Part shown: positions 1 through 64,000 of the stretch, piece after piece
Position numbering within the stretch: the first letter of the stretch is position 1
Layout: the number at the start of each line of letters is the position of its first letter
Source of the DNA: Yuukianura sp. NJ FZ-2021
Taxonomy: Eukaryota
Direction: 5' to 3'
Length of the DNA: 64,000 bases
Assembly (NCBI GenBank): GCA_046563655.1
Contig: CM102284.1
Span: 7,006,001-7,070,000 of the forward strand
Position numbers and translations under genes: made by a program
The notes under the pieces: generated by a model
Databases searched by the model: none
What the model was told of the DNA's origin: nothing
The model's input: only the letters and a program-made list of their open reading frames with translations

Positions 1-1
1 A

Positions 2-148
2 TCCCGCCTCGAGGATTTTCGTGAAATGGATCACGGCGGACGCCTTTACGTTTCGCAGCTGAACTCAGGACGTCGCGAGCACCGCGGCGGTGGAAACGCT
101 CCATTTACAACTGAATACCAATCGTCCTTCAACGCATCAAAAGCTTAA
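2..148 (+). CDS. Probable 3'-terminal coding fragment of an unidentified gene entering from the left edge
   Basis: GC-richer open frame 2-148 (SRLEDFREMDHGGRLYVSQLNSGRREHRGGGNAPFTTEYQSSFNASKA*) ending TAA, followed by AT-rich sequence with AATAAA at ~265. No recognisable domain. Confidence 0.35.
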   Translation, partial: SRLEDFREMDHGGRLYVSQLNSGRREHRGGGNAPFTTEYQSSFNASKA

Positions 149-769
149 CAGTTAAAATTCTAAACTAATCCGAAAACTTCTGCTCGCAATGTTAAAATTT
201 TGTAAAATTCCTAGAGTTGCTAAATTAGTTAAGCGCACGAATCCAAACAAAAATTTCCTTTTTGAATAAAGTTTAAAAATTCGGTCGAAAAATTAAAATC
301 TTCTAAAAACACAGCCGAATTTTTTGAATACAGAAAGATATTCAAAAGCAATTAAAAAAATATGAAAATATCGACAATTGAAGTTACAAAAACTTCTACG
401 CCGCTTGAAAAATTAAAAATTTTAGATATGGTAACAAAGTATAAAATATATAGACTGAATATTTTTAAATTTCAACTGACGTCGAGGGAAATTAAAAAAA
501 AAATTATGATTTCTACAATAAAATTTGAAAATAAATTCACACAGTTTTTAGACATTATGCGAATAACGTTTTTTTATGTCCAACTTTTAAATAAGTGTAA
601 AAAATGACAGGTTGATGTTAATAGACAGAAGTAAAATTAAATCCACTGTTGAACATTAGAGACTCTTCCATATAACTTGCATTCAAAATTTGCAAAATTT
701 TGCAACAGAATTATGTGAATTTTCGAATTACTTAACTTTACTTAACCTAACCTTTTTGAATTAGAAAGA

Positions 770-1027
770 TTCTTTGGATCATTCTGAATTTTTTCGTGAA
801 AGAATTCGTAATTTATTGCAATCCATTCCTGAGATATGAATTTTGAAAGTTTTGTAATTTTATGAAATTTTGGAAAGAGATTTTCCAATGTGAAGTTGGA
901 GGCTCCTCTGAAAAAGTGACAGGAGCTATGCGGGTATTAGGCGAAGCAAGAAGGCTACCTTTCTCAGCTTTTTTTCCCGCTGGCGGCCTCCCCATACAAA
1001 AAGCACACAAGAGCAAAAGAGCTATCT
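770..1027. repeat. Copy A of a diverged direct duplication (continues at ~3056-3085 beyond the foldback insertion)
   Basis: Shares long blocks with ~3625-3910, e.g. ccattcctgagatatgaatttt, gaaattttggaaagagattttcca, gctatgcgg..attaggcga, tttttcccgc, cccatacaaaaa. Confidence 0.75.
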
Positions 1028-1130
1028 TATGGAGGGATTTTAGTAGCAAAACTAATTAAAGTTTCCCCCGCCAATTAACGTTTCCCCAATTAAAAAATTT
1101 AACTTTCGCCAATTTATTAATTGGCGAAAA

Positions 1131-1326
1131 TTTAAACGGCGAAAAGTTAATTGGGGGGATTTTAAACGGCGAAAAGTTAATTGGGGAAATTTTAAACGGC
1201 GAAAAGTTAATTGGGGGGAATTTAAACGGCGAAAAGTTAATTGGGGGGATTTTAAACGGCGAAAAGTTAATTGGGGGAATTTTAAACGGGGAGAAGTTAA
1301 TCGGCGAAACTTTAACCGGCGAAAAG
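1131..1326. repeat. 30-bp tandem array (two 15-bp subunits) in the left foldback arm
   Basis: Unit tttaaacggcgaaaagttaattggggggat, 5 near-identical copies plus 1 diverged copy and a partial one. Confidence 0.95.
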
Positions 1327-2780
1327 TGAGTGTTTCCCGTCAATAGATTTCTCCCCCCAATTGATTTGACAAAAATACTCAGGAGTGACACCGGGCACCT
1401 GTAATATATGGGCACCCAAATTATTTCATAATTATTTTAAACATTATATAAATTAAATTAAACTAATTTTAAAACTAATTAAAATCTCCAATTATTTTTA
1501 ATTAATATTTAGCACACTTAGTTTATCATTAATTAACTTATAATACATTAATGATAGAATTTAATGTTGCCCATGTATGATGTAGGCGTTGTGACATGGT
1601 AAATGACTTTTTCATTTACCATTTTGTTTTGAAATCATATAGAATCATACAAGTTCTCAGGTTTCAAACCGATTTAACCAATTTAAATTAAGTTTAAATT
1701 TCTAAGTTGAAGTCAGGTGCCTGGTCTAAAGAAAGTCATGTCAGTTGAAGCAACTGCTGCTGAGAGCATTTCTGGATACCAGTTTCTCAACACCCTAAAG
1801 GTCAGTGCATAATGAATTTGTAAAGGGCCCCATAATTTTCAATCGTGTTGAGCTTAACCAAAGTCAAACTTAATGCAGTATATTAATTAACTTTTCAGAG
1901 CAGCAAACTTGAATCATTATTTGAACGATCTCATTGCGTCTTTTCCAGACTGTCCCCGGATTGCTAATGCTGAGGAAAATGAACACTACCACATGTAGGA
2001 GGATGCGAGCTCACATCAGCCTGTGCGAGACACTGGCTCATTAATCGTCATTAATCATTAATCGTAAAATAGTTAACAAAAATAAATCCTCCCACATGTC
2101 GTAGTCTTCATTTTCCTCAGCATTAGCAATCCGGGGACAGTCTGGAAAAGACGCAATGAGATCGTTCAAATAATGATTCAAGTTTGCTGCTCTGAAAAGT
2201 TAATTAATATACTGCATTAAGTTTGACTTTGGTTAAGCTCAAGAACACGATTAAAAATTATGGGGCCCTTTACAAATTCATTATGCACTGACCTTTAGGG
2301 TGTTGAGAAAATGGTATCCAGAAATGCTCTCAGCAGCAGTTGCTTCAACTGACATGACTTTCTTTAGACCAGGCACCTGACTTCAACTTAGAAATTTAAA
2401 CTTAATTTAAATTGGTTAAATCGGTTTGAAACCTGAGAACTTGTATGATTCTATATGATTTCAAAACAAAATGGTAAATGAAAAAGTCATTTACCATGTC
2501 ACAACGCCTACATTATACATGGGCAACATTAAATTCAATCACTAATGTATTATAAGTTAATTAATGATAAACTAAGTGTGCTAAATATGAATTAAAAATA
2601 ATTGGAGATTTTAATTAGTTTTAAATTTAGTTTAATTTAATTTATATGTTTAAAATAAATATGAAATAATTTGGGTGCCCATATATTACAGGTGCCCGGT
2701 GTCACTCCTGAGTATTTTTGTCAAATCAATTGGGGGGAGAAATCTATTGACGGGAAACAAAAGCTTGCGGGAAGCACTCA

Positions 2781-2946
2781 CTTTTCGCCGGTTAAAGTTT
2801 CGCCGATTAACTTCTCCCCGTTTAAAATTCCCCCAATTAACTTTTCGCCGTTTAAAATCCCCCCAATTAACTTTTCGCCGTTTAAATTCCCCCCAATTAA
2901 CTTTTCGCCGTTTAAAATCCCCCCAATTAACTTTTCGCCGTTTAAA
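2781..2946. repeat. 30-bp tandem array (inverted) in the right foldback arm
   Basis: Unit atccccccaattaacttttcgccgtttaaa, one copy fewer than in the left arm. Confidence 0.95.
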
Positions 2947-3624
2947 TTTTCGCCAATTAATAAATTGGCGAAAGTTAAATTTTTTAATTGGGGAAACGTT
3001 AATTGGCGGGGGAAACTTTAATTAGTTTTGCTACTAAAATCCCTCCATACTATCTCGCCTCTTCGCTTCGTATAATATCCGATCTACTTTTCTGCTCTCC
3101 CAAAGGCCTCCCATGTAAAAGACTCTTCAAAAACTTGAACTTGGAGATCACGCTCATTTCCACAGCTAGTACTTTCTACGACTGAAGTCCACAGATAGTA
3201 CATCCCCCGAATCTCCTTTGCAAATATCCTTACACTTAATTTCGCATAAAAATTTGCAAACAATCTTACATTTAAAATGTTTCGAAATTTCGAAATAAAA
3301 AAACTGTATGTCTTTTCTTCCCTCTCGAACTATCTAATATACGTAATACACTTTAGAAATTTGCAAAACATGCTGGCAGCATTCGTTTGTTCCCGTTTTA
3401 CAAAATTTTAAAAATTTCAATCTTGCAGAGATTTCTGCGAATCCATCACTCGATTCAACTTGCAAAACTTCTTTTTGCATAGCGTGCTGCGAAAATTTTG
3501 CACACAACGCATCTACGCATCTTCAAAATTTTTAAGAAATCAAAAAAAAAATTCCTGGACTATAGTCCATGGCTTTTGTCAAAAATCAATCAAATTTTGG
3601 ATTGCAGTTTTTTGTGCTGAAAAT

Positions 3625-3910
3625 ATTCTAGAGATCATTCTGAATTTAGATGTGAAGAGATTAGGTTGATAACGCATTCCATTCCTGAGATATGAATTTT
3701 TTAAGATTTTGAATTTTCTGAAATTTTGGAAAGAGATTTTCCATTGAGATGATGGAGAGTCCTCTGAAAAAAGTGTCAGAAGCTATGCGGAGATTAGGCG
3801 ACCCAGAAAGGCTCCTCTCCTTTCTCAATTTTTTTCCCGCCTTCCCATACAAAAAAGCTAAAAAGCCAAAGAAGGGGAAGCCCTTTTTGCTTTGTAGAAT
3901 CCCCGATCTC
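3625..3910. repeat. Copy B (uninterrupted) of the diverged direct duplication
   Basis: Aligns by eye with 770-1027 joined to 3056-3085 (gccctttttgctttgtagaatccccgatct vs gcctcttcgcttcgtataatatccgatct). Confidence 0.75.
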
Positions 3911-4189
3911 AAATTGTCAAAATTTAGTTTTGACACTTTTGAATTCAACAAATTACAAAATTCAAAAAATTTCAACTTTCTCGCAATTTCTTCGACTCCA
4001 TCCATCTGTTAAAGTTGCAGAACGTCATTGCACATCCTTTAGTGCAAACATTTCGCAAAAAAGATCATTTTCAGAATGTTTTTTCAAAAAATTCACGGAA
4101 TTAATTGTTTTGGAAGTTTAAATCAACGCATTACAATTTTTTTTGAAATTCAAAACACGAGGAACTCGTTTTATTTTCATTTTAGCGTT

Positions 4190-4405
4190 CAACTTTTTGC
4201 TAAAATATTAGAATTTTCTTGAAAAAAAAATTCTATTTTCTGTTGTTACATCTTCACGCCGTCTAAAATTTTTCACTTATTCTCGTAGCTAATTTCTGCT
4301 TAACAACCATAGCGGAAAATAATTAATTTTTATGCGGCGTCTAAGTTGTAGCAATAAAAACTTTCCTTTCTTCTTTGAATTTCAAAATTAACAAAACCAA
4401 ATTAA
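4190..4405. repeat. Interspersed repeat fragment, copy 1
   Basis: Reverse-complement match to ~46738-46950 (cacgccgtctaaaa...attaatttttatgcggcgtctaagttgtagcaat...tctttgaatttcaaaatt...aaaaccaaatta). Confidence 0.7.
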
Positions 4406-4624
4406 ATTTTAAAACGTATAACATATTTTGCCCAAACTTCATCGCACGTCAAACATTGCAAAATAAAATTTCACGTGATTTGCCCAGTGCAAAAATTTTG
4501 CAACAAAAATCTACCAAAAAACACAGCGTTAAGTTGAAAACTTCAACGTGTGAACGCTCCAGCCTTTGTTTTTGTCAATGTAATTATAATTGTAACTTTA
4601 ATTGTTCATACTTAACTATCACAA

Positions 4625-7600
4625 TTAACTTGATGAGCAATTTAAAATAGAAGAAGCAACTGCCACTCCATTGCTAACTCCTCTCCAACAATCCGACGAC
4701 GCAACGTCTCTGCTTTGATACTGTTTCCGTGCAAAGGCGAGGAACACTTCCTCCAACGTTGTTTCACTGACGCTGTAGTCATCAATAACGTCTGCATGGA
4801 TCTTCTTGCATTCCTCTACGATGTCAAATATCGTGTTCCAGGGCATCTCCGTATTTTGAATTTGATATTGGAGTACATTCTGTTAAAATTCAAATCAAAA
4901 GTGAGTTTTCACAATCAAAAGGCATGAAATTTTTCAAAATTCAAGGGTTTAGGTCAAAGGTCAACCTGATGCTCGTCCTTGAGTTCACAGGGATGCAGTT
5001 TCTGGAGAATATCTTTTTTGAGTGCATAGGCTGCGGGGTCATCTGACTGCATGTCAGTCTTCAAGCGCAAAACTAAGCTAAATCCTTTGGCAAATTTCCG
5101 CTTCAAATGCTGCACTCCGCCGAGACATTGCAGCTGACCGTTGACCATGATTCCAAGTCTGGAGCAGAGAGCTTCACATTCCTCCATACTGAAATTCAAC
5201 AAAAAAATAGTTTAAAAATTGTAAAAATTTGAAAACATTAAAATTAAACAGAGATTTTATTCTCAAGTTTTTTTACGACAATTTTAGTACATTTTAACTC
5301 GTAATTTTATTCCGAGCGGCACACAAGCTAGATTTTGAAGCTAGGAGTCAGTTTTAAACTTTTTGTTTTTTAGAACAAGGCAACGAACTTCTAAAAAAAA
5401 GGTGAAACTGCGCATTACGTTTTGCTTTTACTCTTGCTTTCTCCCATCCCATTGATTTTCCAGGAAAAGTTTGTAGTCAAAAGTTGAAAACGCAGTGATT
5501 TCCAGTGTATTGCGAGGAATACAAGAGAAAGTGAAGGTGCTAAGTGATCAATCTGGTTGGATTTTATAATGGCAGGGGGTCTTCAATGTCAATTGCCCCC
5601 CTACTTCTTCCCAATCCCTCCACCGCCCCCGCTTCCAGAAGCACTTCTAGCTGTCGAACTGAGTCTAGTGGCCAAACTAAAGTCAATTCCTATTCCGCCT
5701 CCAGTGAGCTACATCTACTCTCCGCTGGACTACGCATTTGAACCACATGCTGACTATGTTCGGAAGTACGCTCAATCCAGAAAGAAAATACTGTTTCTCG
5801 GAATGAATCCAGGGTAAGAAAATTCCAAAAATTAAAATTTTTAACTTTTTAAAAAAAAAAACATATTCTGAATTTAGGCCGTGGGGAATGAGTCAGACGG
5901 GCGTTCCATTTGGGGAAGTAAGTTTGGTAAAGAATTGGCTCAAGGTCCAAGGTCGTGTCGGGCGTCCCCAAGTGGAACATCCGAGCAGAGTCGTGGAAGG
6001 ATGGGGCTGTCCAAGGAGTGAGGTCAGTGGTCAGCGATTCTGGAGCTACTGGAAGGACCTATGTGGCGATCCAGAACTTTTGTTTCACTACGCTTATGTA
6101 CACAACTACTGTCCCTTGGCTTTTATGAAGGTAACTGAGCTCAACCTTTCAGGAATTTTCTCTAAAGCTTCGAAATTTTAGTGTTCCTGTCTAAAAATTT
6201 AAAAATTTCTAGGATTCCGGTAGAAACGTAACTCCGCCAGAACTGAAAGCAAAAGAACGGAATCAAATTTTCTCGGCCTGTGACGAAGCCCTTCTCAAAG
6301 TAATTCAGCTCCTGACACCCGAAATTGTCATCGGAGTTGGAAAATTTCCTCAACAGCGAACACAACTCGTTTTGCAAGGCGCTGGAATCACCAACGTCCG
6401 AGTCGAATCCATTCTCCATCCAAGTCCAGTCAATCCCACTGCTAACAAAGGCTGGAGAGACGTTATTCATCGTCAATTAGGCGAAATGGGTGTCCTGCCC
6501 TACTTTTGTCGCCAAACTGACGTGTCGTAAAGCGACATCGCTGCGCAGTGCTTTAGGCACAACGATTCGTCCCGGTGCTTGCGCTCCGAGGAACAACTCA
6601 GAGATTTAAAATGCTCACGAAGTACAAAGACAATTTCGAACGAACTTTGTTGTTGGCCAAACCACTTTTGCCAAATTGACGGCTAAACCCCGCCCCTTTT
6701 CTAAAAAAGAAATCGGAGTTTTTAGAAAACTAGCTCAGTAACGAACTATCATTAATGCTAACTAGGACGAAGACTATGCCACGGTCTTCCAGTAAAATTT
6801 TATGGTTCAAACCCAAACTGATGAGATTTGAATCTCTTGTCAGGCCTTTTTGTTTTGAAAATCCCATTGGTGGAAATATTGAAATTAGGGAGTTCATTGA
6901 TAAATGTTACTTAAAATATAACTATTAAGGAGCTTTAATAAATAAAAATATGGTACCTTACCTATGTGAAGTGAGTATGACACATTGACCAGTTCCCTTG
7001 AGCGACGAAATTACTTCCCAAAATTGACGTCGTGCCACTGGATCGACGCCACTCGTAGCTAAAAAAAAAGAATCATAATGCATAAAAATCTAACATTCGA
7101 ATCCACAGTTAATAGTTTCCCATATTCCCATTGAACTTTCAAAGAAAATTCTGAAATATGTTTACAACTAAAATTAGAAAAGTATTGTTTGCGTTTCTTA
7201 CGTTCATCGAGTAGAACAATGGGTGGATCACCAATCTTCATTTCAAAAGAAAAACATTAACTAAGTACTTAGTTTGAAGTTGTTAAAAAAATTGGAAATC
7301 TTACCATGGCCATTCCAACACTTAGCCGACGTCGCATTCCACCGCTGTATTTTTCTGATTTAACGTTTCCGGCTTTGAGCAATCCAAGTTTATTGAGCCA
7401 TTTGTTCACTTCTGCGTCACGTTTTGCCGTAGGGACTCCACGCAGATTTGCAAACAGATTCAACATTTCACGTCCAGTCAGTACACCAATTGTCGCGTCA
7501 AACTGTGGACAGTAGCCAATGTTTGACAGAAAGTCTTTCCGGTTCGACTGGAGTGTTCGAAGGCAACCGTAGGCATTCTACAAAGTACAAAAAAAGAGGA

Positions 7601-10600
7601 TCATATTTGAAAATAAGGTGCCCAAAATTCAATATTTCGGAATTGGTTTGAAAAGTTTTCAAAAATGCTCACCCCACTCGATGGCACTTCATCACCTGTA
7701 ATCATCTTGAACGTAGTGGTTTTCCCCGCTCTAACAATGAAAAGCAAACAACATTAGCAAATCCGATTCAGTGTAAGTATGAAATGTCAAAGGTCACTGA
7801 CCCGTTAACCCCAAGGAGCCCAAAACACTCTCCATGATGAACTCCAAAGTTGAGGTTGGCCACTGCAGCCAAATTTCCATAACTTTTGCTAAGATTTGTA
7901 ACAATGAATCCATCTTCTTCAGTTCTAGCTGTTTGCAAAAGGTCTTTGACTCGTGCTTTTTCTGCCAAAACGTCTTCATCTTCAACTGCATGATGCGTAA
8001 ATCGTCTGTTTGATGTTCGGCAAAACAGGCGCCAAATGCATCTTCTGATTCCGCCAAATTCAATCAAAACAAACACAATTTGGTAGAAGAGGCCCATCAC
8101 AAACATCCAGAATACTTCCTGCGGAATTCCAGGAAGATCAACTTTGGAGTCTTTGTCAAACTTGTAGGTCCAATTCATGTAACTCTCAGGAACAAAACAA
8201 CTTGGACCAAACACATTTACAAAATCGGCACAGTTATCTGAAAATTTCAAAAAATCATCCTCAGACGACTTTTCCATAAACTTTCAAACTTTTCTAAAAA
8301 TTACCGCAACATTGAAGCAGTTGTGGATCTACTTCCAACTCGGGGTTACAGAACAGTTGCTTGTCCTCTGGAGTAAGAACGGCACAACGACTGTTTTGTT
8401 TTGCAAGGGACGCAAACCGCATGATACTCGCTGATGCTCCGAATGTCGGCATGAGTCTGCCGACGTAATTGATTGGATTGGTGTCAAGGTCTTTTTGGAA
8501 ATTGTTTATAACAAAAATGATAATCGGCAGAAGCATTCCTAAAAAAACAACAAAATCAACGTATAAATATTCCAATTCTTGAAAAGTCCGAAATTTTGAG
8601 AACCTTAACACGAACTTACCAAAAATGATGTTGAGCACAGTTTTTACAGCAAATCCACCAGCTGGCGTTGAGACAATAAAGCTGAAGAAATAGGCAAAGG
8701 AAAGCGACGAGTAGCCCCAAACAACAAGAACCAGCAACAAAACAACTACGGGTCAAAGGTCAAAATTAAAGTCAACAAGGGTCATGTCAATTTTTTAATC
8801 ACTAAAGGTTAAGGTAGGACTTACGGAGTCCATTGTTTGAAGTATAGGCCGCATCCGTTTCGAAAATGGGGAAACATATGATGATGACGAGATTGGCGAG
8901 CATAATCAACATCAAATCCCACAGAAACGAAGTTCCCCAGAAGACGATGGCGTTGACCCCGGTCATCAGCTGAAGTTGCTTGGCCTGAAGGGTCAAAGGT
9001 CAAGATTAAAAAGAAATTCAATGCAGTAAAATTAGTAATTTTCCGAGGACAATAAATCTACTGACCTTGGACGTCCTTTCTTCAATTGGAAAAACAATGT
9101 AACTGGCAGCAAAGAGCGACAGACCAATGGGAACCAGGGCGCCAAAAATGATTGGCGAGAAGAACCACAGCGATAGATTGGGTTGAGCAGCTTCCAGAAC
9201 GTTGAACAGTTCGTTCTGCAGCGGGTAAACAGTGACTTCAATAGAAAAGTCATCCTGAGGAGCATGAGCCTTCAGCAAAGTGTTGGTCACAAGGTTAACG
9301 GAAAGTGGAGCGGCATGATGAGGAATGGACGAAAACAAGGCAGTGACCAAACTTGAATTGAAATCCGCTCCAACGATGTACTCTTGTCTAAATTTCCCCA
9401 AATCCACTGCCCCCAAGGTCACCAACTCGCCTTGAAGGTCTTCCTCAACTCGGGTCACTCTTTCCCCTATTTGTTTCTCGTAGATATCAGCAACACTCTG
9501 CAAAACAAGAAAAAATGTCAGAAAAGTAAGTTTTTAGTTTTCGAAATTTTAATTCTGAAATCAAAATTCCCGAAACTCACGTCATTTGTGGCATAAAATA
9601 AAGTTTGCGGTTGTTGATACGAGTCAAGTGTCATGCGAAGTGGTGGTGAATTTGTTCCTGGTTTGGACGTAGTTTGACTCAAGTAAATTGCACCGATAAC
9701 CATAAGCGGTGAAATTAAGAACTGCGTAAGGAGAAGTTTGCGCTTACGCAGAGCGTAAACCATTTTCTTTTTCAGCAGTGCAAAAATCTGGTTCTTGAGT
9801 AACGTTGACCCTTTGACCTTGTCATCTTCCAAATCTGAAAACCGAACGCTCTCAAAATTCAGAAAACCAAAAACAACATTTTTTTTAATCATTAAAAACT
9901 CACGTGTTCTGGAACCATTTCGATCACCGTTCATTGACGAAAACGAAGTGGTCCGAATTTCCTCTGCTTTGATCTGTTTGTCTTCAATTTCACTTAGCTC
10001 AGCAGTTGTACTCTCTTCAGCTTCACCAATTCTAAAATGTTCAATTTTCCAAGCTCTACAATTTTGATGTTTGGAAATTCCAAATTGAAATCATGTTTTC
10101 AAAAACGTACTTGATAAAGACTTCGTCCATTGTTGTCAGTGAAAGTCCAATGTTGATAATCCCCAGGCTTTCTTTTTCATTGTTGAGATCCAGGAACATG
10201 CTAGGAAATGTTGCAGTGGTGTCCTCTTCTGATGGAATTGCTATTGACAATTCCGCAGCATTCGGAGCATGATCCGTTTTTGGAAAAGCTTTCGGAAAAT
10301 GTTTTTGAACTTTGAGTAGAATTTGTTCATAGTCACTCAGCTTGGGGTCAACGGTCATCTTAAGGGTATAGCCCGTTCCGTAAAACTTTTTCAAAAACAT
10401 TGGAGTTCCGTAACACTCAATTCTTCCATGTGACATAATAGCGACACGATCTCCTAGAATGTCAGCCTCTTCCATGAAATGTGTCGTAAGAATAATTGTC
10501 CGCTTCCCACGCATTTCCTAATTTCGAAAACAAAATTTAAACATTTCGAAATTAAAAGGAAACAGTTCTACAACTTACGAGTAGCAAATCCCAGATCCCA

Positions 10601-13600
10601 CGGCGTGCTTCAGGGTCCATTCCTAAAAAAATAGTTTTTTGAAAATGTGATCACTGATTTTTTCGGGGGTATTTCAAAAATGTTCTGAAAAATGCGTAAT
10701 GTAGTACCTGAAGTTGGTTCATCAAGAATTACAACCTGAAAGCACAACAAAAGCAAGCCGAACTTACAAAACTGGATGTGTCATTATTTTCAAAAACATG
10801 CATTGGAAAACTGTTTTGACTGACCTTTGTGCCTCCGATTAGGGCCATTCCGAGACAAAGTTTCCGCTTCTGGCCTCCGGACAAACTCTGTGACATCACA
10901 TGCTTCTTTTCATTGAGCCGAAGTTTCTTGAGCAAATGTTTTGCCTCCTTAGTTGCAGCCGAACCTGCAAGGCCTTTGATCTAAAGTTTAAAAAAAATCA
11001 AAATTCAAAATTTCGAAAATGTGATTTTTGAATTTTTTTTTTGATTTCGTTATTACCCTGCCGAAAAATACAAGGTGCTCCATGACAGTGAGCTGGTCGA
11101 AGAGCATGTTGTGTTGCGGACAGAGACCAAGCGATTCCCGAGCTTCGTCCAACTGATGCTTGATATCGTACCCACTAAGATATGCATTTCCGGAAGTTGG
11201 CGGAAATAGACCTAGAAATTGTTTCGGTTGAGGTCAAGGTCGATGGTCAAAAGTTACTTGCAATGCCAAGGGTTAATTACCGGTCAACATTGACATTGCT
11301 GTTGTCTTCCCAGCACCATTGTGACCAAGAAGAGCAGTGATTTGCCCTTCGTACATCTTTATTGAAATGTCATTGACAGCAATTTTCTTCTTTCCAAATT
11401 TTTTGGTGAGTTTATGAATGACGACTCCAGGGTTGAGGGTATCTGGTTCCGTTTCGAATCCGGGTTTCGTCGATTCGTGAAGTGAGAAAATGGATTGTCG
11501 CCGAAACTCCACTTTTTTCTTTGGAGTGATCCAGGTTGAAGGCTAACCAAACAAAAAAAAATGGCACAGTTGAAAATGCTACTCGGAAAATTTCAAAATT
11601 CCGGTGAAAAGCCGTTACCTTCAAGAGAAAGTACCAAGGGCGCCGGATTCCGTACTTTGTGGGCATAATTGCTTCAATGTATAAGGTCAACATGGAGTAC
11701 ACAATAACATCGACAATGAACATGCAGCAAATGTTGCCGACAGATAAACCGTCAACGGCACTCAACGGTTCCCAAAAATTACTCCACCGTGCTCCAGCGG
11801 CTAAAATCAAACAAAAAGTCAACAACTTTCTCTTAAAAATTTTAAACCCAAAAAATTAGTAAAAACTGACGTTCGTACCTCTTCCTTCAAAACCACACAT
11901 GACCTAAGACAGCAAAAAGAGAAAACATATTGACATGAGTTCGGCGAAGGCTAAGCTTAACATAACGTGACCTTGAATCATTCTACACAAGAATCTTAGT
12001 TTTAGATTACTGACCTTGATTATCCAGTGAAGACCCATGTTCGGTATGAGTGAAGACAACAACTTGCTTTTCAGTGAAAGTGTCATGTAATTTCTCTCGA
12101 GCGGTATCAGTGGGGCAAAATACGAAACCAACCAAATCACCACTCCAAACGTTGTAGCCAACGTAGCTAAAAAAAGAAAATAAAATAAAAACTGAAAAAC
12201 TTTTTGTTAAAATTTTGAATTTCCAATTTCAATTTCGAAATCTTTCATATCATAACGGCAACCAATCTGCAAACTAAGGCCTGAGTTTATCATGGCGAAT
12301 TTTGCAAACTTTTTAACTGACGCTGAAGATCGTCAATCATTTGGACTAAACCAAAAAATGCTCAAAAAAAATTAAAAATTTTGTTGAAATCTTACGTCTT
12401 TCCGAGAACGTTGAGATGAAGAAGCAGAAGGAAGTTGCGGCCATAACGAACAGGAAGAGAGCCACCCACCAGACCAGTGGATTGCCAAATCCAATAACTG
12501 GACCAGTTTTTTCATTGAAGGGATAAAATAGCAGGAAGATCACAATGGAAATACTAAAACACAAAACCAGTAGAGAGTTCATCATCCACCCCAGCCAGTG
12601 CATCCAATTTGGCAAACCCATCAGTTTCATCAGTTCCTAAAAATCAACCAAAGATTAAAGAAAAGACAAAAAACAATACAATTTCAAATTTTGTAAGAAC
12701 AAGGTATGACGAAGAACTAAAAGCTCACACTGGGAAAAGAATCGAAGAGAGAAAAAAATTTGAAGTGACGTTTAAGGTTTTCAAAAAATCAAATTCTAAA
12801 CGCCGCATAAAGAAATTTTGAAGATAAGTTTGAAAATTAGGCATTTGGTGACAGCTGTATTGAATAGTCAAGATAAGAAAAGACTTTAGGCTTTAATCGG
12901 TTAATTAACTCAAGTTTTAGTCAATTAATTGAATAAATTCAGATTGAATTAAAATTAAACTTACCTTGATTCCACTTTCTCTTTCTGAAACGACATTTCG
13001 GATGGTCGAAGGCACAATGAAAATGAATCCAAGCACAAGAAACAGCGGGAGGAAAATGAAGTAGAACTGAGAAAAATCTTTCACTTCAATGTACGGTGGA
13101 TACGGAAAAACTTGAGTTTGAATCTGAAAATTTACAAATTTCAAAATTTCAGCAACACATTTTTAGAAAAAAAAAACAAGTAAATTTTGCTCCAACCTCT
13201 TCCGATGCTGGAATCCCAGTCATCATTTCAATTAGAACTCGATCCAGCAAGATTTGAACTCCAATGTGACCTCCTAACGTGTACTTGGCAGCATTTTCTA
13301 AAAACAAAGCAAAAAATAAGTTATAAAATTTTACGCCATCAAACTTTTTCTTGAAGTTTTACAACTGATTTTTCAAAATGTCAAGTTTCCGCTCCGTTTT
13401 TCAGAAACTTACCCAATTCAGGTCCTGGAAATTGAAACCACTGAAAAATATTTTCAGTCAGGATGTCATATGCTGCTGGACGAAGTCTATAGCGGACTTT
13501 GTACCCCTTGGGGAACGACCCATTGAGTGCTTTAGCAAGCAGGTCAGGGTCATTCGGGAATTCAAAAACAACAGCCGACTTGAGCTTTGGATCATCATAA

Positions 13601-15115
13601 GCAGATTTCAAATCAGCAACTTCAGCAAATTCTTCCAGTTTCCGTTCCGTTTCAAAACCTTTCGTACCTAAAAAATTAAAAATCACAGTAAATAAAATGT
13701 AATGTTTCTTTGAAATCTCAAAATCGAAGTTGATTTTTTCAAGTTTTTTGGACTTACCGAATTCACTTTGGGGTAGTTTCTCCTTGAAGCGTCTAATAAT
13801 TTCATCCGTGAGATTATTTGCAGGCGCATAGGCAAAAACACAGTCGTTACATAGAATATTTATTGAAGTGTAGTCAAATAACTCCTGTAGGAAAAACAAT
13901 AATTGAATAAAACCAAGGGCTTCAATTTATGCAATTTGAGCAATTAATTCAAACTTTAAGATCACAAAGCTCCAAGATCTCAATTAACTAGATTCCAAGG
14001 ACATTGCACATAAACAACTTCCTCTTCAATTCTGTTGTTTTTCAAGTTCAACTTCATAAACAAGGTGAAGAAAAGAAATATCAGTCAGTTCGACTGCGAT
14101 AAAGTTTAAAATTGATTTCGCTTGAACTGACACAAGTCCTATTAATTCAAACTTATTTGTTAAAGTTGAAAGTAAATTTGAAAAGGAGAATCAGAATCGA
14201 AAAAACCAACTTTTTGGAACTTCTGCGAAGCTATAATTTAAAGTTCCATTCAAAAAAGTAATTTCTATCAGATTCTTGTTGGCAACTTAGTTATTCGAAT
14301 TGGCAAAAACTAGATTTACGAGTATTTCATATTATGCACACGTACTATGTCATGTAAGCCACTTTCAGAAATTTATGGATTACTGGATTCCCCAAATTGC
14401 ACAACGTGAAACATGGTTTTCGCTGAATTTTGAAATATGGAAATTTGATTTTAAAACGGGAACAACCTTCAGTAAGAAACGTTAAAGAATCTTAAGAAGA
14501 ATTTCGAAACTGGGGATGATTCAGCCAAAAAAAAACGCTAAAATATTGCTATTTCATCCGTTTAAAACAAGGTGCCTCGACACGAAAAATTAATTTTGTT
14601 TAACTTTTCGGGGAAGGTATCTTGGTTTAAAAAAAAAAGTTAAATGAAACGATAACATAATTTCAACTTTTGGTCAAACTTCGATCTTGAAACAGAAATA
14701 TTTCTTACACCAAAATTGAAAAATGTTGCAAAAAGTTTTGAAATAGTTACGCTGGATTTTCTCAGGGAAATGTTTTTTTTTTTAGAGATCATAATAAAAA
14801 TCTTTACCGAAATCTTAAAGCTCCTTTTGTTCTTCTTTTGTTGAAAAATCTACAATTTTGTGTACAAATTTCGAAATTTCGTACCTGTTCCGTAGTTGGT
14901 GGGAACATGGAGATTCGATCAACGACCTTGTAGGAACCTTCATCTAGTTGAGTACGTAAGAAAGCTAAAATCCCCGCCAGAACTGTTGGCAAAATGATTT
15001 CCAGCGTAGTTACCACATAATGTCTTTTTCTAAACAAAACGTTTTTCCAAACGAGTAAATACAGGCGTCGGAAGAGGTGCTTGAGCCTCTCCTTTCTTGT
15101 TAGAGATGATCCCAT
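4625..15115 (-). CDS. ABC transporter subfamily A (ABCA3-like lipid transporter), about 29 coding exons
   Basis: N-terminus LLVWKNVLFRKRH. NBD1 GHNGAGKTT (~11300), LSGGQKRKL, VVILDEPTSGMDP, ILTTHFMEEADILGDR. NBD2 GLLGVNGAGKTT, YSGGMRRRLS, LLDEPTSGVDP, ILTSHSMEECEALC. C-terminal SVSETTLEEVFL. GT-AG introns; start 15115, stop 4625. Confidence 0.95.
5569..6530 (+). CDS. SMUG1: Single-strand selective monofunctional uracil-DNA glycosylase, nested antisense in ABCA intron 5189-6961
   Basis: Exons 5569-5813, 5878-6130, 6213-6530 splice in frame. Motifs [49 protein letters not shown] and HPSP are characteristic of the SMUG1 family. Confidence 0.95.
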
Positions 15116-18100
15116 GGTTCAGCAGTTCTGGGACCAATGAGATCTCTGTATTCCGAATTTGCTAAACTTTGCACATGAGTCGCACTGTTTCTGGAACGTT
15201 CCCTGGGAATATCAAAAGTTTAATTAGAACCTGATCGCCAAATTAATTAGCCTCTTTGCAGAAAGAGTTCTCACGGAGGTACTACCTACAGAGAATGTCA
15301 GTTTCAAATGAAAATGAAATTTACACTAGTGTTGGTCAGGGGGTTGAAATTTAACAGGGGTAGAATAGTTACTCCCTCCACAAAGCAACTTCAGGGTAGT
15401 TAGCGTCTGAAAAACTGGATTTTTGTGCCAGTTTTTTCTCTTTTTTTCAAGCACAATGTCCCAAGGAAGGCCAACAACAATTCAAAGTTTTTTTTTGAAT
15501 TTTGATTTCTGCAAAAACGATGACACGAACTTATCAAACTAATCTGGCTTCACTAGGGAATCAATCGTTATATACCTTAACCTAACCAAGGAAAATGGCG
15601 CGTAACGTAATAAATTTGCAAATATTTAAAGTAGTCCAGTAGTTAGTTGACCCATTGCCAATTTTTAGCAAAAAAAAAAGTTGCAAAAATTCCACCCCAC
15701 TAACGTGACAACTTCTGTCCATACTATTTTTTAGAGTCTTTCCAGATTTCCTCCAGCCTTTTGTACTATTTGTGGTTAACATTTTTAATTGAAGTGTTAA
15801 TGACCAGTTAACTTTAAATTCTAATGCAGCGTTTCCTCTTTTGAAGGTTTCACAAAAACAGCTTGCCGAAAACATTTCCGCAATTTTTTTTTGCAATCCG
15901 TCCGTAAACTAACCAAGAGAAGAGACAATAAACCCAAACTTTTGCAATTTTGCAAAAAATTTGTCAATTCGTCGAGGCTCCTGTTTGCAAAAAATCCGAA
16001 ACCACAAATCCATGTCTCGTCAAATTGTTCGACTTGCATTAAACTGTCACCATTACTCAAAAATTACACAAATTACTAATTCAAAAGCGTAATTAACTCA
16101 TCCCACACTGCTTCCACTTCCTCAACCTAAATTTTAGCACGTTTTGCGGAGTAGACTTTACTTTTTGTGTAATAAATTTGGAAAATTACAAAACTTACAA
16201 TAGGAAAACTTTTCATAAAAATTAAAAAACAAGTTTTATAACAAAACAAGCGTTTTTTACCTTTGAGCAACAACTTTTGCGTCACTTTTGCAAAATAATT
16301 ACACCGGAGATGCTAACATTACGTCAGAAAATGAAGCCGACGCATATAAAATAATTTGCAAATTGCAAACTTTTTAACAAAACTGAAATATTTCACGCAA
16401 ATGATCAGCTCATAAACACTGCACTGTGCTATTCTCGTCTTGTTAATTGAAAAACTTTTGAACTAAACAATTAACACTTAGCAATTGACACTTTTAATTA
16501 ACTTTTCAACTAAAGTAATAAAATAAGGCCTCTTCTGTCTCGAGTAACAATGGGAAACTATACAAAGTTTGGCCCTGATCCAATGTCAAGTAGGTTTGCA
16601 GACCAAAAATAATTTTTGCAAATTGCCTTCTTAGCAGAATGAACAATTGTACACTTTGTTGTGCTAAAACGCTAAGAAAGACTGCAGCACTCTTTACAAA
16701 ATGCAAAGCTTTAAGTCTTCTGTGCTCCCTCACAACCTAAACTTAAGTGCAAACTGATACGTTTTGCGTGCGTGCAAAAAGTTTAGGTTTGACAGTGACT
16801 TGACCCACAGGCAAAATTCAACGGTGGTTCCCATACACTACACTGCTCATTTATTGGAAATGGGAACCCACATCACATAGCTTAGGAGATTCAAGATTTT
16901 ACAGACTGTCAATGGTCAGTCGAAGGAATTCTTTCAATGAAAAAGTCCCCACGGTGGTGGATTCGCACGGTTTAACAATACGTTTCACAGCCTTCGCCTT
17001 AGCGATGGCCCTGGGCCTTCGGAAAGTAAAGAAAATAATTTAGTTTGTCATTTTCCTTTAGTTGAAGAAGCCCTCTTAGCCTCCTTTTTAATGTTGACGC
17101 AGATTTTGAAATTTCCTTCCCCATGTAAAAGTAACTTATTATGCTGTAACTGATGAGTACTTTGAGGAAATTGCCAATTCAAAACCGGTTGATGGTCGTT
17201 ATTCGCAAAATTTTACCAAATTGACATCATCATCATCTTATCCTTACGAGTTTCGAATAACTTGCATAGTTTTTTAGTGTATCGATTCGTAAGATGGGTG
17301 GAAGGTGACTGCGACTGGGAGAAAAACAACAGCACATCAAGATTCCTACAATGACGTTATAGGCCGTGTGAATCGTGATGGTTCGCCTTGAATTTTTTTC
17401 TCATATGAAAAAAAAATTGCAAAGATTTTTTTGTCTTTGCAGATTCTCTGGATTTGGAAAGCAACATGCACGTTATTAGCACAATTAATGGAAATCCCCC
17501 CGAAAGCCAGATTGAAGATTAACCTTTTACAGCACAAAGTTGATTAAGATGAAAAAAAAAATGATGGCACTGCGCTGCTGTCTTTTCAGTTGTATAATAT
17601 TTGCAACGTGTCTCCCACCGTAATTTCTTAAATAAACAATGAAATTATTTTTCCAGCGTTTACTTTTACGTAGAACATCGTGTATAGAAATTTTAGATTT
17701 TTCCAAATGAAGCAGAAGAAGTTGGTTAGACCATGCGGAAAAAAGTGCGCGAATTTTTCCTATGACGTACGATATATTAGTACTCAAGTATAAGTATAAT
17801 AAGTATAACCAGAAGAGCAAACAAATTTCGCAACACTTTTGGGGGCGGGGGAGGATCTATGTAGGGGAGGGGATAGGTTGTACAATTTTGAATTTTAAAA
17901 ACGAAATTAACGTTGCAGTTTTTTGAAACTTTCTCATATATGCAGCATAATGCATATTAAAAAGTGAAAAAAAAGATGCGCTTGTAAGAAATTACCAAAA
18001 CCGCCACTGTATTTTTTACGTGTTGTTCCCGTACCCACGCTAAGCAGTAAAAATTTTGTGTCATCGCTTCATGCTGCGTCACTTATTAATCCTTCAGTTT

Positions 18101-18734
18101 TGTCGCACGCAAAGTTCACCAAATGACGCAACTAGGATTATCACTTGCGTAATTGCACTAATTTTTGAAGAATAAAGAAAAAGACTGACATGACATGTCT
18201 TTGATTTCAATCATGCACGTAAAAATTAAACTTTATGACTCATTTTTTTTTATAAGTCCAAAGTACGACACATAAAACAACTTTTTTTTCCCAAAAATAA
18301 AAATAATTGGCCAAAAAATCTCTTTTGTTTGAAATATTGCTGGGAACTTTCCGGTTTTTGCTTTTTGGAAAATTTGGCTGGACGAGCTACGTCACGCGAA
18401 TTTCGCGAACTTAAGCACATGAGAATTTAATTGACACCTAACCTATAATAGAAACGTAATGCTAGGATTGCAAATTTTTTTTGCAAAAGGAAATACTAGT
18501 TCATGAGCTTCATGATCAGTTAGCTTTTCCTTTGCCAAAAAATCAACCTATTGTTGCTATGTTTTGACTCATGCCTGTGGCTTAGCATTCTTCATTTCAT
18601 TTCCCTATTGTTTAGTGAGGTGGGCAAAATAATTGCAAAGGCTACTCGTCCACTAAAGTGTTGATTTGAGCAACATCCGTAGGGAACTCAGGTGAGTTAA
18701 TGAGCTACTGAGTTACGTATGTGCTGTAGTTCGG

Positions 18735-18752
18735 TCAGTCAGTCAGTCAGTT
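18735..18752 (+). promoter_or_regulatory. Possible arthropod initiator (TCAGTT) for the SEC14-like gene
   Basis: (TCAG)4TT ending in TCAGTT about 55 nt upstream of ATG 18805. Motif match only. Confidence 0.35.
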
Positions 18753-18804
18753 ACTAAGAGACTTTGACTTCACTGCGCGTAGAAACCTACGCGGCAACAT
18801 CATC

Positions 18805-21202
18805 ATGGGCTACGCAAACATTTTGCTAGTGATTGGCCTGATTCCGCTACTAACTGCTGAGAATTTGGCGGGATACAGTCGAGAAGAGCTTACTAAAGCC
18901 AAAAACGTAAGTCTGTGAAATTGAAAAAATGGAACTTTTTCAGAAAATCCTCTTTGATTTGTAAATCATTCCAATTTTCCCCCAAAAATGGAAACTATAT
19001 TGAAAAAATTTTTGGATTTAGTTACGAGAGAACTTGGTAGACGAACTGAGCGAGGAGTACATGATGAAGGACGCCTGGCTTGTGCCTTGGCTTCGAGGTA
19101 ACCACAATCTAAAGGTCACTGTCAGGAGCGTGTCACTTGTTTAAGCAAATGTGCCTAAAATTGGCAAACGAACTTCCCCAATATCCTTACATAGCGCTTG
19201 TAACACCTATCTTCAAAGATTAACACAACAATGACACTGAATCCGGGGGGTTTAAAACCGTCTAAAGTATCAAAAACGTCAAATTCTTAGCTTACCTTGC
19301 TGAACGTCGGCGAATTCCCTTCATTAACATGGCTATTCCCGTTCCTTATAACGAAGTGCAGAAATCTTCTGGACACAAACGTAGTAAGACCCGTTCCAGG
19401 AGGAGTTGCGATCCTTGTTAACGTCGAAGAGACACACCTATACATAGTAGTATAAAAGACATTGTTTAGGTCCATACGTTGATACTTGGTTAATCGATGT
19501 GGCAATTGACTGACTGTTACAATGAACAAATGAAAATGAAACTAAATTAAACGCATCCGAAACCATTGACCGGATTGACCTTACCGAACGTCAATGAAAC
19601 GTTTCACCCAAACACAAAGTCCACTCTCTCCATTCCCATTTCAAAAGGAGAATCAAAAAACTGTGCTGACGTTTGCCGAATCCCATTAGAAACTAACACT
19701 TTCGTTAATCAACACTTAGTAAAAATTAATTGAACAATTGAACTTGGACTTGACAATTCCTTCTTCCTTCCTAGCAGGTCGCATTCCTCTGTTTACCTTT
19801 TCAAATTCAAGTTTTTCCCGCCACCTCCCCACCAACTTTTGAGGGGTAACGAGAGCCTTTTTTGGTGGGAAGGCTTTTGCTTCGTATAATCTCCGCATAA
19901 CTCCCGCCTAAAATCAAGAGTGCACTTTTTCGCAAACAGTGTGGGCCGATCACCAAATGATCACACTGTGATACTTATGTGACTGTCACTCACTCTCCTT
20001 CGTTGTATTAAATTATTTTTCAAATAGCGTACAAACGCTAAGCATAATTAACTTATATCCACCTTTAGTACAACAAAAAAATGTTTTAATTTCATAAAAA
20101 ATCTGATGCAAACGGTTCCCTTCTTTACGTTTTTCCCGCGTTTTTGCGGGAAACGATTGGAAATGGCTGAAAACGTCGTTAAAAGTGAAAATGAGAGAGA
20201 AAATATCGAAGATTTGGCAAAAAAGATTCTAAAATTCTAAATTCTGAACTGAAAAAACTGTAATTTAGTATTGTCATAGGACGGGAAATATTTCTCAGTT
20301 AAGCATGACCCTTGTGACCTTTTAAATTTCAATTTGGCAGCTAATGGGAACGACTTGGTTGGAGCTGAGAACATGATTCGAAAGTCCCTTGAGTGGAGAC
20401 AAGTAAACAAAATGAATGAAATCCTCAAAGAAGATTTCTCCAGAATCTACAAAATCTTCCGTAAGTTTATACTTTGAGGACTGGAAGGCCCATGGAAGAT
20501 GCTTTGGCAGTATCAGGTTCTCCAGTGAAAGGTGTCCCTGGAGTGCTTTTTTTGTAAGTTGGTTCTTTATGGTCTCTTGTTACAGCCTATTGGATGGATG
20601 GCTATGACCTGGAGGGGAGACCCATTGTTGAACTACCGCTTGGACAATGGGATGTCAGGAGAGGAGTCCTTGCAGGGCTCAGGACTCAAATTTCTCGCTA
20701 TTTGTATCAAATGCTGGAACGGGGAGCAAAGAAAGTAAGGGACACGGCACGTGACAAGGGTGAAAACATAACGCAACTGGAGCTGATCATGGACATCAAC
20801 GGCTACTCGGCCAAGTCACATGGTTGTCTTACCTGTAAGTGACGAAAATTCCGAATTCTTGAGTAAATTCCGAAATTTTGAGCAAATCCTGAAATTTTGA
20901 CTGTTTTTGTAGGTTTTCCGATATACATTGACTTTTTAACATCGTATGAAGCCAACTACCCGCAAATGGCACGAAACATTACGCTGATCAACTGTCCCCG
21001 AATCAGCGATTCTCTTTTGAACTTGCTAAAAACCGTGCTCACTCCAGCGACATCCAATGCACTCAAAGTGTATGGCTACAACAAAGGTGAATGGAAAGAC
21101 GTTTTGTTGCATCACATTGATCCGAAGCAGCTCAGCGCTGAATTTGGCGGAACAAAAATACGCGAACGATTTCGGCCGTCGACAACAGAAGCGTCGATGT
21201 AA
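18805..21202 (+). CDS. SEC14-like CRAL-TRIO lipid-binding protein with signal-peptide-like N-terminus
   Basis: Exons 18805-18906, 19022-19097, 20341-20460, 20586-20834, 20913-21202 join in frame. Motifs WLRA...AENMIRKSLEWR, DGYDLEGRPI, ELIMDING, YEANYPQMARNITLINCP, IDPKQLSAEFGG. Confidence 0.88.
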
Positions 21203-21746
21203 ATGTTACCGAAAAAATATTTTTTGAATCACTTCTGTCTCAATTTCTGTGAGAAAGAAAGAATATTTTGTCAAAACGTTCAAAATACTTTCACCAAACC
21301 TTCAACTTTTCACACTTTCTTCTGTAACACAAAAAAATCACAAATAGAAATTGTTTTTTAGAAACTTCGGTTTTGGTCTGTCCGAATCTTCATTTTCGGA
21401 GTAATCTTTACTAAAATTTACAACTAAATTTTTAAATTTTTGGCTAAAATTAATCAACCATTGTTCTAATTTCTAAAATCTTCAAATTCAAACTGTAGAA
21501 CAGCAACTGACTTTCTTTTTTGGGAGACAAATCATGGGGTTGTAGGGTTTTGGAATTTAGTGAAATTTTAAAATTTGTCACCAAATTGAATTACTTCTGA
21601 AGTTAGTTTGAGTTTAACTGCTTTTGTAAATAAAGTAACTTTAAATTAAAGTTAATTAAGTTACTTAAAGTTAAAATTGGTTTTGTTAAGCACACGTCCT
21701 TAGCACCATCAACTCTAACATTGTAAGAAAGGCGATTGAAGGGGTC

Positions 21747-24700
21747 CTAAATTTCTTTGAGGTACTTGAGTGGGACGTGACCCTGTTTGTTCTCTCCGTT
21801 CCGTATCATCACCATTCCATTGGACTCTTCGCCCATTTGGATCACAACCTAAGTTAAAAACATAAGTTATGTAAAGTTATGCTAAGGTTGACCTTTGACC
21901 TCGTACCTGGTCCCTTAGAAGCTTGAGTCCACTGTCAGCACCGTCCGTCACTTGCAGATTGTGCGTTACCTGAAGCACCTTCTCTCCTGATTGGAGTTTC
22001 GTCACGTATGTAGAGGGAAAGTAACCTTGACGACCGAGGCACTTGCCTTGCCACCAATCCGGGTCAGTCGTGTCTGTCACCGTGACCTTATACCCCGCCC
22101 TAAGGTGAAAGTCATTAAGTTAGGTGAGAGCACGCCATTGTTTCGAAAAGTTTGTTTCGAATGCGAATTGTTTCGAAAAATAATTCTTTCGAAACAGAAA
22201 TTGTTTAGGGTTTAAACCTTAAGATTAGGTTAATTTTGATTACATTGGTTAGGCTAGTTTAAGTTTAGGTTAATTACATTATTTTAGATTTAAGTTAGGT
22301 ACATAAAAATGAGCGTTTCGAAACAATTATTTTTCGAAACAATTCAATTCGAAACATTTGTATTCGAAGCAATGGCATGACACCGATGACCTTACTTGAG
22401 GTCCATTTCATCAGGATGTCTCGCCTTGAACATGTAGAGTACCACGTAGAGATTTGTTGGCAGGAGTCGATGGGGTTTCTACGTTCAAACAGAACAAAGT
22501 TTCAGCATTTAGAACAACCGTTTACAAGGAAAAGTAGAATGGAAAGTGCCTGGAGAGGGAACTTAGGTTACAGGCTGACCTAGGTCTGCCAGAGACTTCA
22601 AAGGGCCTTTGTGTGACAAGGAGTGACAGTAAACTGGCTTACGGGGGAAGGACATGGTGAAGTACTGGCAGAACTCAGGCTCTTGTCATTTTCATCCGGA
22701 AGTTCTACTGAGCTCATCCGAACGTTCCGAGCACTCAGCAGTGCTCTCCGATTGTGAACAGGGCTGGAAGGGGCTGAAAAACATTAAAAAAGAATGTCAG
22801 TTTTTACTAAAACTTTTACATTTCGTAATTTTAATAGAGGCAGAGAAAGTTCGAAAATTTAGAAATTTTTCATTAGCAAGAACACCAACGATCAAGTTTT
22901 TCACAAAAGATTGAAAATTAGCACTGAAATTGTAACAATCAACATCAAAAAAGTTTGGCAAGCTAAGAAGAAAGCAGCAAATAGTCAAAATCGGGGAAAT
23001 GCAAAGCAGCGACAGTCAAGCCAACGACTTTCTAAAAAACACTGCGGCGGCAGCACACTGACCACATTTTGGTATTTTTAAAACGTTTTTTAAAGTTAGA
23101 CTTGAGTACCAAAGTGATTGACAAATTGAGCAGTGGTGGGCGGAGGAACAAAGCGGAGGAGGGCACCGTCAATGGACCTGCGATTGCCCAAAGCGGCACT
23201 CGTCCTCCCCAGTAGAATGTCTCTCCAGTTGTAGTCTGCAAAAGACCCAAGACAAGGTCACCCCGTGTCAATTTCGGGTCAAAGGTCAACTATTGCTACA
23301 CCTTTAGGTCAAAGGGCAACTAGCTCAGACTAGAGAAGGAAAAGCTACGAAGAAAGGAAGAGAAAGTCAAAATCAAAATCTGAGAGAGAATCATGCTGGA
23401 ACGAAAGGAAACGATTTTGGAAAGCAAGAGAGAGATAGGACAGAGAAATAGGAGCCAAAATTTGAATTTTAGCAGAGAAAATGACTCCGAGTGACCTTTG
23501 ACCTTGTTTTTATCGTTCATTTTGATATTGCTCACTTCCAGTAGGATTTTGAAAACTTTCTCTCACTGGAAATATTGAAACTAAAAGTTTCTGATGCTTC
23601 ATTTCTGTGCAATGCTAAATTTTGCAAATTGTATGAGTTGGGTTGAGGTCAAAGGTCAAAGGTCACTTGAGGTCATTGTGAATAGAAGGTAAATCCGTTA
23701 CATTGACTGTGGGAGGTTGATTGACTTCCGTGGGCATATCGCCTTCTGTTGGCATGTTCTGTTGACTCGGGAGAGTCCAGTGAAAAGCTTTTCATCCTTA
23801 GATCCAACTTCCGCCGTCTAGGACTGTGCGGGGCTACAAAGGAGGTCAAAGTTCAAAAAACACTAGAGTAAAAAACTAATGTAAAAATGACTGTAAAACA
23901 CTCTGTTATTTAATCAGAGGTCAAAGGGCAGAGAGGCAGAGAGGTCAACACACTCAAACAAGTGTTAATTAGCTTCTCCAAAGTGTTTAATTAGTCATGC
24001 ACTTCTCAAAATTTGCCTAACAAAAAGGGTTAAATTAGCATTTGCGTTTCTACTCAAAATTTTTAGACCTGTTTGTACTTAGCAAGGAAATTTTACAGCA
24101 AACAACTTGTCTCGAGGAAATTTTCGGCAAACAATTTCCTTCAAGAAAATTTTTCAACAAAAATTTTGTCTTTGGAAAACTTTTCAGCATAAATTTTGTC
24201 CCTGGCAAACTTTTCAGCAAAAATTTTTTGTTGGGAAAACTTTTCAGCAAAAATTTTGTTGCAGGAAAACGTTTCAGCATAATTTTGTTAAGTGCTGCAT
24301 TGTCCTTAGACTTTCGTGTGTTAGTTGCTTTCTATGAGGTTTACATTTGTTAAAATTAAAAATTTTGAAAATTGTAAAAACATTTTTGAAAAAGTGTTTC
24401 GAACAAGTACTGCGGGCAGTACTTTGTGTAGAGGGTAGTGAGATGGCCCTTGGCGGGGGCAACAGAACCAGAGACTGTCCATCAGCATCTGCTGACACGC
24501 TCTTCTTGCTTACGTAACTATCTCTCCGTTGTCCTAGGTAATATGAGGTCAGAGGTCAAAACGTGCTTCAATTACATTATTATATATTATATAACAAGTT
24601 ATTTCGGTATAATAACTCATTATTTAACAATCCTAATCTTCCCTTGGCCAAAACCCTCCAGAGATCCCATCAAAACCAAAAGTTAATTTCCTAGAAATCA

Positions 24701-27700
24701 TCTCCAAATTTAGACAAATTGCCTCAGCCACTTTCTAATCCAAATGACAGCAAACGTCAAAATTTTGCTCTACTTGCTCCGTTTTGCTCTATTTCTGAGA
24801 AGCTTTTTGCCTAGATCGACTAAGATTGATGTCGGTAATGACTGGGATTATGTCAATAAGTCTAATTCTTTGATGGATCTCTGGCGCTGGATGGCTTACC
24901 GGAAGACGAAGGATGGAATGAGGGAGGTTGAGTCAGCGCTGCGGTGCTACCTGATTGATTCCCAATTATATTGACAGTAGGATTGGATCTTCGGTTGCTA
25001 GATGAAGGGAGGCTGAGATCTTGTGTGGACTGGAGTGTCTGAGATGATCCGAGAAAGCCACTTCCACTCCCACTCCCGCTGCTACTTCCCCCGCCCCCAC
25101 CTCCAGGTTTCTTGAGATCTGTAGCCTGTTTGAGCACTTGGTAAATCAGGTCAGGCTCCTCACTCCCCCCTGGGCATAATCCAAAGGCCAAAACACAATT
25201 AAAACTTCCAAAGTACCCCCCTCCCCTTCAAAAGTACCCCCGGTCGTTCTACATTGTCAAGGGCCCTTGGGACATGACCGCTGCCAGAGCCCTTGGAAGT
25301 TGCAGCTTTGCATGAGTGCTGGACCGCGCGGTATGTTTTGTCAAAAACTTTTAGCCGAAAACGTTTCTGGCAACATGCAACTATAAACGTTTTCGGTGAC
25401 GCGTAGGCCCGACTTTAAAATTTTTTGAACTTTTGAAAATTTTCGCCAAAATGACGCGTCTTTTTTTGAAATTTTGGCAATTCGCGCCTTGAAACTTACG
25501 ATTTTGGTTAGACCGAGCAGCACTGCCACCACCACCGTCTGCTTCTGCAAGTTGAGTCAGCCGAGTCTCCAGTTCAGACGTTGACCTCTGTCTCCGCAGA
25601 AGACGTGTCTTGGGCTGACATTTCTCAACTCTGTCTTGACAGTCCAAGTGAATGTTCATTTTACACATGCGACATCGAATCCCCTGTCTCGTATGTCCTG
25701 TGTTACACGCAAAAGATATCCCTTAAGTGAGCTCTGGAATTCTAGGACTTTTGCATCTAAAAAATTCAGGAGCCCTTGACCTTTTCAGGCTCTTGTTTCT
25801 AGTTTTAGCAATTCCACTGATGGAGGGAGTAACTATGCCTACAGACTCCTGCTACAGACTAAGTAATGAATAAGTGAAAGTTCTGGAAGAGACGGTTTAT
25901 TACCTCTGAGGATCTTGGAGCATATGTCACAGGGTGTAATTTTCTTGTAAGTGTACTCCTGGAACACAGAAAAGGAAAAAGAATGGCTGTTTAAATTGGT
26001 TCTGGAGAGCCGTTGCCATACTTTTTGTGTTTTGGGTTATGTTTTTTGTGTTACCTGGAAGATGTGATTCTCAAAGATCTGGAACTCCTTGCCATTGTTA
26101 TCTTTCTCCTTGGCACTTTTCCTGGAAAGTGAAACCAAAAGTGAAAGTTCTGAGACTGTAAGTTCTGCTCTGCCCAATTACAGTTTCCATTGAGACACAA
26201 TTAGGGAACCGCGAAGGCTTAATTTCGCAAGGATCCTCCAGGAAATCCAGCAGTTACGTAAACTACTGGAGAAGAAACTGGAGAAAATGGACAAGCGCTG
26301 GACATAGTCATGTGACCGTAAAACTTTTTCCTAAAATGCCAAATTGTTAGCAGTGACATTGCTTAGTGCTTGCTTGAATTTAAAAGCGACAGTTTAAGCT
26401 ATAAGCTGGCTGCTGGAAAAAGTGAAATATGACCAAAAAGAGAAAAGTTTTCACTATAGTCACGGTGTTACAGCAAAAGTGTCAACCGCAATTAAGTCGA
26501 ATCTTTTTAGCAGAAACGACTCTGCCATTATTGTTTACAAAAATTCTGTTGACGTTTTTGCTGTTGATGAAATTTTCTCAGGGTCAGATGTAAGCCTTTG
26601 TGCAAAGGAGAATGAACTTTCTCCTTCTGCGAAGAAAGCCGTTTATGGATAACATCAATTAGAAACTTTGTTTGGTCTTCAGAATAAATAGACGAAGTTG
26701 GAGCTAACAATTGCGGTAAACCACAAAAGTATTTTCACTTCTTTTTTTTTTCGAAGTAGAAAATTGAGTAGCCGCAAAAGAATCAATATCCATTACAAAT
26801 CCAAACAAAAGTCCACAAGCAGACAGAGAAAGTAGCAGGACTTTGCTTCAGAATAAAACTAGAAGACGATTGAAAGCAATTTGAGTTGCTACTGGAATCA
26901 GTTCTTTTAGAAGAAAGCACAAGAAATCCGCCTACTTCAAAAGCACTTTACTTTGTGCCCTTCTCAAAGTTTATAATAAGGTTCTTAAGTGTGAACAAAA
27001 CTTTCTCCTCATCATTTTTACAAAAGGAAACTTTCCTTTTCTGCACTTTTAGCAGGGAAATTTACAAGAACAAACTTTTCAAAGTTTCCAAAAAAGTTCA
27101 AAAAAGCTTCCAAAGTACAAGCTCAAAGAGAGAATAATTTGAGAACCCGGGATGCCAAAAAAGCGTGTCCAAAATTAGAAATTCAAGTAACTTTCCCCTT
27201 AGAGAAAAAATGTATAAATTTTGTTTGATTCTAGCAATTTCAATTTTCTGAAATGGCTATTAAAAGGTGTTCAAAGAAATTTTTTCGTAACTTTTTTAAA
27301 ATTGGGAAGCTCTACCAGACTTCCTGAAATTGTACAAAAGAAAATTCAGAGAAAGTTCGTGTTTTGCGGTTTTGCAAATTGGAAAAACCTAAAAATAACT
27401 ACAACAATGCTTATTAGCCAGAAATTATTGAATCAAAACCCAAAAATAGGACAAAATTGATTGTTTTTCCTTTCCACTTTTGTTGTTTGATTTTCAAAAA
27501 TGTTTTCAAAATCAAAAAGTGTACCTCATCATCATAATGGCAGTGACGGCGAGGAACATTTGATTTTGTCCCTTAGACTTCGACTCACCAAGCAGCCAAA
27601 ATTAGTTAAACAAGAAACACAAAATTAAAATATTAATAAAAATATGTTATAAATATTAATATTCAAAATGTTAGCAGCAAAGAGTACTGAAAGAGAAATA

Positions 27701-30700
27701 TGTTCAGTATAGATTATTAGCCAAGTTTAGTTTTTGCCCAAGTGAGAAATTTTGAGAAAATGAATTTTGAAAAAAGTGAAGAGAAAGTAGAAAGTGGCAG
27801 AAAAATTGCAGAATTTGGAAGCTCTACAGCCATCTAAGTTTGGTTTCTCGAAAAATTTGAAATTTTTAGTCGAATTTGGGAGAGGAAATTTTGTCATAAT
27901 TTTTTTTTTGAAATTTTGTGTGCCTTACTTTTCCTGTGGTGGGGTGGGAAGGGACGGTGGTGGGGGTGTAGTTGTTTTGAGACTTTTGAAGGCCTTGAGC
28001 CACTTGGACTTCATTGTAGGCGCGGAGACTTGGAACTTTTTGTCCTTTGTTCCACTTGACAACGAACTACTGGATTCACCTCCACCACCAAATCCGCCCT
28101 CGGCCTTTGGACTTGGAGAGTACAGATCCCGCTTTTTCAAAATTTTGAAAATGGGTTTTTAAAAATTAAATTTGTTTGAAGAGTTCATTTTGTGGAAAGC
28201 GGCTAACCTGAGCTCGGAGAGACGCTAAGTGGATTTGGGCCAGGCGGAGATCAAACATCTTCATACTGATTTCCTCTTGGAGCTCATTAGCCTTGTTAAA
28301 CAGGCTCGAATCCAGACTTCTGTAAACGAAAGGAAAAACTTGAAATGTTTAGAAAACACTTCAGAATTTCCATTACGATAATTGCAATTGAAAGTCTAAA
28401 GTTCAAACTCTTGTGGAAAAGAGCGTAACCACACTTTTTATAAGCTCAAATGAAACAAAAACCGCATTAAATATTTGTCTAAACAATTTGTATAAAATGT
28501 GGAGTTTCAAAATTTGTTTTGAAAGAGAAACTAATTTGGAACAGTTTAGAGAAAGTGTTTTAAAAAAGGCTTCATTTTTTTTTGAACTTTCTCTAATATT
28601 TTTCTCGAGAGACAAGATGCGGGATCAAAGGAAAACGAGAAAAAAAAGTTTCTTTTAAAAACGAAAACCTTCGAGGGTTTATTTTTCTATGGAAGTTTGG
28701 GTTAGTTTTTTTTTATTTCAAAAAGACTGCCGCAGTTTACTTTGAATTTTTCAAAAACTCGAAAAATTACCGCTGCTGCATTCGAACAAGCGTTTCGACA
28801 GCGTCCTGGAGCTGCTTAATGTCAGACTGGATATCAACCATTTCCTTCTTCACATTTTCATAACGAATTCGAGCCGAGGGCGCAGAGATCACTTCATTCT
28901 TCAGAATTGGAACCTGGTTCTGGTCCTAATAAGCAAATTAAACTTTTAGTTACAAGCACAATTTATGAGTACTTTCACATGACGGGTTTTACTCATTCCA
29001 GAAAAAAACGAAGCAAAAGGTCAAAGGTCGAGTGATGTAACGCTAGAGTAAAGTCAAAACAGAAAATGAAATAGAAAGTGAAAGAAAATGAGACTGGAAA
29101 TTCAAATCGTCAAAGACGTAAAATCGTTGAAGCGTCAAAGACGTCAAGACACCGCACGGCCGAGAACATCAGGTTGTAGAAACCACAAAACCGTCAAGTG
29201 AGAGTGAAAGGAACAAAAACGTCAAAATCAGAAATCATCGAGAGACGTCAAAACCTGGAAATATCACGACGTCAAAGAACGTAAAAGACGTCAAAAAGTC
29301 AAACGACGTCAAAACAAATCCGATTTTGAGCAAGTTACATTAGGTTATACGTTGAAACTTAACAAATTCTCATGCTAACCTTGACCTTGTACTTACCAGG
29401 ATGTCCCCAGCCTGTGACAGGAGGGGTACGGGGAGTGTAAAGGCATGGCGTTGGTTAGGGGGCGGGGTCAAGGTGAGGGATTTGACATATTCCCTCAAGT
29501 CCTGGATCCCGCTAATACTTTGGCAGACGGAGATCAGGTTCTCGTATCGACTGGCGGCTTCATGGGCCTAATGTAGCAAAAAATGATGAATAAGGAATTA
29601 AGTGTTTTAATTAATTCTGTCCTCGTCCTGGGCGACTTTAGTCACTTAAGATTACACTTTAATTAAACTTTCTCATTTCCAGCACCATGCAGTAGTTTAA
29701 GAGTTGAGCTTTCGGAATACATCAACTTTCTCTTTCCATTAAAAAAAGCGATTTAAACGCTCAATCAATCTCTTTCGATAATCCTTTCACGCTTAAACGC
29801 CGTTCAGATAAATCGAAATTTTAAATTGCAATGAAATAACTTTCACCGCTTTCACCATATCTGCTTCATCTTTGATTAATTAATGCGGAACAGCTTTTTT
29901 TTCCAAAAATTTTTCAACATTTTCTGTTCAAAATTCGATCTACACAATAGATTTGTTTTTGAATTGATTTGCTTACCCGGCTAGTAATGATTTGACTTTC
30001 TTCGAGAACAGATTCACCCACAGTCTTACATAAATCAACATAAACCTCCTCCAGTTCCTGAAAGGAAACGAAATTAAGAAGGCTTCATTTACTATTCACT
30101 CGTGTATTCACCTTGTGACTTTTAGGTGTTATTGAGGTCACTGCGCCTTTAAACCTTAGTTGTTTTCTGATTTCGAAACGCCTAGCATTTGCTTTGAAAG
30201 TATCGCATTGTGACTTTTCATTTTCTAAAAAGCTTCCACCAAACAACGTGGAAATGTCATTTAAACTTTACTTTTGAGCTTCACGGGCGGCTCCACCCAG
30301 GAGCCACTTTGAGAGTCAAAAGTGGGACAGAAAACACACGAGAGTGAAAGTTAGACTAACTTAAGCTAGTTTTTCATTGTTCATTTGGTTTTGAATTCCC
30401 TGTAGAATGGTTTATATACAAAGTATGCATTTAGAATGGTTTTACAAAGTAAGTTTACCTGGAGGAGGGCTGGAAGGGTTGCGGACTGGTACTCGTTGAG
30501 CATGGCATTGGTTCCACGGAGTTGCTGGACGTAGGCGTTGTGGGCATCGTAGTACCCGGACAGGCTTTTACTCGTGCCTTGATCCACGTGACGTTGGCAA
30601 GCTTCACAGTAGTCTCGGTACGCCTAGCATTTTTTCCAAAAACCAAATTTAGGCATAGTTTTGCAAATGTAAAACTTGACCTAACAAAATTCAGTCCTCG

Positions 30701-33700
30701 TGCAGACATGAGACACGAATCGAACATTTCCTGGGTCTGGCACTTCACTCAGCAAGGTCCTTGCTAATTCAACTGTAGTTCCCTAACCACGTGCTTTTAG
30801 TTTACAGAATTTCATATTACTTTCCAAATCGCTTGCATGCAGACGTAAGATGTAAAACGAGGAGTCTAACTTGGTAGCACGTAGAATGTGAAAAGACAAA
30901 ATGTAAACCTTGACATTTCCCAAGGTACACAAAACAAAAATTCGTCATGCAGCTTGCGACCTGGAAAAACTGAAACTTGAAGATGCAAACAAGGACACCC
31001 CAGAGCTCAAACGGTTACATTTTTTGAAAAATTCCTTTTTACGGCTACTTTCTCCCCATGCTTTCATGTCACCTCAGTTGGGATGTAAACTTAAAAAGAG
31101 AAGGTGTCAAATGTGCATACAATGTAACACGGTAAGTAATTGAGTAATGTAGTTCCAATGTCAAATGGAAAAAAACTTAAGCTTAGCTTGAATGAAATTC
31201 GGAAAGTGAAAGCCGGCCTAACATTTCGTACTTTTAGTTACGGAGATTTTCATTTTGGAGAAAAAAACGTTGTGGCAGGGCATATGGGTTCTTTTGAGCA
31301 AGAAAAACCAATCCAGAAACATGAATCATACGTAACATGTCAGATTTCATAAAAGTGTCAAATTCTACTTTCACAAGACGATATTAGGTGACAAGTTTCG
31401 TAAAAAAAAAAGCAAAACCCAAAAAGAAAAAAAGGAAACCAGAAACGAAAATCCTGGAAACCAAAATCATTCATCATTTACTCCCGGAAAGCTCAAAAAA
31501 GTAGGAGAAAGCTACGAGCCAGCAAAGGTCACGCCATGACCTATCGACCTCATACAACAAAATGCTGTCTCTATGTTTGAGTTTATTATATATTAATTTA
31601 TAGTTTATTATGTTAACTTTTCAAAAAAATTCAAAATTTGGCTTTTCCTTTGTCCAATTTTTTTTTCTCAGAACTTCAATTTTCTCTTTCTCCTAACTTA
31701 TTCTTTTTTCTCTTAGGAAAAACTGAAAAAAAATCCCTTTTGACAAAATCTAAGCCTAAAAAATTGAAAGTGGCCAGAAAAACTTACATTGGAAAGAAGA
31801 TTTTCCGTTTTAGTCAAGTGCGTCTCGAAGCTTTCACGATGTGTAAAAATTTTACGTGATTGGATCTTCCGACAGAAAGTCTTCTCCAAAAGTTGCCGTG
31901 CTACCTGGATATCCAGTTGTACCGTAGAAGAAAACCCATAAAGAAAGAGAATACAATTTCAACAAGAGAAAGAGAATATCAATATTTCAAAGGCACCTGA
32001 AAGCCAGCAACGCTTTCCGTTCTACTTTCACTTTTTCCACACACACAACATTGTACAGAGCCTTTTTTCAAAAAGTTCTAGGAAAACCAAGTTTCTCTTT
32101 TGTAAATAACTTTAAAACAACAAAGTTTCCTTTGAAAGAAAGAGAAACATGGTGACCTCCCATAGCTCAGCGTTTTTCCACTTTATAATTCCCAAATGAG
32201 GTCACTTCGTTTACTAAAAACACACGCACACATCCTCCGTTTAGGAAAAACAAAAACCAAGGTTTCCCGTGTTTTGGAAACGATTCTTTAAGTAACTACG
32301 TGAAGTGAAGCCTAAAAGTGGAAGTGAAAGTGGAGAAAGTAGGGGCTCAATAAACAATGTTTTTTATCTGGTTCGTTCCAGTTTTTCAGTAGTGGCAGTT
32401 TGAGCAGCTCTACTTTGTTATTTAGCTGGAGCTACTTTTTTGGTTGAGAAAAACCTTAAACGGCTCACGTCTCGCAACCCGTCTATCCTCATCATCATCA
32501 ACGCTCGTTTCGAACAAATATTTATTTGAGAAAAACGCTCCGCAACAGCTGGTTTTGCTTCTCAAGACACAAAATTTGGCAAGGATTTACTACTGCCCTG
32601 CTTTTTTTGTGTAGTGTGCACCTCCATTTTACTTAAAGTCTAACCTTTGACCTTTTACCTGGCGAGAGAGAGATCCAGCCACGTCGGAATGAGCTTGAGA
32701 ATCAATTTCAACCTCCTGCAAAAGCGTTTCCCACACTTGAAAAAGTGTACTGCTGCATGGAGGCCTAAAAATGGAAGAGAAAAACACAATTTAAAACAAT
32801 TTAAAAACCAAAATTTTTAGCAGAAGAAGAGAAAAAACCTTTTAAATAGAATTCCACTAAAATCTACAATGTTAAAAACTAGTCTGGTTAATACTAACGC
32901 TGAAACTGGAAGTTTCTGTGCGAATTATGTTATAAACACTCGTTTCAAAATTGAGCGATTTCAGCGTTTTAGTCAATTCAAACTCCTGCCACTCAAGTAA
33001 ATGAACCTGTTCCATTAGCCCATGTGATTTATAGCTCACTTATTTAAGATTTATAGCTTTTTTTAAATTTGAAATTTTGAAAAAAAAGTTCAAAAAAATT
33101 TCTACTAAAATTTTCATAGTCATTTCTTTTACTGTATTTTGCTTGTTCGATGCCGTTTTTCCTAAACAATTTTAGTCCAATTTTTGAAATTTTAGATATT
33201 TTCTATCAGTTAAGGTCTATCGTGTGTATCCGTTAATTGAAGGGTGTTCAAATTATTTTTTTTAAAACAAAATTGCACAATTGTGTGTTGCAATCGGTTC
33301 GGTCAATAAGCGATTGACGTAGTAGATTAAGATTTACGAAGTGTATGAAAAATGAGACAAGAGAGATCATTATATTTTTCCATTTTTTCCTCATTTCTCC
33401 TGTGTTAGAGAAAGCAAAACTTTCCCTCTAAGCCGTTACCAATCAAACCCCGCCTAAAAATAATCCATAACTCATTTCCCCCGATTTTTTCCTGTCAAAA
33501 AGTGGCCTTTATCAAAATCTGACCTTTATCAACAAAGCCTGTCCGAAGTTTCCCGGTTGGACAACTCTCGACTCCATTAAGCTTAGGCTTATCGACTTAA
33601 TAAATGTCACTTTGACGAGAGGGAGTTCATATTCTCCGATTCGGTTTCTTTTGAGAACTTATCGGGTGAGATATGCCTTTCTCAGTTTCTGCCTTCCGAA

Positions 33701-36700
33701 AAGTGACACATAGCACATGAGTGCGTATGGGCAAAGGCAAAAATAATATTCTCCTGTCACAAGTTCAAAGTTTGACAAGGACGCCAAGGCGAAGGCACGA
33801 ATGTCACTTTTCAAGAACTTTGTGGTCTGAAAGTTAAAGTCAACGTCAGTCACGTCAGGGAGAGACAAGTGAAATTGATTAGATTTCGAGTTAAGTGGAG
33901 CTGGAATGTTTGGCTTAACGATTTGTAATTAAAATTTAGTTAACACAGGTCACATATCTACTTTCGCTCAGGTCAAATTTGAACTGAGTGAAAGTTACAA
34001 AGTTTGAAGTGCTCGAAGGCAACCAGAGATAAGTGTAGGACTTGAGGCGCAGAGAGCCCGGGATAAGCTGGTTGTACTTTGGTTGATTGAGCTCAGACGG
34101 AGTCTATCGAGAGAATGGGACAGTGTGAATGGGTTTTTAGGCAGAAGGGGGCTTAGGGAAAGGAAAGAAGATCAAGAAAACTTTCTCCTTCAGTTAAAGT
34201 TAGGTGATTGTTAGACTAGGCTCAGAGAACTTGATGTTTGATGTCTATTACTTGAGGATATGGAAGTCTAGAAAGTGACTTGTGGTTTGGATCTGTGAGA
34301 TCCCAGCAGAAGTTGTCGATCTTAAGGATTTAAGGAGGAGAGAAAGTGTTTGTGCGGGACAATGGGCCTTTCACTTGCCATGACACAATGATGGTGACTG
34401 ACAGGCAATTTTTGGTCAAAATGAACTTGTCACTTTTCAAAAGATTACAAACAGGATTTTGAAAAAAAGAAAAGAGAAAATCCGGGTCCATTTTTTACAC
34501 TTTCAGAAATTTTCGACAAAAGTCAGGCGTAACTGCCTCGGAGGGCGGGATGGAGCTTAATAGAATGAGAAAAGACCTATTGTGATTGCAGTGTGCAGTA
34601 CAAAGTGTATTCAACTGAATTTTTATTTCAAAATGCCAAAATGTTGCAATTTGCCACTTTCAACTCAAATTTGAGCCACTTTTCTCCTACTTTCTCCCGC
34701 GCTCAACCAGAAACCAATTGGTTCGATTTGTTACTTCCGCTTAAACGGCCAAATGAGACTCGTAACAGGAACACTTCCACAGGGCTCAGGGACTTCCAGG
34801 GAGGCATAAGAAGGAGCCCGGAGAGGAGAATTGATTGAGTCATCTTTTCTTGTCGGTTTCAAATTAATGAGGTTAGGGGTTCCAGAGAAGTGTGACTAGA
34901 CGCACTTCAAGTCGCTCTGGAAGAAGCTTAGATAGGAAAGCAAGCCAAAAAAAAAGGAACCGAGCGGGAATTGAACTCACACCTCTCTCAAGGAAAAGAA
35001 AAGAAAAACACTTTCACTTACCTTTCTTTCCTGATCTCTGCATTTCTTTTTCGAAAGTTTTCTACGAGCAGTTGGAGTTCGGCGGAGTGTTGGTCATGAA
35101 GTGTAGAAAGTTGCTGAGTAAAGTCAGAAACTAAATTGGAAAATCAAACCAAACAAACAACAAAAAAAGTTTTAATTACATCAGTGCCTGAAATTTCGAA
35201 AAACAAAAGCAATTTTATGCCCCTCTCCCCTTCACCCCCGTGCATTATTTCACCGTTCTACTGCGAATTTGTGTTAAAAACAAAAGCACTTCGTTGCATT
35301 ACTTCGCTAATCCGCTACCGCAACTTTCACCTTCTGCTGCTGTCTTCCGTCCTCCCACATAAACCAAAACGTAACCTAATAACCAAAAACCTCCCGCATC
35401 AAGGTACTTTCTCCCTTGCTAATGGTAAGTAAATGGTAACCGTTAAAGCGTAACCATTCTCAGAGTGGTAACCACCAAAGCGTAATAATTACGCCTCAAT
35501 ATTACTTCTAATCCCTCATCTCTTCCGATAATCTTCACAAATTGGCTACCAAATCACTTCTCTCTATCCAGTTTTCCAGAAAAGCTTACGCTTCTATTAG
35601 TATTCCGGTTAGGTTTTAGTTATGATAGACTCCTAATGCCAATCTAGACGTGTGTTGGCGTAGGTTATATGTCAGATGTCAATTACCTTAAGGCCTGTCT
35701 TATGAGATGTGAGAGGAGTAACGATGCTGCTCTTGATGGGAAAATTTTTGGTTTCCTTGGGGGAAATCTCAAGTCTAATTTAATGATGAGAAAGTTGGGA
35801 AAAGCAGGAAGAAAAAAAGTTTTCTGAGAAATGCTGCAAGAGCGAAAAGGTTTCGAGAAAAGTGAAAGTTTCCCACGTTGAAGAAACCACGTTTCAAACG
35901 AGAAAAGTCAGTTGAGCGTCTAAAAACTTTTGGTGTTTGAAGTTTTAAAGTTAGGTTAGGTTAGTACTTACTTAGCCTAGTGTACACAATGTTTTTCTGC
36001 TTTTGCTTCTACCTCATAATGAGCTTGGGATTACATTATTTACTAAGTTGGAAGTTTCAGAACACAAACTTCCGAAAATTTATATTCTTCCAAGAATCCC
36101 AAATCTAAACTTAGAGTCTCTAACGCCTGTTTCGTCTTCTGCGAAGCGAAAGATTACTTCAGAAGCAGCATCAATGATACATAATTCAACACAGGAAAGT
36201 AATAAAATAACAGACGACGAGGGCTGACTTTTCCTTTGAAAAAGTGAAAGTTCTAAACAAACATTTTCAGATCTTTGGCACTCTCGGGAGGTCTATTGCA
36301 AAATTAGCAGAAAGTGGGTGGTATAAGGTGTGTGTGCTGAAATAATATTTGCCAAAACTCAGGTATGATAGTATCCCTGTGGTAAACTTGTCCCGCTCCG
36401 AATAGTGGTCGTGTTCTACCCGGATAAGATCTTGTGGCACGATATCGGTTTCCAAGGACTTTCATACAATCGTTATGTACACACTTTCACCATATGCCGT
36501 CATGTTCTCTTTCTGCTCAGTTTTCAAACAATTTTGAAATTCTAAAATGCCTTGTCATACTTTCTTGGAAAAACAGTTTTTTTTTCGATGTCCCGAGTGC
36601 TGAATTTATAGATTCAGCTTATAAGCTGGCACTTGACGAAAACAAGTCCAATAATAACCGCCTCTCCTTCCTCCTCCACTTTGCTTTGCAAAAAGGAAAA

Positions 36701-39700
36701 AAAGTTTCGTTTTTCAAGAAAAAGAGGAAACTTTTTTGTTAGTTCAAGAGAACAGATTTCCTGTTTTTTCAGTCTCAGATTTCTAAACAAGTCAGGAAAT
36801 GTCGGAAGTCTACTTCACTTTTTTTCTACTTTTTTGAAAAGGTCAAAAAAAGTTTAGTAAAGCTGAAGAGGAAAGAACAGAAGAGGTTTTTCAAAATGGT
36901 AAATTTTGAGAAATTACTCAACTTTTTTGAACACGGAACACTTTGTGTGCGGTCGATTTGAGCAAATGGAGAAAGTCAGCGGTAGCTTTAGGCAATTTAG
37001 GGATTTCGAGTTTTCCTTTGATCTTTTTTGTTTTTTAAATTTTAGGATTTTCTGTTTTTGTACAACCATCGATGGTGCTTCTAAAAAGCATTTGAAGATT
37101 AGGTTACTAGCCTAACCTTAACATTACCCATAAAGTCAAATCTTAATGGAATTTGGCTTTAGAAAATAGGTTTATTGAACGAAAAGAAAAGAAAAATGTG
37201 AAAAGAAAAAGTTTTTGGAACAGAAGATCTTTTTTCTTTTTAGAGTGAAACCAGAAAGAATAAAAGAAATCACAAAAAAGAAGATCAGAAACAAGATTCG
37301 CATTTGAAATTTTATTTTCTGTTTTCAAGAGGTAGACTCAGAAATGCTTTTTTTGATGAAATGAATTCAATGAATGAAATCAAGCTTTTCAAAGAAAAAG
37401 AAGATTGAAGCAGTTCAATACAGGGGGAGAAAGTTCTATAGTGAGCAAAGAATGTATAAATTCCAAAGAATTCCATTTCAGCTTTAAAATCCAAACCCAA
37501 ATCTCGAACAAAGTGGAAAATCATGGTGAAAGTCAACGGGAATCCGGAGGAGTTTAAAATTCTTTTTCAAAAATTTTGAAGAGAAATTTTTTCCAAAAAT
37601 TATCAAAATTTTTGAGTTTTATGAAATAACTTCAGTGGAAAATGTTACTTTTATGTTACAAAGTAGTTAATTATTGCTTTTCATTTTATGCAAACTATGT
37701 TTTTTTTTTCAAAAAGAAAGTCTTCAAAAAACTTTCTTTCTAAATCTGAAAGGTTCTAAATCCGCAAATAACTTTGTAACAAAATGCTTTCAAGCAAAAT
37801 TTTTGTTCGAATGCTGAAAACCGTTGAATTGAGCTCTGAATCTGAAAATTCTGTTCTAAATCAAGAAAAAGAAAGTAAAATTTTGTGCTAAATCTAAAAC
37901 AAGAAAAGTAACTGTTCTAAATGTAACGGAAGTAAATAAAATTCTGTTCTAATTCTGAAACAAGGAGGATAATAGCTGTTCTAATTCTGAAATGAGTAAA
38001 ACTGTGTTCTAAATTTCAAAAAGGTGACGTGGATCATTCAACAACGGGTAGTTTTTTAAAACAACATTTTGTTCCACAGTATACAACTCGAGGTCAACTT
38101 GGAATCTGCTCCAGTTGGCAAAGCTTTGCATGTCGGACAAGGACAATTTCCTCACCTTCATTTCAGTCAACTCCTCAAGTCAATCCACAATTCTTCTCCA
38201 TTTTAGCAAATTCATTTGAACATGTCAGCACCTCCATGACTCATTCCTCCAAAAATAATCTTTACTACTCATCCCACATCTGAAATCCCTTGACTCACGA
38301 CTCAGATTCTCGACTCATGATTCTTTGATTCTTGATTCCTCGACTCAGGATTTTCGGATTGTTGACTCCTTCAGTCCATGATTCTCTAACTGTTGTGTGT
38401 TTCCTGATTCCATTTGACTCCCAAGTCCATTGTAACTTTCTTTTAGAAAAGAATAGTCTTGGCTGCCAACTTTCTCCCGCAGCCGCAGCGATATTTAATT
38501 CAGCACTTTCTCCCTCTTCACCCAGGAACCTCCCAGTTCCCAGAAACATACAACCACTTAAAGAACGTGCGAAGCTACAATTGAAAAATGAAGCGGAGAG
38601 ACCTCTGTAACCTAACGTGCCACTCTGCTAAACAACGCACCAAACATGCTACTTCCATTATTCTACAACCCAACAAAAAGTTAGACACAGAATGTTGAAG
38701 TGAGAGAGTCAGAGTCTGGTCCATTTTGAAAGGAAATTGAATGCAGGAGGCAGAAGTCTCGTGGGATTCCTTATGCCAGTAACATTGGAAAGAACGACGG
38801 AAGGAGGAGAGGAGGTTGTAGAACATGAAAAATTGAAAGCTCGAGAGCTTCATCTGTTACCCGGGTAACGCTGGAACGCAGGCCAGAAGATTCGACTGAC
38901 TTAGACTTGAAGTGTAAGAGGAAATGGACGACTTTCTCCTCAATTTCTTTCCCGCCAAGTCAAAAACGGAAAGCAGAAGGTAGTAATTAATTCTACACGA
39001 AGCTCCACTTTCTATCACCTACAAAACTACTATGAAAACCTAACAGCTGAAAGTTAGCCTAAACTGAATTCCAAAACCTAACATAGCCTAACCTAACGAC
39101 TAAAACTCCACATGACACAGCCACACCACAACACTTGGTACAACAACTAAAACTGGACATCATATGTGATATTAATCAACCAACCTAATGTGATTAAGCT
39201 GACAGGTTAGGTTAATAACCTAACGGCTTAGCCTAACATTTTAGGTTCGTTAGGTTGCATAAGAAGAAAAGAAAATCCATCAATCGATACAAGTTACTAA
39301 TGAATTCATAAGAGAAAGTTTTGGAAAGCGCAATGCCTAGAATCTAATATAACAATCTAGAACAGGTTCCTTTGACGCCGTTAGGTTTGTTAGGTTAACC
39401 TAACGCGAAATTCAACCTAACAATTCTTGAAATGGCGCCAAATCATCAGTTAAGGATTAACATCATCATCATCCAGCCCATAACATCCAAAAAATTAATG
39501 CGCCTTAAATCCCCCTTAACGACCACGTCATTAAATTACAAAATGTCGCATAAGCCTCCAGGCTTCAAAGACTTTCTCCCTGCTTTCACTTTTTTAGACT
39601 CGTTTTTTGAAAAAAGGTTGAATTTCAAAAGAGCTTCTCAAAAAAAGTTTCAAGAGAAGCAGATTAGACGAAAAGAGAAAGATTTTGTGCTTTCCTTGAG

Positions 39701-41755
39701 CCTTTTTTTATTCTTTTCAAGAAAAAATCGAAACCGATTTCACCAAAATTCAAATTCAGGAGAAAGTGAAATACATATAAAAAAGCACAAAAAAAAGTTA
39801 TTAAAAGGAATTTTCACTGAATCAAGTCAAAAAAGAGAAAGTTTTTTAAGCAGAAAATCGAACACATTATCATTTCTTCTTCTTCTTCATCATCATCATC
39901 GATCACGAAAGCAGAAGGAGAGAAAAATCGAAATTTTCTCCCTCCAGACTTTCAGAATCTTAAATCAATTTTTTTCATCTTTTCTATTAATTTTTTTTCC
40001 TTTCGAAAACTTCATCATTAAAAACGTCCTTTTCTAATCTCCGAACTTTCCCTGCTCGTCTCAAAGGAAAAAAAAAAGTTTTGTGTCACCTCTTTAACCC
40101 TATTTTTTAACTCCCGCTTGCTTTCTATATTCTAGAACTAACTTAATTAACGACATCTGAGGCGTAAAATTGTTAGATTATGTTCTAGAACCGTTTTTCA
40201 AAAAAGTCTATTTTGAAATTTGAAAAAAGAAGGTCCTGTCATCATAAAAAGAGGTGTGTGTTTTAGAACAAGAATTAGTGCTCGTACCATCTGCTTTGCC
40301 AATGTCTTTTCTAAACCTATCATCTTCACGAGCCCATCCTAATTTAGCATTCTGCGAAAGCTATGCTTAGGTAGCACGCTCGTACTTTGAATTTCTAATT
40401 TTCAAACAAGACGACGCTGGAACCAGCGCTTTTGTCGAAATTGTATTTTCTATTATTCCCTAGAGACTAATAATTAGTATTGTGATTTTAGACAGGTTGA
40501 AGTTGGACTGGAAAATAAGAGAGATTGAATTTCTAACTCAATTAGAATGTCATTGTTCTTCGTTGTCTAGATTGGCTTTAGACCCCTCACCCCACCGCCC
40601 CCATTTTCTAAAAGTTTAGAACACAGCTAGTTTTCTAGAAAATGAGAACCCCGCGGAGAATTTTCAATTCGATTGAACAATCGAAGCGTTTTCCGATTGT
40701 CCAATTTCATTTTGAATCTAATTTTACACAGGAATTCAATCAAGTACCAAACCCACTCTGTATCGAATTTCTCTTAGAATTTGTCATTTTGCGCCGGAAT
40801 TGGGTCAAGTCCAATAGTACTAAAAACGAAAGGTCAAAGGTCAAATTTTGTTACCTATTCGAATTAGTTTGAAAGTGAGGGCATTGTGAGCTTTGAGAGA
40901 TTCGTTGAGATTTGGATGGAGAAGGTCACGGAGTGAAAGTCCTTCGACGAGTGTCGACAGTCCAGTGACACTTGAGTCTTTTGAGCTCATCTTCTTACTT
41001 TTCCAACTAAAAGTTCTGGACAGAGAGCGAGGACTTGGACTTTGGCTTGACCTGATTGGTCCACTTAAGTCCTTCAGACACTTCCGATTGGTCGACGGTG
41101 GTTTGTTAAGTCTACGAAAAGAATTAAACTCGTCATTTTCCGACTCTTCTTCAACGATACGTTCAAAAGGCGACTCAAACGTAAAACGCTTGAGGACACT
41201 TCGGGGAGAAAGTTGCGGTTTTGGAGATGTTGTAGGACTTTTGTCGGCAAATGAACCTTCGCTGGCGGCTGATTCTGAAAATACACGCTGTGAATTCTTC
41301 TTAAACCGTAGACCTCTCTGTGGTCGTTTCGGTGGAGGCGCTGAAATTTGAATTCGCGGCAGTCGTCTGGTGGCCCAAGAGTCCTCGTCGTCACCCGCTT
41401 GTCTCTGTGCGTTCCAATCACTTTCACATGTCGCGATTGAATTCCTTTGTTTTTCAAATCCGAGTTGTCTTGAGCTCGACTCTTTTCTGGGCTGAGCAAG
41501 ACTCTGACTTTGTTTTGGAACTTCGAAATTTTGAAAATGTTGTTCCTGTTCCAAAAATTCTTCTTCTTGAGAGTCCTGACCACCAAGAGAGTCTTCAGAG
41601 GTCAAAGGTTGATTGGATTTGACAAAGATTGAAGGGCCTGGAGGGAGGATGGGGGATGATGGAGTTGATGCCTTGGATGGAACTGCTGTGTACTCACTAG
41701 AGAGGAGGATTTCTATGATTTCATCTGCAGGGAAGATGATGTACATAGATGACAT
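21747..41755 (-). CDS. Stacl: Stac-like adaptor: F-BAR-like/coiled-coil region, C1 (cysteine-rich) domain and tandem SH3 domains
   Basis: Exons include 40855-41755, 35022-35130 (QQLSTLHDQHSAELQLLVENFRKRN), 32659-32764 (WETLLQEVEIDSQAH), 31788-31904, 30459-30623 (YYDAHNAYVQQL), ~28771-28926, ~28208-28318, ~27928-28133. C1: HIFQEYTYKKITPCDIC...GIRCRMCKMNIHLDC (~25500-26120). SH3: YVVLYMFKARHPDEMDL...DPDWWQGKCLGRQGYFPSTYV. Second SH3 ends VPLKYLKEI* at 21747. The first exon assignment rests on a phase match. Confidence 0.85.
22131..22379. mobile_element. MITE-like element with ~65-bp imperfect TIRs inside a Stac-like SH3 intron
   Basis: cacgccattgtttcgaaaag...tttcgaaac versus gtttcgaaac...ttcgaagcaatggcatg. 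Arms are built of ttcgaa subrepeats; the centre is rich in taggtt. No clear TSD. Confidence 0.6.
24086..24290. repeat. Degenerate 15/30-bp minisatellite in a Stac-like intron
   Basis: Units like aaattttgtc..tggaaaacttttcagca repeated about 5-6 times. Confidence 0.8.
29100..29320. repeat. Degenerate short repeat (gacgtcaaa-type) in a Stac-like intron
   Basis: Many cgtcaaa/gacgtcaaa occurrences at irregular spacing. Confidence 0.55.
37830..38020. repeat. Degenerate tandem repeat (ctgttctaaatc-type)
   Basis: ctgttctaa recurs at roughly 30-bp spacing in intronic sequence. Confidence 0.55.
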
Positions 41756-44700
41756 CCACTGGCCTCCAGTACATCAATCTCCGTTAGGGCTACAAAACAC
41801 ATTCGAACTTTTTAGAAACAAGAAAAAGTCATTACTTTCCCCACCAAAAACAGTCAAAAGTTGAAGAAATTGTTTTCACTTTGAGTTTTCTAAAACTTTG
41901 GAATGAATTCAATTGTGGTTTTGAAACACTTTGGTAAATCCTTGATGTTTTTTTTTCTTGAATAGTCTGTTAAAGTGTAAATTCGTAGCAAATATTCCGT
42001 GCTTCAAGTCATTTTGTACAAAAGGAAGCTTTAGAACAAGAAAAGCCAAAGCAGAAGAAGCTGGAAGGGAATTGTAAACTTTTTTCTAAAGAGTTAAAAA
42101 TAGATGAAGCAGACGTTCGTTCACTTTTGCTTAGGTTTGCTGGGGAGACGTTGGCTTATACTTTGAATGTCGCTTTTTTTTTAAATCGAGTAAGTTCTGA
42201 ACTTAAAATAAAGTCAGGAGCAAGTCTGCACCCACCGCCCGCGTTCTCACTACTGACGACTTCAACCGGGTAGCGAGGAACTGTTACCCGGGTATTCTGA
42301 ACAGCTAAAGCTCCTGGCTTCACAAAATTTCTGCGCGTCAGCAATCCATTCTCTCAGCTTTAGCATTAAAGCCTACCTTCTCACACTCTCAGAAAAATTC
42401 TTCTTGAGATCCTGAAACCAAATCCACCTGAGTTTTGTTCATACTGTTTAGTCATTATAAAGAGGCTCAAATGTCCGCTTTCAGAATTCAAAAAACCGCA
42501 TTTTGAATTTGAAGTCAAGGCAATGTCTGCTTAGTTGGCGTTTTGCAATACTTACACGAGCCTTTTTCCTTTTACTTTTTGATGAACAGAGAACTTGAGT
42601 CGATATGAACAGAAATTCGCGATTTTCTACAAAAGAAATTCGCAAAAATCCGTAATCTTGCTAAAAAAAAAGAAAAAAGAAAGCGGAGGAAAGTAGCCCA
42701 GATTAGGTCAAGTTTTTTTTTCTTTTCATCTCGTCCATCCGGAAAAGACGGAAATTAAATGAGGACAAAGGAAGCACTTGAAGTCCAAGATTTTCCAACT
42801 TTTCGAACTTTTCAAAAGACTTGGCTTGGAACATCGGAGCAAACGAAAACTTCAAAATTTCAAAAAAAGAAAAAAAAAGTTCAAAATTACCTAACACAAC
42901 TAACCTAATCTTAGAATATCATATCCAAGGTGCGATGTGGAAGTAAGTAATGTAAACGGTTCAGGCTGAACCTCCATAACCTAAAAGTGATGTGGAACGT
43001 GATGCCTGCTACTTTATGGTTCAGTCATCGTGGCTGGTAGTACTGGGCAGTGAAAGTTGAGACTTTCACTACAAATATTCAGGAGAAATGATGTACTGTG
43101 GTGTTTCATTTCTTGAAATGCAATTGATTGATTTTTAAAAGGAAATGGGTTTGGGGCAAAAAGAGAAAGTTTGTTTAGAGAGTGAGAGTGACACGGAAGT
43201 GCCATCAAGGGACGCCCAAATAAATTCTCAATCAACACTTTCACCCTTGACACAAATAGTACTTCCTCAAATTCTCCACTTCAAAATGAATTGGAAAATG
43301 ATTCCTCCTATTGCAAGGTTTGAGTGTTCCGGAATACCCTAGCTAAGGAGGTTTCAAAATTTCAAATTCTGGACCAAAATCCACTTATGGGATCAACCAC
43401 AAAGTAGTCTGGTGAGTTCAAAATACAAAACAGAGGCTGAACCGGAGTTCCTGTAGTTTGGAGCCGAAATGTATAGTAGTACACGTACTTCGTGACAAAA
43501 TTAAGCATGCTCAGCAGAAAGCACTTAACCACAAACACTCTCTACACAATTAATTCAACTCTGTCCACCTTCACATGTATCCCAGTTTTCAAAATTTCGA
43601 AAATCCCAAAATTCGAACATCGCAAAGTTCGCTTTTTTCTAAATCCAGGAATACTTAATCGCCTTTAGAAGAAATGGAAAGCCCAATTTTTTTTTAAAGT
43701 TGATTTATCTCTCGTTTTTTAGCTCCTAGATTGCACTTTGTGCAAATCAAATTGATTCTTTGCGGTAAGATTTCGTTTTGTTTTTAGAAAAAAATTGGAA
43801 ATGGGAAAATTAGATACGCCTTGATGAAGGTATTTGGATTTTGGTGCAAAAGAAGGGAATGGAAGCAGTTTGTGGAAATTTAGCGTGACTTGGTGGGAGT
43901 GTTGGTGGCCTAGTTTCCTGGTTTTCTTCTCTGTGCATCTCAAACTTCCAAAAAGCATCTTCAAGTTCATCTTATTCATTTAAATATCGTCAAATGTCTG
44001 ACACGGTCCCGCACGCCTCACAGCTTCAGAAAATGGGACAGTTGACAGTGAGAGTGAAGGTTCTTCCGCCTCATCCTTAACTTTACAACATCTCTACAAC
44101 CACCCTGAGCTTGGCAGCATACTCATGCACAGCACATCTTGAAATTGTAGACGCCAATGATGCTCGACGGCTGGTTTTCAAAAAAGTTGTTCGAAAATTT
44201 CCAAAATTTTAGCCTCTTCTTCAAAACTTTAGAAAGTGACAGACCGCGACAAGATGGAAAGTTGAGAGAGAAAGTGGCGGCGAAAGTCCAACTTTCTTTT
44301 CTATTTCGAAAACTCAATTTTTCCTTGTCAATTTTACAGCTGCCGCCAAAAGTTATGTCGATATAGGCTTACTTCCCTAACGTAACCTACTTTCTCAAAG
44401 TAGACTAACCTTAAAAGGTAAGTTAGGTTGCATAACCTAACCAAAAAGAAGACAGGTTAGGCTAACCAAACTTCGATGTGTCTACTACAATTGCATGCAA
44501 ATAAACAAATGTTGCATAACACCCCAAACTCTCCAAAAATATTCAAAACTTTCTCCTTTTGTTGCCTTTTTTGTAAAAGTTGGAAACAGGTTGACAACTT
44601 CCGTAAAACGTAACCGTAAATTGTAAATCGTAAAATCGTAAAAACAGGAAACTCCTCCGCATCCGTTCCCTTAGAAGGGTGGTCATCATCACTTTAACTT

Positions 44701-45407
44701 TAACGTTAAAGGCATCTTCCTTTCCGCATTGTTATTGCAAAGGTGTGAAACCATAGATTCCACTTCCCACGTAACACCTTAATGAAAATTGGTCACTCCA
44801 TCATCATTGTACCTGTCAATTTGACCTAATGTTCTACAATGACTGAGCCTACTTCATCATCCTTAAGGACGCCCAAGTACCCTCCCCCCCTCTGAAGCCC
44901 CCCCCCCCTAGAATCGAGAGGGGGGGGGTCTGGGGACTGTAAAAGCAGAATGACATGCCCAACTGACTGTATCCCTTTTACAAACAACTTAATTTAGTCT
45001 TGCCCAGGGAGTACTGGGAGCATTCGATTGTTTTTGTTAACCTTTAAAGCGTTAAGCATCCACAAAAAAAGTAAATGCCAAAGAATAGTTCTTGGGAACA
45101 AACTAGTTTTATTCTTAGCTTGGATTTGGAACTGTCAACATTCAAAGTTTACATTTAGGAGAGCCAAGCAGAAAATAAGTGTCACTTTATTTGCAACTCA
45201 TTTGTTCAAGAATCTAGGAGACAAGTGAAATAAAGTCTTTAGAAAAAGTTGAAGTTTTTGGACTAGTTTCCAGTTGAAGTGCTTAATTCCAAGTGAAAAT
45301 GTCAGAACCAATTGGCTCAAATTCTTTGCTCCAAGAATTCTAGGCAAGACTAGAATAGGTGCATCTTCATAGAAAAACACCATAGTTACTCCCTCCATCA
45401 CGCCAAA

Positions 45408-48400
45408 ATGCTTTGTGTCACGAAGATTGGAGAGTGGCTGGAGATTGTTCTGTTGACTACGGTTGTTACGCGGGTGCTTGGTGACCCACGCCCTGTCATG
45501 TCATTTCCCGAATCCGGTGTTTACTCTCTCTTTCCACATGAGGACTTAAGGACCGGAAAATCAATTCGGCCTGTTCCTGACACAGGCATCTCAAGTACCC
45601 GTAGAGGAGACTTTTTGAGTAGCAGCAGTACAGACTTTGGCAGAAGACGCGCTGGGCGTGTCATTTTTGATGATGAAAGACTCAATTATCGTAGAGGGCA
45701 TTTTGATTCCAGAGAACGAAATGTGCCTGGAAGTCCAGAAAGAGTGGTATACCTCAGTAGGGAAGAACATAGTAGACGATTTCCAGTGGCTCCAGCGTTT
45801 CCCGTTCCAGCCTACAGCCAATCCCGTCTTCCAGCAAATTCTGCTGGAATTGACGAAGAACCACCCAAAATTCATGTTTTTTCGTCAGAGAAACAGCGTC
45901 CCTTGGAAATTCCACGTCCGGATCCAATTGACGCTTATGAAGAAGTGAGACCTGGAAGACTTTTTATTCCAGGACTGAATCGTGGCGAGCCGTTTCTGGA
46001 CTTACGAGATCCTCCAACGGATAATTTCATTAATCATGACGATTACCTTGACTACCACAGGAAAGCGGCCTTTTCAGTACTCCAGTCCCTCGGAACAAGT
46101 AGAGAGAGACGTCCAAGTGAATCGTCAGAAGCAAAGCGTTTGCTATTTACATCGCAGATTCATGGCCTAATCCCTCCGTCTTCTCAGTTTTCTCCGTCTG
46201 GCCCAACTTCATCTGGAGAAAGTACAAGTAAAAGTACTGAAACGACGGAGTCAGAGGGAGACTTTGGCAACAAGATTCCAATTTCAGTACTGCTGGACAA
46301 CAGTACTCCGCGAATTGAGAGTATCAACAAACCCGTACTGGAATCCGGGTTCATTCCGATTTATCCCAACTATGAACATGGAGCTGGACCGGGACAGCAG
46401 CAGCATCAGCGTCCGAGGATGCCAAAAGGTAATGCTTGGTCTTTTTTCACACAAGATTTTTTGCTCACAGCGATTTTTCACCACTTTTTCTTTGTTATGT
46501 CCAGAACAAAAGGATTCGTGATCTGAAATATAAATAGGAAAAAAATGTGTGAGAGACAATAGGATTTCGGTTTTTTTTTGAAAGCTTAAAAAAACATTTG
46601 TCTCAATCCCCTTTACCAAATGGGGCAATTCCTTTTTGCACTAAAATATTTCACGAAGTTAATTTTTTACTTTCAGTAAATGTTTTCCTTGTAACTTTTT
46701 AGCGGAAGAGTTTTACTTTCAGTTACTTTAACCTAACCTAATTTGGTTTTATTAAAATTTTGAAATTCAAAGAAACAGAGGTTTCATTGCTATAACTCAG
46801 ACGCCGCATAAAAATTAATTTTTTTCCTCCAAAGTATTTAAGCAGAAAAATGCTACACAAATGTGAAAAATCTTTTAGACGGCGTAAAGAAGTAGCAGCA
46901 GAAAAAAAAATTTCATGAAAATTTCGTTGTTCTACGACAAACCGGACGTTAGTTTTTTTCACAAAAATGTTTAGCGGAAAATTTTTACTTTCATTGAATT
47001 TCTTCTTTACAATTTTTTTTTAAAAAAAAAATTCCACTTCATTAATTTTTTTTCTATACATTTCAATTTTTTTTAGCCGAAAATTTTTACTTTCGTTAAT
47101 TTTTTTTACCCTAAAATTTTTCTTGCTGAAAATTTTTTCTTTCAGTTTTCCTGTATCATTTTCTTAGCGGAGAATATTTACTTTCAGTAAGTTTTCTCCT
47201 TAAGATTTTTTTAGCGGAGAATTTTAGTTAAAATGTTTTCGCACAATTTTTTTGCTGAAAATTTTTAGTTTCGCCCCCTGCAAATGGCGCCCATAGCAAC
47301 CAACGCAATTTTTTGTTTGTGACGTCACCAGCTGAAAAATACCGTAATCGTGAAATTGGAACCCGCTGGCATTTATGTAAACAAGATGTGTCTTACGGGT
47401 TTCTATAGGACACCACCAATAATTGGCAGAATTCCGGTATTTTCAGCTGGTGACGTCATTTTTTTTTCCACATGGCAACCAAACAAACTTTCCATTCGCA
47501 CTACCTAGGAGTATTCTATTTACCTTGGTTTCAGCAGGGGGCGGCAAAAATGCCTTAGCGACCAAAACCGATTCTTTATTTGTTTACAATTTCACTCACA
47601 GTGACGTCACTCCGAGTGAAAATACAGGTTCATCCGAGTTTTTAAGCTATTTTTAAGTTTGCGGCGAAAGTATTGAGACTAAAATGCTGAAAATTTTGAA
47701 CAACACTGTAAATGAGTGAACTCGGAGTCAAAGAAATCCCATAGCAACTCAGTTTTGAAAAAACAATTTTCAACAACCGTACCTATAAGTATTCTATTTA
47801 TTTACCTTGGGTTTCAGTATAGTTTTTCCTTACAGTTTTTTAGCGAAATGTTTTTCCTTTCAGTAAGTTTTTCCTTTAAAATTTTTCTTGCGGAAAATTT
47901 TTTATTGCACAAAATTTTGTCTTGCAGAAAAAACAAGTCCATCCATAGGAGATCCATTCCAATTCTTTTGACTTAATCGTTTCGTAACCTTGGACCTAAT
48001 TTCAAAGGCAAACGAATTAAAAATCGTGTGCTTTTTTTCGTTTTGCACGAAACTTTGAAACAAAAACGCATATTCTATTGTAATCGTTTTTCCTCCCTCG
48101 CCGTATTCCCCACTCCTCATAATCGATTAGATCTCTAAAAGTGTTGTGTTACCTGTGCAAAGTTTTTTTATGTCCAAAACGTAGGGCGTCCACAAAGTAT
48201 GTTTTCCTGACGGAAGTGCTTTTCATTTCTTTTGTGTATAAAAGTCAAAGTGTGTGTAGTAATTAGTTTTTCTTTGGTTCATTTTCATGCTTGACTGCGG
48301 AGTAGCTGAAGGGGAACTGCTGTCAAGGCCAGTACCAACTTCCCCTAAAACAATACTGCTCCAAGGGGTTCCTGTCGTGGAGACATCAACGGAAGTCGCT

Positions 48401-49453
48401 ACGACGACAACGGCTGAGCCGATAAGCATCACCACCACCGCCGCGGTGCCTGCAGGAACAATAGAGGCTCATTCGGCTGGTCAGAGCATGGTGACATCCA
48501 AGAGGCGTCACTCGTATCCTTATGTCAAAAAATCCTCTGGCCATGTCACGCGAGTCGTTCAGCATCCTTGGCCAACAGCAAGTACTAATGCTGGGACGAC
48601 TCTGGGCGGAGACTTTGTCGAATCGGAGTCGATAACGTTTCCACCAAGTGCGTTTGATGACAACTTTATGGGCAGAAGACGTACGAGTGGAGAGTATGCT
48701 GCCAGTGCAACAAAAATCCGAACTGAAGTTCCTCTAATCTTTTTAGATTCTGAACAAGATCTGGACTTGGCCGGTGCTGGACAGCACAGGGGTGACAAGA
48801 ATGCAATCTTCATTAACCGGGTGAAGAATCCAAAGAATGCGGGTAGTAGAGTGTCCAAAACGAGAACAAAATCTGGAGTTGAGTCGAGCATGACGATTGT
48901 TCAGTCAACTGAAACTTCAGCGGAATCTTCCGGGAGTTCTTCAGATGAAGGAGTACAAGAATCCAGAAGTTCGTCAAATCATGGAATTGTTAGCAAAGTC
49001 CATGCTCATGTGACGCAGTGTCCAAAATTACATTCGGCAGCTGAAATCCTTTGTGATGTTCATATTCGTAAGAGACATGGGAGTCAGAATCCACAGTTGG
49101 TAAGCTCCAGCACATCAATATCGCAAATACTGCTGGTTCCAATCTGCAATTAACAAATTTACGATCAATTAATGCTTAATTTGTTGACCTTGTAGGTTGT
49201 AGGATGGAAAAGAAAGTTTCATAATGCCACAAAAGAAGATATTTTGTTAGCTGTTAACACAACGTTGGCTTACATTGAAGAAGATTTTCACGACAAGTTT
49301 AACGTGACACTATCTGCTGGAGTAAGTCCAATGTTACGATCCGTTTTAAGTATTGCCCAAGTACAACCAGAAGATACTGGCAACTATGAGTGTGAAGTAG
49401 AATCTTCCGGGAACAGACTTCGGTCGGATACACTTCTGTTCCTATGTCACTGA
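45408..49453 (+). CDS. Secreted-type protein with long low-complexity region and a single C-terminal immunoglobulin domain
   Basis: Exons 45408-46428, 48306-49099, 49196-49453 join in phase. Hydrophobic N-terminus (LEIVLLTTVVTRVLG/DP). Ig signature AEILC...VVGWKR...LSIAQVQPEDTGNYECEV. No transmembrane segment seen. Confidence 0.75.
46738..46950. repeat. Interspersed repeat fragment, copy 2 (inverted relative to 4190-4405), within a degenerate ~40-bp T-rich array (~46650-47270)
   Basis: Reverse-complement similarity to 4190-4405; flanking units like ttttagcggaa...ttttactttcagt. Confidence 0.65.
47272..47543. repeat. Nested inverted-repeat element (MITE-like) in intron 1 of the Ig gene
   Basis: Outer IR cgccccctgc (47272-47281) / gcagggggcg (47534-47543). 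Inner IR tgacgtcaccagctgaaaaataccg (47320-47344) / cggtattttcagctggtgacgtca (47435-47458). Confidence 0.55.
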
Positions 49454-50175
49454 AACATAACCTGGAAAAGGACCAATAAAAAACGGGCATAAAAGAAATC
49501 ATGAAATTCTAGTCTGTAAAATTTCGAAATAAAAGTTACCCCAAAATTTCTCCATTTCTCCTGTACCAAAAAAAAAAATTGGAGAAAGCAGCGCCTCACT
49601 TTCACTTTCAGAATTCCAATTATTACATAAATTTCATTTATTGAAGTTAATTAACCCACTTATGATTGTAAACCGCACAAATTCAAAATTAGGTTATAAA
49701 GGGAGACATCTTAATTTTTTCGAAATTTTTAAGGCTGTTTTAAAAATTTCCGAATCCTGGTGATTTCAAAGCGCTTTTTAAAAAGTGATTTGTAACAACC
49801 AGCATAACCCCTTTGTTGAAATCTGTAATTAATTATAAATTATGTTATTAATTAGCACATTAAAACTGTAACTAATTAATTAATTATGCCATGGTTGGAG
49901 GGTTGAGACAAAAAATTCACACGGAGTGAACGGTTTAAGTGTTTTTAAGATTCTAATGTTACACTTTCTCCTTACTTTTGAAATTGAAACATTTTTGAAA
50001 TCTGTGCATTGCTAACTTTCTAAATCTAAAATTTCAATATCTGTCCTGGTTCTTTCCATATCCTTTTCACTATCTTACCGGAGTATGTTTTTTCTAGAGG
50101 ATTTAGACGATTTCTGGATAAATGTAAATTTATATCATAAGAATGAGGACCGATGATGTCAATTGTTTCCTAGTT

Positions 50176-53100
50176 TTAAAATAAATTCACTTCTGTTTTC
50201 CTAGAAGACTTTGATTTCTTTTTATCTTTGTCCTTTTTCACTTTCTTGGGTTTCTTGGAAGACTTTTCTGGAGGTTCCACCGTCAGTGGCACTGGCAGAT
50301 CCATGTCGATTGTTTCAGGCTCAAGAATTTTATCGCCTTCATGATTATGATTATGATGCTGCTCTTCAGTGGTACTTAAACTCAGCATGACAGCATCTTC
50401 AGTCAAATTTCGGGCAGCTTCAAAAGAATCCAACAGCAAATTCACTTCTTTCTCCGCCGCTGCCTTCTTGCTACTTTCGTTGTTCTTTTCTCCTTTGTCT
50501 TTCTTCGCTTTCTTCTTCTTCTTTCCTTCCTTATCCTCGTGCTTTGATTTCTTCTTGATCTTCCCAATTTCAGCTCCATTGGTATGTTGATTGATGGGCT
50601 CATGAGCTAAATAATTTGGATCTTTCCGATGAGAACGAACAGGAATTGACTCAAACGGTTCTAATGGACTATAAAACAAACGAGAACGTTTAATTTTTGT
50701 TCAATTTAACAAAAGCTTACATTAGTTGTCTAAACTTACATGTCAAGATCGATGTCAAGAGCTCGATGTGGGTCATCTTCTGGAAGTCGCGAGTGTTCTT
50801 CGTCCGATCCTGTCCATCCTTCAGGAAATTCCACCGCAGTGGTAACAACAAATGCACTGCTATCTTCTGCGTCTGCGTCGTCGTCTTCTTCCGAAACTTT
50901 GCCTTTGTCCTTCTTACTTCGTTTCTTCTTCATCTTCTTCGGTTTTTTAGTTGTTGGGACTTGAAGATATTTATCAGACGAAGCCAGACCAGGGACTTGA
51001 AGCGGTACGTTAAGATCTAAAGCCACAACTGGAACTTCGACGTTGCTATTGTTTCCTTTGAGTAACCCTGACTTGGCAGTTGGCTTCAAGTAGTGTGGAT
51101 TTAAATCTTGCTCTTGAATTCTAGCCTCTCGAAGCTATTAAAACAAAAATTATTAGAGAAATCCAAATTCAAAAAGTTGCAGAATGCCGGTAAACTTACA
51201 CGTTGGAGCTCGTCTTCTGTTAGTTTAGGTACAACTGCTTTCTCTTTCGTTTCTCCATAAAATTGGGCTGGAGTTTGAACAAAAACGTCTGAGCGTGCAT
51301 CTTCCTCTTCGCTTTCAGAAGGTGGATCGTTTATCCAGGCGTCCAAATCCAATCCCTCTGGAACAGGCACTTTCTTCTGGGCCTTTGGTGCAACAGGATT
51401 GAGCTCACTGAAGGAAAACCATTTCACGTTTTCAAAACATTTCGTGTTTTCAAAACATTGATTGACAGCATTTCACTAAACATTAATTTCGTGCTTACGT
51501 GATGAAGAATTGTTTGAGTTCGGTTCCTAGTGACGACGTGTCCATTTCACCCTTGGCTTGTAGTTTGAGGAATGCTTTGATGATGTTGAAAACTACTGAA
51601 CTTCTCTCCTGAACTTCAAGATCACTACTTGAAACAAAAAGTTTCGTCTTTTCTTGGACTTCTACCAAAAATTGTACGGCTCCATCTTGGTCCATTTCTT
51701 CACTGTTGCAAAGAATGTGACTTAGGATTTTGAGACAGTTTTGAAGAAAAACTGCTTGGATTGGAGAAGGCAATTGCGTCGTCTTTGGCTCGAGCATTGC
51801 AAGTAGAGTTGTTTTTGGATTTGGTAAAAACCTGGAACGAGAACAAAAAGTTTCGAAAAAATATTTTCAAAATTCAATTTTCCTGAATAACCTACTGGAC
51901 ATATTCTCCGCAAATCCAACCAGCGGCATAAAGCACTCGTGTCATATTAGTCGACGCTCTTCCGGAGGACAAACCGAAGATCACGAACGGGTTTTCGATA
52001 AGAATGCTCATCTGTTGTGCGCAGAATGGTCTGATATTTGGAACACGAACTGCCACGTCCAACAATTTTTCTATTCATACAATTAAAATTCATTAATACT
52101 TCTTGGCATTTCTCCAGGCATGTTCAATATTTTGAAAGGGGAGAAAATTAACCTGCAATCAAATCTCCTTGACTGACGCCTTCAATCCTCGTAAGTTCCA
52201 CGAGAACACTCACGTACCTGTAATTTTCAACATTTCAAATAGTTAAAATGAATTATAAATAATGTGTTTCAAAAAGTTATCTTACCATTCGAAATTTGTG
52301 ATATGTTGATAGTTGTTCTGTGAGCAGATTTGTATAATTTTGGAAAGAAGTTCGTCTCTGTACGTCGTTCCTTCCGCTTTCTCCATGTGAGTCATCAGTT
52401 TCTTGACTATCTCCATTAGATTCTTCTTGCTTACCATTCCACATAACAAATCAAGGGCCCTTAGCCTGATTGATTCATCTTTGTCATCCAAGCAACGCAT
52501 CACCAGATCCTTGTGTACTTGGATTTGTTTTGGATGGGTCGTAAAAATTCTCGACATGGCCAACAGCCCTGAGTATGGAAGAATGTTGTTAGCAAAATGA
52601 TTTAAATTTTAAAATCGCGAAAATACTTAGAGAAATCAAGAAGAAACTTGCCAAGATATTTTAGGTTTTGATCGGAATCTTAAAAAAAATTTAAAAAAAA
52701 ATTTAATTAATTAAAGTTTTAAAATTTAAGTCAATTTTCAATAGGAAATTTTTTTACCTTCGATGAGAACACGAAGTTTTTGAATACACAACTTTTGCAA
52801 AATTAAAAATTAAAACGTTTTAATTTTAAGTTCCATTTTCGATTTTCAGTAGGAGGATTTATTTTTACCTGTATAGAAGCACTGTGAGACGGCATTCCTG
52901 TAGAAATGGATATAAGAACTAAATACAAAAAAAATCAAACATTCACAAATCACAATTAACCCGGTATAAGCTTCTTGTCCGCCCGCATGCACCCAGGCAG
53001 TTGGGGTAACGCAGTAATGGTGCACAATGCCATAAAGCAATGCTCACAATTTCACAATTTTCACAATTTGTCCCAAGTTGAACAATTAAAAAACTTACCT

Positions 53101-54354
53101 GCAATGGTCGTATTGATACATTCGTACAACAAACTCATGGCACTTGTTCTAGGAAAAATTAAATTGATTAGTTTAAATAAATTGATTATTCCTTGAATTA
53201 ATTAATTAGTTACGAGTTTATAAGGTTCGTAAGCGGCTCCACAAGTTTTTTCCCGAGACGAGGCTCAAGCGGCGTCAATGCACTGAACAACTTGATAATT
53301 TTTATCAAGACCCTAGAAGTTGTCATAAAATATTTTATAATATAATATAAAATATGTATAATTAAATATATTCAATTTTACCAGTTGTTAGTTGAAGTGG
53401 ACATAATTTTGAAGAAAATTGGAGCCAGGCTCAAATAGTTTTTGGGATTTTTCCTCGCCAATTCGCAGACGACATTGACAGCAGCCGATTGGACGCCCGG
53501 ATCCGGGTCTTCTAGCTTTTCCTTCAGCCTTGGAAAGGCTGGACGCAAGGCATCAGGATATTTCAAGAATATTTTGTACAAAATTAAGATGCCTTTTTTA
53601 CGTAGGTAAGGCTTCGTTGAGGTCAACTAAAACGACAAAATATATGCTCATCCGTTTCGTAAAGCCAAAAGTATTTCATTGGTATTGAGTGAAACTTACT
53701 AGCATCATCACATCATTGGACAAGTCTCGAGCCAAATCTGGACTGACGAAACAAGAGAGGGCTGAAATTGCGATACCAGCCTCATATTGATTTTGACTGC
53801 TCAAATCTTTTCGTATCATATTCGTCGTAAGCATAAGAAGCTCAGAGTCCGGGTGATAGCATTGAGACGCAGCCAAGTAACCGATTCTTTTGTGCGTAAA
53901 TTTTGACGAAGAACAAACTTCTATAATGTTGAATCCGGCCCAGCTGATGTCGTATCCGATCATTTGTAACTGTAAACAGTCATACAAAATCCCAATCAAG
54001 TTTTCCGCCTAAATTCGTAGAAAGTAGAATCGTGATTTGTTCTTACATAAGTCAATTTAGTGATGGCATTGGCTTTCACCGCAATATTATCCTGCCTCAG
54101 TTCTACTTTGATTTCCTCCATACATTGTGAAATGTATTTCCCCTAAAAAACAATGACACAAATTAGTCAAACTTGCACTGCCTAAATTCATATCATAATC
54201 ACTATGGATGTTGCGAAAATTAGCCGGTGACGACGGAGTAGTTAGTTCCCGTTACCTCGTTCCCGTCTTTGTTATTGCGAATTCCTCTAACAAGATCCGC
54301 AAGGTTCTTATCGAATAACCGCTCCAGGTTCCCTTTGACCTTCTTCAGAGCCAT
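50176..54354 (-). CDS. AP3D1: AP-3 complex subunit delta (garnet orthologue)
   Basis: MALKKVKGNLERLFDKNLADLVRGIRNNK, KRIGYLAASQ, PDALRPAFPRLKEKLEDPDPGVQSAAVNVVCELARKNPKNYL, LDDKDESIRLRALDLL, ELNPVAPKAQKKVPVPEGLDLDAWIN, DDPHRALDIDL, Lys-rich tail. About 17 exons, including a 27-nt exon and a GC-AG intron. Confidence 0.96.
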
Positions 54355-55239
54355 TTTCGGTACGAAGTCAAGAATACTGGGATGACCCTGGGTTGAAAAT
54401 GAAATCACTTCTCCAAAAGTCCCAATGACAATCTGTACCTGTCACGCGACCTGTCAGTGATAAAATGGATTAAAAATCAACAAGATTGTTAAAATAAGAA
54501 TTCTATCTCGAATTCGGAAACAACTTACGATTCAAGATTACCGTAGTCAGTCGATATCCAAGACGAAATTCCTGTAGGTAAAGGTTGCAATGTCACCCCT
54601 TATCAAATTCGGCAGTGAAAGAAAACTGTACTTTGTATTTAAAAAAACAGAGAGATTCGAATGGACGACGGACTGAGACTGAGATGAGAGGGTGGGTGTT
54701 TCTGAGGAGGATTAACTTTAATCTTCTTCAACTTTGTCCATTTAGATTTAGGTAGGGGAGTTAATTAGAACACTCAGCACTTTAAGATTAATAATTAAGA
54801 TGCGTCCAGCTGAAGTTGATCTGTCATCGGTAATGCTGAAATTGTGTTCATTGCCCCCCGCCCCCAGTCTCAAACCATATGCTTTCTTTCTCTGAGGTTT
54901 TTCTTACGCAGAGTCTGAGCAGTAGAGAGCGCCTGATGGATATAAACGATTGCTTTTTGCATATATTCATCATAGTACGTGCTAAGTGTCAAAAGTAATT
55001 AATTCTTCTTGATTAAGCGATAACGACCGGCATAACGGGAGTATGAATAGCTTGGTTAGCACTTTAGCACCATTTTATTGAGGCGATGCCCATATATGAA
55101 CGAGAACCGAATTTAAATTGTAATGTTAAAAAAACGTAGTAATAAAATAAATATGGCTGCCATATTCGTTGAGCAGAATGCGATGGATAGGGAGAATATG
55201 GTGACATTAAGATCTTGAATTGGAGATGACATTGGGAGG

Positions 55240-56187
55240 TCAAAGGTCAGAGTCCTTGATGAATCGATTCCCCTCGGAGTTCTTTCCGACGTACTTGAAC
55301 TTGCGACGACCTTGACGTCCTTTCCGACGTTGCGGCGGATCAGCAGTTCCAGTTTGTTGCTCCGCATTTGGATCTGAGTTGTTCTGAGTCAGCGCAGAAC
55401 TATTCCGAATTGTGGCCTCAATTGGAACGGATGCTGGAAGGGGAGTATAGCTCGGAACGACCTTGACGTTTCCATAACACAGCTTTTTGGATTCAGCTAG
55501 TTCCTGATTAGATACGATTCGGTGATCCAGGAAACGAAGTCTGGAAAGATGGAATAGAATATGGCAACGATAGGCAGCGTACTCCGTTTCTTGGACGTTT
55601 TCATCTGAGAGCTGATCTGGACACACCGGGTTCCCCAGAAGTGACAAGTAGCGTAGATTAGGGGTCTTTGCACCCAAATCGGCTAGCAGAGCTGTCAAGT
55701 TAGAGATCTGGGGAAAAATCGATACCGAATGTCAACAGTGTAAATTGATTGTTTACTTTTAGGGAATTTATATTGCCATTACCCGGTTCTTATTGAGTGA
55801 CAGTGTATTTAATTTGGGAAATTGGGCCCGAAGTTCCAGACGAATTAATTGATTATTATCCAGAATCAATTCCTCCAACGTTCCTGCACATCCTTCCAGT
55901 CCGCGAACTTTGTTCAGCAAATTGAATGACAGATTGATACTTCGTATGAACGAGCCATACCGAATTGCATTAAATTCTGTCAAATCCCTTCCCACGACAC
56001 AAATCTGCAAATAACAAACAGGCCATATGTCAATTACAACAATTAATCGTTCGATTGAATGATGAGTTGGTTTTACTTCACTACAGTTTGACCCTGGCTC
56101 TTCTCCAGAGTTTCCAGCTAACAAGCTTGTCATCTTCCGTCCCAGTTTTTCGCGAAGTGTGACCACAAGTGACCTGGTCGTATTCAT
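55240..56187 (-). CDS. LRMDA: Leucine-rich melanocyte differentiation-associated protein homologue (C10orf11/OCA7)
   Basis: Exons 56077-56187, 55783-56004, 55240-55707. LRRs (INLSFNLL, LEELILDNNQL, LNTLSLNKNRI, LRYLSLLGNPVCP), LRR cap YR...LRFLD, and family-typical C-terminus YVGKNSEGNRFIKDSDL. The start could be 56133. Confidence 0.85.
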
Positions 56188-57870
56188 CCAAAAAGTTGTA
56201 TGAGTTTTTCCTGTTTGATTGAGCCAGTTATCGTTGAACCAATAATCTCCAATACATTTGTGTACTCAACGCACAAATTGTTGCCAAAAAGTCAAGTGTT
56301 AGTGTACCCGTTGGACCACTTTGGGCAGTTATACTTTTGGTTCTTGATTTTGTGTGTGTCCTGTTTGAAATTACAGAGGGATGCGATTAGGAAGACAATC
56401 AAGTACCAGATATGAATATGTTCTATTCGTCACGTAGCTATCGGTTTCAGTAATTATAGAGCATACTTGATGTCCACAATTGAAACAACGTTTGAATCTG
56501 TACGTCTTCTGGCCTTGGCTTCCATTTCATCTCCCTTGGGCTTGTTTGCAGAAGGGATGGACCACAGCATCCCAAAAGTCGATTTTTACGGGGGTTGATG
56601 CCAGTATTCTGTCCACCTTAAGGAATATGAAGATGCAGAGGAAAATCTTAGGCTTCTTTCAAAGGAATCCGCATCCGCACGTCATTTCAGTTTATTTATT
56701 TGTTCCTTTTTGTTTTTGCAAAGCCTTTTCGCAATACCGATACATCCAGCTTACCTAAAACACAAAGTACAAATGTATCATCATCCTTGACTCATCACAT
56801 CCTCATATCTCTCTGCGTAACTTACCAAGTAATCTCAAATGTTTTTCCTTTGATTAACATCTTGTTTACATGCCCAGTTGACCTCTCGTGACCTTAAGTT
56901 GTCTACAAAAAGAAAAACATAAAAATTAGTGATGGAGAAACTCTGTCTGAACCTTGCTTTCCATTTTCTCTTCCAGATTTCTCTTGCGTTTCATAGTATG
57001 AATCGTGTCAACTATGGATGACTAATCGAAAGTGTCAATTACATGCGTAGGTTGATGTGTTAATTGTTCATTTCCAATTGCAAAGTGCCCTTGTTTCGTA
57101 TCCATAAGAAGAAAGCGAAGGCTTCGTATTTGTACAAGTGAAAAAGGCAGACCGCATGTGTGTCAACCTTGGGCCGCCTCTGAGATAGGAAGGTTCTTAA
57201 CACTTTTAACATTTACATACGAAGTAATCAGCTCTTCCTTTTCATTACGTAATGGGGAATAATTCTCACGATTAATAGTTTGGATGAGTGACAAATACAG
57301 AGTACAGTTACAAGTCAAGTCAAGTGGTTAACCGTAGCTCCACTTAATTCATCGGAATTCAGGAAAAAGAGGTGAGGTTGGCTAGAAAATTAAACTTATT
57401 TTGGGTAATGAACCATATTTTAGTGTTCTAATTGTTGTTTAATGTTTTGTAACTTACGAAGTTCGATTACACTACAAGCGAAAGCAGCACAACGTAAAAG
57501 CGACGGAGCCTACTACATAGTACGCACAACTTTCTTAAATAAGATTAACATCAGCTGATTCGGTGATTAAGACGAACAACTTCTGAACGGGTCCGCAAAC
57601 TAGGTAATCCTTACTTAAGTTAATCCGAGTTCGGTAACGTTGCCGGAACGTATTTGTTCCGATTCAGGAGTTTGTCGGGTATCGTTACTTCGTTGGTGGT
57701 GCAATATTTGATTCATCAATTTGGTTTTTGTTTCAGGACAAAGAAGATCCTTAAGATAGAGGTCGCAGAGGCGCCGGGAATTCGATAGTTGGAGATTAAT
57801 TTCACGGTTGATTGAAGAAGGATAAGGTCACGGCTGTTTTTATCGCTGGAGATCGCATTTACACCAAATC

Positions 57871-60800
57871 ATGTCATACCCACCGCCACCTCCACCATTA
57901 GTTCCTGAAAATCCACCGGGAGTAACGAGAAGGCAAAGGGCACCGATTGAAAACAAAAGGTCAATTCTACTATCCGATGAAGAGAATAGATGCATCTTTG
58001 AAATTCTGGGGAAAGGAAGACAGGTACTTAACAGTCAGAAGAACTAAATTTTCATTTTTCCAATCTTTATATTGAATGTGTCAATCATCATTGGTTATCT
58101 TTTGATTGTTTTGACAGACTTTATCAACTGCAGTGGTCCAGTTACTCGTTCCCACGCCAGATCAACAACGATGGTACATCAAGGAAACTGGAGTTCTCTG
58201 CCTTGTTCGAGATAATACCAAAAAGTCATACTTTATTCAAGTATTTTCATTGAAAACGAAAAGTATGGTCTTCCGACAAGAAATCTACAATCAGTTTGAA
58301 TACCTCACATTGCAACAAAACTTCATGACGTTTGAAGGAGACGTAAGTCATTGTCAATTCAAATCCAACAATGTAACATTCTGAGTTTTCAAATGATTCA
58401 GTTAACCTTATGACCTTCAGATTTAAAGTTTGCGTTTTGAATTGCATTTTTCCTCCCATAATCCGCCTCCATCATCTCCAAAGTTATTTCCGATTGAAAA
58501 AATGTCTGTAACTTGGCATCCGTCCACTCTCTCAACTTTCGGAAGAATTTAATGAAGGATTTTGTGATCTCAATGTGTATGACAGCGTATCCTTGTTCAT
58601 ATTTTGTCTCCTCAGTCACTTGTTCACTGTTCTTGAGTAGACAAAAGCTTAACAGTTTACGTGCTCTGAATATTTCGTTTTTAGGAAAATGCCACGACTC
58701 AAACGATTTATGATTAGACTCCTTTGCTGTGTAAAATTTACTGTTTAATCTTTTAATTTGTGTAAAATTAGCATCTGCTTTGTGGAGCACAGTTGATTCT
58801 AATTTTTGCCATTTTACTTGTTTTTCCAGAACTCTCGCGTTGGGATAAATTTTGCAGATCGTGTAGAATCTGCTGATTTCAAGGATGTTTTGGATGCTAA
58901 ACTCGAGTCAAAGAGAAATCGGCGGAATGGTAAGCATGTCTATTACTGTTTTCCATGTTCATTTGAATTTCAAGCAATTGGCGAATCTTTGTCATTTAAA
59001 GTAGCGTAGTCCTGCGTCTTTTAGCAGTAGTAGTTCGACCCAATTTTCCATCGTAGTGCTTTTCACTTTCAGTTTTTAGTTCTCTTTTTTAGAATTCTTA
59101 GACCTTGTCGATTCTTGTTAGATTTTTAGTCTTTTTTCAGCGATTTTAATTTGGACTTGACCCAAAAATGACTTTTCGTAGAAAAAGTAGCAAAAAGTTT
59201 AAACTAGATCAAGATCATAGGAGAAGCGACAGTCCCATTTTTTCATTTGACAATGACGACACCGTGTCCTTGTTCAAATTTAGTAGCACACCAGTGTTTA
59301 GCTGGGTGTGGGGTTCAAATAGTCCAGAAAATTGTACAGATTCTCCAGCAATCGGTCTAGGTAAAGTGGAAACTGGAAAGTTATGAGATTAACACAGCTT
59401 TGTTTAGCTTGCCTTAAGTGTTCCACGTTTTAGAAATAAATTAGCAGCGTTGAAGTGTGCGCTGATTCAATTTTAGTCTAAATCTCTACTTTTTTTTTCA
59501 GATCGACGGTCGCGCTTGTTGGAACATCAGCAGTTCGATGGAGTTCAAAACTCTCCTGCGACAGATAATACGAGTAACCACTCATCAGGCTCATTCCAGG
59601 AAAATGTTGTGGTCAATGGAACTCCCGCCAGGACGTCGCCTTATACTTTCCCGGCAAAACATGCAGTAGCTGTAACGAAATTGGGAAAGAAAAAGAACAA
59701 GGACAAGGGAAAGGGGAAACCGAGTTTACGGAAAGAAGATATAGGGAAACCCATGGACTTTCGTCACGTTCAACACGTCGGATGGGATCCGAATCGGGGA
59801 TTTGATTTAGATGGAGTGGATTCTAGGATGTTAGGATTCTTTGAGAAAGCGGGAGTTTCTAGGACTCAATTAGAAGATGCTACTACACGAGAATTTATAT
59901 ACAAGTGAGACAATTTTCAACCTAAAACGTAGTAATTACTGAATTGAAGCTAATGATTAATAATTTTTGTCAATTAACAGTTTCATTGAAGAATACCAAG
60001 CAAAAGGAGGGGATCAACCAGTGTCACTGCCGCCTCCGAATCAAAATCAGCCTCCAGCGAGACCTCCACCTCCACCGATGCATATTCATAATAACAATCT
60101 CAACAGTCAAGGTGGCCCTCCAGTACCAATTCGTCACTCTCCGTTACTTCCACATGGAACGAAATCTCCAGCCCCACCACCTCCTCCAGCCAGAGTTGTG
60201 CCACCCCCACCGTCAAGTCAATCAAAACCAGGAGTAACTACGATAAACATCAACGGAAACGGAGGACCACCGCCGCCCCCTCCTCCGCCACCTCCACCGA
60301 TGAACTTTGATGTAGTTGATGAAGGTGTTAGTCATATTAAAAAGTCCCAGCCTCCAGCTCCTCCTCAAGCTGAAGCAGTTGACGAGAGATCTGCACTTTT
60401 ACAACAGATTCAGAAAGGAGTTGCTTTAAAGGTATGAAAATGTCAATTTCTTTTTGATTCTTTTCGTTTTTGGGAGTGATTTTCTAATGATTTTGGTTTT
60501 CATTTTTAGAAAGTAGAGCCTGAGAGTAACAGGAGATCTGGAGGAGGATTATCCGACTGCCTTGATCAAATAAAGACTGGAGTAGATTTGAAAAAGGTAA
60601 ACAATCAGCACATTTATGTTACAATCTGCCCATTTACATTACAATCAGCACATTTGAGCTGCAATCAACAGCGTTGCAATCAGCCCGTTTACGTTTTACG
60701 CAGCACATTGTTTCGGACTTACTCAGATACTTCCCAGTATCTGCTATGACGTTAATTAATTACGCATTTGTTTTTGTTTGTACAGACTTTAGTACCACCC

Positions 60801-60950
60801 AAAATCCCACAATCAGCGGAAGAGCTTGACGGATTAGCTGGTGCTCTGAACCGAGCACTTGCGGCGAGATCTAAAGCCATTAATCCCGAATCCTCGAGTT
60901 CTGGAGAAGACAATGATGATGACGGGTTTGATGAAGATGAGTGGGAGTAA
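57871..60950 (+). CDS. WASp: Wiskott-Aldrich syndrome protein (WH1, basic, CRIB, polyproline, 2x WH2, central/acidic)
   Basis: Exons 57871-58023, 58118-58342, 58830-58929, 59502-59903, 59981-60431, 60510-60596, 60786-60950. WH1 TLSTAVVQL...GVLCLVRDNTKKSYFI; CRIB DIGKPMDFRHVQHVGWD; WH2 RSALLQQIQKGVALKKV and LDQIKTGVDLKK; acidic tail DEDEWE*. Confidence 0.95.
60600..60690. repeat. ~19-bp degenerate tandem repeat in a WASp intron
   Basis: acaatcagcacattt-like unit repeated about 4-5 times. Confidence 0.6.
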
Positions 60951-61909
60951 AAACTACAAATCAATCAACTTCATGACTGATTTGAGTCATCTACGCCACG
61001 TTTCGATTGAAATCTACACATTTACTATGATATGGACTGCTTCACATCCAGCAATTCAACAGAAATTCCCAACAACAATTCATATCGCTTCACACACAAA
61101 AACTTTTTTGGAAAAGCGTTCCAGTAGTCCCCCGTCCTTGAGCAAGGGTGGAGACCTTTCAGTTTTAAAATGTGATATCATCGGAGAGATCCAAAATCCA
61201 TGAACTTCTGCGCGGTTTTTACTTAAAACTCTTTCTTTTTAATTCAATTTCAACAAAATGTTTAACGGTACAGGGAGAAACAGAAATAATGAAAAAGTCA
61301 GCATTTTAGAAGAAATAATTTCAATATTTAATTTAAATTCTAACCTCATATTTAATTTTGATTTGTGCATGTAATTCCTGCGCGGGCTGAACAAGTCCAT
61401 AACGCTAAAAAACAAACTGAGACAGTGATGAAAGGATACAAATTACTAAAAATTACTTTAAAAATTAATAAATTTAATTTTTTTAAATTAGCAAAAGTTA
61501 CTTTATATCGATCTTCTGTCTGTCCGTCTGTCTTACTGTCCATACATGAGTGTCAATTGGCGTGTTAAATTAATTAGTTTAATTAATTGTAGTATTGTTA
61601 ATGTTCATATTTATCTAGTATTTCGGATCTACTTTTGGGCCATGGCCAGTCCACGTTCACGCATGGGAGATTTTTTGGGAAAAACGCAATCGGTTATTGC
61701 GAAAATTTTTAATCTAATCTTTTCGGACAGATTTCAATTATGTATCACGTCCGCATTGTTCTTTTTGCTTTCCAGTTTAGCACAATCACAAATTACATGG
61801 AATCGGATGGACGATGAGTTATAGACCAACTTTGAAGTAGTTCACGAGAAGTACTCGACCACTAGTGTGCTGTTCCATGTTTCAAAAAAATTCTTAGAAA
61901 AATTGCAAT

Positions 61910-64000
61910 ATGGCCCAACGACACAATTTTTCTACAATTCCGAGACCGGAAATCAAATCTCCGCCTCCGCAGTTCCACGTTTCATCTCCAACCGTAACTG
62001 GATTTCGGACGAATCAGGCCCAACCGCAGCATTCGAGCATAATTTATGCTCAACCTAGCCCGAGGCCACCCGCTAGGACTTCAGTAGCTCCAGTAGTGCT
62101 GGAGCGGTATCCACCAGCATCGACGCAAGCACAATCAAATTATGTCCAAAACGGACAGCAGCCGGGTTCCAGGAAGTTTGGCTCTGCGCAGCCTCCGCCA
62201 CTGTCTCCATCTTTTTACTACAGAGAAAATGTCCAACCGACTGGAAGAAACTTTTTGACGCTGCCGATCAACCGCCAAACCTCGAGAACACCGCTTTCGG
62301 GGAATTCAAACTTCCGAAGTGCTCCGAACTCTCCGCAACCCGTGAAAGTTCCAACATCTTACTACCGAACTTACTCCCATTCACCATTCGGAGCTGCCCA
62401 GCGAGCCAGTACAGTGCTGGACAAGTATCCGTCAGTACTTACACTAAATGATGTTACGGTAACTCCTATCTCAAGCCTATCTGGACGACATTCTATTTCA
62501 GCAGCTCCGTCTGTTCTGGACAGATATCCTCCAGCGGCTGAAGACGCTTACTACCAAAAGACCACAAGAAATTCAGCGCCAGCGCGAAATTCAGCGCCAT
62601 TCCAGAATTCAGTTCCGCCGTCATCTCTGTTCGGACCGAAAGTCGCGCTCAGACGAACTCCGCCAGTGGATAACAACTATGTACCGAATCGGTTTCGGTA
62701 TCCCACGGTATCTCCCGGTATTCCACCGAACCGAACCACCCCACCACCTACACCTTCAGAATATGCCATTCCACAGGTCAAAATGCCCACGGAACAATCG
62801 GCACGACGTAGAGGAATGGTTCTGGAGTATGCTTCTCCAGCAACAGTACGAACTCCACAACCACCGCCGCCCCCACCAGTAATCCAGCCGACTCAAATTC
62901 ACGTTCCAGCGTCAATTCCAGCCCCACCAAAACGAACTCCATCAAACGCTTCCACTTTTGTTAGAAAACCGTCGCTGAAAGTTAAGCGCAATGGATCTAC
63001 TGCAGCGTCTTTCAAAGTCACGCAGCCTCCCGTTCCAAGAAGAAAAGGACCGCCACCGAATCATCCTTCCAGGCTTTTGACTGATGATGAAAATCAACTC
63101 GTTTTTCAAATTTTGGGACACGGAAGACAAGTTAGTAGCAAATTTTGTTTAAAATTTTAAATTTTAAACATTGAAACATTGAGGAAATTCCAAAATTTTG
63201 AATTTATACGAAAGATACAACTGCGTAATCATTTAATTTAAGTTGTTGTGAACTCTTGATTTTTTCAGACGCTGTCCACCGCGGTAGTCCAACTACTGTT
63301 TCCATTTGATGACGAAGGGGGGTGGACCCTTGAAGGGGTCACGATTTTATGTTTTGTACGTGACGCTGCTAAGAAGTCGTACTTTTTGGAATTCATTTGG
63401 CCAGAATCTGGAGCTTGCGTCTTCTCTTGCGAAATTTACGAAGAATTTACATACAAAGCTTACAGAAATTCGAGATTCATCACATTCGAAGCTGAGGTAA
63501 GAAAGTTATAAAATTTTGAAAGAAAAAATTTCCCGAAACGTCTGAAGAACTATTAAATTTTGATTTTACAATCAAAAATTTTGGAAAAAAAACGAAAAGT
63601 GATTTCGGATTTTTTTTTCAGATTTCACAAGTTGGGGTCAATTTTGCTGACCATGCGGAGTATTTAGCTTTCACGGACACTTTGGACAAGAAAATTGAAG
63701 CAAAAAGACAACGCCGGGAGGGTGAGAATCTTGTTCGTCAAAATTTTTCCAGGAATTGAAAATTTTGATATTTTGATAAAATTTTGAAATTCTATGTTAC
63801 TAGATCGTGAATCCAGAACTTATGAATTGAATGGATCCTACCCTATGACGAACGGAGTGAAAAATGTACATGGGTTCACAACTTCCGAAAGAACCTATGT
63901 TTCAAAGGAAGAGAAGAAATCAAAATTTACGTTTGGCAGAAAAACGTCCAAAAAAGACAAAAAAGCCAAAAAATTTGAAAAACGGGACATTGGAGTTCCG
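61910..64000 (+). CDS. Second WASp paralogue with long Pro/Ser/Arg-rich N-terminal extension (truncated by the window end)
   Basis: Exons 61910-63130, 63269-63496, 63622-63721, 63804-end. PSRLLTDDENQLVFQILGHGRQ|TLSTAVVQLL...LCFVRDAAKKSYFL...VGVNFAD, basic region KKDKKAKK and start of CRIB (KRDIGVP). Intron positions and phases match the upstream WASp. Confidence 0.9.

What the first reader, a model, noticed from the sequence alone, without database searches (positions are those of the whole stretch)
1022..3055. 2-kb foldback transposon that is about 96% palindrome, with a 6-bp TSD and TATGG...CCATA ends
Seen: arms 1028-~2004 and ~2086-3049 are reverse complements separated by only ~80 bp, flanked by a perfect CTATCT duplication, with no transposase. 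Established (from recall): classic Foldback elements make 9-bp TSDs and Galileo 7-bp, whereas TAY...RTA termini with 6-bp TSDs are the described signature of the IS3EU superfamily. Inference: this may be a foldback-type non-autonomous derivative of IS3EU, a combination I do not recognise as described. It could extrude a ~1-kb cruciform or, if transcribed, yield a long hairpin RNA.
Basis: partly seen in the sequence, partly recalled or inferred. Interest (0 to 1): 0.8.

Follow-up and report, generated by a model that had tools for sequence, protein, structure and literature searches.

The report
Foldback-shaped IS3EU transposon derivative
This 2-kb near-perfect DNA palindrome is a real, geneless copy of an IS3EU-type jumping gene whose two arms have been copied from each other, a shape already known from other transposon groups but one I could not find described for this group.

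Summary
In detail: a 2022-bp element with arms of 977/964 bp (98.8% identical), an 81-bp spacer, an exact CTATCT duplication and no transposase. It is one of a dispersed family: 37 ends, and an exact 6-bp duplication at 13 of 17 two-ended copies. The genome holds two sister families with TATGG ends and 6-bp duplications. One is 8.5 kb and encodes an integrase-type DDE transposase; it shares a companion ORF with the longest, transposase-less copy of this family. IS3EU/GingerRoot is therefore well supported, although this family's own transposase was not found. All three families have produced long palindromes with unrelated inner arms, up to 15 kb. Arms within a copy are more alike than copies are to each other (1.0% vs 6.4%). 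This fits the TIR-extension process described for Galileo. A cruciform is unlikely across an 81-bp spacer, and hairpin RNA is untested. Earlier scan notes already reported the two sister families and other foldbacks in this genome. Verdict: new variant of a known kind.

The parts
1022..1027 (.). left target-site duplication CTATCT
   Evidence: empty form with a single CTATCT implied by loose ends at 1027
1028..2004 (+). left arm, 977 bp (true TIR of about 330 bp plus recruited inner sequence)
1028..1116 (+). outer tip, TATGG start, shared by all family copies; probable transposase cleavage/binding end (inference)
1117..1327 (+). subterminal array, 7 x 30 bp; probable secondary transposase binding sites (inference from Galileo)
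1482..1629 (+). inner-arm piece 80% identical to positions 140-283 of the family's 11.3-kb copy
1706..1866 (+). inner-arm piece 75% identical to positions 980-1153 of the 11.3-kb copy, downstream of its zinc-knuckle ORF fragment; degraded, no intact frame
2005..2085 (.). 81-bp unpaired spacer; the arm/spacer boundary differs between sister copies
2086..3049 (-). right arm, 964 bp, reverse complement of the left arm
2780..2960 (-). subterminal array, 6 x 30 bp
3050..3055 (.). right target-site duplication CTATCT
765..1021 (.). high-copy host repeat that received the insertion; 77% paralogue of 765-1002 at 3621-3855
   Evidence: (summed depth up to 41,000 in X1 against a few hundred upstream)

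Best explanation
A non-autonomous DNA transposon of the IS3EU/GingerRoot group (here 'family C'). SHOWN: it was inserted by an enzyme that leaves a 6-bp duplication; it has no gene; its arms consist of the family TIR plus interior sequence present twice in inverted orientation. INFERRED: it descends from a longer family-C element by internal deletion. One end was then copied onto the other beyond the TIR boundary (repair or replication that switches template to the other arm of the same molecule), giving TIR-X-spacer-X'-TIR. The same arm-to-arm copying recurs and keeps the arms alike while copies drift apart. It is moved in trans by an integrase-type DDE transposase that recognises the TATGG tip and probably the 30-bp array. 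That enzyme is most likely family C's own, absent from this assembly; cross-mobilisation by family A is the alternative. The element is selfish DNA with no shown host function. Odds: IS3EU-type membership about 0.9; arm-to-arm copying as the origin of the palindrome about 0.8; in-cis fold-back as its main route about 0.55.
For: Exact 6-bp TSD at 13 of 17 family C, 4 of 7 family A and 7 of 7 family B two-ended copies, never longer. Published IS3EU signature: TA..TA with 6-bp TSD and TAYGG..CCRTA. Family A (8481 and 8567 bp, TIRs about 530-580 bp) encodes PF24764 rva_4 at E 5e-30. An ORF piece of family C's 11.3-kb copy has 3 matches in the genome: itself and the two family A elements (46-47% identity). 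A and C tips share 13 of the first 16 bases. Family B carries an alpha-kinase, as fungal IS3EU do. Arm divergence within vs between copies: C1 1.0% (n=6) vs 6.4% (n=60), with 38 copy-private substitutions in both arms vs 20 in one; C2 0.5% vs 1.8%; B1 1.4% vs 4.8%. Among perfect-TSD copies, tips differ by 0.8 bases per 60 in 18 short-spacer copies and 3.5 in 6 long-spacer copies, P=0.001. Galileo precedent TIR1-F1-F1-TIR2.
Against: No family C transposase was found: 5 rva_4 matches lie in family A (4) and family B (1), and a second search returned only the two family A copies; these searches give lower bounds. No comparison with Repbase IS3EU sequences was possible. The window copy's own arms differ by 1.7%, as much as it differs from its nearest sister (1.0-1.7%), so it shows no recent homogenisation; only 4 of 6 C1 copies have their two arms paired in the tree. 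In C2 and B1 the both-arm vs one-arm counts are near even (10 vs 10, 19 vs 16). The spacer-length test was grouped after seeing the data, and copies are related. Direction is unresolved: sister copies could have lost arm length by deletion rather than this one gaining it.
Confidence: 0.8

Rival explanations
1. Same IS3EU element, but the arms are reset during transposition itself (a single-stranded or gapped intermediate folds back and one arm templates the other), so arm divergence would date the insertion as LTR pairs do.
For: Most perfect-TSD foldbacks have arms 98-100% identical, while three family C copies with imperfect TSDs have about 90-91%. Homogenisation is strongest when arms are close together.
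Against: The like-for-like test of perfect vs imperfect TSD copies was not significant (1.1 vs 3.7 tip substitutions, n=20 and 7, P=0.11). Full-length family A elements with perfect TSDs keep TIRs about 8% different, homogenised only in the inner tract, so resetting is not obligatory.
Confidence: 0.25
2. The locus acts as a hairpin-RNA source: read-through from a flanking gene gives about 1 kb of double-stranded RNA that silences family C or captured sequence.
For: The element lies between convergent genes: a + strand ORF ends at window 148 with a Forkhead-domain exon further upstream, and an ABCA-type gene ends near 4625 on the - strand. A full transcript would pair 1920 of 2022 bases at -1614 kcal/mol, which is trivial for any such palindrome.
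Against: No expression evidence was obtained. The element lies about 0.9 kb and 1.6 kb beyond the nearest predicted coding ends, inside a high-copy repeat, and looks like a young insertion.
Confidence: 0.1
3. A non-autonomous derivative of another group with 6-bp TSDs and long TIRs (Polinton/Maverick) or of an unrecognised superfamily.
For: Polintons make 6-bp TSDs and their inverted repeats can expand. The family's own transposase is missing.
Against: Ends are TA..TA, not the AG..CT I recall for Polintons (recalled, no call). The 11.3-kb copy links to family A, which has an rva_4 transposase.
Confidence: 0.05
4. Assembly artefact (fold-back chimeric read).
For: No public contig listed bridged the left junction.
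Against: Arms differ by 11 substitutions and 4 indels; the TSD is exact; sister copies at five other loci have their own flanks; the empty-site form matches both flanks.
Confidence: 0.01

Closest known systems
IS3EU/GingerRoot DNA transposons (Kojima and Bao, PMC10045372; PMC12730594; Cerbin et al., PMC6839031; passages read)
   Same: TA..TA ends, TAYGG..CCRTA in fungal families, 6-bp TSD, integrase-like DDE transposase in full-length members, passenger genes (alpha-kinase), gene fragments in defective copies.
   Different: Published TIR lengths that I saw are over 30 bp (rust fungi) and 100-150 bp (GingerRoot). Here full-length elements have TIRs of about 520-590 bp with tandem arrays, and derivatives have arms of 0.6-7 kb.
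Galileo 2-TIR and 'extended/recombinant TIR' (2RT) copies, P superfamily, Drosophila mojavensis (Marzo et al., PMC3573991; Discussion read)
   Same: 1.7-2.2-kb geneless copies made almost wholly of TIR, tandem repeats inside the TIR varying between arms, recruitment of interior sequence into the arms, conversion between TIRs, solo ends and chimeras.
   Different: Different superfamily and transposase. Here the recruited sequence includes unrelated host repeats and a satellite.
Drosophila Foldback and Tetris (Dias et al., PMC4079207; passages read)
   Same: Long modular arms with internal tandem repeats, variable middle, no ORF, link to satellite DNA (compare the 15.3-kb family A copy).
   Different: Tetris has 8-10-bp TSDs and is assigned to Mutator; this family has 6-bp TSDs.

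Membership tests
IS3EU/GingerRoot | TA..TA termini (TAYGG..CCRTA in described fungal families) | tested here: met
IS3EU/GingerRoot | 6-bp target-site duplication | tested here: met
   13 of 17 family C two-ended copies exact, none longer; 2 more with 1-2 mismatches; 2 without
IS3EU/GingerRoot | terminal inverted repeats | tested here: met
   much longer than published lengths
IS3EU/GingerRoot | autonomous partner with an integrase-like DDE transposase | tested here: inconclusive
   present in sister family A, absent from family C's longest copy; linked through a shared companion ORF. Equating PF24764 with the IS3EU transposase is my recall.
IS3EU/GingerRoot | transposase groups with Repbase IS3EU families in a tree | not testable with these tools
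Foldback structural type | long arms with internal tandem repeats, short variable middle, no coding capacity | tested here: met
Foldback/Tetris (Mutator-type) | 8-10-bp TSD | tested here: not met
   no duplication of 7-12 bp at any of 31 copies
MITE | usually under 600 bp and very high copy number | tested here: not met
   2022 bp; 37 exact-pattern ends; criterion
Polinton/Maverick | AG..CT termini (recalled) | tested here: not met
   TATGG..CCATA
Polinton/Maverick | protein-primed polymerase and capsid genes in long copies | not tested
   no family search was run; only ORF lists and a partial Pfam scan of the long copies

The most novel reading that the evidence does not exclude
In this animal, IS3EU transposons act as a palindrome factory. 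Three families repeatedly turn whatever lies next to one TIR (their own interior, other repeats, a 59-bp satellite) into mobile palindromes of 1.5-15 kb. The arms are reset by fold-back copying tied to the IS3EU transposition intermediate. That would be a clue to the little-studied IS3EU mechanism, an LTR-like clock for a DNA transposon, and a mobile source of hairpin RNA against captured sequences.
Probability: 0.15. Interest if true: 0.7.

Novelty: new variant of a known kind. Interest (0 to 1): 0.42.

Why it matters
It extends the foldback architecture to IS3EU/GingerRoot, supporting the view that foldback is a convergent shape rather than a family. The genome offers a compact system: three families, full-length parents and many independent palindromic derivatives, in which arm extension and homogenisation can be measured. 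Long mobile palindromes are also candidate sources of rearrangements and double-stranded RNA. The single locus on its own is an ordinary young insertion into a repeat.

Tried and rejected
Search for a family C transposase: PF24764, family A transposase exon as query, and tblastn of family A ORFs against the 11.3-kb copy and 20-kb or 10-kb stretches beside unpaired ends found none. The unpaired end at C3:9590371 was fetched but only compared with family A at DNA level. The DDE gene inside the 11.3-kb copy lies within its own 91-bp inverted repeats and looks Tc1/mariner-like (recalled motif); I rejected it as a nested insertion. HECT label for the companion ORF: Pfam on three exon pieces gave 0 hits, a PF00632 genome search did not list these loci among 54 matches, and PDB gave 0. 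The only support is an Atlas hit at 0.90 to a G2E3-like cluster with HECT in 15% of members, so the label is a lead. Expression: no RNA holder listed, which is no evidence either way. Runs X5 and X6 held small shares; not used for range. Empty site: loose ends at 1027 continue as the right flank in 8, 7, 6 and 3 contigs of 4 of 4 runs (at most 2 samples). The flank is a high-copy repeat, so this confirms the TSD but not polymorphism at this locus. TSD decay vs arm divergence: P=0.11. The RSK-carrying foldback of note e1-7393099 was not found in the stretch I fetched; my placement may be off. Literature: IS3EU+foldback 1 paper, IS3EU+'long TIRs' 1, IS3EU+palindrom 3. The passages read in PMC8268682, PMC5844308 and PMC12730594 do not describe the combination; PMC9587614 was seen as a listing only. 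The Collembola/foldback search listed nothing relevant. No supplements were read; Repbase entries for non-autonomous IS3EU families may already record long-TIR forms.

Full report
Observation. The element occupies 1028-3049 (2022 bp), starts TATGG, ends CCATA and is flanked by CTATCT on both sides. The arms are 977 and 964 bp, 98.8% identical over 944 aligned bases with four indels, and enclose an 81-bp spacer; 96.0% of the element is arm. Each arm has an 89-bp tip, a 30-bp tandem array (7 and 6 units) and about 650 bp of non-repetitive inner sequence. No transposase frame exists.

Family. The window lies at G000:C2:7006001-7070000 of a 98.7-Mb genome. An exact 20-base tip pattern occurs 37 times, against 0 for the reversed control. 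I examined 17 two-ended copies: 13 have an exact 6-bp duplication, 2 have one or two mismatches and 2 have none; no copy has a longer duplication. One of the 13 is a run of A. Unpaired ends and one composite lacking its inner right tip were left out of this count. Contigs from 4 of 4 public runs laid (at most 2 samples) stop at 1027 and continue with the right-flank sequence, which is the empty form with a single CTATCT. The flank is a high-copy repeat, so these are probably paralogues, and the filled junction was not among the listed pieces.

Superfamily. Kojima and Bao give IS3EU as TA..TA with usually 6-bp TSDs (PMC10045372, passages); rust-fungus IS3EU end in TAYGG..CCRTA and carry an alpha-kinase (PMC12730594, passages). 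A PF24764 search found 5 matches. Four fall in two elements of 8481 and 8567 bp with TATGG ends, TIRs of about 530-580 bp and exact 6-bp TSDs (family A). One weak match falls in an 8165-bp element with TATGG ends and an alpha-kinase (family B). The longest copy of the window's family (family C) is 11,293 bp. It has zinc-knuckle fragments, nested insertions and two pieces of an ORF that is continuous in family A, but no rva_4 transposase. The larger piece matches only itself and the two family A elements in the genome. A and C tips share 13 of 16 bases, while their arrays differ in sequence. Family C is therefore IS3EU-type by ends, TSD and shared cargo, and its own transposase was not found. 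Earlier notes call the companion ORF a HECT ligase; my tests left that as a lead.

The palindrome is the rule, not a one-off. Of 13 two-ended family C copies over 1.5 kb, 11 have arms of about 570-1220 bp at 96-99.7% identity, one of them once a nested 1.6-kb insertion is set aside; one more is a degraded case and the last is the 11.3-kb copy. Family C has three unrelated inner arms. C1 (window type) contains pieces 75-80% identical to the left interior of the 11.3-kb copy and is otherwise confined to the family, plus one locus I did not examine. C2 contains a dispersed host repeat with about 40 other loci. C3 has its own short tandem motif. In family B, 5 of 6 shorter two-ended copies are 90-99% palindrome, with two inner-arm types. 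In family A, 3 of 5 have extended arms. One keeps the start of the companion ORF in its spacer, and another is a 15.3-kb palindrome of a 59-bp satellite with an exact 6-bp TSD.

How the arms arise. In C1, arms within a copy differ by 1.0% on average (n=6) and copies differ by 6.4% (n=60 pairs); 38 copy-private substitutions are in both arms and 20 in one; the two arms pair in the tree for 4 of 6 copies. C2 (0.5% vs 1.8%) and B1 (1.4% vs 4.8%) show the same direction, with near-even private counts. The window copy is a weak case: its arms differ by 1.7%, like its distance from its nearest sister. In full-length family A elements the inner part of each TIR pair is homogenised while the outer part keeps side-specific marks. 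Sequence that is arm in the window copy is spacer in sister copies, so the boundary moves, in a direction I cannot fix. Tips are more alike when the spacer is short (0.8 vs 3.5 differences per 60 bases; 18 and 6 copies; P=0.001), but the groups were drawn after seeing the data and copies are related. The simplest reading is repeated copying of one arm onto the other past the TIR boundary, favoured by proximity. Marzo et al. propose this for Galileo, yielding TIR1-F1-F1-TIR2 (PMC3573991, Discussion read). Template switching is known to homogenise short inverted-repeat arms (PMC8604942, abstract). Whether the copying is tied to transposition is open (P=0.11 in the TSD-decay test).

Consequences. 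A review reports that cruciforms extrude from the centre and that a 52-bp spacer removed fork stalling in eukaryotic cells (PMC7999016, passages); a 1-kb cruciform across 81 bp is therefore unlikely (inference). A transcript would fold into a long hairpin, and the element lies between convergent genes, a Forkhead-domain locus and an ABCA-type gene, but I obtained no expression data. Styx, an IS3EU-related element, is associated with rearrangements in a fungus (PMC10853768, passages); here unpaired ends and one composite copy hint at rearrangement, which I did not trace.

Comparison and novelty. It works like a Galileo 2-TIR/2RT copy or a Foldback element, but it is not a Mutator-type foldback (6-bp, not 8-10-bp TSD; PMC4079207, passages). 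Its TIRs far exceed GingerRoot's 100-150 bp (PMC6839031, passages). Three searches pairing IS3EU with foldback, long TIRs or palindrome gave no description; Repbase, subscription journals and supplements were not seen. I found families A and B before consulting earlier notes, which agree on both and call the organism a springtail (not tested here). Verdict: real, IS3EU-type, new variant of a known kind; interest 0.42.

Noticed in passing
G000:C8:10724521-10739821 (L074, L075): 15.3-kb family A copy with exact 6-bp TSD whose interior is two opposed arrays of a 59-bp satellite (about 122 and 108 units) meeting across about 3 bp: a mobile giant palindrome and possible satellite seed, as proposed for Tetris.
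   Followed up: partly
G000:C3:7047822-7051854 (L037): Composite: a C2-type copy lacking its right tip is joined directly to a C1-type copy, and no TSD matches; suggests nested insertion with deletion or recombination.
   Followed up: partly
G000:C3:7174557, element positions 1275-2895 (L046): 1621-bp nested element with CCCAAGTAGC ends and a 2-bp CG duplication, EnSpm/CACTA-like by recall.
   Followed up: no
G000:C4:11549827-11561119 (L031, L032): 11.3-kb family C copy: companion ORF split by about 9 kb of other DNA, including a 2-kb Tc1/mariner-like element with 91-bp inverted repeats and a DDE_1 fragment.
   Followed up: partly
   Followed up: no
G000:C4:10165916 and C4:10221217 (L042, L049): Two right ends share the same flank 55 kb apart: a segmental duplication or assembly duplicate of one insertion.
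   Followed up: no
G000:C7:4604395-4604989: Degraded inverted pair matching the C1 inner arm at 74-81%, not picked up by the tip searches.
   Followed up: no
window 5548-6530: A uracil-DNA-glycosylase-family (SMUG1-like by recall) gene on the + strand lies between exons of the - strand ABCA-type gene.
   Followed up: no
window 24088-24288 and 47065-47141: Other 30-bp and 17/33-bp degenerate tandem arrays; 4228-4362 has a 79% inverted copy at 46779-46913.
   Followed up: no

Follow-up and report, generated by a model that had tools for sequence, protein, structure and literature searches.

A direct-repeat word of nuclear receptor type is abundant in the genome of Yuukianura sp. and denser beside predicted exons

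Background

The DR1 element, two half-sites in direct repeat with one base between them, is itself textbook knowledge, and the closest described systems are the receptors that bind it. RXR and COUP-TF2 homodimers recognise the AGGTCAxAGGTCA geometry with a stricter 3' half, and the HNF4-specific word CAAAGTCCA is absent from their sites, whereas in HNF4 peaks CAAAGTCCA and CAAAGGTCA occur about equally often (Fang et al. 2012, PMC3384313). The motif described here has the same geometry and few copies of the HNF4-specific word, and at its first base it leans in the same direction of strictness. Those sites were defined by human protein binding, whereas ours are known from sequence, as about 6,000 copies without a mismatch in 99 Mb, located in short introns and in exons. 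The HNF4alpha sites spread by Alu elements (Bolotin et al. 2011, PMC3252374) are a parallel case of DR1-type sites in large numbers, carried in part by repeats. These are low-affinity variants, whereas the sampled sites here are perfect and about three-quarters of them lie outside repeats of at least three copies. COUP-TFII and TR4 (NR2C/F) bind direct repeats of A/GGGTCA, with a structural function outside promoters that is tied to DNA repair (PMC6785246). The repeats in that case are arrays of GGGTCA telomere variants in cancer cells of human origin; those described here are dispersed pairs within arthropod gene bodies.

In U2 introns a branch point is followed by a polypyrimidine tract. Copies of the motif on the acceptor side resemble this arrangement, placing the adenosine of TGAC at -15 to -26 with pyrimidines after it. 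Unlike the U2 signals, this concerns about a fifth of the intronic sites, and the opposite strand and exons carry the word just as often. The DNA uptake sequences of bacteria are also exact words in genome-wide excess, which appear on either strand and within coding sequence; unlike them, the word here has a grammar of two half-sites and no known mechanism of uptake or drive.

To our knowledge, perfect receptor-type sites at about 60 copies per Mb in introns and coding exons are unlike the usual distribution of response elements. No report of genome-wide or intron-end DR1 enrichment was found among the mostly open-access full texts searched. What is new here is the genome-wide counts, a splice-site test matched for length and composition, the sorting of orientation, and the tests of HNF4 and of slippage. 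Here we describe the motif in Yuukianura sp. NJ FZ-2021: its abundance, its use of both strands, its grammar, and its position and orientation on predicted introns are observed, and from these we infer protein binding, selection, the identity of a reader and any function.

Methods

The window is the whole stretch of 64,000 nucleotides in which the motif was noticed. Around it a sample of 989 kb was assembled, made up of a selected set (475 kb around the first 200 sites listed on contig C1) and an unselected set (514 kb in blocks on contigs C2–C6, the window and its flanks included). A purpose-written, self-trained gene finder with a strand-symmetric non-coding model gave 984 introns with a median length of about 90 nt. 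Splice sites are predictions of this gene model, apart from nine ABCA junctions, which were aligned to homologues. The best homologues of an ABCA exon came from the springtails Folsomia and Orchesella, and eight of nine junctions were ungapped at the junction while the ninth met a gap.

Repeats were masked by similarity inside the sample only, which is 1% of the genome; distal DNA may be diluted by repeats that escaped masking, a caveat on the contrast between DNA beside exons and DNA beyond. The intronic test set started from 140 sites with at most one mismatch, from which 23 in repeats and 9 collapsed tandem neighbours were removed, leaving 108. Composition-matched control words contain no half-site. 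A subsample made up of the best 100 of 177 matches is biased towards triple half-site arrays and was excluded from rate estimates.

Results

Abundance and distribution

Allowing up to one mismatch, the window contains 19 DR1 sites, where 100 shuffles give 0.17 +/- 0.45. In the genome (98.7 Mb in 22 contigs) the exact core 12-mer, GGTCAAAGGTCA, occurs 6,075 times, divided 3058:3017 between the strands, and the reversed control word 78 times. These counts bear out the over-representation proposed in the sequence-only reading. Its ten perfect copies (4951, 8750, 8990, 21889, 23276, 23492, 23646 with 23653, 40831 and 55237) are all present as claimed. The one-mismatch copy given at 41598 is a two-mismatch site at 41599 within a predicted coding exon, and one-mismatch sites at 7784, 10345 and 32648 were absent from its list. 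The sites and their host genes are collected in Table 1.

Table 1. DR1-type sites and their host genes in the window
Feature	Position	Strand	Context
Perfect DR1	4951..4963	+	2 nt inside donor (4965), 86-nt intron, minus-strand ABCA gene; TGACC reading; no gap at this junction in the springtail ABCA3 alignment
One-mismatch DR1	7784..7796	+	5 nt from donor, 71-nt ABCA intron; junction in conserved nucleotide-binding domain
Perfect DR1	8750..8762	+	4 nt from acceptor 8746, 79-nt ABCA intron; TGACC reading, first A in branch-point zone
Perfect DR1	8990..9002	+	5 nt from acceptor 8985, 81-nt ABCA intron; TGACC reading
One-mismatch DR1	10345..10357	+	Within ABCA coding exon
Perfect DR1	21889..21901	-	5 nt from predicted donor 21906, 58-nt intron, minus-strand SH3-domain gene; transcript reads GGTCA
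Seven-site cluster (23276, 23306, 23492, 23646, 23653, 23843, 23918)	23276..23930	.	Predicted 1175-nt intron 23236-24410; 40 to 555 nt from intron ends
G-spacer DR1	24546..24558	+	12 nt from predicted acceptor 24534; TGACC reading
One-mismatch DR1	29018..29030	+	Predicted 471-nt intron, acceptor 92 nt away
Two overlapping one-mismatch DR1 sites	32641..32660	-	Overlap candidate donor 32658; exon absent from gene model
Perfect DR1	40831..40843	+	11 nt from predicted donor 40854; TGACC reading
Perfect DR1	55237..55249	+	Overlaps end of last predicted exon, minus-strand gene; provides predicted TGA stop
Host gene 1: ABCA3-like transporter	4625..15115	-	About 28 predicted exons
Host gene 2: SH3-domain gene, presumably Stac-like	21747..30727	-	17 predicted exons; 10 of the 19 window sites

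Restriction of the motif to particular chromosomes is ruled out: subsamples of all eight large contigs gave matches, despite densities that range from 0 to 10 per 100 kb across unselected blocks. An excess on contig C5 is due for the most part to a single array, of some 15 sites, at about 4.06–4.13 Mb. Density is also uneven by gene (overdispersion 3.0). Five of the window's sites belong to the ABCA gene, and the AP-3 delta and WH1-domain genes have none. Among 53 unselected and 50 selected genes, no link of density to CpG or GC3 was seen.

Grammar of the word

Spacing supports the identification of the motif as DR1. In the 514 kb of unselected sequence, half-sites stand one base apart 36 times, against 0–7 times at each of 15 other spacings (0 and 2–15). 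Genome-wide, 1,516 copies have a spacer other than A and 681 have one inner-base mismatch, counted at a single inner position (controls 100 and 101); among local sites the spacer carries 12 mismatches, against 0–6 at positions 3–13. The variant GGGTCA is found 1,257 times in the 5' half and 261 times in the 3' half genome-wide, repeat copies included, and 26 times against none among non-repeat sites. This polarity is confined to the first base, where the motif also has its edge; over the remaining bases mismatches divide 21 to 23 between the 5' and 3' halves. The direction is that of the RXR and COUP-TF2 homodimers in Fang et al. (2012, PMC3384313). HNF4 had been among the receptors named as possible readers and is now the least likely of them, the HNF4-specific word RGGTCAAAGTCCA occurring 45 times genome-wide (control 5) against 6,075 copies of the core 12-mer.

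The word behaves as a DNA-level, two-strand motif, as had been proposed. The 108 intronic sites read TGACC 60 times and GGTCA 48 times (P = 0.29). In coding exons, all stop-free frames are used: 34 GGTCA sites are spread over three frames, and 7 TGACC sites use the single frame free of stops. Measured against synonymous shuffling in exons of unselected genes, AGGTCA is present 53 times (23.9 expected) and TGACCT 52 times (29.6 expected), ranking 9 and 120 among the 4096 hexamers; the control hexamers ACTGGA and TCCAGT are enriched there too, 1.5-fold and 2.1-fold. No expansion of the receptor family was seen: the genome has an ordinary-sized set, with 38 zf-C4 matches, and we take its DNA-binding domains to be of USP, Svp, Hr78, HNF4, EcR, ERR and Hr38 type.

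Position relative to exons and splice sites

Of the 233 exact sites sampled, predicted introns hold 89, coding exons 46 and other sequence 98; for 52 of them a predicted exon boundary is no more than 15 nt away. In unselected, non-repeat sequence, there are 22.8 DR1 sites per 100 kb in the 40 nt next to predicted exons and 1.7–7.5 beyond (9 vs 8 sites, P = 3e-4), a rise of about fourfold. Relative to 83 permuted control words, the half-site is enriched 4.3-fold within 40 nt of exons and 1.4–2.0-fold beyond 80 nt. Since the density contrast and the excess over control words agree, we regard the enrichment beside exons as real.

The individual splice sites named earlier differ in strength. The donor at 4965 and the acceptor at 8985 lie at ungapped junctions, in an alignment 42–52% identical to springtail ABCA3 protein. 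The acceptor at 8746 is also at an ungapped junction, but conservation there is weak. Support for the donors at 21906 and 40854 comes from the gene-model prediction. The donor at 32658 is outside any predicted gene, but it scores 6.0, an acceptor scoring 6.4 is found at 32765, and there is one open frame. The acceptor at 23834 is a weak candidate (score 2.7) and is not in the gene-model prediction; a possible unpredicted exon near 23703–23833 falls inside the seven-site cluster.

Is the closeness to splice sites more than a consequence of short introns? Of the window's 14 intronic sites, 7 are within 15 nt of a predicted splice site, against 2.95 expected from intron lengths (P = 0.002), a stronger effect that is expected because the window was picked for the pattern. 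In the larger sample, a null matched for intron length gives 31.4 of 108 where 41 are found (1.3-fold, P = 0.014), so that closeness survives as a small excess. Introns of up to 130 nt have 34 of 63 sites within 15 nt of their ends (29.0 expected), which is not significant (P = 0.12). Longer introns have 25 of 45 within 60–75 nt of their ends (11.7 expected), an excess for which composition does not account and which we counted against the reading preferred below. Short introns, together with the ordinary splicing signals that the word overlaps, account for most of the proximity to splice sites.

Orientation at intron ends

Copies had been said to lie at splice sites in both orientations. This is correct for introns overall and for donors (9 TGACC to 13 GGTCA) and incorrect for acceptors, where 22 sites read TGACC and 1 reads GGTCA. 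Mid-intron sites, 63 of the 108, have no strand bias (29:34). Near acceptors, 22 of the 60 TGACC-reading sites are found within 17 nt, against 9.5 expected (P = 5e-5), and a 5-nt acceptor model gives the same picture (22 vs 9.3 of 61 TGACC sites). Control words behave similarly. At acceptors, pyrimidine-rich words with a branch-like TRAY are enriched 1.91-fold and the motif 2.3-fold, and purine-rich words fall to 0.44–0.48-fold and the motif to 0.15-fold; at donors, purine-rich words reach 1.4-fold and the motif 1.8-fold. Copies with GGTCA on the transcribed reading overlap the donor consensus, and 9 of the 13 on the donor side start within 6 nt of the donor. Orientation at intron ends is sorted rather than orientation-independent. 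The suggestion of an orientation-independent border mark is not supported, given the 22:1 ratio and the control words, which match most of the end preference.

In predicted introns the TGACCT adenosine is concentrated at -15 to -26, where the branch-like YTAAY also peaks. The TGACCT peak is 4.0-fold in unselected and 3.3-fold in selected introns, and other TGAC words reach 1.6–1.9-fold; because the TGACCT peak is the sharper, some dual use of TGACC copies as branch points is plausible. Branch-point compensation was absent when introns with the motif were compared with others for the lack of another YTAAY (3 of 18 vs 79 of 600, P = 0.72).

Discussion

The reading we prefer, at little better than an even chance, is that RGGTCAAAGGTCA would be a DNA-level site of receptor type, independently gained, concentrated beside exons and sorted by strand through splicing constraints. 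The word is shaped like the site of a dimeric nuclear receptor and might serve one of the RXR/USP, COUP-TF/Seven-up or TR2/4 (Hr78) type. Copies would have arisen and persisted independently at thousands of places, unevenly between genes, building up in tolerant gene-body sequence, mostly introns of 60–110 nt and intron ends. Its concentration beside exons would follow because short introns and intron ends are tolerant and, in compact genes, probably accessible. Splicing would then sort the orientation. The purine- and AG-rich GGTCA strand would be kept out of acceptors, which the TGACC strand would suit because it reads like a branch point and pyrimidine tract; the GGTCA strand would suit donors because GTAAG already gives part of a half-site.

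Could the sites instead result from a neutral drive or from local copying? A half-site hotspot, acting through slippage, template switching, or a repair or conversion bias, would let copies pile up in the oldest, least turned-over non-coding DNA beside exons. We consider this unlikely, and it has points in its favour: the excess of perfect copies (6,075) over near-copies (681 inner-position mismatches), the pairing of half-sites beyond chance at several spacings, and the triple half-site arrays common among the best 100 of the 177 matches listed, a subsample biased towards them. The host genes, too, have no evident shared function in the Pfam matches of 41 of 85 exons. Repeats do not point to extra conservation of the motif either. 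Across 211 pairs of repeats or paralogues, divergence is 8.3% in the motif and 18.5% in the flanks, but about 9% is the neutral expectation in the motif because the query was chosen perfect; the apparent twofold conservation is an artefact of that conditioning, and the result counts against selection, at least in repeats. Against copying stand the details of the pairs. A 7-bp duplication needs a flanking base equal to the spacer, yet in 25 of 118 non-repeat sites neither the base before nor the base after the pair equals it (P = 5e-9 against an expected share of about 5%; 29% would be expected under independence), and these two bases are not anti-correlated (odds ratio 1.6). Slippage is a minority source at most, since those sites fit neither register and the flanks are independent. 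A further 26 sites have unequal halves. At period 7, GGTCA is enriched 42-fold and all words 2.1-fold, with no other 5-mer near GGTCA. An inverted half-site lies downstream at IR1 spacing, overlapping the site, in 11 of 149 non-repeat sites; the arms extend in 14 of 22 sites, where flank composition predicts about 13, and an origin of IR1 by template switching is not supported. A drive caused by a bound protein is compatible with the evidence against simple copying.

A role in splicing, with TGACCTTTGACC acting as branch point and pyrimidine tract or a DNA-bound receptor aiding co-transcriptional exon definition, is in our view rather unlikely. It would account for the TGACC excess near acceptors, the 3–4-fold peak of the TGACCT adenosine in the branch-point zone and the density within 40 nt of exons. 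Yet only the 52 of 233 exact sites near exon boundaries are placed for it, short introns have no significant end preference, the strand bias is restricted to within 17 nt of acceptors while most intronic sites are mid-intron and unbiased, and introns with the motif are not short of other YTAAY; an RNA element also leaves the reverse strand, exons and repeats unexplained. That the sites are the footprint of an intron-associated repeat or introner family, an idea raised in the sequence-only reading, is quite improbable. Repeats do carry some of them: 53 of the 233 exact sites lie within sequence present in at least three copies in the sample, and their flanks form two clusters, of 34 and 17 sites, one with a GTCY microsatellite that we take to resemble DINE-1/HINE elements. 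But 149 of the 233 have unique flanks that match no other site, and none of these 149 matches a repeat-borne flank at 30 or more of 50 bases (best mean 19.9, against 19.5 in the null). Genome searches with 21849–24899 and 7731–9065 (for one of them, 40 of 54 candidates were scored) found only a MITE-like repeat at about 22124–22398 that holds no site, and the seven-site cluster gave no repeat match elsewhere in the genome; the window sites in these stretches are thus not in repeats. Sites carried by repeats tend to stay away from splice sites (4 of 53 are within 15 nt), and the host introns, which share neither flanks nor inverted ends, are mutually unlike and lie within conserved coding regions.

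Beyond the receptor-type site preferred above, a bolder proposal is a long shot: a receptor of the USP/Seven-up/Hr78 group might have been co-opted as a genome-wide organiser of gene bodies, acting on exon-flanking linker DNA in a subset of genes. Its site would have been written into branch points, pyrimidine tracts, donors and codons, and one word would serve as DNA site and splice signal. If a receptor binds, this compact genome would be a test bed for how transcription factor binding shapes intron and codon sequence and for the link between chromatin and splicing, and introns of 60–90 nt would make for simple minigene tests. In the case that nothing binds, a sequence-specific drive of unknown kind would be at work in an animal genome. 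Similar TGACCTTTGACC arrays probably also occur in fish introns and mollusc repeats, which may reduce the lineage specificity of the pattern.

Other over-represented words and repeat elements

In the non-repeat DNA of the unselected blocks C2-C6, ACTTTCTC, AGTGAAAG and AACCTAAC are also strongly over-represented, exceeding the Markov expectation three- to fourfold. The MITE-like element in the window has at least 30 related copies genome-wide. Both DR0 and DR1 arrays are borne by internal units of the GTCY-microsatellite repeat on contig C1, which resembles the DINE-1/HINE elements.

Features of the window and of other contigs of this genome (G000); L numbers are labelled stretches of DNA
Feature	Location	Strand	Details
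MITE-like element	window about 22124-22398		250 nt, inverted ends; within SH3 gene intron
Repeat with GTCY microsatellite	L025, G000:C1 about 632100-633290		
DR1-like site	L184, G000:C5:10181700-10182090		in short intron of tailless-type receptor
Predicted C2H2 zinc-finger array and C4-finger gene	L170, L088, G000:C1:1918800-1923248		four zf-C4 matches
Uracil-DNA-glycosylase gene, SMUG1-like	window 5569-6530	+	three exons; Pfam UDG E=0.0014
Long foldback	window 1009-3068		~1 kb arms, 91-99% complementary; 81-nt centre

Genes with nuclear-receptor-type fingers

In the predicted gene on contig C1, five degenerate C4 fingers of the nuclear-receptor type stand in tandem and are joined to an array of C2H2 zinc fingers; no ligand-binding domain was found in the predicted part of the gene, the 5' end of the model being cut off. 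Because its recognition boxes are non-canonical, it is no obvious reader of AGGTCA. In the tailless-type receptor, the DNA-binding domain is split by the same short intron that bears the DR1-like site.

Other features of the window

The glycosylase gene lies on the opposite strand within one of the ABCA gene's introns, close to the 3' end; the alignment to ABCA3 is carried on by the last exons of the ABCA gene (4625-5187). Close to the ends of the foldback are 30-nt tandem repeats.
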